59,298 bases of DNA from an uncultured Verrucomicrobiae bacterium (GCA_963762565.1 CAVXLD010000006.1:1-59298), one strand, 5' to 3'. Numbered from the stretch's first letter, positions 1 through 59,298 are shown. Program-made: numbers and translations. Notes: generated by a model from the sequence alone, not told the origin.

Positions 1-41
1 GGGAGCCTCGCCCTACCATCGGGACCACTCGCCCTACCAAG

Positions 42-1187
42 TTATTCACTCCTTTTCCTGAATGCATCCATCAGGGCCAGGATAGCTTGGCGGGTTTCGA
101 GCATCTCGGTGATCCACTCCTCGATAGAGAACGGGAGTTGACGTTTTGATTCTCTGAGCCGGTCAGCGGCGCTGAGAGCGCGTGACAGTTCGCCAACGGC
201 CCGTTTCAATTTAGCGACCACTAGGCCGGACATGTCTAGATCAGGCCCCAGATCGCGGTCGCCGATCGTGAGCGCGCCAGCGACCTTTGGCCCAACGACC
301 ATATAGGAGCCGAGCATTTCGTCTATGTCTTCGTCGCGCTGGTCATCGGTCAATCGGGATAACTCAACCGACCGGTCGATAATGCGCCTCACCAAAGGAT
401 GTTGGACCGGTTTCTCTGCGCGAGCGACCTCTTCCTCGTCAGGTCCTTCGAACTCAAGGTCGTCATCTTCTTCCTCCTCGGTCGAGGATTCAGCTTGTGC
501 ATCCAGCATTTCCTCGATTTCCTTCCAACCCATGGCGCGAGCCACCAAACGGTCCCGATCCGGATGGTCCTTATACTTTTCCAATAACTCGCCCAGTTTG
601 GTTGAACGCCGATCGGAAGCGCGAAGGAAAAGTTCCCATTCGAATTCATCCTTCGGATCGCCGTTATAGGCTGTTTCCTCGCGAGGGTCGAACGACTCCG
701 AAATCCGATCCATAAATGATTGCATCGCTTCGGTGTTGGCTTCGAGTTGTCGAGCTTCGTCTTCAGGACTCGGTCGCCAGGCCGGTTCGCCAATCCCGAT
801 CTCGTAGTCAGTCGACTCGATAACGACCCGTCCGTTGGCGTCGCTGAACCATTCCAGATAGAGCGCATTAGCGGTGTGTTCGGAGAACGGCTCATCAGCG
901 GTGGCCGCCTCGGGATCGAAGTTGTCAATTACCCGTACTTTCCTCGCCGCCGTCATATCTCCAACTACGCCGATTTGGTCCGCCTTTAGGGTAAGGTTTG
1001 GATCCAGCTTCGGCTCAGGATTAGAGAAGGTGAGCTTGCAGCCGGCAAGGTCCTTATGGCCGTTCCCGGACAATCTTAGGGTCAACGGAGCAACACGTCC
1101 GGCTACCCAGATTTTACCTTGGACTAACCCAGGTGTGCGGTTATCGATTTCGCCCCGAACAACATTCTCTGCGATACGCCAAGCCAT
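42..1187 (-). CDS. Hypothetical acidic protein (381 aa): beta-rich N-terminal domain, helical C-terminal domain
   Basis: Long ATG-initiated ORF with natural protein composition; overlapping ORFs are low-complexity shadows; no family recognised. Confidence 0.85.
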   Translation of the reverse strand: MAWRIAENVVRGEIDNRTPGLVQGKIWVAGRVAPLTLRLSGNGHKDLAGCKLTFSNPEPKLDPNLTLKADQIGVVGDMTAARKVRVIDNFDPEAATADEPFSEHTANALYLEWFSDANGRVVIESTDYEIGIGEPAWRPSPEDEARQLEANTEAMQSFMDRISESFDPREETAYNGDPKDEFEWELFLRASDRRSTKLGELLEKYKDHPDRDRLVARAMGWKEIEEMLDAQAESSTEEEEDDDLEFEGPDEEEVARAEKPVQHPLVRRIIDRSVELSRLTDDQRDEDIDEMLGSYMVVGPKVAGALTIGDRDLGPDLDMSGLVVAKLKRAVGELSRALSAADRLRESKRQLPFSIEEWITEMLETRQAILALMDAFRKRSE

Positions 1188-1271
1188 GTGGATGTATTAT
1201 CGAAATCAGGCAATATTGCAACAGAATCTTTTATAGTTACTAAATCTTGGGGAATCGCCTCTGCCTTCAGA

Positions 1272-2552
1272 TTAGTCGCGGTCGTCTTTATCACGGACCG
1301 ATTTCATCCAATGGCGGATCATGCGGCGCAGACTTCGGCGCTCGCGCCACGATAGATAACGAAGTTGGCGGTTAACCCGAATCTCGCGTTTCAGATCTTC
1401 AAACCGGAAGGGTAGGAACTGAAAACCGATTTGGGCGCCCGCGATCAGGGCTAGGATCACCAACGATATCCATTCATTACGGGAAGCTCCGCCCACGATC
1501 AAGACAACCCAGAAATACCGCAAAATTGACAATCTGACATTATCAGCGACCACTTCTAAAATATCGGTGGGCGTGAGCTGAATCGTCTCCGGCGCCCGTT
1601 GCAATCGAACGGCCACAGATCGCGAGCGCTGGGCAGGCGGCATCGGACGAGGCGGGGCCGGTATCGGTGTGTTTCGAGTGAGTTCGGGTAAAGGTTGATT
1701 CCGTAGCCAGGCGTCTATCTCCTTTTTCCGCCACCGGAGCGTGTAATCCGCTGCTAGTAAGCCGGTCAGCAATTGTTTCCAGCGAGGGGAAATCGCTTCT
1801 GGAATTTCGATCTTTCCCCCGGCGACCCGGTAAAGCTGTTGTCTCACGTCTAGGCCGGCGAACGGCGGCCGGCCGGTTAACGCCTCGATCAGAACCATGC
1901 CTAAACTCCAATAATCGCTGGCTTCCGATTGCATCCCGGTAACCGCTTCGGGGGACGAATAAGCAACTGTGCCGATCGTACCGGTTAAGATCGTTTGGTA
2001 TCCGCCGAGACGAGCCGTTCCAAAGTCCGCAAGTGAGATCTGTAGCGGTTCCGTCTGGGTGACGAACACGTTGGACGGCTTGATGTCCCGGTGCAGTACA
2101 TTCTGACTATGTAAATAGTGGATGGCGTCTGCTAGTTGCTCCAGGAGGCGTTTGGCATCGGCTTCGCTGAGCTGGCGGCGCTGCTGGATCAGGTCGGTCA
2201 GGGTCCCGCCGTCAACGTAGGGACATACTTCGAAATATCGGCCCTGGATCTCGCCGGCTTGCAGGATTGGCAATAAACGTGGATGAGACAGGGCGCACTT
2301 TTGACGTTCGTCCATCAGACCTGGAAGCCTTCCGTGGCGGTAGATCTTAACCGCGACCTGTTCTCCGCTGGGCCGTTCTCCTTTCCAAACATCGGACTCG
2401 CCGGATTGATTGCTCAAGAGCCTGGTCAATCGGATATCGCCAACAAAACCGATGTCCAGTGGTAGTTGAACGCTAGAGACTGGGTCTCCGGTTGCCTCGG
2501 GCGTCGTCGTATCCGACTGTTCAGGACCCACGGATTGCTGCTCCTCCGCCAT
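1272..2552 (-). CDS. Hanks-type Ser/Thr protein kinase with Pro-rich linker and C-terminal transmembrane segments
   Basis: VAVK, HRDIKPSN, DFG, GTVAYSSPE and SDYWSLG motifs; hydrophobic YFWVVLIVG and WISLVILALIAG segments. Confidence 0.93.
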   Translation of the reverse strand: MAEEQQSVGPEQSDTTTPEATGDPVSSVQLPLDIGFVGDIRLTRLLSNQSGESDVWKGERPSGEQVAVKIYRHGRLPGLMDERQKCALSHPRLLPILQAGEIQGRYFEVCPYVDGGTLTDLIQQRRQLSEADAKRLLEQLADAIHYLHSQNVLHRDIKPSNVFVTQTEPLQISLADFGTARLGGYQTILTGTIGTVAYSSPEAVTGMQSEASDYWSLGMVLIEALTGRPPFAGLDVRQQLYRVAGGKIEIPEAISPRWKQLLTGLLAADYTLRWRKKEIDAWLRNQPLPELTRNTPIPAPPRPMPPAQRSRSVAVRLQRAPETIQLTPTDILEVVADNVRLSILRYFWVVLIVGGASRNEWISLVILALIAGAQIGFQFLPFRFEDLKREIRVNRQLRYLSWRERRSLRRMIRHWMKSVRDKDDRD

Positions 2553-2583
2553 CGACGAGACCTTCTTCAGTGCGGCACCGGCG

Positions 2584-3075
2584 TCAATGCTTTGTTTCGA
2601 CGAGCGGCGCCAACGTCCGTTTCATGCGCCGGCTAACGGTTCGAAAACCGATTGCCTCGTAAAAGCGAATCGCGCTGTGATTGAACTCGTAAACGTTTAA
2701 GTCCAACTCGTGCATATCTCTGGCTCGAGTCCACAGGATCGCGGCGTCCACCAATTTGCGTCCCACCCCGGTTCGCCGAAACTTAGCGGCCACTGCCAGA
2801 TTTTCTAAGAGGACGAACCGACTCGGATTGAGAAATGGGGGCGCATCTCGAATCACTGTGATCGCGACCCCAGCGGGAACGCGCTGATCCTCGGCTATAA
2901 AGACGCCAGCGTCCGGGTCTTGGAACCGCTCTTCCAGATAGCGAGTGTGTTGCGCTTCCTCTGGGCCTCTGAACAGGGACGGATCTTCGTTATGATGAAG
3001 CGCAACGACCTCATCTAACAATTGGGCTAAGACAACCAGATCCTCGGGGCGGGCCGTCCGCACAGAAACGTTCAT
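2584..3075 (-). CDS. GNAT family N-acetyltransferase
   Basis: LAVAAKFRRTGVGRKL acetyl-CoA motif A; NHSAIRFYEAIGF motif B. Confidence 0.92.
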   Translation of the reverse strand: MNVSVRTARPEDLVVLAQLLDEVVALHHNEDPSLFRGPEEAQHTRYLEERFQDPDAGVFIAEDQRVPAGVAITVIRDAPPFLNPSRFVLLENLAVAAKFRRTGVGRKLVDAAILWTRARDMHELDLNVYEFNHSAIRFYEAIGFRTVSRRMKRTLAPLVETKH

Positions 3076-3088
3076 AGAGTTGACAAAA

Positions 3089-3359
3089 TGGTAGGGCGAG
3101 GCTCCCGAAATAACCAGAAGGAGGTCGCAGCGCGAAATGGTGCTTCATTCGGATGCGGGATGCAATACCTGAAAACTGCCGAGGCGCCCGACGTAGCCTT
3201 TCCACATGCCAGCCGTTCCCAGGTCCGAGTAGGCGTAGTCGGAGCCGTGGGTTGTGCAAGCCGCGGCTCGGCGAGCGATTTGGCGTTGCACATGGAACGG
3301 TCGATCAAAATTGGGCCCCTGTTGACCGGTTTGGGCCGTTCGGGAGCCTCGCCCTACCA
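3089..3359. repeat. GTAG-type paired element (family A); other copies at 1-17, 23108-23201, 44516-44779, 50455-50657
   Basis: TGGTAGGGCGAGGCTCCCGAA ... TTCGGGAGCCTCGCCCTACCA with inner GCCGAG(C/G)CG / CGGCTCGGC. Confidence 0.92.
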
Positions 3360-3470
3360 ACTTCTCTTGTTGCCGAGCAGATTTCTCTGCTAATGTGAAA
3401 TTTCTCGAGAAATGAACCCCCCGGGGCTCGCTTGTTCTAGTTCCCGGAAAACCCAGAACCCACAACGAGT

Positions 3471-4283
3471 ATGAGCGAAGCGCAGACCGAGGCGAGACCA
3501 GAAGTTTCATTGCTTCAACAGGCGGTCAATCTGTTCTTGAAGGACGCCCTGCCGCATTTGACGCTTACCGCTTGTGCGGACGCGACCATTCGGTCAATAC
3601 CAAGGTTCATATCAGGGGGTGCTGTTTCCGGCAGCCTTTGGTATCCGGGCCAGCGGCCAAATACCAGATTCAGATTGGCGCTGGAGGGAGATGCGGTCGT
3701 ACATCGAGAGAGCGCCGAACTCGACCTGCCGCCTGAGGCGCTGAAACCGGCGGAAGGAGCTGAAGACGATGTGCGTATCCTGTTACATCGCTCGCTGAAA
3801 TCTTTAACCACGGACCGGCCGGCGGTTGATAACCTGCAGCAAGCGAAGTATCGGGCGGCCATCGAGATCCGGTTCTGTTATTTTGGGCGATTGATCCTGC
3901 TGCTAATCGTTGGGCTGCCGAGCGCCAAAGGTTTGGTCAACAAAGAGTCCGAGGATTTCCTGAACTTATTTTGCCGGTGCTGCCTGATTACTCTGCAGGG
4001 TGCCTACATAGCGGGCATGGAAGAGAGATCCGGGCGTTCGAGCGGTCTGTTGCTACAAGAGAAATGCAATCTCACTTTTCATTGGTTTCACTCGATTACG
4101 CGGCACCTAAGCCTTGGTATCAACCGCCTGCGGGCGGGGCAATATCCGGAAGCAGCCGACGCGCTCGATCGAACGTCCGTCGTGGCCGCGGTCTGTCTAG
4201 CTGAGATTATTACGCTAGTAAATACGATATCCGGGCCTGGCCCATTGGTGGCGAACTTATCAACGCCGGCGGCGAGCGCGTGA
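3471..4283 (+). CDS. Hypothetical protein, possibly a degenerate GAF + HisKA-like module
   Basis: 270-aa ORF; C-terminal half loosely resembles a GAF end helix followed by an H-box-like segment (inference). Confidence 0.7.
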   Translation: MSEAQTEARPEVSLLQQAVNLFLKDALPHLTLTACADATIRSIPRFISGGAVSGSLWYPGQRPNTRFRLALEGDAVVHRESAELDLPPEALKPAEGAEDDVRILLHRSLKSLTTDRPAVDNLQQAKYRAAIEIRFCYFGRLILLLIVGLPSAKGLVNKESEDFLNLFCRCCLITLQGAYIAGMEERSGRSSGLLLQEKCNLTFHWFHSITRHLSLGINRLRAGQYPEAADALDRTSVVAAVCLAEIITLVNTISGPGPLVANLSTPAASA

Positions 4284-4327
4284 GGGGGGATACGGCGAAT
4301 GGGCGAAGGGCCGATGGGGCGAATGGG

Positions 4328-4550
4328 CGGTAGGGCGAAAATCTCGGCGCGCCGAGGACGGACCACTCAGACTACCGGTACGCGCGCCGGATTTGAGCCG
4401 TGCCGTGGGGGTTGCCACCTCGCCGGCTCGATTGTCCTGAAAACACGATTATGCGCCTCGACGTTGCAGGCGCACGCATGGCTCAAATCCGGCGCGTAAA
4501 CATCGATAGAAATGGTTTGTCAGGGGCGCGCCGAGATTTTCGCCCTACCG
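4328..4550. repeat. Family B element flanked by inverted octamer arrays (4293-4327, 4560-4625)
   Basis: GGTAGGGCGAAAATCTCGGCGCG / CGCGCCGGATTTGAGCC / GGCTCAAATCCGGCGCG / CGCGCCGAGATTTTCGCCCTACC. Confidence 0.95.
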
Positions 4551-4633
4551 ACCCCGCGCCCCATCGCCCCTTCGCCGTGTCGCCCCTTCGCCGTTTCGCC
4601 CATTCGCCGTTTCGCCCATTCGCCCCCTCGCAA

Positions 4634-5032
4634 TCAGGGCGATGGTTTTGCCCAAGTGGCACGCAGCTTGGCCATCCGGCGGGCTCGAAATTCTTCAAGT
4701 TTCTGCTGCTGGTCCGGGTCTAGCAGCGGCGCCAATCCCGCCAGGGTCTGGTCGAAAGCCTGGTTATTTTCCTGTACCGTTTTTATCCGGACGGCGCGGA
4801 GCCTTTCGATGGCTTCATGAATTGGCGCCCTGACCTTCTCCTGTTGTTCCGGCGTCAAATGGAGCTGGTTCGTGAGATTTCGCATCACTGCTTGCTCCCA
4901 GGACACCGTCGGGGGCACTTTCGTGTTGAATTGGTGACGAGAGGTCAGTGTTAGCATTATCGTAGCCCCGCACAGGGCGCCGATGACAAAAAGCAGTGCG
5001 AACGAAAGTGTCAGTTTCCAGCCGAATCCCAT
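4634..5032 (-). CDS. Membrane-anchored Spy/CpxP-like (periplasmic sensor-like) helical protein
   Basis: N-terminal TM helix; LHLTPEQQEKV and LDPDQQQKL repeats of LTxxQ type. Confidence 0.8.
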   Translation of the reverse strand: MGFGWKLTLSFALLFVIGALCGATIMLTLTSRHQFNTKVPPTVSWEQAVMRNLTNQLHLTPEQQEKVRAPIHEAIERLRAVRIKTVQENNQAFDQTLAGLAPLLDPDQQQKLEEFRARRMAKLRATWAKPSP

Positions 5033-5298
5033 AGCGATTGCGCCATTTCGTCGACTGGATCCGGCTCTTCCTGCCCTGCCATCAGGGTTTGGAAGTTCCA
5101 GCCGACAAGTGCGGCAAAAATGACGAGTGCAGCCGAAATCGACAGAATGGAGGTCCGGAACGTGATCCGCGCCCTATGCAAAGCACCTAGATGCAGGGAG
5201 TAGACTCGGCCGGGGAAGTCGCTCGGCATGGAAGCAGGCTCTTCTTTGCCTGCTTCCTTGGCACGTGCGAATAACTGTTCCATCCCGTCGTTCGTCAT
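5011..5298 (-). CDS. Putative single-TM anti-sigma factor
   Basis: Overlaps the ECF sigma stop (ATGA coupling); short cytoplasmic part plus one TM helix. Confidence 0.72.
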   Translation of the reverse strand: MTNDGMEQLFARAKEAGKEEPASMPSDFPGRVYSLHLGALHRARITFRTSILSISAALVIFAALVGWNFQTLMAGQEEPDPVDEMAQSLWDSAGN

Positions 5299-5864
5299 TT
5301 TTCTAATCGCTGGACTGCCGCTGCGAGTTTTTGGCGTGCTCGGAAGGCGGTCACCTTAACTTTTGACGGAGTCCAGCCGGTAAGGTCACAGATTTCTGCG
5401 ATCGATTTTTCTTCTAAATGTAGCCAAGTGACAACGGTCCGCTCATCTGGTTTGAGGCCTTGCATCAAACGTTCCAGCAATTCTTTAGTCTCTTCCGGAG
5501 ACCGCTCGTTAGGCAGAATCGCTGAGTTTTTCAAATTGTCGAGAATGGCCTGTTGTTCTTCGCTGAAATCGGACCAGCGAAACTCGGGACGGACCTTTTG
5601 TTTTCTGAGCTGGTCGATACAAGTATTGACGGCGATGCGGGAGACCCAGTGCTCAAAGGGCATATCCGCCCGAAATTGATGGAGGCGAGAAAAGATTTTC
5701 AGGAAGACGTCTTGGCAAAGGTCTTCTTCCAGCTCTCGCCGGGGAAGATGGTTTCGAACGATGCGGATCACGATAGGATAGGTGAATTCGATCAGCTGCT
5801 TCGCTGCTGATTCATCATTCTTCCTCGCTCGCGCAATTAGGTTGAGAAGAGCGTCATCTGCCAT
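5295..5864 (-). CDS. ECF RNA polymerase sigma factor
   Basis: Region 2 (EEDLCQDVFLKI, FEHWVSRIAVNTCID) and region 4 HTH (SIAEICDLTGWTPSKVKVTAFRAR). Confidence 0.95.
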   Translation of the reverse strand: MADDALLNLIARARKNDESAAKQLIEFTYPIVIRIVRNHLPRRELEEDLCQDVFLKIFSRLHQFRADMPFEHWVSRIAVNTCIDQLRKQKVRPEFRWSDFSEEQQAILDNLKNSAILPNERSPEETKELLERLMQGLKPDERTVVTWLHLEEKSIAEICDLTGWTPSKVKVTAFRARQKLAAAVQRLEK

Positions 5865-6029
5865 TCAACGCGTTGATTCCATGGGCGCTGCGTCCGCCAG
5901 TTGCGCATGGGTCTTTATGAACGCAACCTACTAACATCGCAACCATAAACCCATAAAGCGCTCTCGGGGGCAGCTTGTGGCGACCTCCTGTTTGGACGGT
6001 TCAACCAATAAAATCATCAATCAAAGATT

Positions 6030-6449
6030 ATGTCCTTCCTCAAAGAATTCAGGGACTTTGCGATGAGAGGTTCCGTAATTGACCTCGCCATCGGTGTTAT
6101 TATCGGTGCAGCGTTCGGAAAGATTATTAACGCGCTTGTTAATAGTGTGATAATGCCCCCAATTGGTCTCCTTTTGGGGCGGGTAGATTTCTCCAGCCTG
6201 TTTTTGAATCTGTCGGGTCAACCGGCTGGGTCCTTGAAGGAGGCCACTGATAAGGGGTTGCCGGTTTTAGCTTACGGAGCATTTCTTAACACGGTTATCG
6301 AATTCTTGATCATTGCGTTCGTTTTGTTCCTGGTGATTAAGCAGGTCAACCGGTTCAAGAAACCTCCTGAAGCCCCGAAGACCCCCGAGCCGAGTGCGGA
6401 AGAGAAACTGCTGGGAGAGATTCGGGATATTTTAAAGGCTAGGAGCTAA
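6030..6449 (+). CDS. mscL: Large-conductance mechanosensitive channel
   Basis: [25 protein letters not shown]-terminus; [10 protein letters not shown]-terminus. Confidence 0.98.
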
Positions 6450-6467
6450 GCTCGGAGAGCGTGGGGC

Positions 6468-6565
6468 CGCTTGGCGCTTGGCGCTTGGCGTTCGGCGTTT
6501 GGCGTTTGGCGTTTGGCGTTCGGCGTTCGGCGTTCGGCGTTCGGCGTTCGGCGTTCTGCGTTTGG
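6468..6565. repeat. Heptamer tandem array CG(C/T)T(T/C)GG x14
   Basis: Read directly: cgcttgg x3, then cgttcgg/cgtttgg variants, 14 units in all. Confidence 0.95.
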
Positions 6566-6696
6566 GGTTTCACGGCATCGAAAATCCCGCACGATGCAAT
6601 GCCGGCTTAGCCAGTTGCAAGCTCCTAGAAGAACCCCAGGAACATAACAATGCGTAACACGCTTACAGCAAGTCAGTTATGCCAGACAAGCCCATT

Positions 6697-6711
6697 TGGC
6701 ATGCTTTTAGC
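6697..6711 (+). promoter_or_regulatory. Candidate sigma54 -24/-12 promoter
   Basis: TGGCATGCTTTTAGC, a GG-N10-GC match to the TGGCAC-N5-TTGC consensus. Confidence 0.4.
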
Positions 6712-6969
6712 CTTCGCTATGCCCACACCTTTGTCGCCCGATGCTCTCCTGGACGTTGATTTGTCTCATCTTAGCGGTCGTAGCCTGGGTCACGCTTTCC
6801 GGACCGGAACGCCCCAGATGGCTGCTCCGCAGTTTCTTTCTGCTATTAGTGGTCATCCTGTTGATAACAGAGCTGCTAGCTTAGGCGTGTCGGCGTACGG
6901 GCGAAATTGTACGAGCTAAGGCAGAAAATATGAAATAAATTGGGGGTAGCGCAGACTCTTTCTTCAGAG

Positions 6970-9084
6970 ATGAATGTGCCGTTTGTGGTTGGAAAACTTG
7001 TGTCACGATCTTCCTCATTGAGCCTGGCGATCGCTTTGTTGATGGCCGGTATGGTCGTTCCGGGACGGGCGCAAATCGTCGATGGCCGCCAAATAGTGAA
7101 GGCCCAGTTAGTGGCCGATACTCAGCACATTGAACCTGGCCAGAAATTCCGGCTCGGTGTGTTGTACACGATCGTACCCAACTGGCATATCTACTGGAAG
7201 TATGCTGGCGACGCCGGGATTCCAACCCAGATCGACTGGCAATTACCACCGGGATTTCAGGCAGGCGCATTGCAGTGGCCGCTCCCTAGTCGAGAGAAGG
7301 AACCCGGTGGGCTTGAAGTGTTCGACTATAACAATGAGGTGCTTCTCTTTACCGAAGTGCAAGCCCCTCAGCAGTTGCCCGCCGGGCCGATCGAGTTAGG
7401 GGCGAAATCCAACTGGCTGGTTTGTGAGCGGGAGTGTGTTCCGGGTGACGCTCAGCTCTCGCTAAAGGTGAATGACGGGGGACAAGGACCTGCCAATCAG
7501 GACATTTTTACCAAATATGAGGCTTCCGTTCCGAAAACCGGATCTGCACCTAGCGGATACTCGGTTTCGCTGAAACCTTCTGGCAACCAAATGGTCGTTG
7601 CGTTTTCTGGAGTGCCACAAGGTAGCCGGCTGGATTTCTTTCCGCAGCCGCCAGAAAATGTTGTGCTCAACCACGGGAAACAGGTTGGGAACAGTGTCGT
7701 GCTGTCGGTCGACGGCGGAACTGCTCTGGACCGTTTACAAGGGGTTGCGGTGGTCCAGTCTAACGGGAAGACCGATGCTTTTGAGGTGGATCTGCAGGCC
7801 GGAGGGCAGGCGACGGCAACAGGCAGCAGTGTGAGCGCCGACCTCGTTGGCGTCCTACAGGCGGTGCTTTTCGCTCTGATTGGAGGTCTCATCCTGAACG
7901 TGATGCCGTGCGTTCTGCCGGTTATCTCGCTCAAGATCTTCGGCTTTGTAAGTGAGGCAGGTGAACGTCCGGATAGAGCGTTTAAACTGGCCTTGGTTTT
8001 CTCGGCCGGTATTCTTGCCTGTTTTGCGGTTCTGGCTGTTATCGTGACGTTCTTTCGAGCGATTGGCGCCCAGGTTGGCTGGGGGTTCCAGTTTCAAGAT
8101 TATCGCTTCGTACTCGCCATTGCCTGTCTGGTATTTGCTTTCGCCCTCAACCTGTTTGGCGTCTTTGAACTTACCGTATCGGCTCGAGCAACGGGTGGAC
8201 TGGCGAAGCTGGCGGCGGGTGCCGGATATGGCGGAGCCTTTTTCCAAGGAGCGTTTGCTACCATTTTGGCGACGCCGTGTACCGCACCGTTTCTGGGAAC
8301 TGCGTCAGCGTTTGCTTTTACGCAGCCGGCTTGGGCAACGTTCTTGATCTTTTTCTCGATTGGAATCGGTATGGCGTTGCCCTACCTGTTGCTGGCAATA
8401 CAACCGAAGTGGCTCCGTTATTTGCCGAAGCCGGGTCAATGGATGGTCCGACTTAAGCAGGTGCTCGGCTTCTTGCTTTTGGCCACCCTGCTTTGGCTCT
8501 TCTGGATCGTTGGCCGGCTACGCGGTGTGGATGGAATGGTCGAATTGGCAGGGTTACTCTTACTTATCGGTATTCTAGGGTGGATCAAAGGATCATTTTG
8601 GACGCCGGTTTCATCGGGGCGTTCGCGGGTTCTGGCGGCTTTGGGCATGGTCGCCGTGCTAGTGGTCGCTATCGGAAGCTATTTCTTTGTAACCGCGCCA
8701 AGTGAAATTCCCTGGCAAGCTTTCAGCCAGGAATCGCTAGACAATGCGCTGCAATCTGGCCGGCCGATCTTCGTCGATTTTACTGCCGACTGGTGTATCA
8801 CCTGTAAGGCAAACGAACGATTCGCCCTCGACAGCTCGGCGGTCCGGCAGGCGTTTGCTCAAAACAAAGTCGTGGTGTTGCGAGCGGATTGGACGCACGG
8901 CGATCCGGAGATCACCCAAATTCTCAAGGAACATGGCCGGGCCGGGGTCCCCATGTATCTGTTTTATCCGGGAGGAAAAGATCGGCCGCCGGTGGTTCTG
9001 CCTGAGTTGATCAGCTCTCAGAGCGTCCTGGATGCTATGAAGGCCAGCTCCCAGACTGTAGCGGATGCCAGGAAGGCAAGTTGA
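6970..9084 (+). CDS. dsbD: DsbD-like thiol:disulfide interchange protein (N-terminal DsbC-like domain, TM domain, thioredoxin domain); start uncertain
   Basis: WHIYW and WLVCERECVP; LNVMPCVLPV and ATPCTAPF TM cysteines; DFTADWCITCK. Confidence 0.9.
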   Translation: MNVPFVVGKLVSRSSSLSLAIALLMAGMVVPGRAQIVDGRQIVKAQLVADTQHIEPGQKFRLGVLYTIVPNWHIYWKYAGDAGIPTQIDWQLPPGFQAGALQWPLPSREKEPGGLEVFDYNNEVLLFTEVQAPQQLPAGPIELGAKSNWLVCERECVPGDAQLSLKVNDGGQGPANQDIFTKYEASVPKTGSAPSGYSVSLKPSGNQMVVAFSGVPQGSRLDFFPQPPENVVLNHGKQVGNSVVLSVDGGTALDRLQGVAVVQSNGKTDAFEVDLQAGGQATATGSSVSADLVGVLQAVLFALIGGLILNVMPCVLPVISLKIFGFVSEAGERPDRAFKLALVFSAGILACFAVLAVIVTFFRAIGAQVGWGFQFQDYRFVLAIACLVFAFALNLFGVFELTVSARATGGLAKLAAGAGYGGAFFQGAFATILATPCTAPFLGTASAFAFTQPAWATFLIFFSIGIGMALPYLLLAIQPKWLRYLPKPGQWMVRLKQVLGFLLLATLLWLFWIVGRLRGVDGMVELAGLLLLIGILGWIKGSFWTPVSSGRSRVLAALGMVAVLVVAIGSYFFVTAPSEIPWQAFSQESLDNALQSGRPIFVDFTADWCITCKANERFALDSSAVRQAFAQNKVVVLRADWTHGDPEITQILKEHGRAGVPMYLFYPGGKDRPPVVLPELISSQSVLDAMKASSQTVADARKAS

Positions 9085-9173
9085 GAAAATCCTCCAGATT
9101 TATATGGTAAAAAAGGTTAACAACGCTCACCTGACGTGATCTATAACCCTAGTTTAGACCTGTAACTGTTAAT

Positions 9174-9785
9174 ATGATAATGCGAAATCTCAGTCTTGTT
9201 TTTGGAATTTTGGCGCTTAGCGCTGGAGCTGCTTTTGCGGGAGCCGAGGTTGGGCAATCAGCGCCCGATTTCAGCTTGCCTGATACCAATGGACAAACGC
9301 ATCAGCTTTCCCAATACAAAGGGAAGTGGGTCGTGCTCGAATGGTACCAACCCGATTGTCCTTTCGTGAGGAAGCATTACGGATCAGGCAATATGCAGGC
9401 TCTCCAGAAAGAGTACACTGCGAAAGGAGTGGTCTGGCTGTCGATCGATTCATCAGCGCCCGGTGAGGAGGGGAACTATCCCGCGGACAAACTAAACCAG
9501 ATTGCTTCCAGTCAAGGGGCGGCTCGCACCGCGCTTCTTTTGGACCCGGATGGGAAAGTCGGCCACGAGTACGGGGCCAAGACCACGCCCGATATGTACA
9601 TCATCAACCCTCAAGGCAAGCTGATTTACGAAGGTGCGATCGATAGCAAGCCGACAACCCAGGTGGCCGATCTCAAGGTTGCGACAAATTATGTGAAAGT
9701 CGCGCTGGATAGTTCGATGTCCGGCATGAACGTTTCGCAAACGGTGACGCGGCCATACGGGTGCAGCGTTAAATACGCACAGTAA
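9174..9785 (+). CDS. Exported redoxin (AhpC/TSA, thioredoxin-like) protein
   Basis: Signal peptide; APDFSL; PDCPFV; YGAKTTP; PYGCSVKY. Confidence 0.92.
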   Translation: MIMRNLSLVFGILALSAGAAFAGAEVGQSAPDFSLPDTNGQTHQLSQYKGKWVVLEWYQPDCPFVRKHYGSGNMQALQKEYTAKGVVWLSIDSSAPGEEGNYPADKLNQIASSQGAARTALLLDPDGKVGHEYGAKTTPDMYIINPQGKLIYEGAIDSKPTTQVADLKVATNYVKVALDSSMSGMNVSQTVTRPYGCSVKYAQ

Positions 9786-9885
9786 TTGGCGTAACGACGT
9801 TTGTGCGTATTGGCTTGGGCGGGGCGGTGTTTTCGCGCTGAGCGCGAGGACCGCCCCAAAGGTATCCTCGGGTCGCGCTAATCGA

Positions 9886-10005
9886 GGAGGGCGCGCGTCC
9901 CCGCGCGCCGCGAGGACGTGCCACAACCTAAAGGTGTATTTTTGTCCGCGATTTACCACATGTCCTCGCCTTCGGTACAGCGGATCGCGAGGACGCGATC
10001 CCTCC
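9886..10005. repeat. GGAG-type paired REP-like element (family D)
   Basis: GGAG-GGCGCGCG-TCCC-CGCGCGCC ... GGATCGCG-AGGA-CGCGATCC-CTCC; homologous copies at about 29895 and 37487. Confidence 0.85.
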
Positions 10006-10160
10006 CGGGGCCCATTCCGAGAACGAAGCCTCGGGAACAGCGCTGGACCGAAATCTCATTGACAGTTTTAATGAATCCGCTTTGATGAGCGGTTTGCGCG
10101 TTGTCCTTCCGAGCTTTGCGCGAGGGTCGCGATGTGCTAACGTGACTCGTTATTTAGCCT

Positions 10161-12185
10161 ATGGCAGAACAAGATCCTAGATCCCCGAAACAGGATAAGA
10201 ATTCTCGGAATTTCGGGAACGATAATAACAACTTCAATTGGCGCGGTGTCCTGCTCGTTGCCTGCGCGATCGCTTTGTTGGGAGGCTTCTTCTTCTCTCG
10301 CAGCGGCGCTTACGGAAACGTTGAAGACATTTCCTACACAGATTTCCAGCAGTACCTCGATGAGGGACGGATTAGCAAAGAAGAACCTTTGCAGCTGGTG
10401 GTGACAGAAGGGAAACCGACGCAAATTCTACGGGGCGCTTTTGATAAGGAGCGCAGACCAGGGGCCGGTTCCACGGCGCCAGATCACTTCAAGACCACGG
10501 TCTTTTTAGAGTTCAATAAAGACCTGAAATCCGAACTGGAAGCGAAAGGGTATAAGGTCGATATCCGGGCGGATTCTGACGTGATGTTCACGGCGCTGAT
10601 GCAAATCGCGCCAATCGTCTTCATCATGGTCATCCTATACTTTTTCTTCCGGCAGCAGATCCGTAACGCCGGACGGGGCGCCTTATCGTTTGGTAAGAGC
10701 AAAGCCCGAATGCTGGCTAGGGACCGCAACCGGGTGACGTTCAAGGACGTCGCCGGGGTCGAAGAGGCCAAGGAAGAAGTTCAGGAAATCGTCGACTTTC
10801 TAAAGGACCCGAAAAAGTTTCAAAAACTGGGCGGACGGATTCCGAAAGGGGTATTGATGGTTGGCCCTCCCGGTACCGGAAAGACGCTGATAGCGCGGGC
10901 TATCGCGGGAGAAGCCGATGTGCCTTTCTTTAGCATCAGCGGCTCCGACTTTGTGGAAATGTTTGTCGGCGTGGGTGCTTCCCGAGTTCGGGATATGTTT
11001 GAGCAGGGCAAGAAGTCTGCGCCTTGCATCATCTTTATCGACGAGATTGATGCGGTCGGCCGGCATCGTGGTCACGGCTTAGGCGGCGGGCATGATGAGC
11101 GGGAGCAGACGCTGAACGCGTTGCTGGTGGAAATGGACGGATTTGACACGCAGGAAGGCGTGATCATTATCGCTGCCACCAACCGGCCTGACGTGTTGGA
11201 TCCGGCGTTGCTGCGTCCTGGCCGTTTTGATCGCCAGATCACGGTTAATCTCCCTGACGTAAAGGGCAGAGAAGAGATTCTGCGGGTTCATGCCAAACGA
11301 GTTAAGTTGGCCGAGGGAGTTGATCTTGCGGTCGTGGGTCGTGGGACCCCGGGATACTCCGGCGCTGAGCTGGCCAATGTGATCAACGAAGCGGCGTTGT
11401 TAGCGGCGCGCCGAGGTCTTAAAGCCATTACCATGGCCGAGCTGGAAGAAGCTCGCGATAAGGTACGCTGGGGTAAAGAACGCCGGAGCCTGGCGATCAG
11501 CGAAAAAGAAAAGGAAAATACGGCGTACCATGAGGCCGGCCATGCCTTGCTTTGCGAGGTACTGGATCACACCGATCCGGTCCATAAAGTGACCATTATT
11601 CCACGTGGCCCGTCCCTGGGGTCCACCATGTATTTGCCCGTTGAGGACAGATACAATAACCGCAAGAACGAGTTGCTTGATCGCTTGGTTGTGATCATGG
11701 GCGGCCGCGTCGCGGAAGAGATGATCTTCGGCGATGTCACCAGTGGTGCTTCCGGAGACATCCGCATGGCGACTGGTATCGCCCGGAAGATGGTGTGCGA
11801 ATGGGGGATGAGCGAGCGCCTCGGCATGGTCGAGTATGGAGAGCACGAAGACTACGTTTTCTTAGGTCGAGATATTGCTCGGTCGCGAGCGTACAGCGAG
11901 GCGACTGCACAGGAGATCGATCGGGAAGTGAAACGTCTGTGCGACGACGCCTACCAGCGCGCGATGAAACATTTGACTCAGCGCAAGGAAATCCTCATTG
12001 GGATCGCAAAGGCGCTGTTGGAGTATGAAACGCTGGGCGGCAGCGAGGTCCGCGAGATCATCAACAACGGCAGGCTGATAAATCCGCCTCCGCCGATTCC
12101 GTCGACCCCGGTCGACAATCGGCCGGAAGAATCGCGGTTGCCGCGTCCGGAAGGGTTAGGTGGTCTGACCGAAGCGCCGGTCTAA
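10161..12185 (+). CDS. ftsH: ATP-dependent zinc metalloprotease FtsH
   Basis: Two TMs; GPPGTGKT Walker A; IFIDEID; SRH; HEAGH zinc motif. Confidence 0.98.
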
Positions 12186-12241
12186 AGAGGAGGAGCTAGG
12201 AGCTAGAATCTAGTAGCTAGTAGCATTCATAGTCTGTTTGC

Positions 12242-12270
12242 AAAAAAGGGCCGCGAAAGCGGCCTTTTTT
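12242..12270 (+). terminator. Rho-independent (bidirectional) terminator after ftsH
   Basis: AAAAAAG-GGCCGC-GAAA-GCGGCC-TTTTTT. Confidence 0.85.
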
Positions 12271-12274
12271 GTTG

Positions 12275-12593
12275 TCGGTAGGGCGAAGACCCGACTTCGC
12301 AGGGCCTACGTCGCGGCTAATCTCGCGGCGTGCCACAATACTGAACAGGGCCGCGCCAAAGCGTAGCGGCGGCGGGTCTCGGTGCGCCGACTAGGTGCTA
12401 CCCCTAATCGCTATTCCGCGCCGGATTTGAGCCGCTCCGTGCGCATAGCATCCCCAAGATACGCCCCGAAAATATAAACGTGGGATCCGCGACAATTCAT
12501 TAGGGATGGCAGCTCCACGGAACGGCTCAAAACCGGCGCGGATGTCATATAGAGGAATCATGTCCTCGCCGCGCCGAGTTTTCGCCCCACCGA
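12275..12593. repeat. GTAG-type paired element (family B), left arm interrupted; flanked by inverted heptamer arrays at 12190-12223 and 12627-12658
   Basis: GGTAGGGCGAAG... CGCGCCGGATTTGAGCC ... GGCTCAAAACCGGCGCG ... CGCGCCGAGTTTTCGCCCCACC. Confidence 0.85.
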
Positions 12594-12734
12594 CCAAGGG
12601 CATAATCGCCGCATCGCCCTTTCGCCTCCTAGCTCCTAGATTCTAGCTCCTAGCTCCTTTTTCTTCTTTAGTTGACGCCCGGGGGTGTCCCAGTTAATTG
12701 GCTGGGTCCTTCAATGAAATTGGAGCAGAATTAA

Positions 12735-13772
<1,038 letters not shown>

Positions 13773-13786
13773 GCGGATACCGATTT

Positions 13787-14995
13787 ATGGCGAAGCTCTC
13801 GGTACGCGACCTCGAAGTAAAGGGGCGCAGGGTTTTGACCCGCGTCGATTTCAATGTCCCAACGGAAGAAACGGATGCGGGACCGCGGATTACGGATGAC
13901 ACCCGGATTCGCGAAAGCCTGCCTACGATCGACCTGATCCGCGAGAAAGGCGGGAAGGTGGTGTTGTTGGCCCACTTCGGCAGGCCGAAAGGCAAGCCGA
14001 ACCCAAAATACACGCTAAAGCTGGTTGCTGATCATCTTGGCAAGCTGTTGGGAACGACGGTCGGATTTTCGCCCGAGGTCGTTGGACCCTCCGCCGAGAC
14101 CGCTACCAAATCACTCTCGGAAGGCGGCGTACTCTTGATTGAAAATGTTCGCTTCTTTGAGGGTGAAGAAGCGAACGATCCGGAGTTCGCCAAGCGATTG
14201 GCGAGTTTAGGCGACGTGTATGTAAACGATGCTTTCGGCGCGGCGCATCGAGCCCATGCCAGCACGGCGGGGGTCGCACAGTTCCTGCAGCCTGCAGCGA
14301 TGGGTCTCCTGATGGAGCGCGAGTTGAAATACCTACAGGATGAGCTGGCGAAGCCGGAACGTCCGTTTCTGGTGATCTTGGGCGGAGCCAAGGTTTCCGA
14401 TAAGATCGGCGTGATCAAAGCGCTGATGGAGAAGGCGGATGTGTTCCTGATTGGAGGGGCGATGGCCTATACGTTTTATCGGGCCATTGGGATCCCGACG
14501 GGAGCCAGCCGGGTCGAAGAGGACAAAGTTCATCTGGCCGATGAGCTCTTGAGCTTGGCAGAAAAGAAGGGGATTAAGTTCCTCCTGCCAGTAGACAACA
14601 TCGAGACCGACGAATTTCGGGCGGGAGCGAACTCTCGCAATACTCCAGTTCTGAGCAAGGAGAATGGGATCACCGAGGGCTGGCAGGCCGTCGATATCGG
14701 GCAAGAGACGGTTCGGCTATATCGGGCAGAAATCGCCAAGGCGAAAACAATTCTCTGGAACGGGCCAGTTGGTGTGTTCGAGATTCCAGATTTTGCCAAT
14801 GGCACGCGGCAACTGGCAATCGCCCTGGCAGAGTCCGGCGCCAAGACGATCATCGGCGGCGGAGACTCAGTCACGGCGGTGAATCAATTTGGGTTAGCCG
14901 ACAAAATGACTTTTATTTCCACCGGTGGCGGCGCTTCCCTCGAGTTGTTGGAAGGCAAAACTCTCCCTGGGGTCGCTGCGCTCACCGATAAGTAG
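13787..14995 (+). CDS. pgk: Phosphoglycerate kinase (start at ATG 13787, MAKLSV)
   Basis: [40 protein letters not shown]. Confidence 0.99.
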
Positions 14996-14997
14996 TT

Positions 14998-15768
14998 ATG
15001 CGTAAGAAGATTCTGGCTGCCAATTGGAAGATGAACCTCACACACTTAGAGGCGGAGTCTTACGTGAAGGCGTTCCTCCATGAGGTGGGCGAGGTGAACG
15101 ACGTGGAGATCGTGATCATTCCGTCATTTACGTCGATTCCTACCTTGGCCCAAGCCTCGGGTGATGCGCCGTTTATTCGGCTGGGCGCCCAAAATATGCA
15201 TTGGGAGAAGAGCGGAGCTTTCACAGGGGAGGTCAGCGCGACGATGCTCCGGGCCCTGTTTGTTAAGTATGTTGTTATCGGGCATAGCGAACGCAGAGCC
15301 TTATTCGGAGAAACCGATGAGACGGTTCAAAAGAAAGTTCATGCCGCGCTGGAGTCAGGACTACGCCCGATCATGTGCATTGGTGAGACACTCGAGGAGC
15401 GAGAGTCAGGATCCTGTCAAAAAGTCCTGCACCGGCAGGTTGAGAAGGGCTTGAATGGGGTTAGCGCTGATCATCTTTCTGAGATCGTTTTAGCCTACGA
15501 GCCAATTTGGGCGATCGGTACGGGCCGGACGGCTACGCCTGCGCAAGCAGAGGAAGTGCACGCATTTTTACGGTCCTTACTTGGGGAACTTTTCGACCGA
15601 AGCGCCGCCGATCGGACTCGGATTCAGTATGGGGGCAGTGTTAAACCTGAGAACGCTGAGGATTTGATGCGTCAGCCGAATATTGACGGCGCGCTGGTCG
15701 GTGGGGCTAGCCTGGACGCGCACAGTTTTGCGAGGATTGTTCGGGCGACCGAGAAAGCGCTAACCTGA
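14998..15768 (+). CDS. tpiA: Triosephosphate isomerase
   Basis: [32 protein letters not shown]. Confidence 0.99.
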
Positions 15769-15784
15769 AGCGCTGAAGGCAAAC

Positions 15785-16251
15785 GTGGAGCGCGCCTCGC
15801 TTGCGAGGCCGTGGTGAACAAGGCGAAATCGGGAATGGACACGTTTCCTTACCTGCGCTCTGTATCGCCCCGATTTGAGGTGCGGACTAGACCGCTATCT
15901 GGTCTTGCAATCACGATGTCTTCCAATCCCCGGTCGGGTGCCTAATTGCCGTACGATAGAGCACTGCACGAGCAGACGTTTATTTAACTGTGTCGCCCTG
16001 TTTACCACGGCCTCGCAAGCGAGACACGCTCCACCGGGGGTGGCGACCCCTTCGGCCTCGCAAGCGAGGCACGCTCCACGGGGTGGCGACCCCTTTCGGC
16101 CTCGCAAGCGAGGCACGCTCCACGGGGTGGCGACCCCTTCGGCCTCGCAAGCGAGGCACGCTCCACGGGGTGGCGACCCCTTTCGGCCTCGCAAGCGAGG
16201 CACGCTCCACGGGGGCGACCCTTTCGGCGTCGCAAGCGAGGCAGCGCTCCA
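15785..16251. repeat. GTGG-type REP-like element (family C): inverted pair followed by a tandem array of 43-44-bp units (6 cores)
   Basis: GTGGAGCGCGCCTCGCTTGCGAGGCCG at 15785; repeated CGGCCTCGCAAGCGAGGCACGCTCCAC with GGGGTGGCGACCCCTT linkers. Confidence 0.92.
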
Positions 16252-16258
16252 GTAGTTC

Positions 16259-17506
16259 CTAAGAGTTTTTGGCGGCGGGGGTGGCGCTGGCTTGCTTTTT
16301 CTCTTCCTGAGTGGGGCGGACCTTTACCTTTTGGCCGGCGGTTAGGCTGTCGGAGGGATTGACGATGATTCTGTCGTCGATGGTCACTCCTTGAGTGACC
16401 TCTAATTGGTTACCCAGATCGCGGCCGATTTTAATCTTCTTCAACTCCACGACATTATTCTGGTCCACAACTCCAACGGCAGCGCCTTCGGATCGAAAGA
16501 GCAAGGTATTTGCTGGGACCAGCACGGACCGGTTGCTTCCTTGGGTAACCAAGCGGACCTGGGTATAAGCCCCTGGATATAGTTCACCCGATTCATTCGG
16601 GACATCGACCTCAGTTAGTAATGTGCGCGAATTAGGATCGATAGCACCGGCAGTGCGAACCACTTTACCGGAGAATTCTTTACCGGGAAACTCGTTGAAC
16701 GTCAGTTCGGCGGTTGCTCCAACCGCGACATCTTGCGCCATGTTCTCGGGCACGTTCACATAGACGCGTAATGGTTTCACTTGCGCCACGGTAAAGAGAG
16801 GATTGCCCGAACCTGAGTTAACCAGGGCGCCGATATCGGTATTTCTTGCGGTTACAATTCCATCAAATGGGGATTTGACGGTCTTGAAGTCTTCAAGCGC
16901 TTGCAAGCTCATCACCGCCGCTTGGTCCGCATTGACTGTGGCCTGTTTTACGCCGAGATCACTGGTGGCGGTATCAAAGTCTTGTTGTGCGATTACCCGC
17001 CGTTGAAGCAGGTCCTGATCTCGTTTGTAAGTTACGAGAGAGAGATCGAGGGCCGCTTGCGCTTCCTTGAGTGTCGCTTTGGTCTGATTTAATTGTTGGT
17101 CGACCTGGGGGGTGTCGATTTCAGCGAGAACGTCTCCCGCTTTCACCTGGGCGCCGATATCAAAATACCATTTCTTTAAATACCCGCTGGTTTGAGCGAA
17201 GACGGGTGCTTGGATGTAGGCTTGGGTTTGCCCTGGGAGTTCTAGCGAAACTGTGGCAGGCAGCCGGTTGGGTTTAACGACAGTCACTGTTAGCTCGGAA
17301 GCGACTTGGTTTGCCTGTTGCTCAAGTTTCTCGGTCGCAGCCGACCGGGTCATTACACCATATACGGCCAGCGCTGCCAGGCAGACCACGCCCGCTAACA
17401 AGACAAGGATCAGCCGGCCGCCTTGCCGCGCACGCTTGGCGCCTGGGGATCCCTGAGCGGGGCTGGAGTCTCGTTTCTGTTTTTTTTGAAGAACGGTTTC
17501 GTCCAT
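16259..17506 (-). CDS. RND efflux periplasmic adaptor (membrane fusion protein)
   Basis: N-terminal TM; DIGAQVKAGDVLAEI and SPFDGIVT lipoyl halves; AIDPNSRTL. Confidence 0.95.
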   Translation of the reverse strand: MDETVLQKKQKRDSSPAQGSPGAKRARQGGRLILVLLAGVVCLAALAVYGVMTRSAATEKLEQQANQVASELTVTVVKPNRLPATVSLELPGQTQAYIQAPVFAQTSGYLKKWYFDIGAQVKAGDVLAEIDTPQVDQQLNQTKATLKEAQAALDLSLVTYKRDQDLLQRRVIAQQDFDTATSDLGVKQATVNADQAAVMSLQALEDFKTVKSPFDGIVTARNTDIGALVNSGSGNPLFTVAQVKPLRVYVNVPENMAQDVAVGATAELTFNEFPGKEFSGKVVRTAGAIDPNSRTLLTEVDVPNESGELYPGAYTQVRLVTQGSNRSVLVPANTLLFRSEGAAVGVVDQNNVVELKKIKIGRDLGNQLEVTQGVTIDDRIIVNPSDSLTAGQKVKVRPTQEEKKQASATPAAKNS

Positions 17507-17535
17507 ATAGCTTCAGTTCCAAAAAGGGACCTACA

Positions 17536-20500
17536 TCATGGTTTAGCGGGTTCGGGTTTGTCAGCCTGTTCAGGGAAATGGTAGTGGCGCCGGACCATCA
17601 TAAAGACGGTAGGTACAAAGAACAAGGTACCGACAGTAGCCAGGATCAGTCCACCGATAACGGCTCGGCCGAGGGGCGCGTTCTGTTCGCCGCCCTCACC
17701 CAAGCTCAACGCCATGGGTACCATACCGATAATCATAGCGAGAGCGGTCATGACGACAGGTCGTAAACGAATGTAACCCGCTTGCAGGGCAGCCTGATAA
17801 GAGTCTCTCACTTCAAGCAATTTTTCGTTAGCGAACGTGATCACTAATACGCTGTTAGAAGTAGCGACCCCCATACACATAATGGCTCCCATTAGTGCCG
17901 GAACGCTCAGCGTCGTGCCGGTGAGAAACAAAATCCAGACGATGCCGGCTAAAGCGCAGGGTAGCGCCGTGATAATAATAAACGGCTCTGTCCACGACTG
18001 GAAGTTTACCACCATCAACAGATAAACCAGGACGATCGAAAAGATTAATCCCATGTAGAGACCGGAGAAGGAAGATTGCATCGTCTTCGTCTGTCCACGA
18101 ATGATGATTAAACTTCCCTTAGGTAAATCTTTCTTGGCCGCATCGACCAGCTTCTGGACCTGATTCGACACATACCCCAGATCCTTGCCATCGACATTGC
18201 CGTAAATGTTAATCACCGGCCGAATGTCGTAGTGGTCTACTACAGGTGAAGTTGTGCTGCGCGAGATTTCAGCGACGTTAGCCAAAATCTGAGGTGCTCC
18301 GGTCCCGCCCAGAATCGGTAAATTTCGGAGCGCGCTCAGCGAGTCCATCTGATATTGGGGCTCCATCGTGCTTACTTGATAGTTGACCCCGTTTTTCGGA
18401 TCGACCCAGAAGTTCTGGGTCGTCGATTGTGAGCCGGCTAAGGCGCCTAGAACGCTGTTAGCAACGTTCTGTTCCTGGACACCGAGCATAGAAGCTTTCG
18501 TTCTATCAACGGTCACATTGAAGCGGGGCACATCATTTGGTTCCTGAATGCGCAAATCCACTAGGCCCGCCACTCTGCGCATCTGACTCATCAACCGGCT
18601 GGCAAACTGAAAATTCGCGTTCTTATTCAGACCTTGGACCTGGACGTTGATGGGCGCAGGCAATCCGAAATTCAAGATCTGGGCTACGATATCTGCCGGA
18701 GGAAACCAGAACTCAACTTCCGGAAAATTCCGCGGCATCTGCCTGCGGATAGCTCGGATGTAGTCGTTAGTCGGACTATGATTTTCTTTGAGCGATACAA
18801 TGATGTCGCCATCCGCGGAGCTAGTGGTCCCGCTGGTATTATAGGACGTATTGATTCCGCTATAAGGAATGCCCAGATTATCGATGATACCGTCGAGTTG
18901 ATTCGCTGGGATTGTCCGCCGCAGCATCTGCTCAACTTCGTCAACCGTCCGCGCTGTTTCTTCGATGCGAGTTCCGGCCCTCATCCGGATATGCATATCG
19001 AAACGACCGGCATCAACGCTGGGAAAGAAATCTTGGCCAAGGAAAGGAAAGAGACCGAGGGATGCGACGGCGAAGGCAATGACCGCAACCACCGTAATCT
19101 TGGGGTGACGCAAACAGATGCTTAACAGGTCGCGATATCCTTCTCGGAACTTGCTGAAGTTGCCCTCAAACCTTCGTGAGATTCTGCCAAAGATCGTCTT
19201 GGGAGCTGCCGGCTCATGGGAGCGATGGCGATCCAACTCGGGCGGGAGCAGGTATTTCGCGAAAGTAGGAACAACCGTTCGCGATAAGAGATATGAAGCC
19301 AGCATGGCGAACACGACCGCTTCAGCGAGAGGTACAAAGAGATATTTGGCTGTCCCGGCGAGGAAAAAAATCGGGACAAACACAATGCAAATACAAAGGG
19401 TCGATACGAGAGCCGGCACCGCGATCTGGGCGGCTCCCTGCAGGATGCAGTGATGCATATCACCCCCTTCAGCCATGTTTCGATGGATGTTCTCAATTTC
19501 AACGGTTGCATCGTCGACTAGAATACCAACTGCCAGAGCCATTCCGCCGAGGGTCATGATATTGATCGTTTCACCCAGCATGCTCAGCACTACGATGGAA
19601 CAGAGAATAGAGAGCGGAATGGAAACACAGATGATCAGCGTGCTGCGCCAGCTGCTCAGGAACAAAAGGATCATCAATGCGGTTAAAGCAGCGGCGATGA
19701 CGGCTTCGCGGAGCACGTTTTGAATGGCAGCGCTTACGAAGATCGATTGGTCCGTCAATAACGTAAGTTTCAGGTTCTCTGCGCCGGGCGGAAGCGTCTG
19801 CTTGATCTCGGGCAATTTCTTTTTTACGCCGTCCACGATGTCCAGAGTGGAAGCGGCTCCGATCTTCTGGACATCCAGCATCGCCGCTCGGGAGCCATCA
19901 AAACGGACCACATTGGTTTGAGGGATAAAGCCGCTCCGGACATTGGCAACATCGCGTACGTAAATGGTGCTGCCATTCGGAAGCGATTTGATTGGGAGCG
20001 CGTTAAGCTCTTCAATCGTTTCCGGACTCGAATTGAGATCAACCTGATACTCGAATTGACCGATCTTCATCGTCCCGGAGGGGAGGATCAGGTTTTGACT
20101 GCCCATTGCATTGACGACGTCAATCGGCGTCAGATGGAGGGCTTGTAGTTTTTGATAATCCAAATCGACCGACACGTATCGCTGTTTACCGCCATATGGG
20201 TAGGGAACACCTACGCCCGGCACCGTGATGATTTGGGTGCGGACGAACTGCATAGCTAAATCGTTGAGCTGTTGCTCAGAAAGCCCCTGGCCGGATAAGC
20301 CGACTCGAAGCACCGGCACATTCGTGGCGGTGTAAGCGATAACCAACGGCGGGGTCATCCCGGGAGGCATTTGCCGAAGCGCAGCTTGCGAAATCGAAGT
20401 GACTTGGGCTACGCCGGCGGCCAGGCTAGTACCCGGCTGCAGAAATATCTTTACGATCGAGCTCCCATACATCGACTGCGACTCGATGTGCTCGATATTA

Positions 20501-20727
20501 TCAACCGTGGTGGTCAACCCTCGTTCAAATAGAGAAGTAATATGGGATTCCATCCCCTCCGGGGACATCCCGGCGTAACCCCAGAGGACTGAAACCACTG
20601 GTATATTAATAGAAGGAAAGATGTCCTTCGGAGTCCTTACAATGGCCACGCCGCCGGCGATCAGAATCAGAATCGCAAAGACCGTGAAGGTATAGGGACG
20701 TCGAAGTGCTAGAGCTACGATCCACAT
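17536..20727 (-). CDS. RND efflux permease (AcrB/AcrD/AcrF family)
   Basis: 1063 aa; ALAVGILVDDATVEIENI; RLRPVVMTALAMIIG; PLGRAVIGGL. Confidence 0.97.
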   Translation of the reverse strand: MWIVALALRRPYTFTVFAILILIAGGVAIVRTPKDIFPSINIPVVSVLWGYAGMSPEGMESHITSLFERGLTTTVDNIEHIESQSMYGSSIVKIFLQPGTSLAAGVAQVTSISQAALRQMPPGMTPPLVIAYTATNVPVLRVGLSGQGLSEQQLNDLAMQFVRTQIITVPGVGVPYPYGGKQRYVSVDLDYQKLQALHLTPIDVVNAMGSQNLILPSGTMKIGQFEYQVDLNSSPETIEELNALPIKSLPNGSTIYVRDVANVRSGFIPQTNVVRFDGSRAAMLDVQKIGAASTLDIVDGVKKKLPEIKQTLPPGAENLKLTLLTDQSIFVSAAIQNVLREAVIAAALTALMILLFLSSWRSTLIICVSIPLSILCSIVVLSMLGETINIMTLGGMALAVGILVDDATVEIENIHRNMAEGGDMHHCILQGAAQIAVPALVSTLCICIVFVPIFFLAGTAKYLFVPLAEAVVFAMLASYLLSRTVVPTFAKYLLPPELDRHRSHEPAAPKTIFGRISRRFEGNFSKFREGYRDLLSICLRHPKITVVAVIAFAVASLGLFPFLGQDFFPSVDAGRFDMHIRMRAGTRIEETARTVDEVEQMLRRTIPANQLDGIIDNLGIPYSGINTSYNTSGTTSSADGDIIVSLKENHSPTNDYIRAIRRQMPRNFPEVEFWFPPADIVAQILNFGLPAPINVQVQGLNKNANFQFASRLMSQMRRVAGLVDLRIQEPNDVPRFNVTVDRTKASMLGVQEQNVANSVLGALAGSQSTTQNFWVDPKNGVNYQVSTMEPQYQMDSLSALRNLPILGGTGAPQILANVAEISRSTTSPVVDHYDIRPVINIYGNVDGKDLGYVSNQVQKLVDAAKKDLPKGSLIIIRGQTKTMQSSFSGLYMGLIFSIVLVYLLMVVNFQSWTEPFIIITALPCALAGIVWILFLTGTTLSVPALMGAIMCMGVATSNSVLVITFANEKLLEVRDSYQAALQAGYIRLRPVVMTALAMIIGMVPMALSLGEGGEQNAPLGRAVIGGLILATVGTLFFVPTVFMMVRRHYHFPEQADKPEPAKP

Positions 20728-21138
20728 GGCTGTTGTTTAGTTTCGGGGATAGGCTGGCATCCGGACGGGGTGGGAAGTACTATTGCCAAGGGAAGGCGTA
20801 AACCGACAGATTGGTCAAGCGTCTGGCCCCTCGTGAGATCGTCATAACCGTCCGCAAGTTATGCGATCTGCATGGTCTCCGGTGCATTAAGCAGCTTCTC
20901 ATCGTAGTCGGGTTCTCGTTGGCGCTAGGGGAGCCCAAATGGCTCGGAAATGCATACGCATTTTCCGAGCCATTTGGGCTACAGCAGTCAGAATCCGGCT
21001 TAGCCGGCTTCTGCTGCTAATGTCATGGCCGACCAGAATGACAGAGTTCAGGCCCTAGAATGGATGCGGAAGCACCTATTCTAGGACCAATAGCGCACAA
21101 TGACCTTCGGTCGGCGACGACCAAAGGTCATTGTGCGC

Positions 21139-22305
21139 TTAGTCGGTTGTCAGAATCGCTGCAGCTGCCGAATACCCATGGAGAAAGCTTCGGTTCCCTA
21201 CGGGCCCAATTTCTCCGTTGCAAAACAGTCCGGCGGTTGGGCAAGGTCCAAAGGTCTGGGCAACGATTCCGGCATCGTGATTCGAGACACCAAAAAGGCC
21301 TCGACCGCGCCCGTTACATACGAACAAGAGAATAGCCAGCGAATCCTTAATATTTGCTGCGGTTGACTGGCAGGCATCCAGCATGTCTTGATGGGCTGAT
21401 TTCGCGTCCCGAACTTGGAATTGAACCGTTTGTCCTACGCGCGGGTAAGCAGCCACCGCCAGCGCTCCCATTTGGGGATCTGCGCCAAGAATGTTGCGAA
21501 TCAGGAAGTCGCCACGCTTAAACTCATCGATGTACTCGGAGGCGGCCAGCCCGAGAAAGAGGTTATTCCGGACCGCGTTCCTCTCGTCGGCCGGAATTGT
21601 CATGAAGGCGGACTCGAGGGTCTGGTAAGCGGAGACATTGCCGATCTCGAGAATAAAATTGTCTTCGGCTTTCGTAATCGGCGACGGGTCTCCGATTGGC
21701 CGGCACCCTTGACTGATGAAGGGGCGAAGCCGCAACGGGGACTTGAAGCCTACCAGCAAAATCGAAGCTGTAGTCAACTCTCCGTCTCGGAACAGGAAAT
21801 AGTCGGATTGCTTACCGGCGGCCAAGCCGCCGACAATCGGGATTTCCGGGTAGGCCTGATTCCAACTGGCCAACCAATCTTCCAGCTCGTGTAATGACGG
21901 GTTTGCCAGCACGATCCAACCGCGACTCGCCTCTGGCCGGATATTGGTGAGCTCATGCCACGACTCAGGCTCGTTTGAATCGATATCTTCTTCGGAAATG
22001 CTGAATACGTCGAAGCTGTCCTCGGGGAGCACGAGTAACATCACGCTGAGCCCGGACGAACCTTCCAATTCGGTTTCAAATCCGATCACGGCCGAGCCGG
22101 AGCAGCCAACCAACCGGGGTACGTGGGCGTGGAGACGAATCAATTCCAGGGTGTCTTCCAGGTGAGGTTGCCAGTCTGGGGTAACAAAAACAAACCCTAA
22201 GGCGGCGTTGGTCCCGAGTTCGGTCCGTAACTTCTCAGCCAGGGAAACCACCTGGCCCTCGGAGTAGACTCCGGTATAGAGAAAGGAAGCCGCTTTGACA
22301 GTCAT
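21139..22305 (-). CDS. FIST N/C signal-transduction domain protein
   Basis: VGCSGS; VGGLA; SQGCRPIG; CNGRG; GLFCNGEIGP. Confidence 0.93.
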   Translation of the reverse strand: MTVKAASFLYTGVYSEGQVVSLAEKLRTELGTNAALGFVFVTPDWQPHLEDTLELIRLHAHVPRLVGCSGSAVIGFETELEGSSGLSVMLLVLPEDSFDVFSISEEDIDSNEPESWHELTNIRPEASRGWIVLANPSLHELEDWLASWNQAYPEIPIVGGLAAGKQSDYFLFRDGELTTASILLVGFKSPLRLRPFISQGCRPIGDPSPITKAEDNFILEIGNVSAYQTLESAFMTIPADERNAVRNNLFLGLAASEYIDEFKRGDFLIRNILGADPQMGALAVAAYPRVGQTVQFQVRDAKSAHQDMLDACQSTAANIKDSLAILLFVCNGRGRGLFGVSNHDAGIVAQTFGPCPTAGLFCNGEIGPVGNRSFLHGYSAAAAILTTD

Positions 22306-22479
22306 TGCATCAATTTACGAAACCGTACGCGAGATTCAAAACCTCCTTTAGCCTGCGTTGCCGGAAAATGCATTACACATTTTTCCGGCAACGCAGGCTG
22401 TGTAGCCGGCAATGTGCTGGGAGAGCTTCCGGTTCGCGATGCGTTGCGGACCCGGGGCACCTCCAGCACATTGCGGCTA

Positions 22480-23127
22480 ATGAAAGTGGTCATTACTGGG
22501 GGACCAAGCAGCGAGCCCATTGACGAGGTTCGCTTGATCACGAACCGTTCGACTGGAGAACTAGGCATAATCCTGGCTCAAGCTTTCTGGCAAAGCGGTC
22601 ATCAAGCCAGTCTTTTTTTAGGGCGACTTTCACAGTTCCGTCACCCCGAAGCTGCGTATTTTGATCGCAACGAAGATCTTCAGCGGATGTTTCGAGAGAT
22701 TGATGAAAGCAAGTCGGTGAACGTTGTGTTACACGCGGCTGCGCTCGCGGATTTCGAGGTCACAGCGGTTCGCGCCGGGAACCGCGATATCGGCTTAAGC
22801 AAGATCGGCAGCGAACATCAAACACTGTCACTCGAGCTCGCTCCGAAACAAAAAGTGATTGGCGGGCTCCGCGATGTTTTCCCCAATGCTTTGATCGTTG
22901 GATGGAAACTAGAGCTCGATGGCTCTCGGGATGATCTGGTTCGAGAAGCAACGCTACAGGTCAAAAAGAATCGGACCGATGCCTGTGTGGTCAATGGCCG
23001 AGCGTTCGGTGACGGATTTGGATTTTGCACCCACAAGGGTTTGCAGGAGTCATTTCCGTCCAAACCTGAGCTGGCCGCGTTTCTCGTTAAATGGGCCGAA
23101 GCTGAACTGGTAGGGCGAGGCTCCTGA
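22480..23127 (+). CDS. Stand-alone CoaB-like phosphopantothenate--cysteine ligase domain protein
   Basis: VITGGPSSEPIDEVRLITNRSTG; HAAALADF; VGWKLE; no CoaC flavoprotein domain. Confidence 0.85.
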   Translation: MKVVITGGPSSEPIDEVRLITNRSTGELGIILAQAFWQSGHQASLFLGRLSQFRHPEAAYFDRNEDLQRMFREIDESKSVNVVLHAAALADFEVTAVRAGNRDIGLSKIGSEHQTLSLELAPKQKVIGGLRDVFPNALIVGWKLELDGSRDDLVREATLQVKKNRTDACVVNGRAFGDGFGFCTHKGLQESFPSKPELAAFLVKWAEAELVGRGS

Positions 23128-23361
23128 ACGGCCGATAAACCTTCGCAAGGGTCTTAACCTTATGTGGCTCCTCGCCAGCAAATCCCAGTGCCGCCGAGCC
23201 GGAACCAGCGCGTACCATGGTCAGCGGCTCTCTGCGAAATGCCGAACTGATTTGATCGTTCACCGCGTTCCCGTGCGATGTCCAAGTTCGCTCTGTCGTC
23301 TGAAACGTTTATTAATTGCAACCCCCGGCCCTTGTACTATTTTCCGGCTTCGTCGCACTAC

Positions 23362-23436
23362 GCGCGGTTAGCTCAGTGGTAGAGCGCTTGCTTCACACGC
23401 AAGAAGTCGCAGGTTCGAACCCTGCACCGCGCACCA
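23362..23436 (+). tRNA. tRNA-Val (anticodon CAC)
   Basis: GCGCGGT/ACCGCGC acceptor stem; CTTGC-TTCACAC-GCAAG anticodon arm; GGTTCGAAC T-loop; encoded CCA. Confidence 0.97.
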
Positions 23437-24045
23437 TGTCTTAGTGACACCATCGAGGCTCTCGAAATTGCGTGCCTTTACGGTTCTGCGGGATTTAAAG
23501 GTGTATTAGCCGGCTGCTAGCACATGCGGAGATCGGCAGCGACTTGACCTGAAGTCCCAGGCCGATATCCTGTCCACAGTGTGCTACAGGGAACAGCCAG
23601 TAAGGATCGGCTGAGGGTGAGGGCGGGGCCATCATCTATGGAGCGTTGTTTGATAGTGTTTGCGGTTCGCTTCTCAGAGCGAGACCGGCAGCCTAACTCG
23701 GTATCGATGAAGAAGCTTGGGATGAAAGCACGATGAAATTTCATGTAAAGAAAGTGCCTCGCGGGTATAAGGTTCGCGTGAGACGATACGACGGACAGAG
23801 CTCTAAGATCTACGGAATCAAGATCTTCGATCTGCTCATAGGGATTTCGTTTGTGTGAGGTAAGTGCGCTTCGTACTCGTTCTCGTCGTCGTCCTCGTCC
23901 TCGAATCCGGGCACGCGGGGTGATGGAGTGTTGGAGTACTGGGCTGTGTTAAACCTCGGCTTGAGTCCTTGAGCCGCCTTTGGTTGGCGACCCCTTTCGG
24001 CCTCGCAAGCGAGGCAGCGCTCCACGGTGTTTGGACACCGTTTCC

Positions 24046-24768
24046 CTATTCGAAAAATTTCTCGCCGAACGGCCTGAGATCTAATTCCAGAGTCCAAGCG
24101 GAACGGTCTTGAATGGCGAGTTGCCAATAAGCTTCGGCCATTGCATCGGGATCAAGCAAAGGTTCGGGTCCTGGCGGAGCTTCCGCTGTTCCCGGATCAC
24201 CAATGACCGCGTCGATGACGATGTGAGCGGTGTGAATCCCTTTTGGCCACAGCTCTCTAGCCAGGCTCTGGGCTAACCCTCGCAACGCAAATTTTGAACT
24301 ACTGAAGGAAATGGAGGCGCCTCGTATAGACGAAGTTGCCCCGGTAAACAGAATGGCTCCGGCTCCTTTTTTCAGCATATCCGGAACGACAGCCTGAGCA
24401 CACAGCAGGCCTCCCAGCGTGCCGACGGCCCAACTGTGTGTAAAATCCTTAGGATCGATGGAAAGCAGTCCTTGCCCAAAGGGGCCACTAGCGCTGGCAT
24501 GAAAGACCAGGAGATCGATTGGTCCTAATGTCTGACGGAGTTCTTCGAAAGCACGTCTTACCTGGTTAGCATCACTCACATCCGCCTTTGCTGAAGCCAC
24601 CGGCGCTTTGGTTGCGCGCAACTCGGCTCCGAGTTGATTCAGGTAATCCGCGGATCTGGCGATCAATCCAATGCCGCATCCTTCTTTGGCCAACTTGCGG
24701 GCGATCGCTGCTCCGGATCCTGGACCTACTCCAGCGATAACACTTGTCTTGGGACGAAAAGGGTTCAT
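24046..24768 (-). CDS. SDR family oxidoreductase
   Basis: GVGPGSG Rossmann motif; FTGATSS; FSSSKFALRGLAQSLAREL. Confidence 0.93.
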   Translation of the reverse strand: MNPFRPKTSVIAGVGPGSGAAIARKLAKEGCGIGLIARSADYLNQLGAELRATKAPVASAKADVSDANQVRRAFEELRQTLGPIDLLVFHASASGPFGQGLLSIDPKDFTHSWAVGTLGGLLCAQAVVPDMLKKGAGAILFTGATSSIRGASISFSSSKFALRGLAQSLARELWPKGIHTAHIVIDAVIGDPGTAEAPPGPEPLLDPDAMAEAYWQLAIQDRSAWTLELDLRPFGEKFFE

Positions 24769-24823
24769 ATGAGCATCAACGAAAAATGACGCGAAAAATG
24801 ATCGCGCACCGTCTGAAAGCTAC

Positions 24824-25438
24824 CTATGGCTTGGTTGAGAGCCGCGCAAGTTCTGCTTCTAGATCCTTGATCCGTTTGACCAGTGGATCGATGACGCTGC
24901 GCACTTGAGCTTCGGTGAACCGGGGGACGATATATTTCGGGCAATTCCAATGGAACGCTTCTACTTGGATGAGAATACCCCGCTCAACGGTATTAGCGCC
25001 CGGATCGTTCTCTATTTTTCGTAACTCTTCGGGGACATCGTCTCCTTCTACCAACTTCGCGGTCCCAAAAATCTTGAGCCGCGCTCGGGCCGGATAATCG
25101 ATCAGAAACAGGGAAACGCGAGGGTTCCCCAAGATGTTGCCGAAAGACAGGTATTGACGATTTCCTTTAAAATCAGGGAAGCCTAATTGGCGGTCCCCGA
25201 GTACCTTCAAGAATCCGGGTGGACCGCCGCGATGTTGAATGTAAGGCCAGTCATGCTCGTTAATTGAAGCGAGAAAGAACGTATCTTGTGACTCGATAAA
25301 AGCGATCTCCTCCGGTCCGAGCTGGTTACTGGTGAGCGGGCCGGTTTCAAGGCGGCAATAGGTGGCGCGGCTGCCCCAACGTTCCTGCAACTGTTTGACA
25401 GCGTCACTTGTCGCAATTTCTAAGTAGCGATCGGTCAT
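24824..25438 (-). CDS. Pyridoxamine 5'-phosphate oxidase-like FMN-binding protein
   Basis: [31 protein letters not shown]. Confidence 0.93.
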
Positions 25439-25445
25439 ACTCCGA

Positions 25446-25567
25446 AGGTGAGAGGTGAGAGGTGAGAGGTGAGAGGTGAGAGGTGAGAGGTGAGAGGTGA
25501 GAGGTGAGAGGTGAGAGGTGAGAGGTGAGAGGTGAGAGGTGAGAGGTGAGAGGTGAGAGGTGAGAGG
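25446..25567. repeat. Perfect heptamer microsatellite (AGGTGAG)x17
   Basis: Counted directly: 17 units plus AGG. Confidence 0.98.
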
Positions 25568-25582
25568 CGGCTGGGAATATAC

Positions 25583-25596
25583 AGACCGATCTGTCT
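25583..25596. promoter_or_regulatory. Putative TetR operator AGACCGATCTGTCT
   Basis: Imperfect palindrome between divergent PNPOx-like and TetR genes. Confidence 0.7.
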
Positions 25597-25664
25597 ATTT
25601 GGCAAACGACATTTTTTGGGGTAGCCTTGGCTGCGACTTTTGTTTCGTTTCGTTTTTTCATTCA

Positions 25665-26372
25665 ATGACCGGCGTGTCTTCGTTATCCAAAGTAAAAGAG
25701 AGATCAGCGTCTCCAGCCCTGCCGCGGCAGCGGTTAAGCAAGCGAGATCAATTAGTCGAAACCGCGTGGCGGTTGTTCTATCGAGATGGGTATCATGCTA
25801 CCGGGATCGACCGGATCTTAGCCAGCGCCGGTGTCGCAAAAATGACTCTTTACAAGCACTTTCGGTCGAAAGAGGACCTGATTTTGGCCGTCCTGGAAAA
25901 ACGGAGCGACCTGTTCCGGGAATCGTTCTCTCGATTTCTACAGGCAAAGAGAGGTACGCCGGAGCAACAGCTGCTGGGCGTGTTCGACTGGCTAGTTAAC
26001 TGGATCAAAAGCAAAGAGTTTCGCGGCTGTTTCTTTCAGAAAGCGATGGCCGAATACCAGAGTATACAAGATCCGATTCATCGAGCGGCGCTGGCGCATA
26101 AGGCTGCTTTTCATGCCGAGATCGGCCGGTTGGTGAAAGAAGCCGGGTTGGCTCGCCCTAAGAATTTGGGTGATCAGCTGGCACTTATCGTGGAGGGCGC
26201 CATCGTAAGTTCACATGCTCTTGGGTCGTCCGTGCCAGCGATACAGGCCAGAGCGGCAGCGCGATCTCTGATCAAGATGGGAGGAACCCAGGGAAGCCTC
26301 GCGCAAAGGACGCAACGGGAGAGATTGGTAGGGCGAAAATCTCGGCGCGGACAACGGAAACCACTTTCCTGA
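25665..26372 (+). CDS. TetR/AcrR family regulator; last ~25 aa derived from a repeat element
   Basis: [40 protein letters not shown]. Confidence 0.93.
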
Positions 26373-26574
26373 CAGAACCGCGCCGGATTTGAGCCATGCG
26401 TGCGCGTTGCATCGTCCAGGACATGATCGTTCTCCGGCCAATGGAAGCTAGCGGGGTGGTATATCAACGGCGCGGCTCAAATCCGGCGCGGATACATCTA
26501 GCCTGAATGGCCCATCTACGGCGCGCCGAGATTTTCGCCCTACCAATCTCCCGTTGCGTCCTCTGCGCGAGGCT
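26295..26574. repeat. Family B element (26327-26545) inside an outer inverted repeat AGCCTCGCGCAAAGGACGCAACGGGA
   Basis: All four family B conserved blocks; outer IR ends TCCCGTTGCGTCCTCTGCGCGAGGCT. Confidence 0.9.
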
Positions 26575-26624
26575 GGTTTGAATTTCGGTGGCGCGTGGAT
26601 CGGTCTTCGTTTTGATTGGTGGGA

Positions 26625-27155
26625 ATGTCAGGACCAAAAGAATACCTGGTTATCTCCAGCTCTTTGCGAACGTCGAGCCGGAGCCGGATCTTGGCCGAGT
26701 ACTTGCGCGAGTATTATGAGAGCCAACAAGTGAGTTGTGCTTTCCTGGATCTGCGATCGTTTAATCTGCCATTGTGCGATGGCGACGCCGCCTACAACCA
26801 TCCAGATGTGGCCAAGTGTGCTGAGTTGATCACGGGCGCTCGCGTGGTTATTGCGGCAACGCCAGTCTATAACTTCGATGCCTGCGCTGCTTTAAAGAAC
26901 TTGATCGAATTGACCGGTGATAGTTGGGAGGACAAAGTAGTCGGCTTTCTGTGTGCCGCTGGCGGCTCCTCGAGTTATATGTCGGTAATGGGCTTAGCCA
27001 ATAGTCTGATGCTCGATTTTCGTTGTCTGATCATTCCGCGTTTTGTGTATGCGACGCGCCACGACTTTACTGACGAGAAGGTACCGACTGACGAGGTCAA
27101 GACACGGGTCGTCCGGCTAGCTCAAGCCAGCCTAGCAATAAAAAACGCAGTGTGA
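26625..27155 (+). CDS. NADPH-dependent FMN reductase
   Basis: ISSSLRTSSRS; LPLCDG; ATPVYN; LKNLIE. Confidence 0.92.
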   Translation: MSGPKEYLVISSSLRTSSRSRILAEYLREYYESQQVSCAFLDLRSFNLPLCDGDAAYNHPDVAKCAELITGARVVIAATPVYNFDACAALKNLIELTGDSWEDKVVGFLCAAGGSSSYMSVMGLANSLMLDFRCLIIPRFVYATRHDFTDEKVPTDEVKTRVVRLAQASLAIKNAV

Positions 27156-27161
27156 CAAAAC

Positions 27162-28079
27162 ATGGAGACGACGCAGCCTTCAGGAATACTATCGCCGGCG
27201 CTAACTGCTTTTAACGAGCAGTTTGAGATCGACGCTGAGCGGACGGTGGCCCATTTTCGGTGGTTACTTAAAGAGGGTTGCGACGGTCTCGTCGTTTTTG
27301 GCACGACTTCGGAGGCGAACTCCCTTTCGGTAACGGAACGAACTAGTTTTCTAGAATACGCAGTTTCCGCTGGGATTGATGCAAACAAGCTGCTGCCCGG
27401 GACCGGCTGTTGTTCACTGCCGGATTCGGTTGTACTTACCAAGCACGCCGTCGGATTAGGTTGTCCTGGGGTTTTAATGTTGCCGCCTTTCTATTACAAA
27501 GCGGTCTCGGATGAAGGGCTGTTCCGTTATTTTGCGACTCTGATCGAGCGAGTGGGCGATGGCCGGTTACGGATTTACCTTTATCACATCCCGCCGATAT
27601 CCCAGGTCGCGATTAGTTTCGATCTAATAGAAAGGCTAGTGACTGAGTTTCCTGGTGTTGTTATCGGGGTCAAAGATAGTTCGGGCGACTGGGATCACAC
27701 CCGGCGATTGATTGAGCTCTTTGCTCCCGGCGGTTTCCGCGTGTTTCCCGGCAATGAGATGCATCTTTTGCCGGCTCTCCGGGAGGGCGGTCGAGGCTGT
27801 GTTTCTGCCTTCGCTAATATCAATCCGTCCCTGTTACAGAACCTATTTCACAATTGGTTGAGGCCTGAAGCGGACGAACTTCAGGAAGAAGTCCAGCGCC
27901 AAGGACGGGCCTTGCGTAAGTATCCGGTGATACCGGCGTTGAAAGCGATTTTGGCTAAGTGGCGTAACGAACCGGAGTGGGAAAATGTCCGACCGCCGTT
28001 GGTCGCGCTTTCGGCAGAACAGCGGGAAGCGTTGTTGAGGGATTTAGCGGCGGTGAGATTTCAGCGGCCCTTGCTCTGA
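27162..28079 (+). CDS. Dihydrodipicolinate synthase (DapA-like) class I aldolase family protein
   Basis: FGTTSEA; LPPFYY; YLYHIP; GVKDSSGD Schiff-base Lys. Confidence 0.9.
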   Translation: METTQPSGILSPALTAFNEQFEIDAERTVAHFRWLLKEGCDGLVVFGTTSEANSLSVTERTSFLEYAVSAGIDANKLLPGTGCCSLPDSVVLTKHAVGLGCPGVLMLPPFYYKAVSDEGLFRYFATLIERVGDGRLRIYLYHIPPISQVAISFDLIERLVTEFPGVVIGVKDSSGDWDHTRRLIELFAPGGFRVFPGNEMHLLPALREGGRGCVSAFANINPSLLQNLFHNWLRPEADELQEEVQRQGRALRKYPVIPALKAILAKWRNEPEWENVRPPLVALSAEQREALLRDLAAVRFQRPLL

Positions 28080-28449
28080 GCCGTACATGGGAGGGGCGCG
28101 CGTCCTCGCGCGCCGCAAACCCGGATCCACACCACAAGACGTAGAAAATTCCTTGGCTTTGCACATGCATGGCCTCGGGTACCACTTCAGACCAAACGAC
28201 AGCGTACATCGTATTGAACCGCCGCTTTCGAGGACGAGGATACAACGGCCCATAGAACTGCCTCACCTCGAGACGTTCCCGGGAGCCGCCTGCTGCTAAC
28301 CGATAGAGCTGCCAACTTGTAAAGCGGCTCCCCTCCAGGCCTTGGGCATGCGACGCCGGGTTTCCTTAGCGGGACGAGAACGAGCATCTGGTGTGGAACC
28401 TGGCCCGGCGAACGTTCGCACTTGGCGTCGAGTGTCGTTAAAGTAGGAA

Positions 28450-29814
28450 ATGGCCACAATACTCTCGGTTACTGAGCTCACGCGGCAGGTACGGGATATT
28501 TTGGAGAGCCGGCTTGGCGAGGTCTGGGTTGAAGGCGAGATCTCTAATTATCGGAAACAGTCATCTGGGCATCATTACTTCACGCTGAAGGATGATCGGG
28601 CGCAACTGGCATGCGTGATGTTCGCGCGCGCCTATTCGGCTCGATCCGGACTCATTTTAAAGGATGGGATGCAGGTGCAGACGTTCGGCCGGCTGACTGT
28701 GTACGAGGCCCGGGGGCAATATCAATTGGTGGCCGAACTGATCCAAACCAAGGGTCAGGGCCTGCTTCAGGCCAAGTTCGAGGCCTTGAAACGTAAGCTG
28801 CAAGCGGAAGGCTTGTTTGATCCGGAACACAAAAAGCCGTTGCCATCATTTCCTCGACGCGTGGCCCTGGTGACATCGCGGTCCGGAGCGGCTTTGCAGG
28901 ACATGCTGAACGTTCTGCAACGGCGAAGTCCCTGGTTGCGCATTTTGATCTGTCCTGTCCGGGTCCAAGGAGAGGGCGCCGCGGGTGAGATCGCGGAGAT
29001 GATCCGATACATCGACCGGCATCGAGTTACCCTTGCTATCGACGTGATCATTGTGGCTCGCGGAGGCGGCAGCCTGGAGGATATTTGGGAGTTCAACGAG
29101 GAGGTTTTGGCTCGGACTATTTACGGATCCGAGCTTCCGATTATATCCGCGGTTGGACACGAGATCGATTTTACGATTGCCGATTTTGTGGCGGATCTGC
29201 GAGCGCCAACCCCGAGTGCAGCGGCCGAGTTGGTAGCTCCTTCCCAAGAAGCTTTGCTGAATTCATTAGCTGCCAAGCAAGCCGCTCTGGTTCGGTTGGC
29301 CAAACAAGCCGTTGAAGTTGGCCTCTTGCGTCTGAACCGGCTGAAAGAGGCTAGAGGATTGCGTGACCCGAAAACGCTGGTCCAAGATCGGCAACAGAAA
29401 GTCGACCAGATAGAAGTTCGTCTTCTGCAACTGCTTCGCTGGACGGTTGAACATCATCGGACCCACACGAACCGTCTGTCTTCGTTGCTGCAGGCGTATC
29501 GGCCGGCGCAGGTGGTGTCTCGCCGGAGAGCAGAGGTGGCTGCGGTACAAGCCAGATTAGGGCACGCGGTCAAATATCAGCTCGAACGAGTAAAACAACG
29601 CTTGCTGTCCGTGCAAAGATCGATCGCGTTGCTGGGGCCAGAACAGACCTTGCAACGCGGGTATTCGATTACGCGGAAAACGAGCGGAGAAATCGTACAG
29701 CGAAGCAGAGAGGTAGAAGCCGGTGAAGAGATTTTGACTCGGCTGGCGGAGGGTGAGCTGAGGTCAACGGTGTCAGCGAGCGGAAACGAGCCAGACTTCG
29801 CCCCGTCGTCTTAA
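28450..29814 (+). CDS. xseA: Exodeoxyribonuclease VII large subunit
   Basis: VWVEGEISN; SGHHYFTLKD; ARGGGSLED; SAVGHEIDFTIADFVADLRAPTPSAAAE. Confidence 0.98.
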   Translation: MATILSVTELTRQVRDILESRLGEVWVEGEISNYRKQSSGHHYFTLKDDRAQLACVMFARAYSARSGLILKDGMQVQTFGRLTVYEARGQYQLVAELIQTKGQGLLQAKFEALKRKLQAEGLFDPEHKKPLPSFPRRVALVTSRSGAALQDMLNVLQRRSPWLRILICPVRVQGEGAAGEIAEMIRYIDRHRVTLAIDVIIVARGGGSLEDIWEFNEEVLARTIYGSELPIISAVGHEIDFTIADFVADLRAPTPSAAAELVAPSQEALLNSLAAKQAALVRLAKQAVEVGLLRLNRLKEARGLRDPKTLVQDRQQKVDQIEVRLLQLLRWTVEHHRTHTNRLSSLLQAYRPAQVVSRRRAEVAAVQARLGHAVKYQLERVKQRLLSVQRSIALLGPEQTLQRGYSITRKTSGEIVQRSREVEAGEEILTRLAEGELRSTVSASGNEPDFAPSS

Positions 29815-29977
29815 ACTCCAGACTTCGCCTCGTCGTTTAGACTCCGAGAGGCTACGTCCGGCAAGCCGGGAGGCTACGTCGGGCGGGCTGGGACGACGTC
29901 GCATCCCCGCGCGCCGCGGGACGTGCCACAACCCGAAGGTATATTTTCGTCCGCGATTACAACATTCGTCCCGACTG

Positions 29978-32176
29978 CTAGTACGGATGTTTTTTGAAGG
30001 CGACCACGCCCAGCGGCGGTAAATTGATGCTGATAGAATGGCTTTGGCCTTGCCACGGAATGGCATCTGCGTGGACGCCGCCCATATTACCGACATTGCT
30101 ACCCCCGTAGGTTTCAGCGTCAGTATTTAGGATCTCTTCGTACCAACCTTCGTCGGCGGCTCCAAGCCGATAAGCATAGCGCGGCACGGGCGTAGCGTTG
30201 ACCACAAAGATCAGGCCTGGCCCATCCTGCGCCTTACGGAGAAAAGCGACAACGCTGCTCTCGGCGTCATGGAAATCGATCCACTCAAAGCCTTCGTAAG
30301 AGTCATCCAGTTGCCACAGAGCCGGCTCATTCTTGTAAAGATAATTCAAGTGCTGGACGAGGCGCCGGAGGCCGTCATGCATGGGGAATTGCAGGAGGTG
30401 CCAATCGAGGCTGCGATCGTGGTTCCATTCCTGCCACTGCCCAAATTCGCCGCCCATGAAAAGCAGCTTTTTCCCCGGATAAGAATACATCCAGGCGTAA
30501 AACATCCGCAGGTTAGCGAACTTCTGCCACGGATCGCCCGGCATTTTATTAAGCAACGCTCCTTTGCCGTGAACGACTTCGTCGTGGCTGAGCACCAGGA
30601 TGAAATGCTCCTGGAACGCATAGAGCAAGGAAAACGTGATATCGCCTTGATGGAATTTACGATGAACGGGCTCCCTGCTCATGTAGATCAGGAAATCGTG
30701 CATCCAGCCCATATTCCATTTGAACCCAAACCCGAGGCCACCCAAGAACGTAGGACGGGAGACACCCGGCCAAGCCGTCGATTCTTCGGCGATGGTCATA
30801 ATGCCGGGGAATCGTTCGTAGGAAACCTCGTTGAAACGCTTCAGGAAGTAGATTGCCTCGAGGTTCTCACGGCCGCCATGGACGTTCGGAATCCAGGCGC
30901 CCGGCTGGCGGGAATAGTCCAGGTAAAGCATCGATGCCACTGCATCCACGCGCAGTCCGTCGATGTGATACTCGTCCAACCAGAACAATGCATTCCCGAT
31001 TAAGAAATTTCGGACCTCGTTTCGCCCGTAATTGAAGATCAACGTTCCCCAGTCTTGATGTTCACCCTGGCGCGGATCCGCGTGTTCGTAGAGATGAGTT
31101 CCGTCGAACTGGGCCAATCCGTACGCGTCTTTCGGGAAATGCCCTGGTACCCAGTCAAGAATGACTCCGATACCGGCTTGGTGGCAACGATCGACAAACT
31201 CACGGAATTCGTCCGGGTTTCCGTAGCGACTCGTGGGTGAGTAATATCCGGTCACCTGGTAACCCCACGAGCCGTCGAATGGGTGTTCTGCCACCGGCAT
31301 CAACTCGATATGAGTGAAGCCCATCTCTTGGACGTACTTGATCAACCGGTCCGAAAATTCGCGGTAACTCAGGTAACGGTTATTCTCTTCCGGAACTCGG
31401 GCCCAAGACCCAAGATGAACTTCATAGACGCTGACTGGTTCTTTGTGCCATTGCCGGGTCCGGCGCGCCTCCATCCACTCGCGGTCCGACCATGTGAACC
31501 GCTCGAGGTTAAAGACCAGGGAGGCAGTCTGCAGCCCGTGTTGGCTGTAGAAAGCGAAAGGATCACCTTTGAGGATGATCTGACCGAAACAGTTTCGGAG
31601 CTCGAATTTGTAGTGAGCGTCTTCGCCAACCCCGGGTATAAAGATCTCCCAAATTCCTGCCTCGACCCTTTTGCGCATGGGATGGAGCCGGCCATCCCAT
31701 CCATTGAAGTCGCCCACTACCGATACCCGTTGGGCGTTCGGAGCCCAAACTGAGAAAAGAACGCCGGCGTGGCCGTTCACCTCCATGAGATGGGCGCCGA
31801 GTTTTCGGTAGATCTCGTAGTGGGTGCCTTCGCAGTACAGGTGCATGTCCAGCTCGCCAAGGAGCGGTCCAAAGGAATACGGGTCAGCGATTTGAGTTGT
31901 TTCCCCAGCCCAGTTGGTCACTTCCAGCAGATAATCGAAACGGTCGGGTTGACCGTTTGCTATCGCCTCGAATACGCCTTCTTCAGCGATTCTCTGAGCG
32001 ACAAATTTGGTCGTGGGATTAGCCCGATCGATCACCGCTAGCGTTTTTGCGTCGGGTCGGAAAGCTCGGACCACCTGGTTGCCATTTACCGATTGGAGAC
32101 CAAGGACACCGAACGGATCGGCGTGCTCCGCTCGGAGTAGTAAATCTAAGTCGTGGGGAGAGAGCGTAGCATTCAT
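29978..32176 (-). CDS. glgB: 1,4-alpha-glucan branching enzyme
   Basis: SWGYQ; LDWVPGHF; GLRVDAVASM; AEEST; LSHDEVVHGK. Confidence 0.98.
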   Translation of the reverse strand: MNATLSPHDLDLLLRAEHADPFGVLGLQSVNGNQVVRAFRPDAKTLAVIDRANPTTKFVAQRIAEEGVFEAIANGQPDRFDYLLEVTNWAGETTQIADPYSFGPLLGELDMHLYCEGTHYEIYRKLGAHLMEVNGHAGVLFSVWAPNAQRVSVVGDFNGWDGRLHPMRKRVEAGIWEIFIPGVGEDAHYKFELRNCFGQIILKGDPFAFYSQHGLQTASLVFNLERFTWSDREWMEARRTRQWHKEPVSVYEVHLGSWARVPEENNRYLSYREFSDRLIKYVQEMGFTHIELMPVAEHPFDGSWGYQVTGYYSPTSRYGNPDEFREFVDRCHQAGIGVILDWVPGHFPKDAYGLAQFDGTHLYEHADPRQGEHQDWGTLIFNYGRNEVRNFLIGNALFWLDEYHIDGLRVDAVASMLYLDYSRQPGAWIPNVHGGRENLEAIYFLKRFNEVSYERFPGIMTIAEESTAWPGVSRPTFLGGLGFGFKWNMGWMHDFLIYMSREPVHRKFHQGDITFSLLYAFQEHFILVLSHDEVVHGKGALLNKMPGDPWQKFANLRMFYAWMYSYPGKKLLFMGGEFGQWQEWNHDRSLDWHLLQFPMHDGLRRLVQHLNYLYKNEPALWQLDDSYEGFEWIDFHDAESSVVAFLRKAQDGPGLIFVVNATPVPRYAYRLGAADEGWYEEILNTDAETYGGSNVGNMGGVHADAIPWQGQSHSISINLPPLGVVAFKKHPY

Positions 32177-33366
32177 GATAAGCTGCGGAGCAAAGGCTCA
32201 ATTTTTTCGCGATAAAGACTCTGCGCGGAGTGGTTCATAAGCAGCCGTTTCCTACTGGCAAAAGCCAGATCAGTCTTTAATGCGTTAGCAATCGTTTCCC
32301 CAATATTTCTAGGGGAGGACCTCAGGTCAAATTTTACAACAAGGTTGGGCAAGTGCGACCGCAATGGTTCGATATCCGAACAAAAAATCGGCAAATGGAA
32401 CGCGGCCGCCTCTAAGATCGGCAGACCGAACCCTTCTTGACGAGTGGAAAACAACAAGGCGTCAGCGGCCAGGTAAAGGCTCCTCAGCTGTTGTTCGTCG
32501 ACCTGGAACCGCTCGTTCACCCAGATGATGCGATCCGCCACAGCCAGGTCGGCAGCTTGCCGCTTCAGACCCGACAAATGGGCCTGAGCATCCGCGTTGT
32601 ATTGGTTAGCCGCTCCGGTGACGAGGAGGTAAGCCGGGTGTCCCAGCTCCTTTAGAGCGCTGAGAATCTGAATCGCGAACCCGAGGTTTTTGCGAGGCAG
32701 AATCCGCGTTGGATAGAGGAACAGGGTCGCCTGACTATCGATTTGGTTGAGCAATGCTTCGACCTCGGGGGTCAATCCGAGGACGGTGGCCAGATCCAGC
32801 CCGTTCGGAATCACTGCTTCGACACTATGGCCGGTCAATTCCTGAAACTCGTTTGCTCTAGCTTGTGAGACCGCGATGTAACGAATGCTCGAGTGTTTCT
32901 CGCGGATCATGTCCACGATACTATTTCGCGGCAGAGAATAGTCTTGGTTGCTTGCGGCAAGGTCATGGGTCCAAGCCAGAATTTTTGCTCCGGCCTCGGA
33001 GAATTCGGTTAACACCTGAGTTGCCGCCAAATTAAAGGGCATGGTCATCAGATTATGGGCAACGACGCAATCCATTCTCTGTAAGAGGGGCGCGAATTGG
33101 TCCCGGAGTTTTTGGACGAGGGCAAAATAGCTGGCGCCAGGATAGCCGTTCCAGATTTCAGCCTGGGCAGCCGAAACTGATGGACTGGAAATATTAAAGT
33201 CCTCGAGAATGATCGTCTTGATGTTTGGGCTGAATTGGCGGCCGCTGCCACAGATCACTGTCACCTCGTGCCCGGCTTTCGCCATCAACCCCGCTTGTTG
33301 GCGAAGAATCACCTCGACACCGCCGACCGTTGGCCACGATGTATAATGGATCAGCCCTATTTGCAT
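32173..33366 (-). CDS. Glycosyltransferase family 4, coupled to glgB (alternative start 33408)
   Basis: VGGVE; PTRILPRKN; EGFGLPILEA. Confidence 0.92.
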   Translation of the reverse strand: MQIGLIHYTSWPTVGGVEVILRQQAGLMAKAGHEVTVICGSGRQFSPNIKTIILEDFNISSPSVSAAQAEIWNGYPGASYFALVQKLRDQFAPLLQRMDCVVAHNLMTMPFNLAATQVLTEFSEAGAKILAWTHDLAASNQDYSLPRNSIVDMIREKHSSIRYIAVSQARANEFQELTGHSVEAVIPNGLDLATVLGLTPEVEALLNQIDSQATLFLYPTRILPRKNLGFAIQILSALKELGHPAYLLVTGAANQYNADAQAHLSGLKRQAADLAVADRIIWVNERFQVDEQQLRSLYLAADALLFSTRQEGFGLPILEAAAFHLPIFCSDIEPLRSHLPNLVVKFDLRSSPRNIGETIANALKTDLAFASRKRLLMNHSAQSLYREKIEPLLRSLS

Positions 33367-33597
33367 GCTGCTCTTTGTAGCCTGCCCGGCTGAAAAATGC
33401 GTAGGCATTTTTCAGCCAGGCAGGCTGTGGCAGCGCCAAATAGGCTATGGCAGCGCCAAATAGGATATTGCAGCAGAAATGTTCGGCTGCGCCGAGACAT
33501 TCTGCTGCTGGGGCGACTTGGGCTAGAGCCCTCAACAAACAGACTTGAATCCGGGTTTAACTGCTTTAGTTTTCGCCTCTTTCGCAATCGCGATTTT

Positions 33598-33669
33598 GCC
33601 AGGGTAGCTCAGTGGTAGAGCAGGGGACTCATAAGCCCTTGGTCGGGAGTTCAACTCTCCCCCCTGGCA
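33598..33669 (+). tRNA. tRNA with CAT anticodon (probably elongator Met; CCA not encoded)
   Basis: GCCAGGG/CCCTGGC acceptor stem; CTCATAA anticodon loop; GTTCAAC T-loop. Confidence 0.93.
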
Positions 33670-33926
33670 TCATGCCCCGGATGTTCGGCGCCTTGCTGTC
33701 TGGAATCGCCCGAAATTGTCGCAACGGGCTGCGCAATCGTCCTCGTGCTCGTCCTTCGTGCTCGTCCTTGATTTGGGGGCGTGGGCGATGGTTCTAAGGG
33801 TGACGAGCGAGCGGACCAAGTGGACGGAGTGGACTCAGTGGACGGAGTGGGTCGGTGGGCGGACAAGGGGGACCAGGGAGCTTGGCACGACCAATCGAGC
33901 ACGAGCACGAGGACGAGTAAAAACCC

Positions 33927-35174
33927 TTACGGGTGGTTCGCTCCGATGCTCAGCGCTCGGAGTGCCCGTACACGATCGGGGACAGGGGGATGAGTGAAAC
34001 GCAGGGTGACCAGGAGCGGATGAGGGGTCAGGTTATGCAGGGTGTCTTTGCTTAGGCGGATCAAGGCCTCTACCAAGGGAGACGAATCACCGGTCGTCTC
34101 GGCTGCAAAACGGTCGGCTTCATATTCGTGATGACGGCTCCACGCATAGGTGGCGACTCCGAAAAAGATTCCCAGCGGTTGGATCAAAAGGAAAAAGAGG
34201 ACCAGCCCGACATAGTAGGAGCTATGGGTAACCCCGAATGCCGCCAACAAAGCAGGCCAAGTCAGGCAAAACGACGCCAACAAAAACGCGAGAAACAAAC
34301 TGACTTGAGCAAGGACAAACTGCTGTACGACGTGTTGCTTTTTGAAGTGGCCAACTTCATGCGCCAACACGGCTACCAGTTCCGGGACTGGATGATGGTT
34401 GATGAGAGTATCGTAAAGCGCGACGCGTTTGTTTTGACCAAAGCCGGTGAAAAAGGCGTTTGCCTTACTGCTGCGCCGTGAACCGTCAATGACCAATAGA
34501 TCGCGCAGCGGAAAGTTCTGCCGGCGACAATAGCTGGTTACCGCGTCCCTTAGTTCGCCGGGAGGCAACGGCTGAAACTTGAAGAAAAGCGGGAGAATGA
34601 GGGTGGGAGCTAGATAGGTTAAGAGAATCGAGATGGCGGCGGTAACCAGCCACGCTACCGGCCAAATCGGGATGCCGAACGTTTGCAACAGACCGAGTAC
34701 GATACTTAAGAACCCGAAAAGGATGATCCCGGCGATGAACCAGTTCTTGAGATGGTCCAACAGGAAGGTCTGCCAGCTGGTGCGGTTAAAACCAAAGCGG
34801 GTTTCCACGACAAAAGTGCGATACAGTTCAAATGGCAGCTCGAGCAGCTCGCGTGCGATCGCTAAGATGCTGATGTAAACGATCCCGGTCCAGAACGGGT
34901 GCCACCTAAATCCGCGCAACCAGAGGTCCAGACGCTCAAATCCGTTCAATCCCCAGAATAAGAGAAGGGCGGCTAGCAGTATGGTCGAGCTGATGATCTC
35001 GAGATGCGCTTTGGCCCGGGTGTATTGCTGCGAACGCCGATATTCTGAGCTGTCGTAGATTCCCACGAATTCCGGGGGCACTTCCTCTTTGAGGGAGCGC
35101 AGGTTAAGCAGGTTGGCGATCGTCTCTAGAAGATGGTACCCAACCAGGACGCAGATAATGAAGCCGGCGATCAT
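33927..35174 (-). CDS. M48 family (Ste24/CAAX-type) membrane metallopeptidase
   Basis: Multiple TMs; DGSRRSSKANAFFTG; LAHEVGH; EYEAD; THPP. Confidence 0.95.
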   Translation of the reverse strand: MIAGFIICVLVGYHLLETIANLLNLRSLKEEVPPEFVGIYDSSEYRRSQQYTRAKAHLEIISSTILLAALLLFWGLNGFERLDLWLRGFRWHPFWTGIVYISILAIARELLELPFELYRTFVVETRFGFNRTSWQTFLLDHLKNWFIAGIILFGFLSIVLGLLQTFGIPIWPVAWLVTAAISILLTYLAPTLILPLFFKFQPLPPGELRDAVTSYCRRQNFPLRDLLVIDGSRRSSKANAFFTGFGQNKRVALYDTLINHHPVPELVAVLAHEVGHFKKQHVVQQFVLAQVSLFLAFLLASFCLTWPALLAAFGVTHSSYYVGLVLFFLLIQPLGIFFGVATYAWSRHHEYEADRFAAETTGDSSPLVEALIRLSKDTLHNLTPHPLLVTLRFTHPPVPDRVRALRALSIGANHP

Positions 35175-35259
35175 GAATGGCTGATCTAGGTTCTATAGTT
35201 TACTACGGAACGAGAATCCAGTAACTCGTGAGGAACGATAGGAGGTGGGAAGCGCATTT

Positions 35260-35444
35260 GTGGAGCGCGCCTCGCTTGCGAGGCCGATGGTAAGCAGGGG
35301 GGTGACGTGGCGCCGGCTGGATCGTGGACTACGCTCTTACGTGTAGAGACGAGAGTCGCGACACCGTGCGCAGACAAGGATGGGTGCAATTCGTCACGAT
35401 TTCCCTTGCTCACCATCGGCCTCGCAAGCGAGGCAACGCTCCAC
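35260..35444. repeat. Family C inverted pair
   Basis: GTGGAGCGCGCCTCGCTTGCGAGGCCGATGGT ... ACCATCGGCCTCGCAAGCGAGGCAACGCTCCAC. Confidence 0.9.
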
Positions 35445-35474
35445 GGTGACGCTCCCTCTCACAAAGCACTTGAT

Positions 35475-35492
35475 CTTGACCGATCGGTTAAG
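35475..35492. promoter_or_regulatory. Putative TetR operator CTTGACCGATCGGTTAAG
   Basis: 16/18 palindrome 15 nt upstream of the TetR start. Confidence 0.75.
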
Positions 35493-35507
35493 TAAGTTCT
35501 TCCTTTC

Positions 35508-36116
35508 ATGAGGCAGTGCGAGTCCAAGCTAAAGCTGTTGCGGACCGCTCACGAATTAATCTCTCAGCAAAGCTACGGTTCGGTGGGAGTAGATCAAATT
35601 TGCGAGCAGTCTGGCGTAAAGAAGGGGAGTTTTTACCATTTTTTCCGTTCGAAGTCGGAGCTAACGGTTGCTGCCTACGAATATCATTGGGCGGGTCTAC
35701 AGGAGACGCTCGAGCGAATTTTCTCTGCTGAAAAAGCCCCGCTCGATCGGTTGGACGACTATTTCAACCATGTGCGTCAGTCCCAAACTGAACGTTCCCA
35801 GAGATATGGCCGGCTGTTGGGTTGCCCGTTTGTGTCGATCGGTTGTGAGCTTAGCACCCAAGACGAAAGTATCCGTTTAATGGCGCAAAAGATCAGTGAA
35901 GGGAAACGCGCCTATCTAGAAAATACCATCCGCGAGGCGATCCAGCGCGGCGATCTTTCTGCTGCTGATCCCAGAGCTTTGGCCGACGAGTTGCATACCT
36001 ACATTGTGGGTTTGGTTCAGGAGGCTAAAATCGCTAACGACGTTCAAGTTCTGGACCGTTTGAAGCCCGGCGCGCATCGTTTGCTGGGCTTGCACATCGC
36101 GCCAGCCGCAGTTTAG
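35508..36116 (+). CDS. TetR/AcrR family regulator (NemR-like)
   Basis: SVGVDQICEQSGVKKGSFYHFFRSK HTH; GCPF. Confidence 0.93.
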   Translation: MRQCESKLKLLRTAHELISQQSYGSVGVDQICEQSGVKKGSFYHFFRSKSELTVAAYEYHWAGLQETLERIFSAEKAPLDRLDDYFNHVRQSQTERSQRYGRLLGCPFVSIGCELSTQDESIRLMAQKISEGKRAYLENTIREAIQRGDLSAADPRALADELHTYIVGLVQEAKIANDVQVLDRLKPGAHRLLGLHIAPAAV

Positions 36117-36206
36117 AGGTTGTTACGCATCACAAGTGCGCTAGCCTGATTCTTGTCAGGAATTGCTTTCCTAACCAGGAACCTAATCAAACAGGAATCA
36201 GCTACC

Positions 36207-36632
36207 ATGTCATTCCAACCATTATACACTGCAGTGGCGACCGTCGTTTCAGGCCGCGAAGGATCTGGAGAAACATCTGATGGCAGCGTAAAAGTCAATT
36301 TCGCTTTGCCTAAAGAGATGGGAGGGCCAGGTAAACCGGGATCCACAAATCCGGAACAGCTATTTGCTTTGGGGTACGCGTCTTGTTTCGGTCAAGCGCT
36401 CCGAGTGATCACGGCGAAGCAGCAAGTTAAGGTCGGTGAAGTAAAGGTAACCTCTCACGTTACAATTGGAAAAACCGATGCGGGTGGATTTGCCTTAGGG
36501 GCGGAATTGCATTGCCATTTGCCGGGCGTCGATCAGGCCGAGGCCGAGAAACTGGTGGAAGCAGCGCATCAGATTTGCCCCTATTCGAATGCCACCCGGG
36601 GCAATATCGAAGTGAAGCTGGTAGTCGAATAA
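36207..36632 (+). CDS. ohr: Organic hydroperoxide resistance protein
   Basis: GREG; NPEQLFALGYASCF; AHQICPYSNATRGN. Confidence 0.95.
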   Translation: MSFQPLYTAVATVVSGREGSGETSDGSVKVNFALPKEMGGPGKPGSTNPEQLFALGYASCFGQALRVITAKQQVKVGEVKVTSHVTIGKTDAGGFALGAELHCHLPGVDQAEAEKLVEAAHQICPYSNATRGNIEVKLVVE

Positions 36633-36653
36633 GCGAGTCGCTGGAATAACGTC

Positions 36654-37448
36654 ATGGATCTCCACCTTGCCGGGAAATCGGCTTTGGTTAGTGGCTCTAC
36701 CGCTGGAATCGGTTTCGCTATTGCCCAGGGACTGGCGCGCGAAGGCGCGCAAGTGCTGGTGAATGGCAGGACGCAGGAGCGTGTGGACGTCGCCGTCGCC
36801 ACCATTAAGAAAAAGTTTCCGGATGCCGGCGTCGAAGGCTTCGCCGGCGATCTAGGCAAAGCGGATACCGCTGACGAGCTGGTGAAGCGTTATCCGGAAA
36901 TACAGATCTTGGTTAACAACCTCTCCATTTTCGAAGCCAAAGAGTTCACGGCGATCACCGATGAAGATTGGAGGCGGTTCTTTGAGGTGAATATCCTCAG
37001 CGGGGTTCGTCTATCTCGGAGCTACTTACCGAGGATGCTGAAAAGCGATTGGGGTCGCATCGTTTTCATCTCCAGCGAATCGGCGCTGCAAATTCCGGCG
37101 GAAATGATCCACTACGGGATGACGAAAACGGCGCAATTGGCGATCGCCCGAGGCCTGGCAGAACTGACGACAGGCACCGGTGTAACCGTCAATAGTGTGC
37201 TTCCGGGACCGACTGCGTCCGAGGGAGTCACTGATTTTGTGACCAGCTTAGCTAAGCAACAGAACCAATCGGTAGAGGCCTTTGAACAGCAATTCTTCGA
37301 AAAGGTTCGACCGACGAGTCTCTTAAAACGGTTCGAGTCAACCGAGGAAATCGCCAATATGGTCGTCTACGTGTGCAGTCCGTTAGCCTCCGGCACCAAT
37401 GGATCAGCTTTGCGAGTGGATGGCGGGGTGGTGCGAGCGATTGTTTAG
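36654..37448 (+). CDS. SDR family oxidoreductase
   Basis: SGSTAGIG; YGMTK catalytic motif; VDGG. Confidence 0.95.
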   Translation: MDLHLAGKSALVSGSTAGIGFAIAQGLAREGAQVLVNGRTQERVDVAVATIKKKFPDAGVEGFAGDLGKADTADELVKRYPEIQILVNNLSIFEAKEFTAITDEDWRRFFEVNILSGVRLSRSYLPRMLKSDWGRIVFISSESALQIPAEMIHYGMTKTAQLAIARGLAELTTGTGVTVNSVLPGPTASEGVTDFVTSLAKQQNQSVEAFEQQFFEKVRPTSLLKRFESTEEIANMVVYVCSPLASGTNGSALRVDGGVVRAIV

Positions 37449-37712
37449 GAGGTAGTGTGGGCGTTTTTGTCGTTGAGGCCCAGGATGGAGAGGGATCGCG
37501 TCCCCGCGATCCTTGTTCGCGAAGTATACGTCTTTGGAAGATCAGATGATCAGATTAGACCTTACGGCAAGGGACGTCTTCGCAGCGCGCGAGGATCCGA
37601 CGTCGCCCCGCTGGGAGAAAACTCGATTGGATGCATCAGGCTATGTCGGACGGGCAGCGCGCCCTCCCGGGTCTTGGGCGCGGTTTAGGCGTTTTCCCCG
37701 TTCGATACCAAC

Positions 37713-38234
37713 ATGACACGTTCCACTCCGCAAAAACTCCTCGATGCTGGCATTTCGATCAGCTATACCTTCGAACCCGGTGATCTCGGGCGGTTGATCG
37801 AAATTCACGGGATCCAAAATTTCCAGGATTACGGTTTCAGCCCGGTTCATGAGGCTTACTGCGCTCAAATCGCCAGCGAATTTATGCTCAATCCGAGCCC
37901 GGGCCGCGCAAAGGTCTGGCTCGCTAGGAAGGACGGAGCAGTTGTGGGATCCGTTTTCATTTGCGAACTATCGGATGATGTCGCTCAGCTGAGACTTTTG
38001 TTTGCGGACAAATCGGTCCGAGGATCCGGCCTCGGCCGGTGGTTAGTGGAAGATTCTGTCCAATACTGCCGCGAGGCCGGTTTTAAGAAGGTATTGCTTT
38101 GGACGGTCGATGGACTTGAGCGCGCAATCTCGATTTATAGGTCGCTCGGATTCGAACTAACCGGCGAGAAAACCCAGATCGTCTGGGGACGCGAAAGCAG
38201 AGAGCTGAGGTTCGATCTGGTTTTAAGCCAATGA
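37713..38234 (+). CDS. GNAT family acetyltransferase
   Basis: AQLRLLF; VRGSGLGRWL; AISIYRSLGF. Confidence 0.9.
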   Translation: MTRSTPQKLLDAGISISYTFEPGDLGRLIEIHGIQNFQDYGFSPVHEAYCAQIASEFMLNPSPGRAKVWLARKDGAVVGSVFICELSDDVAQLRLLFADKSVRGSGLGRWLVEDSVQYCREAGFKKVLLWTVDGLERAISIYRSLGFELTGEKTQIVWGRESRELRFDLVLSQ

Positions 38235-39241
38235 AAGCATTCGAAATAAAAACATACGGCGATCCAAATGGACTGAGTCGGGTGGATCGTCCGAGTCCGA
38301 GCCCGGCTGCGGGGCAAGTCTTGGTGCGGATCCGCGCGGTTTCTTTGAATTATCGGGACTTGATTGTGCTTCGAGGAGAGTACGACCGAAAACCGCAAAT
38401 TGGCCGAATCCCGTGTTCCGATGGAACGGGCGAAGTTCTGGCGGTTGGCGCAGGCGTTTCTCAATTCAAGGCGGGTGATCGCGTTTCCGGTTGTTTTTTC
38501 CAAGCTTGGACCGGAAGCCGGTTTAAAGCTGAATATCATCGCAGCGCGTTGGGAGGCGCGATTGACGGTGTTCTTGCGGAGGAGGTCCTGTTCGAGCAGG
38601 ACGGGCTGGTTCATTTGCCGGAGCTTTATTCGTTTGAAGAAGGAGCGACCCTTCCTTGTGCAGCCCTCACGGCTTGGCAGTCGCTCTTTGTGCGTGGTGG
38701 ATTAAGAGCGGGCGAAAGTGTTTTACTTCTCGGGACTGGCGGTGTTTCGATTTTCGGTCTCCAATTCGCGAAGGCCGCAGGCGCCAAAGCGATCGTGACT
38801 TCCAGCAGCGAAGAAAAACTGCAACGAGCGCGCGAACTAGGAGCCGATGAGGTGATCAACTATTGTTCCACTCCGGAGTGGGGCAAGGAGGCTGCGCGTT
38901 TGTCCGGTGTGGATGGCGTTGACCATGTGGTTGAGGTGGGCGGAGCCGGAACGTTTCAGCAATCCGTACGCGCGTGTCGTTTCCATGGGAACATCGGCCT
39001 TATTGGCATCCTGTCCGGCAAAGAGGCCGAGACTGAGATTTTTTCAATCGTGCCTAAGGGTTTGAACGTTTTTGGGATCTACGTTGGCAGCCGGGTGATG
39101 TTCGAAGACATGAATCGCGCGCTGTCGCAGAACCGGCTCAAGCCGGTGATCGACCGGGTGTTCCCGTTCACCGAGGCGCCGAAGGCTTTTCGTTATTTGG
39201 CCAGCGGAGCGCATTTTGGGAAAATCGTGATTTCGGTTTAG
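38231..39241 (+). CDS. NAD(P)-dependent medium-chain dehydrogenase/reductase (alcohol dehydrogenase-like)
   Basis: SLNYRD; PCSDG; LPCAALTAW; GTGGVS; HFGKIVI. Confidence 0.94.
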   Translation: MKAFEIKTYGDPNGLSRVDRPSPSPAAGQVLVRIRAVSLNYRDLIVLRGEYDRKPQIGRIPCSDGTGEVLAVGAGVSQFKAGDRVSGCFFQAWTGSRFKAEYHRSALGGAIDGVLAEEVLFEQDGLVHLPELYSFEEGATLPCAALTAWQSLFVRGGLRAGESVLLLGTGGVSIFGLQFAKAAGAKAIVTSSSEEKLQRARELGADEVINYCSTPEWGKEAARLSGVDGVDHVVEVGGAGTFQQSVRACRFHGNIGLIGILSGKEAETEIFSIVPKGLNVFGIYVGSRVMFEDMNRALSQNRLKPVIDRVFPFTEAPKAFRYLASGAHFGKIVISV

Positions 39242-39332
39242 CGAGGGGTCACGATCGTTCAGTCCCTATGGGACAAAGTCCGAGCAATCCCATTCGTAAC
39301 CCCGCCCCGACGTTTTCAACATAGTATCCCAT

Positions 39333-39376
39333 TTGACAGTACGACATAGCGCGATATATATCGTACGATATATAAC
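39333..39376 (+). promoter_or_regulatory. Sigma70-like promoter overlapped by a putative PadR operator
   Basis: TTGACA at 39333; palindrome CGATATATATCG (39352-39363) and a second CGATATATA just upstream of padR. Confidence 0.6.
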
Positions 39377-39386
39377 ACGTTGTATC

Positions 39387-40088
39387 ATGAGAATACAAAA
39401 TTTACGCGATTTCTTACTGTACGGGCCCTTTAGGGCTGCATTTGAGGGTGGTCAATCACGCCACCATTACTACGAGCGTCACCGGTGCCGGCCCTCTCGT
39501 GAAGATGAGCCGCGCGACTACAATCGAGGCCATTGGAGACACTGGAGCCGTGGGCGGGGCTGGGAAGATCATCCCTGGTCGGGAATGCCTGGTGGTCCGC
39601 GCGCCCGCTTTTTCGAGTTCGGCGAAGTGCGTCTAGCGATCCTTTCCCTGCTCAAGGATGCTCCCAAACACGGGTATCAGCTCATCAAAGAACTGACCGA
39701 ACGTTCCGGCGGTTTGTACAAAGCCAGCGCTGGGACTGTTTACCCAACCCTTCAGCAATTGGAAGATGAGGGACTTATTGTCTCTGAGGCGCAAGAGGGT
39801 CGGAAAGTCTATCATTTGACCCAGCACGGCATTGAGGAGCTTGAACGCGAGAAGGAGACGGTCGACCGGATTTGGGCACGGGCAGACAGCTGGGGAGATT
39901 GGGGGCAATGGATGGGGCCCGAAGCCTTCACGTTTTTCCGTCCGCTGGGATCGTTGATTAAAGCGACCTTCAAAGCTGCCAGATGGGCTGATGACGATCA
40001 TGAACGTGAAGGTAAGGTTGCCGCTATCCTTGAGCGAGCGAAGGAAGAGCTTAAAAACCTGTACAAATCAGGTCCGGAGCAATCATAA
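39387..40088 (+). CDS. PadR family transcriptional regulator with His/Arg/Trp-rich N-terminal extension
   Basis: LAILSLL..PKHGYQLI; SAGTVYPTLQQLEDEGLI; RKVYHLT. Confidence 0.93.
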   Translation: MRIQNLRDFLLYGPFRAAFEGGQSRHHYYERHRCRPSREDEPRDYNRGHWRHWSRGRGWEDHPWSGMPGGPRARFFEFGEVRLAILSLLKDAPKHGYQLIKELTERSGGLYKASAGTVYPTLQQLEDEGLIVSEAQEGRKVYHLTQHGIEELEREKETVDRIWARADSWGDWGQWMGPEAFTFFRPLGSLIKATFKAARWADDDHEREGKVAAILERAKEELKNLYKSGPEQS

Positions 40089-40254
40089 AACGTAAGTTAG
40101 TGAGGGGCGCTTCTTGTGGAGCGCTGCCTCGCTTGCGAGGCCGTGGTGAGCAGGGCTAACGGTGAGGTACGTGGATCGTTTAGGTAGGAGCCTGCGACGA
40201 ACCTGGCGGTCGTCGCGCTAACGATGAGCGTTGAGGACGACCGCGCGTCTGAAC

Positions 40255-40475
40255 GCCTGGAGGGGAGGCGCTTTGTAGATTGGCAGGTCTGGACGTAGAT
40301 TTGGAGGCGCCTCCCGGGAGCGATCTGTAACTGGTTTTTTCTATCCCGGCCTTAATTCGTTTTGTCACGCATCTGCGATGGATTCCAGGCGCTGGAAGGT
40401 TCGCGGGAGCCGCCTGCTGCGAACCGACAGACCTAGCGACCGATAAAGCGGCTCCCCTCCAGGGCTTGGGCATGC
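40255..40475. repeat. GGAG-type paired large-loop element (family E); right arm repeated at 28280-28351
   Basis: GGAGGGGAGGCGCTTT..GGCGCCTCCCG and CGGGAGCCGCC..AAAGCGGCTCCCCTCC. Confidence 0.8.
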
Positions 40476-40488
40476 CAGACCGGGGGCC

Positions 40489-42045
40489 CTACTGTGTCGA
40501 TTGTTCTGTCTGATAGTCGGTCCAACCGAAGTTGTTGAGGATCTTCTGCCAGTTGGAATTATCGATGGCGAGCGGGGGAAGCCATTCATCTTGAAAGTCT
40601 CTTATCCACCAGTTGCCGGCGGCGTTCCCGGCGGGGGCGAACGAGTATTTGTAGAGCACAGCCCGAATATACCGTGGCGGATGGTCCGGGAACGGATTAG
40701 AGCGGAAGAACGACAAAGCCGCGGGATCGCTGTGCAGCAGCTTCCAGATCAAGTGCAATGTCCACGGATACTGCTGATACGTACCCATGGCTGCAAACCA
40801 CATCTGCCAATCAAGATGCGGCTGATAAGGTGCGACCTGAACCGGCATCTCATGAACGTCGACCGGGAGAGCCTGATAAAGGTAATCCTTCCAATCAACA
40901 GCGCCGAAGGTGGTATCGGAGTCTGTGCCCTGAAAAACCACGTTTAAGCGTTCCCTCCCGATCGTACCGAACGCTCCGTAGGTGTTCACCAGATCCAAAG
41001 GATCGAACGACGTGTTCATCATTTGGTGAGGAGAGAACAGGTTCAGCACCGGATTGATGCTCAGAAAAGCGACGAGACCTGTCAGACCAACAGCGGCGGC
41101 CTGATAGCCGATACTCTTCCGCTGGTTTTGGTCTGCGGTCGTGGCCCAAAGTCTTAGCGGACCCGGGAATAGGCGTCTCCAAAATGAATCATCGAAACAA
41201 GCCAGCGCGGGAATGATCGTAAGCCAGTTGAGGAACGAGAGATTTCCGCTGACTGCGATGCCCAGCAGGAAAAGAACAATGATCGAACCGGCAATATGAC
41301 GGGCGATCCGCGGCCAGAACACAAACCAGGGTGCGATGAGCTCGGCCAGGAAATTCCACAGGACACCAGCTTGCAGAACCGGGTGCGGCAAAAAATGAAA
41401 CCACCGGCTCAACGGGTTCGGGATCGGCTGGGTTTCGAAATAATAGAACAGAGCGGTGAGATCTCTCCAGCAAGGGTCTCCCCGCAGCTTGATCAGGGCG
41501 GAGCCGATCATGATTCTGAAAATCAGCCAGCGGAACAGCCAGATGACGAGAATAGGCGGCGCCATCTTTGGGAACGGCCGAGGATCGAGCAATGGCACTA
41601 GAAAGATGGCCAGGAAACCGGTCTCGAGTAGCTGGGTTTCCCAGCCGAACGCATACCAAGTTTGACCCACGTGGACGATCGACATGTAGAGGGCCCACAA
41701 GACGATCATGATGAGGGAGTTGGCGAACCCGGCGATGACGACACAGGAGAGGCCAAACCCGATCCATGGTAACACGGTTAACATTGTGTCCGAGTCGTTG
41801 AGCCAGAAAAGCGAAGGCAATTTGAGAAAGGCGTCCCAGGTCGAGCCGTAGTAGGACTGGGCTCGCGGGAGAAAACTGTCCAATGGCAACAATCCGTGCG
41901 ATCCGATCAATGGGAGCAACTGCTGTGCTGCCACCAGGAAAGCGACGGCATAAACGATGCCGAGGAGCCGGAGTAAAACGAACCGGGTAAGCCAATAGGT
42001 TGGCTGCGTACGCGCGGTTTTTTCTGAACTGGGTTCCGCCTCCAC
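40489..42045 (-). CDS. Lipase maturation factor family membrane protein (start uncertain)
   Basis: GWETQLLETGF; KLRGDPCWRDL; ETQPIPNP; NTYGAFG; LDWQMWF. Confidence 0.93.
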   Translation of the reverse strand: MEAEPSSEKTARTQPTYWLTRFVLLRLLGIVYAVAFLVAAQQLLPLIGSHGLLPLDSFLPRAQSYYGSTWDAFLKLPSLFWLNDSDTMLTVLPWIGFGLSCVVIAGFANSLIMIVLWALYMSIVHVGQTWYAFGWETQLLETGFLAIFLVPLLDPRPFPKMAPPILVIWLFRWLIFRIMIGSALIKLRGDPCWRDLTALFYYFETQPIPNPLSRWFHFLPHPVLQAGVLWNFLAELIAPWFVFWPRIARHIAGSIIVLFLLGIAVSGNLSFLNWLTIIPALACFDDSFWRRLFPGPLRLWATTADQNQRKSIGYQAAAVGLTGLVAFLSINPVLNLFSPHQMMNTSFDPLDLVNTYGAFGTIGRERLNVVFQGTDSDTTFGAVDWKDYLYQALPVDVHEMPVQVAPYQPHLDWQMWFAAMGTYQQYPWTLHLIWKLLHSDPAALSFFRSNPFPDHPPRYIRAVLYKYSFAPAGNAAGNWWIRDFQDEWLPPLAIDNSNWQKILNNFGWTDYQTEQSTQ

Positions 42046-42217
42046 GGAAGAAAGAGTGTGGGCAAACGAGGCTAAGTTGCAAATGCTAGCGTGCGATTGA
42101 GCGAAAAGAAGAAAACCTCGGGCAGAGGTCGCAACGGACGCAGAGGGTTCGGACAAGGCGGTTCAGTTTCCGCCTTTTAATCAGTCGAGATGAGGGGATC
42201 CTCCGGTCCCGCGTCAA

Positions 42218-42454
42218 TCACTGGAGCCCATTGATTTCTTCCTCTGACACAGCGGGATCAAACGGGCCACGATAAACCTTGACCGATCCGGCGACGGCTT
42301 TGCGCACTTCCTGGATTTGCGTACTCGGATGCTCTGCGATCAGTTTGGCGATCGGTTTTCCGTGCTTGGTAATTGTGAGCGGTCGCCCATACTTATGTAC
42401 TTGGTTTATTAGACGGAGGCATTTGAGCTTAAACTCGGTGACTGTAACCGTCAT
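42218..42454 (-). CDS. Phd/YefM family type II antitoxin (no intact toxin adjacent)
   Basis: TVTEFKLKCLRLINQV..GRPLTITKHGKPIAKL. Confidence 0.9.
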   Translation of the reverse strand: MTVTVTEFKLKCLRLINQVHKYGRPLTITKHGKPIAKLIAEHPSTQIQEVRKAVAGSVKVYRGPFDPAVSEEEINGLQ

Positions 42455-42522
42455 AGAATGAGCAGGAATTCACTAGTAATTTGCCGCAAGTTTAAGCAGC
42501 CCTGAACGCACCCGCGCGCTGC

Positions 42523-43356
42523 TCACATTTGATCGCTGGCACCACCGCCGCCGGAGTCTCCGCCTCCTCCTGAGAAGCCGTCATCGCCCCCGCCTCCGCC
42601 ACCGCCGGAGAAGCCCCCACCGCCACCTCCGCCCGAACCGCCCATGAAGAAGCCGCCGCCGGGCCCTCCTCCGAAGAACACGCCCCGACGTCGCATAAAA
42701 AACAGAAAGATAAGGATGAAGATCACTATCATCACGACCGGGATCCAACTGTCGTCGCCTTTCTGGGCCTTCTGTTGCGCCACGGTTTTCCCGTTGCCTT
42801 TATATTCTCCCTTGGCTGCCGCGATGATGGCGGCTAAGCCCTGTTTCAAGCTCTCGTCGTAATTCCCCGCACGGAACTGCGGGGCAAAATCGTTACGGAT
42901 AATCTGGATACAAAGCGCGTCTGGTAGCGCACCTTCCAAGCCGCGTCCCGTGTGAATCCGAATTTTGCCCCCCTTAGTCAAGAGTAATAGGACACCGTTG
43001 TCTTTGCCTGCTTGTCCGATCTTGGCGGCGCGGTAAAGACTTTGAGCATAATCGTCAAAAACCAGGTCGTCCGGCCAGTCAGGGAAGATCACAACTAAGA
43101 TCTGGTTGGAGGTCTCACGCTCAAAATTCTCCAGCTCGGATTCTAAGTAGGCGGCGGTCCCTGGCGTGACCATTTGCGCGTAGTCATTGAAATAACGCTT
43201 AGGTGGGTTGGTCAACAGCTCCTGGGGAGTGACCGCTAGAGCCGAAGCGATTGGCAGTAGGACAAGCGCCAATAGTACCAGCGTGAGATGTGAGAGATTA
43301 GAAGTGAGAGGTGAGAAGCGGCCGGCGGCGACGTGCGATCCAAGCGGGTGTCCCAT
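42523..43356 (-). CDS. TPM domain protein with TM helix and Gly-rich tail (start uncertain)
   Basis: YFNDYA; IGQAGKDNGVLLL; IHTGRGLEGALPD; FSGGGGDSGGGGAS. Confidence 0.9.
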   Translation of the reverse strand: MGHPLGSHVAAGRFSPLTSNLSHLTLVLLALVLLPIASALAVTPQELLTNPPKRYFNDYAQMVTPGTAAYLESELENFERETSNQILVVIFPDWPDDLVFDDYAQSLYRAAKIGQAGKDNGVLLLLTKGGKIRIHTGRGLEGALPDALCIQIIRNDFAPQFRAGNYDESLKQGLAAIIAAAKGEYKGNGKTVAQQKAQKGDDSWIPVVMIVIFILIFLFFMRRRGVFFGGGPGGGFFMGGSGGGGGGGFSGGGGGGGDDGFSGGGGDSGGGGASDQM

Positions 43357-43753
43357 CAAGCCGGCCTCGCAAGCAGGGCGCGCTCCACGGGTTCGGTGAT
43401 AGGTCTTTATCCAACCACCGGACCTCTCGCAAGGTGTTGACCGTTGATGCATGTGAGACCTCCGACCTTTCGAAGGGCAGGAGTACGTTACGCTCAACCG
43501 GACCCCTTCCCAAGGCTTTTTCCCGTCCAGACAGCAACCGCTCCCGCTACGCGGGTGCAATTCGGAACCGGTGCAACACTCCGATACTCCAGTACTCCAT
43601 CACTCCGGGCGGCCGAATTCGAGGACAGCTTGTCCGCCGTAGCCCAATCTCTATGTTGCCACCCGCTCAAAGTCGGCCTCGCAAGCGAGGCGCGCTCCAC
43701 AACGATGAATCGGCGAAGGCGGGAGAACGAAGGACCTGGTAAGCGGGAGATGC

Positions 43754-44389
43754 TCACTTGGTGGGCGAAGGGCTAAAGGACGGGAACGACACGCTCGGCG
43801 CGGCTTCTGCCCCTGCGGCGGCCTGGAAGAAGGGCTTTTCTTTGAACCCGAAAATGCCGGCGTACAAGGCAGTAGGTAAGCTTTTAACCTGAACGTTGTA
43901 CGTTTGTGCCGCTTTATTGAAATCCTGGCGAGCGACCGCAATTCGGTTTTCCGTCCCTTCGATTTGGACCTGCAGGTCCCGGAAATTGTTGTTGGCCTTT
44001 AATTCCGGGTAACGCTCGCTCACCGCGAGCAGCCGGCCAAGACTGCTGGAAAGACTATCCTGAACTTTCTGGAATTGCGCAAGTTGCTGTGGGTCGGTCG
44101 GTGCCTTGGAAGGGTCGATCGTGACTTTGGTGGCATTTGCCCGAGCGTTGACCACATCGGTGAGTGTGGATTTCTCAAAGTTCGCCGCCCCTTCCACGGT
44201 GTTCACGAGATTCGGAATCAAGTCCGCCCGGCGTTGATACTGCGTTTGTACCTGGGCCCAGGCGGTGTCGACCCCTGCCGATCCACGCACCAATGAGTTA
44301 TAGCCGGTGCCGAGAAACAGGGCAATGACTCCTCCGACCACCGCAAGCGCGGCCAAACAGCCGCATCCTATCGCTACAGTTTTGTTCAT
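43754..44389 (-). CDS. lemA: LemA family protein
   Basis: YQRRADLIPNLVNTV; ERYPELKAN; EGTENRIAVAR. Confidence 0.95.
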   Translation of the reverse strand: MNKTVAIGCGCLAALAVVGGVIALFLGTGYNSLVRGSAGVDTAWAQVQTQYQRRADLIPNLVNTVEGAANFEKSTLTDVVNARANATKVTIDPSKAPTDPQQLAQFQKVQDSLSSSLGRLLAVSERYPELKANNNFRDLQVQIEGTENRIAVARQDFNKAAQTYNVQVKSLPTALYAGIFGFKEKPFFQAAAGAEAAPSVSFPSFSPSPTK

Positions 44390-44988
44390 AAGTTCAATCA
44401 GGAACCGACTCTACGTACCACTATTACCCGAATTCAGAGCACCAGGTTGCGTTCCTGCGCAAATTCGTACAGGAAATCGGATGGGAAACAAGCCAATGCT
44501 TGGTGGGGCAGTCCATAGGGGGGCGAGGCTCCCGAACGTTCAGAGCGTGGTCCCAAGGTAACAAGATGTTTGCTTTCGATGTGAACCGGCCCGTAAGACG
44601 TGCCGAGCCGCGGCCCAGGATGTGCCAAAACCGAGAGCGTCGATCTAATGTTCAGGCACTGTTTCCTGGCGAGCTCTGGGGCCCGGCTCGGCGGGTTTGT
44701 AGCGCTGCGCACGTCGATGTTCGTTTCGACCAATTCCGTTGCGAGGATCAATCGGTTTTTCGGGAGCCTCGCCCCACCAACAATTGATGACGCGTAATCA
44801 ACAACTGTCGTGCTTTTCTCAAGACTCCAATAGGGCCCCGCGGCCACGCCTTTCCAGATTGGGAGCCTCGCCGCGGGCGTACCCCGATTTTACCTGAGGC
44901 GCCCAACATTTTATGGCTTGATCGATTGACGGTGGCATTAACAACGGGTAGTATCCCGGCCACAAACTACCCGCCAAGAGAGATTTTT

Positions 44989-45183
44989 ATGCCTGAAGTT
45001 ATTGTCCGCAAGGGAGAGCCCATTGATCGCGCTCTCAAGCGTTTGAAGAACAAGCTTGATGCCGAAGGAATCATGGAAGAGGTGCGTCGCCTTAGGGCAT
45101 TCGAAACACCGAACCAAAAAGTCCGTCGCAAAGCAAAATTGGCCGCGAAACGTGGTAAATTGAAGTTCCGTTTCAATCCTTAG
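44989..45183 (+). CDS. rpsU: 30S ribosomal protein S21
   Basis: MPEVIVRKGEPIDRALKRLK..FETP; basic, 64 aa. Confidence 0.95.
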   Translation: MPEVIVRKGEPIDRALKRLKNKLDAEGIMEEVRRLRAFETPNQKVRRKAKLAAKRGKLKFRFNP

Positions 45184-45206
45184 TCGAAAATTTCAGTTTT
45201 GGTCTG

Positions 45207-45235
45207 AAACTCCGCGCTTTGGCGGAGTTTTTTTT
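45207..45235 (+). terminator. Rho-independent terminator after rpsU
   Basis: AAACTCCGC-loop-GCGGAGTTTTTTTT. Confidence 0.8.
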
Positions 45236-45448
45236 GTCTTTAGGGGGCTCTTTTGCGTATCGGCGTGACGGCGTATGGGCGTGTCGGCGTAGGTGCGATG
45301 GGCGAAACGGATCCGGAGTGACGGCCGGCGCTGGAGCTGACTACGGATGGGACTTATGGGACAGATAGGACCTATAAGTACCTCAATCACCAGGGGTTAC
45401 ATCTGCATGTACGCCGATACGCCCATACGCCGACACGCCCACACGCAA

Positions 45449-46954
45449 TCACCGTCCCAGGAGGCCTACGATGGCTTCGACCAGGCCGTCGATATCGTGT
45501 CGGGTGGCTTCCACGTCTACTTTCAGGCCTGCTTCTCGCATGGTGGTTGAGGTAATCGGGCCGATACTGGCCGTTTTAATCCCCTTTGGCCAAGGGAGCT
45601 TCATAGCCAGAAAATTTTCAACCGTGGATGAGCTGGTAAAAGTGATGAGATCCGCTCCTTCGTCGGTAAACCGCTTTTTAGCGCCGGTGATATCGTCCGT
45701 TTCCGGAAGGGTTCGATAAGCGATCGCTTCGTCGACGATAGCGCCCAATTGGGTGAGACGTTTCGGTAATACATCCCGCGCGTTCGCCGCTCTAACCAGG
45801 AGAAACCTGAGGTTCTCGACGCTCTCATGCTGTTGGAATGCCTCGACCAAACGTTCTGCAACGGCCTCTTCCGGCTGCAGATCGACTGCCAGATGCAAGT
45901 CTTTCACGCGCCTCGCCGTACCCGGGCCGATTGCTGCGATCCGAGCGCTCCCTAATGCTCGAGCGTCGTCGTAAAGCTTGAAAAAAAGGTCAAAAAACGC
46001 GTTCACTCCGTTTGGACTAGTAAAGACCACCCAGTCGTATTGGAACGAGTCGCGAACGAGCTCTCCGAACTCCATCAGGTTTTCAGGGGGTACGATCTTG
46101 ATGGTCGGTAACTCGCTGACGTCTGCTCCGAGCGCACGCAACCGGGCGCTCAAAGCGCCGGCTTGCTGGCGGGTTCGGGTCACGACGATCCGTCGCCCAA
46201 ACAAAGCCCGGTCCTCGAACCATTTCAGACGTTGGCGATAGGAGACGACATCGCCAAATACGGCGACAACTGGCGGCTCAATATCCAGCGCAACTTCCTG
46301 AATATTGTTGAGTTGCCCGACCACCGTTTCCTGGCGTCCGGTTGTTCCCCAACGCACGAGTGCGACGGGCATGGCAGGGTTCGCTCCGTTGGCGCGGAGC
46401 TCACCGACGACTTTGGAGAGCCGGGCTGCGCCCATCAGCATGACCAAAGTACCGCGGCTTTGGACCAAGGCAGCATAGTCAATACCGGATTCTTCCTTAG
46501 TCGGATCCTCGTGGCCGGTAAACACGGTAAACGATGAATTAACTTCACGGTGGGTTATTGGGATACCGGCGTAAGCGGGGACCGCAATGGCGGAGGTAAT
46601 TCCGGGAACAATCTCAAATGGAATCCCAGCTTGAGAGAGGATTTCAGCTTCTTCGGCTCCGCGGCCAAAAACAAACGGATCGCCCCCTTTTAGACGGACT
46701 ACCGACTTACCGTCCTTAGCTCTCTGCAGAATCAGGTCATTGATCTCGGCCTGAGAAAGCGTATGCGCAGCGGCCTGTTTACCCGCATAAATAATCTCTG
46801 CATCCGGACGCGCCCAGCTTAAGATCTCCGGGTTACAAAGGTAGTCATAAACGACGACGTCGGCCTGCTCGACGGCTTCCTTTGTTCTGAGCGTTACCAG
46901 TCCGATGTCTCCCGGTCCCGCGCCGGCTAAAACGCACTTACCTGTCTTTGACAT
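45449..46954 (-). CDS. cobA: Fused uroporphyrinogen-III C-methyltransferase / uroporphyrinogen-III synthase (CobA-HemD)
   Basis: GAGPGD; RLKGGDPFVFGRG; then VVTRT, FTSPNGV, FTSSSTV. Confidence 0.95.
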   Translation of the reverse strand: MSKTGKCVLAGAGPGDIGLVTLRTKEAVEQADVVVYDYLCNPEILSWARPDAEIIYAGKQAAAHTLSQAEINDLILQRAKDGKSVVRLKGGDPFVFGRGAEEAEILSQAGIPFEIVPGITSAIAVPAYAGIPITHREVNSSFTVFTGHEDPTKEESGIDYAALVQSRGTLVMLMGAARLSKVVGELRANGANPAMPVALVRWGTTGRQETVVGQLNNIQEVALDIEPPVVAVFGDVVSYRQRLKWFEDRALFGRRIVVTRTRQQAGALSARLRALGADVSELPTIKIVPPENLMEFGELVRDSFQYDWVVFTSPNGVNAFFDLFFKLYDDARALGSARIAAIGPGTARRVKDLHLAVDLQPEEAVAERLVEAFQQHESVENLRFLLVRAANARDVLPKRLTQLGAIVDEAIAYRTLPETDDITGAKKRFTDEGADLITFTSSSTVENFLAMKLPWPKGIKTASIGPITSTTMREAGLKVDVEATRHDIDGLVEAIVGLLGR

Positions 46955-47864
46955 AAATCTCTCGATACAATAATTGGGCGGCATCTAAAGGCGCCTTCGG
47001 CGGCACAATAACCGAGCCCTGACGAATTTTTCCTGCCTCTTCAAAAACGATAGCAGCCAGTGTCATCGTATTACCAACTACCCTAGCATAGACGCCGATC
47101 GGCACATTGCAGCCGCCGCCAACCAGGCGAAGAAATTCTCGTTCGGCTCGGACACAATCCCAAGAAACGGGATCATTTATTCGGTTCAAAATCGAGCGAA
47201 CTACAGAATCGTTCTCGCGGCATTGCAAGGCAATGGCTCCTTGACCGGCAGCCGGAAGCAACCCTCTGAGGTCGCTAATAAATAAGTCTGTATCCAGGAA
47301 GCGCAAACGTCCCTGCTCCGGCGCTAACCGTAGCCTTTGCAGACCGGCACGCGCGAGAATGATCCCTGACCATTCCGCTGTGCGAACGAGTTTTTCCAGG
47401 CGGGTCGGTACGTTTCCTCGCACATCGCAAACGCGGATATCTGGCCGGAGATAGGTGATTTGTTGGGCTCGACGGGTGCTGCCGGTAGCGATTAACGGTC
47501 CTGCCGGCAACGCGTCCAGTCCGCCGGGTAACTTCGAGACCAGCACATCCACGGGATCTTCCCGCGGTAATACCGCTTCGATTACGAGCTGCGGAACGGA
47601 TTCAGTGGGCAGATCTTTGAGGGAATGCACCGCCAGGTCGATCTCTTTGCTCAGAAGTGCTTGTTCCAATTCCTTCGTGAACAGGCCCTTATCGAAACTT
47701 TTGCCAGAATCGTTTAAGCGCAGGTCGAGCCGTTGGTCACCGGTCGTCTTGATGACGCGAATGTCGATCGCTTCTACCTCGCCGGAACTCAATAGCGCTC
47801 TCTGGGTGATCTCTGCTTGGGCGAGCGCCAACTGACTCCCTCTGGTTCCAAGAACGATCTTCAC
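46938..47864 (-). CDS. hemC: Hydroxymethylbilane synthase
   Basis: GTRGSQLALAQ; KGLFTKELE; AVHSLKD; RGNVPTRL; GGC. Confidence 0.97.
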   Translation of the reverse strand: MKIVLGTRGSQLALAQAEITQRALLSSGEVEAIDIRVIKTTGDQRLDLRLNDSGKSFDKGLFTKELEQALLSKEIDLAVHSLKDLPTESVPQLVIEAVLPREDPVDVLVSKLPGGLDALPAGPLIATGSTRRAQQITYLRPDIRVCDVRGNVPTRLEKLVRTAEWSGIILARAGLQRLRLAPEQGRLRFLDTDLFISDLRGLLPAAGQGAIALQCRENDSVVRSILNRINDPVSWDCVRAEREFLRLVGGGCNVPIGVYARVVGNTMTLAAIVFEEAGKIRQGSVIVPPKAPLDAAQLLYREIYVKDR

Positions 47865-47879
47865 TTGGAGCGTCTGCGG

Positions 47880-49040
47880 TTAGCAGGCCCTGTCCGGCCT
47901 TGCCGGATCGCGCCAAAGCACAGCGTCGGCGGAACCCTGTCGCGCCGTCTTGTCCACCATAGCTTTAGCGACGGAGGAAGGCCTTGCAGAGGCGGAAGCG
48001 AGGCGCGCTCCAGGGTTAGGCATCGGGTTAACCGACTTTTCTATCCAGTTCTGGAATTCTATTACGTGCTTTGCGATCAAGCGATCACACCCGACAATCT
48101 CTTGTTTCCGTGTTTCCATCGAGCGTTCCGCCATGGATTGCAGAGCATCCAGATCATAAACGTACACGCCGTCCAAGCGGTGAACATTAGGGTCGATATC
48201 CCGAGGGACAGCGACGTCAATCATGAAAAGCGGACGATCACCGCGGTGTCTCAGAACCGGGGCGATCTTTTCCACCGTAACAATCGCGTGCGGAGCTGAG
48301 GTCGAGGTCACCAAGATATCCAGATCCGCAAATTCTCGTTCCCAATCCTCAAAATGGATTGCCCGGCCACCCGTCTCCTGTGCCAGCACTTGAGCCCGAT
48401 CAAATGACCGATTCGAAACGAAGATCTGGTGAGCACCGCGCGCCTTGAAGCTACGCGCCATTTTTTCGCTAGTATCGCCTGCGCCTAACACCATGATCTT
48501 GCAACCTTCCAGCTTACCGAAGATCTGCTCGGCGAGATCGACGGCGATTGACCCCACCGAGATGCTTCCCCGTCCGACGCCCGTAGAAGAGCGAACCTGT
48601 TTGCCCACGTGAAACGACTTCTGAAAAAGCTTGTTCAACTGGCGCCCGGTCGCCTTTTCGCGGACCGCTGCTTCATAAGCGCGTTTTACCTGGCCAAAAA
48701 CTTCAGTCTCGCCCACGACCATTGACTCCACTCCTGAGACCACCCGGAATAGGTGGTGGACACAGCGTTCAGCCCACAGTCCGAAAAAGTGGGGCTCATC
48801 GCCTGACCGCAGGCCTTTATAGAACTCCTCAAAAAAGCGGGCCGCCGGAAGCTGAGAAACTGCGCCCGTCACATAAAACTCGGTTCGATTGCAGGTCGAT
48901 ATGATCAGGCCTTCTTCGACGCCCTCGATGGCTCGGAGCCGTAATAGAGCCTCTGGGAGAGCAGAATCCCCTATGGCGAACCGTTCCCGTATTTCAACGC
49001 TCGCGGTTTGATGACTTAATCCAAAGCAGGAAATGTTCAT
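47880..49040 (-). CDS. hemA: Glutamyl-tRNA reductase (short form with repeat-derived tail)
   Basis: STCNRTE; SMVVGETEVFGQVK; GAGD; DVAVPRDID. Confidence 0.95.
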   Translation of the reverse strand: MNISCFGLSHQTASVEIRERFAIGDSALPEALLRLRAIEGVEEGLIISTCNRTEFYVTGAVSQLPAARFFEEFYKGLRSGDEPHFFGLWAERCVHHLFRVVSGVESMVVGETEVFGQVKRAYEAAVREKATGRQLNKLFQKSFHVGKQVRSSTGVGRGSISVGSIAVDLAEQIFGKLEGCKIMVLGAGDTSEKMARSFKARGAHQIFVSNRSFDRAQVLAQETGGRAIHFEDWEREFADLDILVTSTSAPHAIVTVEKIAPVLRHRGDRPLFMIDVAVPRDIDPNVHRLDGVYVYDLDALQSMAERSMETRKQEIVGCDRLIAKHVIEFQNWIEKSVNPMPNPGARLASASARPSSVAKAMVDKTARQGSADAVLWRDPARPDRAC

Positions 49041-49867
49041 CTTACCGGAGGCAGTTCCGAGATAAAGCGAATACCCCAGAACATGCTCAATAGGAGGCCG
49101 AAGACGACGATCGACAAAGTTGCTACCCACCTGGTGGCCATCGAGTGCCGGAGCCGCGCCAGCAAAATCCCGCCATAGAGAGCCCAGACCACCAGCGACC
49201 ACGCGACTTTCCGCCAATCGACATCCTGGCCGATCAGGAATCCGGTACCTAACCCGACGGTAAAGAGACCAAAACCGAGCCACAACAGCCGGGAATTAGC
49301 CACGACCAGGGTTCTGATGGGAGGCAAACGGAAGAACACCGACGATGGCCGCCGTGTTTTCAGCTGTCGTTCCTGGATCAAGTACATCAGGCCGGCTAGA
49401 CCAGCCAGAGCGAACGCCCCGCAGGCGACGATAGAAAAAGAGGTATGCGCTTCTAACCAGGGATTGACGGGCTGTTTAACGGCGATGGCCGGCGGTTCGG
49501 GCTGGAGTAACGCCCAAATGCTCAATACTCCGGCAAAGGGCGTCGTGAACACACCGAGGAGAGAGAGCCGGTAGGAAGAGCCGATCACGAGATAGATCAG
49601 GATCATCGACCAGCTCAGAAACGTCAGCAGCTCGCAGAAATTGGTGATCGGGCACCGGCCCACCGCATGACCGCGAATACCGAGAAAAATCGACTGGCAA
49701 ACGAATCCTGCCACAACCAGCCCAAAGGTCAGACGGGGCGCCATGAATTTGCCCGCAAACAACGTGTAGGCTGAATAGGCTGAAGCCAGGACAAAACAAT
49801 AGGTCGCCAACCAGATCCAGAGCCGATCTGCAGCGAAAATGAATGATCCAAGAAAATCCAGATGCAT
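49037..49867 (-). CDS. Cytochrome c assembly protein family (CcsA/HemX-like) membrane protein
   Basis: About 8 TMs; CPITNF; WLEAH; YLIQERQLK; directly upstream of hemA. Confidence 0.88.
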   Translation of the reverse strand: MHLDFLGSFIFAADRLWIWLATYCFVLASAYSAYTLFAGKFMAPRLTFGLVVAGFVCQSIFLGIRGHAVGRCPITNFCELLTFLSWSMILIYLVIGSSYRLSLLGVFTTPFAGVLSIWALLQPEPPAIAVKQPVNPWLEAHTSFSIVACGAFALAGLAGLMYLIQERQLKTRRPSSVFFRLPPIRTLVVANSRLLWLGFGLFTVGLGTGFLIGQDVDWRKVAWSLVVWALYGGILLARLRHSMATRWVATLSIVVFGLLLSMFWGIRFISELPPVR

Positions 49868-49900
49868 CAACAAAACTGAACTGCTACGCTCCGGTCATTC

Positions 49901-50431
49901 ATGAGTGGAGTCAATCTCGAACACATCCAGGCGGCGATTCGCCCGGTTCCTGACTTCCCGCAACCAGGCATCCTGTTCAGAGACATTACTCCGGTCTTGG
50001 CTGATGCGGACCTCTTCCGGGAGGTAATTGATCTTTTGGCTGAGAAAACCGTGAATTTCGGGGCCGAGAAAGTCGTTGGCATCGACGCGCGCGGTTTTCT
50101 TTTTGGCGCCGCGGTGGCTTATAAACTCGGTCTTGGCTTTGTCCCGATTCGGAAAAAAGGGAAGCTGCCCGCCGAGACGATTCGCTATTCGTACGTGTTG
50201 GAATACGGCAAAGCCGATATGGAGATTCACGTCGACGCTGTGCGCCCGGAAGAAAAAGTCGTTTTAGTGGACGACCTGTTGGCGACGGGGGGGACTGCGG
50301 CCGCCGCAGTCCATTTAGTTCAGCAATTGGGCGCCAAAGTCGCGGCAGCCCTGTTTTTTATTGAGTTAGCCGATCTCAACGGACGGCAGCATCTGGGTGG
50401 TGTGCCGGTTGAAACGCTGGTCACTTTCTGA
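49901..50431 (+). CDS. apt: Adenine phosphoribosyltransferase
   Basis: PDFPQPGILFRDIT; DARGF; RKKGKLP; VDDLLATGGT. Confidence 0.98.
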   Translation: MSGVNLEHIQAAIRPVPDFPQPGILFRDITPVLADADLFREVIDLLAEKTVNFGAEKVVGIDARGFLFGAAVAYKLGLGFVPIRKKGKLPAETIRYSYVLEYGKADMEIHVDAVRPEEKVVLVDDLLATGGTAAAAVHLVQQLGAKVAAALFFIELADLNGRQHLGGVPVETLVTF

Positions 50432-50665
50432 TGGCGAGGTGCGCTCCGATACGCTGGTAGGGCGAGGCTCCAAAATGTGAAGTGGTCGCCGGCGAATTTG
50501 TCCGCCTGATTTCGATCGCACCTGCGCGCGTTGCAACATGGCCGAGCCGCTGCGCCGCGCCACCCCCGGCTCGGCGATGCTGCGACACGTTCGGATGATT
50601 CACGTCAGGGGACGATTTTATCAGGGGTTGGCCACAATTTGGAGCCTCGCCCTACCAACTTTGCT

Positions 50666-51520
50666 ATGATTTCCAATTCCCTACTCCCTCTTGTCGAAGA
50701 CCTGAAAACCGTGCCTGGGATGCGCGCGATTGTGCTTGGCGGTTCTCGTGCCAGGGGCGGTGGGGACGAATCTTCTGACACTGATCTGGGGCTTTATTAC
50801 GATCCTCAAAGCCCGCTCTCGGTTACGATTCTGGATCAGGTCGCTGAGAAACATGACGATCGAAAGCAGTCAGGCCTGGTGACCGCGGTCGGCGGCTGGG
50901 GACCATGGATCAATGGGGGCGGGTGGCTGCGAGTCGGTGGTGCGGCGGTTGATCTGCTTTATCGGGACACGGTGAAAGTGGAATCGGTGATTGATGGTTG
51001 TCTCGTTGGGGATATCGAAGTGGTCTATCAGCCGGGCCATCCGTTTGGGTTCCTGTCTTCGATTTACGCGGGTGAGATCTCAGTTTGCCGGTCACTTTGG
51101 GACCCGGCTGGTTGGGTAGCGAGCAATAAGGGCCGGCTAATCGATTACCCGGAGACACTTCGAAGAGAGCTGGTGAGACGATTCGGATTTGAGGCGGGAT
51201 TCTGTCTTTTGATTGCTGAGAAACCGGTTCGGCGTTCCGACGTCAGTTACGTCGCGGGTTGCGTTTTCCGGGCGGTGTCCTGCCTTTTTGTCGTGCTCTT
51301 CGCACTGAACCGAGAACATTGGCTGAACGAAAAAGGGGCGTTGAATCTTGCCGGCAAATTTCGAATCGTTCCGGTTCGGTTCCGTGAGCGGATCGAAGCG
51401 ATTTGGGGATCCGTGGTTAAGGATGCAGATTCGCTAGCCGGTGCGTTGGCGATGGTTCGTGAGCTCGTTGACGAAGTCCGAGCGCTGGCTCAGGGGGAGG
51501 GGCTTGCGTTCGGGCGGTAG
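50666..51520 (+). CDS. Nucleotidyltransferase domain protein (Pol-beta superfamily, DUF4037-like C-terminus)
   Basis: LGGSRARG..SDTDLGLYY; WGPWINGGGW; QPGHPFGF; NEKG. Confidence 0.88.
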   Translation: MISNSLLPLVEDLKTVPGMRAIVLGGSRARGGGDESSDTDLGLYYDPQSPLSVTILDQVAEKHDDRKQSGLVTAVGGWGPWINGGGWLRVGGAAVDLLYRDTVKVESVIDGCLVGDIEVVYQPGHPFGFLSSIYAGEISVCRSLWDPAGWVASNKGRLIDYPETLRRELVRRFGFEAGFCLLIAEKPVRRSDVSYVAGCVFRAVSCLFVVLFALNREHWLNEKGALNLAGKFRIVPVRFRERIEAIWGSVVKDADSLAGALAMVRELVDEVRALAQGEGLAFGR

Positions 51521-51745
51521 GGCGAAAATCTCGGCGCGCTCATGTCGTCATTGAGAGGAACGTTAAACGCGCCGGATTTGAGCCGCGCCGTGCGGCCGGC
51601 ACCAATCAAAAAATCGTCCTGAACCCAGCGCATGTGTTTTGCAACACCGTGGGGGAAACCAAGTCCACGGCGCGGCTCAAACCCGGCGCGATCGACCGTA
51701 ACGGCGTAGCAACGTGCAAGCTGCGCCGAGGTTTTCGCCCTACCG
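51515..51745. repeat. Family B element; its GTAG supplies the upstream gene's TAG stop
   Basis: All four conserved blocks present. Confidence 0.9.
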
Positions 51746-51859
51746 ATCCTGGGCCGTCGCCAAAACCGACAGGCCTCCAAGGGCTTTGACCACGGCACGA
51801 TCCTCTTTAGCTTACGGTCCGGACCCGGTGTCAGGACCGACGCCGGGATTTTACTTTCC

Positions 51860-52351
51860 GTGGATACAGAACAAAAACCTCAAAGTCCCTCTCGCTCGAA
51901 GAGACCGCTCTTCTTTGTTCTCGCTCTGCTCAGCCTTTGCATCGGAGCTGCAGCCGGGTATTGGGGGCTTCATCAACGGTATGTACCGCCGGAGGCGATC
52001 GCAACGGCGGAACGATTTCTTTCTCTGGTGAAAGCAGGGAATTTCGCCGAAGCCTACTCGCTTACGACACAGGATGCGTTGTCGGGGCGGACAGAGGAGC
52101 AGTTCGAAGCGAATGTGCATCGCCGGATCGGTTCAGTCCTGAGTAACGAAAATTCGACCGCGGAATGGCTCGGGGTGCGCAATGGTTTTCAAACCTATGG
52201 AAACCGACTGCGACGTTGGGTTGCCGGCAGGAAAATCGATCCTGATAGCTTAAGCTTGGAATTTAGCGTTCCCTCTCCTTTAGAAATCCGTCTGGTCTTG
52301 TCGCCGGAAGGAAAATGGAAAGTCTCTTACTTCCAGGTCCACGCGGAGTGA
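51860..52351 (+). CDS. Membrane-anchored hypothetical protein (possibly NTF2-like)
   Basis: N-terminal TM; AERFLSLVKAGNFAEAY..GKWKV pattern. Confidence 0.75.
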   Translation: MDTEQKPQSPSRSKRPLFFVLALLSLCIGAAAGYWGLHQRYVPPEAIATAERFLSLVKAGNFAEAYSLTTQDALSGRTEEQFEANVHRRIGSVLSNENSTAEWLGVRNGFQTYGNRLRRWVAGRKIDPDSLSLEFSVPSPLEIRLVLSPEGKWKVSYFQVHAE

Positions 52352-52491
52352 TTTACGAGCTTTTCGCTAGTTACTCCGCGTCGCTCAATTGGGTTACTCA
52401 GACATTACTCCAAGGTTTTAATACTCCATTACTCCTTATTTCTTTTTGATGCTCTGGATTCTGGTTTCCGACTCTGTAACGTTTTAGCCGT

Positions 52492-53544
52492 ATGGAATAT
52501 CGTCAGCTCGGACAATCGGGCCTCCGTGTCTCAGTGCTTACTCTAGGTACGATGACTTTTGGAGGCGAAAGCGTCTTTAGTAAGGTCGGCGCCACAGATG
52601 TGAAGGGAGCTCGCCATCAGGTGGATCTTTGCATTGAAGCGGGAGTAAACCTTTTCGACACCGCAAATATTTATTCGCACGGCTTATCAGAAGAAATTCT
52701 GGGCCAAGTCTTGGAAGGCCGGCGTGATCAGGTCTTAATCGCAACAAAATTTCGGATGGTCATGCGAGACGGTCCGAATGAAGGCGGCGCTTCCCGGTTC
52801 CATATCATCCGGGAATGCGAGGACAGCCTGCGCCGGTTGCGCACGGATTATATCGATCTCTACCAGATCCATGAATGGGATGGAGAAACGCCGCTGGACG
52901 AGACATTAGAAGCGCTGGATACGCTCGTTCGTTCGGGCAAGGTCCGTTATATTGGTTGTTCGAATTACTCCGGCTGGCACCTGATGAAGGCACTGGCGAT
53001 TTCTGACCGGCGCAATTACGTGCGATATGTCAGCCAGCAGATCTATTATTCATTGCAAGCGCGAGATGCAGAATACGAGCTGGTGCCGATCTCGTTGGAT
53101 CAAGGGTTAGGGATCTTAGTCTGGAGCCCGTTGGCGGGTGGTCTGCTGTCCGGCAAGTACCGGCGCGGCCAATCGGGTCCGGAAGGTTCACGCCACCTGA
53201 ATAATTGGGGTGAGCCGCCGATCCACGACGAAGATCAACTCTATAACATCATCGATGCGCTGATTGAAATCGGGAGCAACCACAAAGTTTCGGCCGCGCA
53301 AATTGCTTTGGCCTATCTGCTAGGACGGCCAGGAGTCACTTCACTCGTTATCGGAGCCCGGAGCGAGGAGCAGCTCAAAGACAACTTAGGAGCGGCTAAC
53401 GTTAAACTAACCGCCGAAGAACGTGCGCGTCTGGATAAGGTCAGCCAGCCGAGATTGTTGTATCCGTACTGGCATCAGGCAAAGACCGCTAAAGAACGGC
53501 TTAGCGCGGCGGATCGGTCATTGCTGGAGCCGTTTATACAGTGA
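52492..53544 (+). CDS. Aldo/keto reductase
   Basis: LGTMTFG; FDTANIY; IATK; DYIDLYQIH; WSPLAGG. Confidence 0.96.
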   Translation: MEYRQLGQSGLRVSVLTLGTMTFGGESVFSKVGATDVKGARHQVDLCIEAGVNLFDTANIYSHGLSEEILGQVLEGRRDQVLIATKFRMVMRDGPNEGGASRFHIIRECEDSLRRLRTDYIDLYQIHEWDGETPLDETLEALDTLVRSGKVRYIGCSNYSGWHLMKALAISDRRNYVRYVSQQIYYSLQARDAEYELVPISLDQGLGILVWSPLAGGLLSGKYRRGQSGPEGSRHLNNWGEPPIHDEDQLYNIIDALIEIGSNHKVSAAQIALAYLLGRPGVTSLVIGARSEEQLKDNLGAANVKLTAEERARLDKVSQPRLLYPYWHQAKTAKERLSAADRSLLEPFIQ

Positions 53545-53700
53545 GCGTTAGCGAACGGTAGCAGGGCCGGAAGCGCGCCAGCGGCTGTCGGGTGGAGCGG
53601 AGCAAAGTAATCAGTAACCAGTAAGACAGTAATCAGTAGGTTCGTCCTTCCTTAACCGCTTCACCCGCTCGTTACTGATTACTGATTAGTGACCTAATGA

Positions 53701-53823
53701 TCACTTCCGTATCAGTTGTGGCACTGGATCTCGGTTTCGAGTGGACCGGCCTACGGTCTGAGTGTGCAAAAGTTCGGTCCGAGCGGGGCTGTCCTCTTGG
53801 GATTTGCTTACGGTCCGTTCTGA
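53701..53823 (+). pseudogene. 3' remnant (40 codons plus stop) paralogous to the C-terminus of 54619-55422
   Basis: Manual translation SLPYQLWHWISVSSGPAYGLSVQKFGPSGAVLLGFAYGPF*; 18/40 ungapped identities; in-frame TGA immediately upstream. Confidence 0.85.
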
Positions 53824-53983
53824 TCGGTTGTTTGAGATTGTCTTGGGCCGTTTTTGCGCGCAAGGCGCAAGGGCGGCCGGATGCTGCCTCGGCTCGGTCA
53901 CCCAGCCCTGGCGAAAGCTAAAAGCATTGTGTTTTCGATGTCTTTAGCCATAATTCGGGCGTCCGCGGAAACTGATCGTTTCG

Positions 53984-54493
53984 ATGATTCCCCTTTCACT
54001 TCGGCCGATGATAATGCTCGGGGCGGGCGTGGTAGTCGGTCTGCTGATCGCGTGGGGATTCTTCGGACGATTTTCAATCGGATCACTTAATGCAGCTGGT
54101 ACGCCGGCCGCAACGCCCAACCAGCTCGGAGTCGAACCGGCCGTTTCAACCACCCCGAGCGCGACCGCGGAAACCGCTGTCGTTGAAGCAAATCCGTCGC
54201 CGTCTGCATCCTCGAGTTCCTCGCTAACGACTCAGCCAAATGGGCTGCCTTTGGGAGTGACCAAGGATGCACTCAACTATAACAAGGAGATTTATAATAA
54301 GTATCCTGGGCTGCAACCTCCGGTAATTAATACCGACGGCCGCAACCTTGGAACAGAGGCGACCCAACGCATAGAAGGGCCGCTAAACATGCTTCCGTCT
54401 CCAGGGGCGAGTACGGGGATATCACCTGGTCCCGCGCCCTTTCCTTTCCAAAACGGAGGCGCTCGTCCGTCTCCGGTGCCTTCCGCTCAATAA
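53984..54493 (+). CDS. Single-TM, Pro/Ser/Thr-rich hypothetical protein
   Basis: TM helix, low-complexity linker, short ordered YNKEIYNKYPGL segment. Confidence 0.75.
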   Translation: MIPLSLRPMIMLGAGVVVGLLIAWGFFGRFSIGSLNAAGTPAATPNQLGVEPAVSTTPSATAETAVVEANPSPSASSSSSLTTQPNGLPLGVTKDALNYNKEIYNKYPGLQPPVINTDGRNLGTEATQRIEGPLNMLPSPGASTGISPGPAPFPFQNGGARPSPVPSAQ

Positions 54494-54618
54494 CCCCGGG
54501 AGATGTTAGTTAGTGTCCACTTGATGAACTGTCTGATTGACTTCGCCAGCTCGACTCCGGCATGATCCGGGCCGACTTAGTTGTCGCCCTCCGCGAAGAG
54601 AAAACAACTATACTCATT

Positions 54619-55422
54619 ATGAAAAACTTAGTTAGCGCAACGCTAGTCGCCGCCGCTGCAATCGTCGGATTGACTTGTCAGGAAGCACATGCGTCTCCCT
54701 TTCCTGCTGTAATCCAGAGTTTTGTACCATTCGCTCAATTTCTGAACCAGAGATCGGAAGATGGGCCCGATGGAAACAACCGGTTTATATGGGACTATGT
54801 TGACCTTACTACGCAAACCTATTCGGGGTCAGCCCTTTGGATTTTGGATCCGACCGGGAATGCCGTCGGCGCCGGAAATGTAACTGTTCCTGCAAGTGTC
54901 GGTGGATTCCAGCTTGGCGCAGGCTCATTTTCGAATATCGCGCTTCACGTTAGTTCCACTAACAATACTACGCTGGCCTTCGCTTTCGTGTCTAAGGATG
55001 CCACCTCGACAACGCCGGCAGTCGTTACTTCGTTTGGCACCTGGACCTATAACGCCCAAGGAAATTTGATCGCCTTTAGTGGACCTACCGGTTTCAACGG
55101 TCTTCAAATTGTGAACATTGCGTTTCAGAAAGACTTCGTGGTGGTGACGTTTCTTCCATTGGGCCAATCACCGTTCGACTTTAATACGGGGCCGTACACG
55201 GTTTGGGTGTTGGACCAGTTTGGCAACCTCGTGTCCGCAGCCTCGCAAGGGGCGATCACTAATGCGGCGCTTGGATCCGTAACTCTGTCTGGATCTACCG
55301 GTGCGCCCAATACGTTATGGCACTATATCGCTGCCGCTAGTCCGGGTGAGTACTTCCTGGGTTTGATAGAATTCAGTCCGAGCGGTGCGATCTTGAATAC
55401 CCCCTCTTACGGTCCGTTCTGA
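54619..55422 (+). CDS. Secreted beta-rich protein with four W-x-x-[DN]-x-x-GN-like repeats
   Basis: Signal peptide ending AHA; ALWILDPTGN, TWTYNAQGN, VWVLDQFGN, IEFSPSGA. Confidence 0.85.
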   Translation: MKNLVSATLVAAAAIVGLTCQEAHASPFPAVIQSFVPFAQFLNQRSEDGPDGNNRFIWDYVDLTTQTYSGSALWILDPTGNAVGAGNVTVPASVGGFQLGAGSFSNIALHVSSTNNTTLAFAFVSKDATSTTPAVVTSFGTWTYNAQGNLIAFSGPTGFNGLQIVNIAFQKDFVVVTFLPLGQSPFDFNTGPYTVWVLDQFGNLVSAASQGAITNAALGSVTLSGSTGAPNTLWHYIAAASPGEYFLGLIEFSPSGAILNTPSYGPF

Positions 55423-55483
55423 TCGGTTGCTCATTCGCTCCTGTGCTCCAGGCGCAGGAGCGATGGGGCGACGGCTACCAAAA

Positions 55484-56095
55484 CTATTCTAAATACTTCG
55501 CTAGCCGTTCCCTTAACTCGGCTCGGGCGCGAAACAGGATGCTCTTGACGGCAGGGACGGTCGTCCGCATCACCCGGGCGATCTCCTCGTAAGGCATCTC
55601 TTCATACCGGCGCAGAATGATGGCCATGCGCTGGGATTCAGGTAAATGGTTGATTGCTTCCTGAATCGCAGATTGAAGCTCTTCTTCCAGCAAAGCCTGG
55701 TCCGGCTCGTGAGCGGTTCGTTCGGCCGGTTCTGTTACAACATCCGCAGGTTCGGCGAAATGTTTTCTTCGCCGCATTTCATTGAAAACGAGGTTACGGG
55801 TGATTCTGAACAACCAGGTGGTGAACTTGGCTTTTGGCGTGTACCGCGGCGCGGATTTCCAGATTCGAATGAAGACCTGCTGCGCCAGATCTTCCGCTTC
55901 CGTATCGGACCCCAACATTTTGGTGATGGTCCCAATCACTCGGGCCTGATGAGCCTCGACCAGCAAACGGAAAGCTTCCATATCGCCGTCCTTGATTTGC
56001 CGCATCCATTCAATTTCCGGTTGGACCGGTTCGGTAGTGGGCAGCAAATCGTTGGCTAGTCTACTGTCTCGCATAGGGCGTTGGGCGAGGCTCAT
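55484..56095 (-). CDS. ECF sigma factor (SigE/SigW-like), no adjacent anti-sigma
   Basis: AEDLAQQVF; FTTWLFRITRN; YEEIARVM..VKSILFRAR. Confidence 0.95.
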   Translation of the reverse strand: MSLAQRPMRDSRLANDLLPTTEPVQPEIEWMRQIKDGDMEAFRLLVEAHQARVIGTITKMLGSDTEAEDLAQQVFIRIWKSAPRYTPKAKFTTWLFRITRNLVFNEMRRRKHFAEPADVVTEPAERTAHEPDQALLEEELQSAIQEAINHLPESQRMAIILRRYEEMPYEEIARVMRTTVPAVKSILFRARAELRERLAKYLE

Positions 56096-56169
56096 GGTAT
56101 GCAGATACGGGATAAGGGCAAAGAATTAACCGCGAATGGACACGAATGGATACGAATGAAAACTTAAAA

Positions 56170-56200
<31 letters not shown>

Positions 56201-56589
56201 AACCTTAACCGCGATGGACGCGAGTGTACGCGAAGTAGATCAGAAAAGACTAAATCCGAACCGCAGATGAATCCGCGGCCGCTCCGCTTTGGCGCGACTA
56301 GCTCCGATTGACGCAGATAGTTTCGGCTTCGGCTATGATTCATCTAAAAAGTGCCAATCGTGGATTTCTGGTCGTGTTATTCTTCCTACCGCGAAATCCG
56401 GGGCGATCTCGAGGTGCGACCCCTAAAATCAGCAAAATTCCCCTGACCTTGAACGAAGGAACTGAACTCATCTGCGTAAATCGGAGCTTGTCGCGCCAAA
56501 GCGGAGCGGCGGCGGATTCATCTGCGGTTGGTGTTCGGTTTTTGGGTCTGTTCGCGACCTTTCGTGTGCATTCGCGGTGAATTAAGGTT
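56201..56589. repeat. Long nested inverted repeat (about 390 bp), preceded by 9-10-mer arrays at 56128-56198
   Basis: AACCGCAGATGAATCCGC..GCTCCGCTTTGGCGCGAC..CCGATTGACGCAGAT mirrored at 56470-56529. Confidence 0.88.
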
Positions 56590-56655
56590 GCAACGATAGA
56601 CGCATTGCCGGTTCTTAAGGTTGCTGGTGTTAATGGAGTGTGCCAAGCTCAGATT

Positions 56656-57792
56656 GTGAAAAGTTTCACAAGGTCGCGTTTAGTTTCGAGATCGCTTTCT
56701 CATTTGTACGAAAAAGTGTCCGCCGGTGAACGGATTACTGAAGAGGACGCCGTTACACTCTTTCGTTCAGGTGATCTAAATTCATTGGGCCAAATCGCGA
56801 GCATTGTTCGCCGGCGCAAAAACGGCAACCGAGCGACCTATATTCTGAATCGATATATCAATTACTCGAATATCTGTGTTCTCTCGTGCCAATTCTGCGC
56901 TTTCGGCGCGCGTAAAAGGGATCCCCATGCCTTCGAAATGGCGATCCCCGAGATCGAAGCCGCTATGGCTGAGTCTGTGCGGCAAGGGGTCACCGAGGTG
57001 CACATGGTGGGAGGGCTCCATCCGACTTTGCCTGGCGAATGGTATATCGAACTTATTGAAAAGCTGCGCGCTCTCGATCCCAACCTTCATATTAAAGCTT
57101 TCACCGCGATTGAAATCCGGCACCTCGCAGAAAGGATCTTTAAGCTCCCCATTCAAGAGACGCTCGAGACTCTACGCCGGGCCGGCTTAAATTCATTGAC
57201 TGGAGGAGGCGCGGAAATATTCGATCCAGTTGTGCGGGATCGGATCTGTCGCGGCAAAGAAACCGCTGACGAATGGAAAGACGTCCATCGGATCTGGCAC
57301 GGCATGGGAGAACGAAGCACCTGCACGATGCTCTTTGGACATATCGAGACGATCGAGCAGCGGGTCGACCATCTTCGTCAATTACGGGAACTTCAGGATG
57401 AGACTCACGGGTTCACCGGGTTCATTCCTTTTTCCTTTGTGCCGGAAACGACGGAACTCTCGCATATCCGCGCGGCCTCGGCAGTAGACCAGCTTCGGAC
57501 TTTGGCGGTAAGCCGGATCTATCTAGATAATTTCGACCATCTGACCGGGTATTGGATCGCCCTGACTTTACCAGTGGCGCAGGTTTCACTTGCGTATGGA
57601 GTGGACGATCTTCACGGTACCTTAAAGGAAGAAAAGATCTTTCATATGGCCGGGTCAAAGACGCCCCAGGAACAGACGGTCGATACCCTGGAAAGGACGA
57701 TCCTGGAGGCGGGATATGAACCCGTCCAACGGGACAGCTATTATCGGCCGATCAATGGGTTGGCTCGCTCGGTGGAACCGGTGTCCGCGTGA
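56656..57792 (+). CDS. mqnE: Radical SAM aminofutalosine synthase (futalosine menaquinone pathway)
   Basis: INYSNICVLSCQFC; VHMVGGLHP; KAFTAIE; GGGAEIF; EEKIFHMAG. Confidence 0.88.
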   Translation: MKSFTRSRLVSRSLSHLYEKVSAGERITEEDAVTLFRSGDLNSLGQIASIVRRRKNGNRATYILNRYINYSNICVLSCQFCAFGARKRDPHAFEMAIPEIEAAMAESVRQGVTEVHMVGGLHPTLPGEWYIELIEKLRALDPNLHIKAFTAIEIRHLAERIFKLPIQETLETLRRAGLNSLTGGGAEIFDPVVRDRICRGKETADEWKDVHRIWHGMGERSTCTMLFGHIETIEQRVDHLRQLRELQDETHGFTGFIPFSFVPETTELSHIRAASAVDQLRTLAVSRIYLDNFDHLTGYWIALTLPVAQVSLAYGVDDLHGTLKEEKIFHMAGSKTPQEQTVDTLERTILEAGYEPVQRDSYYRPINGLARSVEPVSA

Positions 57793-57834
57793 GGCGAAGG
57801 GGCGAAACGGCGAATGGGCGATGGGGCGCGGGGT

Positions 57835-58054
57835 CGGTAGGGCGAAAATCTCGGCGCGCCCCTGACAAACCATTTCTATCGATGTTTACGCGCCGGATTT
57901 GAGCCATGCGTGCGCCTGCAACGTCGAGGCGCATAATCGTTTTCAGGACAATCGAGCCGGCGAGGTGGCAACCCCACGGCACGGCTCAAATCCGGCGCGC
58001 GTACACGTAGTCTGAATGGTCCGTCCTCGGCGCGCCGAGATTTTCGCCCTACCG
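57835..58054. repeat. Family B element, near-identical inverted copy of 4328-4550; flanked by octamer arrays (57793-57825, 58057-58158)
   Basis: Manual alignment: about 3 substitutions and 3 indel nt over about 240 bp. Confidence 0.95.
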
Positions 58055-58170
58055 ACCATTCGCCCTATCGCCCTATCGCCCTATCGCCCTATCGCCCTAT
58101 CGCCCTATCGCTTTATCGCCCATTCGCCCATTCGCCCATTCGCCCATTCGCCCATTCGCTCTCCCCCCTC

Positions 58171-58357
58171 CCGGCAAAATTTGCCGGTTTGAAAACGGCA
58201 AGATTTGCAAATGCTATCTTCGGACCGGCAAAAAATGCCGATCCTTCCTTGGACGTTAACGCGCCCACAAACTAAATTTAAAATTTAAGGGACTGATAGT
58301 GAGGAGGATAGGTTCATATTTGGCATCTGCTACCGATATCGCGGCATAGCGGGTGCT
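58171..58357 (+). promoter_or_regulatory. Candidate sigma54 promoter with three upstream enhancer-like palindromes
   Basis: CCGGCAAAATTTGCCGG (58171), CGGCAAGATTTGC (58196), CGGCAAAAAATGCCG (58226); AT-rich tract 58268-58288; CGGCATAGCGGGTGC (GG-N10-GC) at 58342. Confidence 0.6.
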
Positions 58358-58441
58358 AAGGGCTGGGATCGGACGGAATCACACATTGATGTCTAAGACG
58401 GCATTTAACCCCCAGGTCCTGATTTTTCTGGCGTAACCGCG

Positions 58442-58846
58442 ATGGAAACTCATTCAGAGTGGGACCAATTAGTGAACGCGCTGCGGGAAGAATTGCAGGA
58501 GAAGGGCGGACTACTCCAATTTCTTAATCAGCAGACAGAAGTGCTTTACCTGCGTCTTCCGGATGAAAATCGGAGACTGGAAGAACAGATCCGGACGCAG
58601 ATTCTGGTGGCATCCGGGTGTACCCGGAAGCGCGAGCTTGCACTTAGGGAGATCGCATCCCGTATGGATTTAGCAGACGGCAATAATCCTTCCGAAATCA
58701 TTGTCAGATTTCCGGAATACGTACAGCCCCTGCTAGAAGCATTGTTCAGCGAAGTCGAACGGCTTAGTGGACGAATGGAAGAAAGGTTGAGGCAAAATCA
58801 ACAGTTGAAGACGCGCTTTTTTTCCGAGTCAGCGTCCGCGGTGTAA
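58442..58846 (+). CDS. FlgN-like flagellar export chaperone
   Basis: All-helical 134 aa; LVNALREELQE..LL..LNQQ..L and C-terminal LRQNQQL pattern; next to csrA. Confidence 0.65.
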   Translation: METHSEWDQLVNALREELQEKGGLLQFLNQQTEVLYLRLPDENRRLEEQIRTQILVASGCTRKRELALREIASRMDLADGNNPSEIIVRFPEYVQPLLEALFSEVERLSGRMEERLRQNQQLKTRFFSESASAV

Positions 58847-58906
58847 GAAACCTCTAATGCTTAACGACGGGTTGAACAGAAAAGACAAAGTAGAAAGCAA
58901 AAAAGG

Positions 58907-59152
58907 ATGCTAATTCTGTCAAGAAAAGTGAATGAAGGTATCGTAATCGGCGATAACATTCACATTAAAGTCACTCGGATCGACGGCGATGCCGTTAAGA
59001 TCGGAATCGAGGCCCCCAAAGAGATACCGATTTTCAGAACCGAAATCTACCAAACGAACCATCGGTTGGTTCGAAATAAGACCGAGGGCGCGGCTGCGCT
59101 TCCGAGTCGGACCGATATGGTTCGGCTAGAGGAAAAAGCCCCCGTGGTCTGA
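58907..59152 (+). CDS. csrA: Carbon storage regulator CsrA
   Basis: [37 protein letters not shown]. Confidence 0.96.
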
Positions 59153-59215
59153 CCGCCTGCAAGTTTATGCTTGCAGTTTACCGGCGCGCGATTTCATTCG
59201 AGATCCTGGTCGCGC

Positions 59216-59298
59216 GCCGATGTGGCGGAATGGCAGACGCAACGGACTTAAAATCCGTTGGATCGAAAGGTCCGTGCGGGTTCGAGTCCCGCCATCGG
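59216..59298 (+). tRNA. tRNA-Leu (anticodon TAA), 3' end cut by the window edge
   Basis: GCCGATG acceptor; ACGGA-CTTAAAA-TCCGT anticodon arm; long variable arm; GGTTCGAGTCC. Confidence 0.96.

Follow-up and report, generated by a model that had tools for sequence, protein, structure and literature searches.

The best-described relatives of the repeat considered here are the REP sequences and their associated RAYT enzymes. The REPINs of Pseudomonas fluorescens SBW25, as presented in the passages of PMC3116915 devoted to them, are inverted REP doublets with predicted hairpins that occur in hundreds of intergenic copies, have ends that are more conserved than the spacer, and are accompanied by a REP-flanked RAYT; the spacer seems to matter chiefly through how long it is and whether it can form a hairpin (Bertels & Rainey 2011, PMC3116915). 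The REP/BIME sequences of Escherichia coli, which are associated with TnpA-REP, consist of a GTAG head and an imperfect palindrome with a bulge, according to the relevant sections of PMC3333891, PMC3479197 and PMC8266576. Verrucomicrobia are described as rich in GTAG-tagged repeats in the survey sections of Di Nocera et al. (2013, PMC3733652), where such repeats, including those of Opitutus terrae, carry a GTAG or GTGG head and form tail-to-tail dimers. As that survey sets out its method, most loops are 2-4 nt and repeats with an unusual loop length were discarded, and split REPs would therefore be missing from it.

Family A, a repeat found in a 59,298-nt stretch of DNA from an uncultured Verrucomicrobiae bacterium (the window, taken at its full length) and throughout the 6.1-Mb genome, shares these structural traits with the three systems, the bulged palindrome in its compact form. 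It departs from the known REP/REPIN-RAYT systems in its split halves. A REP is a tetranucleotide immediately followed by a short imperfect palindrome of 20-40 nt, a description that applies to the relatives' repeats but not to family A here. Some 70 variable bases separate REP halves that are contiguous in related bacteria, which is unusual. Compared with the SBW25 REPINs, each REP thus contains a variable segment of fixed length between halves that are contiguous in relatives, and additional conserved rungs are present, the second being GCCGAGCCG and the third CCCAGCG. The units, at 205-290 bp, are two to three times the SBW25 inter-REP distances of 71 and 110 bp given in PMC3116915, and the filler centers are unpaired, in contrast to the paired spacers that the same source describes for Pseudomonas REPINs. 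E. coli REPs measure 29-37 nt with short loops in the account of PMC8266576, whereas the family A loop is about 70 nt, and the family A closing stem, unlike that of the E. coli REP, is too weak to appear on its own in most folds. That account calls the upper half of the E. coli REP a 'non-specific structural' part, which could explain the tolerance of a large loop.

Family A elements are REPIN-type doublets of about 200-290 bp in which two inversely oriented arms are bounded by a 22-bp terminal inverted repeat, TTGGT(A/G)GGGCGAGGCTCC, and GCCGAGCCG forms an inner stem. The left and right arms reported in the earlier note are real, but they are halves of three inverted doublets (3089-3359, 44516-44779 and 50455-50657), accompanied by one solo arm and one cut element. 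The first doublet (3089..3359, no strand assigned, 271 bp, complete) comprises a terminal block (3089-3110), filler (3111-3177), inner block (3178-3186), apical part (3187-3263), mirror inner block (3264-3272), second filler (3273-3338) and terminal block (3339-3359). It sits between the divergent ORFs 2584..3075(-) and 3471..4283(+). The second (44516..44779, no strand assigned, 264 bp, complete) has a degenerate left head (GGGGGGCGAGGCTCC), inner blocks at 44602-44610 and 44684-44692, and an apical part of 91 nt. The third (50455..50657, no strand assigned, 203 bp, complete) belongs to an 'AAAA' subfamily and has inner blocks at 50541-50549 and 50567-50575 and an apical hairpin of 35 nt. As single-stranded DNA, the three fold with z = -4.10, -3.64 and -5.87, respectively. 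The solo left arm (23108..23201, + strand) consists of a terminal block, filler and an inner block at 23193-23201 without a right partner; a tRNA gene (23362-23433) lies downstream. The contig start cuts an element of which the right terminal block remains (1..18, - strand), and a partial second CTCGCCCTACCA copy occurs nearby at about 30-48. By the context within the window, all four in-window copies are intergenic, between ORFs. At up to two mismatches, GTAGGGCGAGGCTCC occurs nine times in the window (expected 0.11). The match at 56080, which has two mismatches, is probably not a copy because no GCCGAGSCG block lies downstream.

The constant spacing of the two halves is borne out within the window and beyond it. 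The distance from GTAG to GCCGAG(C/G)CG in the left arms is 87 nt (3091>3178), 83 nt (23110>23193) and twice 84 nt (44518>44602 and 50457>50541), and the mirror blocks ending at 3272, 44692 and 50575 lie 85, 85 and 80 nt from the element ends at 3357, 44777 and 50655, as the earlier note had indicated. Seven window arms match GGGCGAGGCTCC-N{60,80}-GCCGAGSCG, against 0.00 expected from 100 shuffles, and a genome-wide search for the block-gap-block arrangement returns 215 + 184 = 399 matches against 0 for a reversed control pattern. The inner motif is positionally enriched across the genome: when 548 arms are picked by the terminal core alone and exact GCCGAG is then scored by position, it lies 80-92 nt from GTAG in 437 of them, most often at 85-87, and any single offset elsewhere has just about 0-7 matches. 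In total, the genome holds 549 family A arms and 210 inverted pairs shorter than 800 bp, most commonly 205-210 bp in size. Inverted doublets predominate, given that 390 of 548 arms are paired at 150-360 bp. The inner block is retained in 357/390 paired arms versus 80/158 solo arms, and an inner half within 30 nt of the head is found in none of the 390 paired arms and in three of the 158 solo arms; 80-92 nt separate the two halves. GTAG heads number 272 and GTGG heads 267, and positions 0, 1 and 3 of the head are 96-99% conserved. At the variable position (A/G), partner arms agree in 84% of pairs, compared with 49% for non-partners.

The cognate RAYT-like gene, whose existence the earlier note had anticipated, is located outside the window on contig C10 at C10:17378-17833, at the apex of one stretched-arm unit. 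With a related MAG's RAYT as the query, tblastn identifies a 59%-identical gene at C10:17378-17851. Its left arm carries GTGGGGCGAGGCTCC at 17254 and GCCGAGCC at 17339, and the mirrored right arm carries GGCTCGGC at 17917 and GGAGCCTCGCCCCAC at 17994. The 152-aa protein matches NCBIfam NF047646, 'REP-associated tyrosine transposase', at 84.5 bits (cut-off 80). Its best PDB match is the homologous E. coli TnpA-REP (4ER8 TnpArep, E = 6.2e-7), with the H-x-H (HlH) and Y-x-x-x-NPV stretches aligned over the HUH and Tyr motifs. Pfam Y1_Tnp gives no match to the protein even at E = 10, and the whole-genome Pfam search also missed the gene. Orthologues in the congeners G002 (83% identity) and G004 (87%) are bordered by stretched arms of the same kind (offsets 85 and 83), which flank the RAYT on both sides in G002 and on the left side in G004, where the contig ends inside the gene. 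With the C10 query, no orthologue of at least 80% identity is detected in G005 or G001, which are 81% and 89% complete and contain 89 and 34 exact family A cores, respectively. The genome has one full match to the family A RAYT, the next best being 48% and 33% identical and carrying other REPs. One further RAYT paralogue in the genome is frameshifted.

We propose that family A is probably the non-autonomous, REPIN-type doublet partner of a RAYT, an HUH/Y1 enzyme, in a genus of soil Verrucomicrobiota. Acting on single-stranded DNA, the RAYT would recognize the conserved blocks together with the GT(A/G)G head and would then cut the doublets and copy or move them. One or a few ancestral insertions into the REP loop may have introduced the filler, which all copies then inherited, and it would since have diverged by substitution while the blocks remained under selection. 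We infer a geometric reason for the fixed filler length, namely a constraint that would keep the outer and inner stems, or the REP halves, in register.

Conservation and turnover at orthologous sites bear on whether the host, rather than the enzyme, now maintains the copies. At four orthologous pairs, 155/160 positions match in the terminal blocks and 132/168 in the inner and apical parts, compared with 354/520 in the filler. Blocks that stay in place and are far better conserved than the filler could equally reflect a host-level function, such as BIME-like sites for nucleoid protein binding, transcription termination or mRNA stabilization, to which the RAYT link would be historical. The rightly placed exact GCCGAG in 437/548 arms chosen by terminal core and the intergenic position of the copies, adjoining gene ends and starts, also fit such domestication. 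However, we consider domestication improbable. In congeners, the element occupies only three of the 17 orthologous sites, so a copy seems dispensable at every locus, and the same gaps in relatives hold other repeat families. Domestication would be compatible with the RAYT partnership proposed above. The 50457 site is occupied in G005, G002 and G004 (the last with a degenerate right arm) and empty in G003; the G005 copy orthologous to 50455..50657 matches in 39/40 terminal-block and 100/123 filler positions and is likewise 203 long. The interval aligned to 44516..44779 in G002, G004 and G005 contains no family A element. Direct signs of movement did not emerge: no clean excision junction was found, and the metagenome-contig joints have only 21-27 matching letters on the shorter side.

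The origin of the split is addressed by the compact form and by the filler. The suggestion that the two blocks, once joined, would give one GTAG-type REP is confirmed by contiguous GGTAGGGCGAGGCTCC-(TG/GT/CG)-CCGAGCC in other Verrucomicrobiota MAGs, with contiguous blocks in L080, L102, L097 and L100. Relatives combine the arm halves GT(A/G)GGGCGAGGCTCC and GCCGAGCCG, about 70 nt apart here, in one compact unit of about 25 nt that can form a hairpin. In our reading of this compact sequence, GGCG[AG]GCTC with GAGCCGCC would be the counterpart of the E. coli REP pairing. G031 encodes a 158-aa RAYT with inverted compact REPs on both flanks. Among 102 arms sampled from 100 loci of other Verrucomicrobiota, 65 have an offset of 16-17, 22 an offset of 76-89 and one an offset of 50, and 14 lack a recognizable inner block; the lone offset of 50 is an artefact of a tandem array. 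Such a bimodal distribution is consistent with rare insertion events in the REP loop, passed on by descent. The filler had been called dissimilar and unrelated between copies. It is deeply diverged, but its mean ungapped identity is 0.325-0.334 against 0.238-0.247 for a shifted control, and nearest-neighbor identities form a continuum between 0.45 and 1.0, whereas the control does not exceed 0.5. Judged by these identities, the filler is diverged homologous sequence related by descent. It is partly conserved in the RAYT-flanking orthologous arms of three species. Filler length is kept (sd 1.6 nt). Solo arms, which are probably defunct, nevertheless retain almost the same offsets (sd 3.0 versus 1.7), a point against the proposed constraint on length.

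An active, general stretching mechanism, as the earlier note envisaged, would draw REP halves apart to a set length, with new sequence supplied to the gap. In its favor, one genome contains two families with fixed-length variable loops (about 70 nt in family A and about 26 nt in family B), and a solo arm in G031 shows yet another offset, 103. This mechanism is nevertheless very unlikely and is unsupported by the data: offsets fall at 16-17 or 76-89, the fillers share descent, and the RAYT-flanking arms of three species have a partly conserved common filler. Furthermore, the two RAYTs are paralogous, so the shared design may be inherited. In a further and rather doubtful idea, the filler of roughly 70 nt is a sequence-free, length-selected molecular ruler and the RAYT, perhaps with a host single-strand-binding protein (SSB), joins two REP halves that are unable to pair with each other unaided. 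SSB has a 65-nt binding mode, about the filler length. If this ruler existed, RAYTs would recognize a split REP, a mode undescribed for HUH transposases, and two sister families would have arrived at this design, one with a loop of about 70 nt and the other with one of about 26 nt.

Folding distinguishes the whole doublet from its parts. Whole family A elements fold better than shuffles (z = -3.6 to -5.9), and a single-stranded doublet is predicted to form a long hairpin whose outer stem spans about 22 bp and whose inner stem spans 9-19 bp, with a large middle part left unpaired. The GGCTC/GAGCC stem that had been expected within an arm is weak and appears in only 55/437 minimum-free-energy folds, and the four window arms alone give z = 0.04, 0.72, -1.29 and 0.89. 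The middle of the filler (the central roughly 55 nt) is not complementary between partners (0.25-0.38, versus 0.25-0.30 for non-partners). Long-range conserved helices with variable linkers of fixed length resemble some RNAs, and together with the folding of whole elements they might suggest a structured non-coding RNA gene or RNA regulatory element. The chance of this is slighter still than that of active stretching, since the fillers do not fold more stably than shuffles (mean z = 0.07, n = 200), no consistently covarying pairs occur inside family A arms, Rfam 15 at gathering score finds three tRNAs only in the window and no family over the repeats, the near-perfect palindrome occurs in both orientations, and the RAYT is located inside one unit. 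Least probable of all are classical MITEs, that is, shortened copies of a DDE-type insertion sequence moved via terminal inverted repeats: the 22-bp terminal inverted repeats, the 200-290 bp size, the high copy number and the intergenic location would suit them, but target-site duplications are absent (direct repeats of 2-10 bp at chance level, five boundary offsets, 195 pairs), the GT(A/G)G head is a REP hallmark, and the 754-bp inverted pair, the longest inspected for gene content (longer pairs of 1618 and 3398 bp also occur), encloses the RAYT instead of a DDE gene.

Family B, the sister family, has the layout GGTAGGGCGAAAA-N-CTCGGCGCG ... CGCGCCGG-N'-TTTGAGCC with a loop of about 26 nt. 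Like family A, it forms doublets with a GGTAGGGCGA head and conserved halves around a variable loop of fixed length, and this common design, pointed out in the earlier note, holds. The two families are not independent as had been supposed, because the family B RAYT (C7:542253-542699) is a paralogue of the family A RAYT (48% identity) and both REPs start with GGTAGGGCGA. Family B differs in its strong 12-bp stem with one bulge and in its number of arms (about 110 versus 549). Across its variable loop, a covarying Watson-Crick pair is kept in 86/86 arms (T-A 52, A-T 26 and C-G 8), and all four window arms fold as a REP hairpin across the loop. Family B thus shows that a REP hairpin can close over a long variable loop. 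The window doublets (no strand assigned), built from terminal GGTAGGGCGAAAATCTCGGCGCG, the variable loop and inner CGCGCCGGATTTGAGCC, lie at 4328..4550 (arm fold z = -2.52), 26326..26545 (z = -4.71), 51515..51745 (z = -1.99) and 57835..58054 (z = -1.92), the last inside mirrored short tandem arrays of the GGCGAAT type.

Family A repeats combine split halves with a doublet organization. Each arm consists of a terminal block headed by GTAG or GTGG, a filler of approximately 70 nt and an inner GCCGAG block, and two inverted arms form a REPIN-type doublet. On reading the sequence, inverted doublets are located at window positions 3089-3359, 44516-44779 and 50455-50657, a solo left arm lies at 23108-23201, and a right end truncated by the contig start occupies positions 1-18. 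The 15-mer GTAGGGCGAGGCTCC is found nine times in the window with at most two mismatches (0.11 expected), and GCCGAGSCG is found ten times (2.76 expected), with seven of the ten copies residing inside family A elements. The earlier note had described these repeats as split, and this observation holds, as do its distances, measured from the GTAG position to the inner block in left arms (87, 83, 84 and 84 nt) and from the mirror block to the element end in right arms (85, 85 and 80 nt). The gapped pattern that the note proposed to compare with shuffled sequence, GGGCGAGGCTCC-N{60,80}-GCCGAGSCG, matches the window seven times and shuffles 0.00 times, and its GCCGAGCC variant matches the whole genome 399 times versus 0 with a reversed control. 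The doublet at 50455-50657, a 203-bp element, nearly fills the interval 50431-50672, which is bounded by a stop codon at 50429-50431 and the next ATG at 50672. Because only 23 and 14 nt are free between this element and the neighboring stop and ATG, any promoter or ribosome site of the downstream gene must be located in or beside the repeat.

The same architecture recurs throughout the window's own genome (G000; 6.1 Mb, 15 contigs, GC 54%), which contains 549 family A arms at up to two mismatches and 210 inverted pairs less than 800 bp apart, with a modal pair size of 205-210 bp and a broad class of 230-290 bp. The consensus terminal block is TTGGT(A/G)GGGCGAGGCTCC(C/G)GAA. In 437 of 548 arms, 80-92 nt separate GTAG from the inner GCCGAG, the distribution peaking at 85-87, and the offset averages 85.8 (sd 1.6) in 170 complete pairs. 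Past the inner block, a third conserved rung, GCCGAGCCG-nnn-CCCAGCG ... CGCTGGG-nnn-CGGCTCGGC, is present, and the apical part between the inner blocks falls into length classes of 34-36, 62-67, 91-94 and 103-120 nt. The inner block survives in 357 of 390 paired arms and in 80 of 158 solo arms, and many solo arms stand beside a decayed partner end. Moreover, partner arms agree at the GTAG/GTGG head position in 84% of pairs versus 49% for non-partners. Offsets vary more in solo arms than in paired arms (sd 3.0 versus 1.7), with outliers too few to show relaxed length. Target-site duplications were not found around 195 pairs at five boundary offsets and lengths of 2-10. The apical loop does not serve to orient the elements, since many of these loops are palindromes in their own right. 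In addition to complete blocks, partial terminal-block copies, CTCGCC(C/T)TACCA, are repeatedly seen 20-30 nt beyond a complete right end (window 30-48, G000 C10:18025-18040, and the loci L134 1720-1790 and L100 in relatives), an arrangement reflected in distances of 22-33 nt between cores on the same strand. In one MAG, such copies alternate with compact REPs, in which both blocks are contiguous, in long tandem arrays. These recurring copies may be traces left where a RAYT cut and rejoined the DNA.

Family A belongs to a RAYT-REP system. Its REP-associated tyrosine transposase (RAYT) was reached solely via the protein of a relative, a 158-aa HUH protein encoded between inverted compact REPs in another MAG (G031). 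The closest gene in G000, at C10:17378-17851 (59% identity), lies between two stretched arms, the right one mirroring the left, that constitute a 754-bp pair, and the earlier note's expectation of a cognate RAYT is thus realized at C10. The 152-aa product scores 84.5 bits, above the cut-off of 80, on the NCBIfam model NF047646 'REP-associated tyrosine transposase'. Among solved structures it comes closest to E. coli TnpArep (4ER8; E = 6.2e-7), in an alignment that includes both the HUH and the Tyr-NPV stretches. Pfam does not detect the C10 protein, and the gene was therefore missed in the genome-wide Pfam search. RAYT orthologues in the same-genus genomes G002 (83% identity) and G004 (87%) carry the same stretched arms at offsets of 85 and 83, in which the filler has diverged and the blocks are conserved. 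With this query, an orthologue of at least 80% identity was not found in G005 (81% complete) or G001 (89% complete).

As for other candidate partners, no family A sequence with three or fewer mismatches lies within 3 kb of any of the 12 Pfam Y1_Tnp hits in the genome. Five of the genes recovered by Pfam are further small Y1 transposase genes outside the window (C7:408772, C3:712536, C3:55497, C9:102253 and C1:119032). The four that were checked are all accompanied by other REP families, each gene being surrounded by its own inverted family, such as CGTCCCGTAGGGAC...GGTAGCCAGGCA. Four further Pfam Y1 hits in G000 are open frames of 352-357 aa. A tblastn search yields three intact RAYT-type genes (C10, C7 and C1:579811), and the genome contains at least eight intact small RAYT-type genes in total, six of which are seen with distinct flanking REP families. 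A RAYT paralogue that extends across two reading frames at C4:78558-79009, outside the window, is probably a frameshifted pseudogene. In another genus (G010), the locus L145 encodes a RAYT homologue of 50% identity at 1327-2460 amid compact GTAGGGCGAGGCTTGCCGAGCC units that all point in the same direction, none being inverted.

The family A motif is abundant in five of five other same-genus genomes, with 19-102 exact cores each, versus 0-4 cores per genome in 25 genomes of other genera. When one genome per species is scanned, the motif appears in many Verrucomicrobiota MAGs among the matches listed, and the blocks in these matches are usually contiguous, GGTAGGGCGAGGCTCC-(TG/GT/CG)-CCGAGCC. 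The listed matches include 102 arms at 100 loci, of which 65 have offsets of 16-17 and 22 have offsets of 76-89; one further arm, in a tandem array, has an offset of 50, and 14 have no recognizable inner block. The architecture was read correctly in the earlier note: the REP halves are split in G000 and usually contiguous in the Verrucomicrobiota MAGs listed.

What is the nature of the filler? The fillers had been considered unrelated between copies, which proved incorrect. Their mean ungapped identity is 0.325-0.334 versus 0.238-0.247 in a shifted control, and nearest-neighbor identities form a continuum from 0.45 to 1.0, compared with less than 0.5 in the control; family A fillers are related by descent. 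Information content is approximately zero at positions 41-83, also inside the largest subfamilies, CGAA (n = 187) and GGAA (n = 87), and 380 of 548 fillers match no other in a blastn-short search. Weakly conserved islands comprise CGAACGGCC, and TCGCAGGG near positions 31-40, as well as AGGCC...GCGC immediately before the inner block. The 13 closest nearest-neighbor pairs display seven gap events per 93 substitutions, and alignment artefacts confound this ratio in pairs that are further apart. Self-folding of the fillers is no better than that of shuffles (mean z = 0.07, n = 200), and the two fillers of one element pair mutually only beside the blocks. Complementarity at the filler center is 0.25-0.38 for partners versus 0.25-0.30 for non-partners, and the overall partner excess is small (duplex energy -39.3 versus -34.6 kcal/mol; alignment identity 0.574 versus 0.550). 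Covariation within arms at fixed register consists of noise and subfamily markers only, and the mutual information between terminal and inner positions is dominated by the position-15 subfamily marker, with no in-register Watson-Crick pair.

A sister family marked by GGTAGGGCGAAAATCTCGGCGCG, presumably the family B of the earlier note, forms doublets at window positions 4328-4550, 26326-26545, 51515-51745 and 57835-58054. Its RAYT (C7:542253-542699), which is flanked by family B, is a paralogue of the family A RAYT with 48% identity, and the two families are not independent, contrary to what had been supposed; the interpretation as a general stretching mechanism does not stand either. Family B comprises 110 arms in G000, 86 of which contain the inner block CGCGCCGG-N'-TTTGAGCC at an offset of 53-57. 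The terminal N and inner N' are Watson-Crick complementary in all 86 arms (T-A 52, A-T 26, C-G 8), and four of four window arms are predicted to form the corresponding bulged stem of 12 bp, which closes a loop of 26-30 nt; the variable loop of family B generally measures about 26 nt. Given this covariation and these folds, REP hairpins closed over a long variable loop do exist in this lineage. The homologous family A stem, GGCG[AG]GCTC with GAGCCG(Y), is far weaker and is present in 55 of 437 minimum-free-energy folds, and the predicted folding of the family A arms in the window is no better than that of shuffles. Whole family A doublets fold with z = -3.6 to -5.9 via outer and inner inter-arm stems.

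Family A is a variant within the known REP-RAYT kind. The RAYT biochemistry reported for compact REPs of 23-37 nt assigns recognition to the GTAG head, the lower stem and the bulge or loop base, and describes the upper half of the E. coli REP as structurally non-specific (PMC8266576). Unlike REPs and REPINs as described in the sources cited here, family A contains a variable segment inside each REP, its two fillers do not pair mutually, and its RAYT locus is itself built with stretched arms. We propose that the RAYT would recognize single-stranded DNA by its GT(A/G)G head together with the blocks; a large loop may be tolerated if the upper REP half is structurally non-specific, as in E. coli. 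Insertion sequences that target REP loops, such as IS1397, are known. The filler could have arisen when an insertion, a rare event, enlarged the REP loop of 5 nt, and its length would then have been maintained so that the conserved rungs remain in register. An Rfam scan of the window returned tRNAs only. One metatranscriptome run (X20) provides a 360-nt contig within the upstream gene and nothing covering the element, which is uninformative on transcription. Joints skipping 83 or 159-163 nt in the DNA run X7 match over only 21-23 letters at one of their sides, possibly represent other copies or compact forms from other organisms, and were set aside.

What does a RAYT really read? Approximately 275 natural elements and their own RAYT locus, with the recognition determinants kept and approximately 70 unconstrained bases between the halves, constitute a ready-made test of this question. 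They likewise offer a test of which hairpin, that of the single REP or that of the doublet, is the functional fold, and of why REPIN spacer length, rather than sequence, is preserved. In its treatment of the spacer, the 2011 REPIN paper describes a segment less conserved than the REPs, for which length and hairpin capacity seem to matter, and notes the preservation of length without sequence, leaving the reason open (PMC3116915). The GTAG-tagged REP survey reports loops of mostly 2-4 nt and the discarding of repeats with unusual loops (PMC3733652), and annotation by such surveys would miss families of this type. This survey is the sole relevant match of one literature search on RAYT and Verrucomicrobia, a scope too narrow to call split REPs undescribed. 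Such split-REP families are part of the intergenic DNA in these abundant soil bacteria.

Family A elements turn over between species. At site 50457, the same-genus genome G005 contains an orthologue of the G000 copy that is likewise 203 bp long, and the two copies match at 39/40 positions of the terminal blocks, 100/123 of the fillers and 36/39 of the inner and apical part; the gene upstream agrees at 65% of its third codon positions between the two genomes. The elements of G004 and G002 at this site have unalignable fillers, and G003 has none. Other repeat families occupy sites 3091 and 44518 in relatives. Two syntenic regions contain eight more G000 elements, for which only 3 of 17 site-by-genome comparisons show a complete element. 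When four orthologous pairs are pooled, identity amounts to 155/160 in terminal blocks, 354/520 in fillers and 132/168 in the inner and apical part. Site occupancy and these pooled identities thus indicate fast element turnover between species, with the blocks kept, the filler drifting and the length little changed.

Intergenic repeats seem to replace one another and to become nested. In the divergent-promoter gap orthologous to window 3076-3470, congeners contain other palindromic repeats (L006 1217-1480 in G002; L005 1-250 in G003), namely tandem arrays of AGTTCAGG in mirrored orientation, as well as a long palindrome, nearly perfect, that partly resembles the apical part of the window element (3187-3245). 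Other inverted-repeat families of the window, which belong to neither A nor B, are located at 15784-16211, 35269-35434, 45253-45452 and 56245-56543, and include GCCTCGCTTGCGAGGCC cores and mirrored GGCGTAT-type 7-mer arrays.
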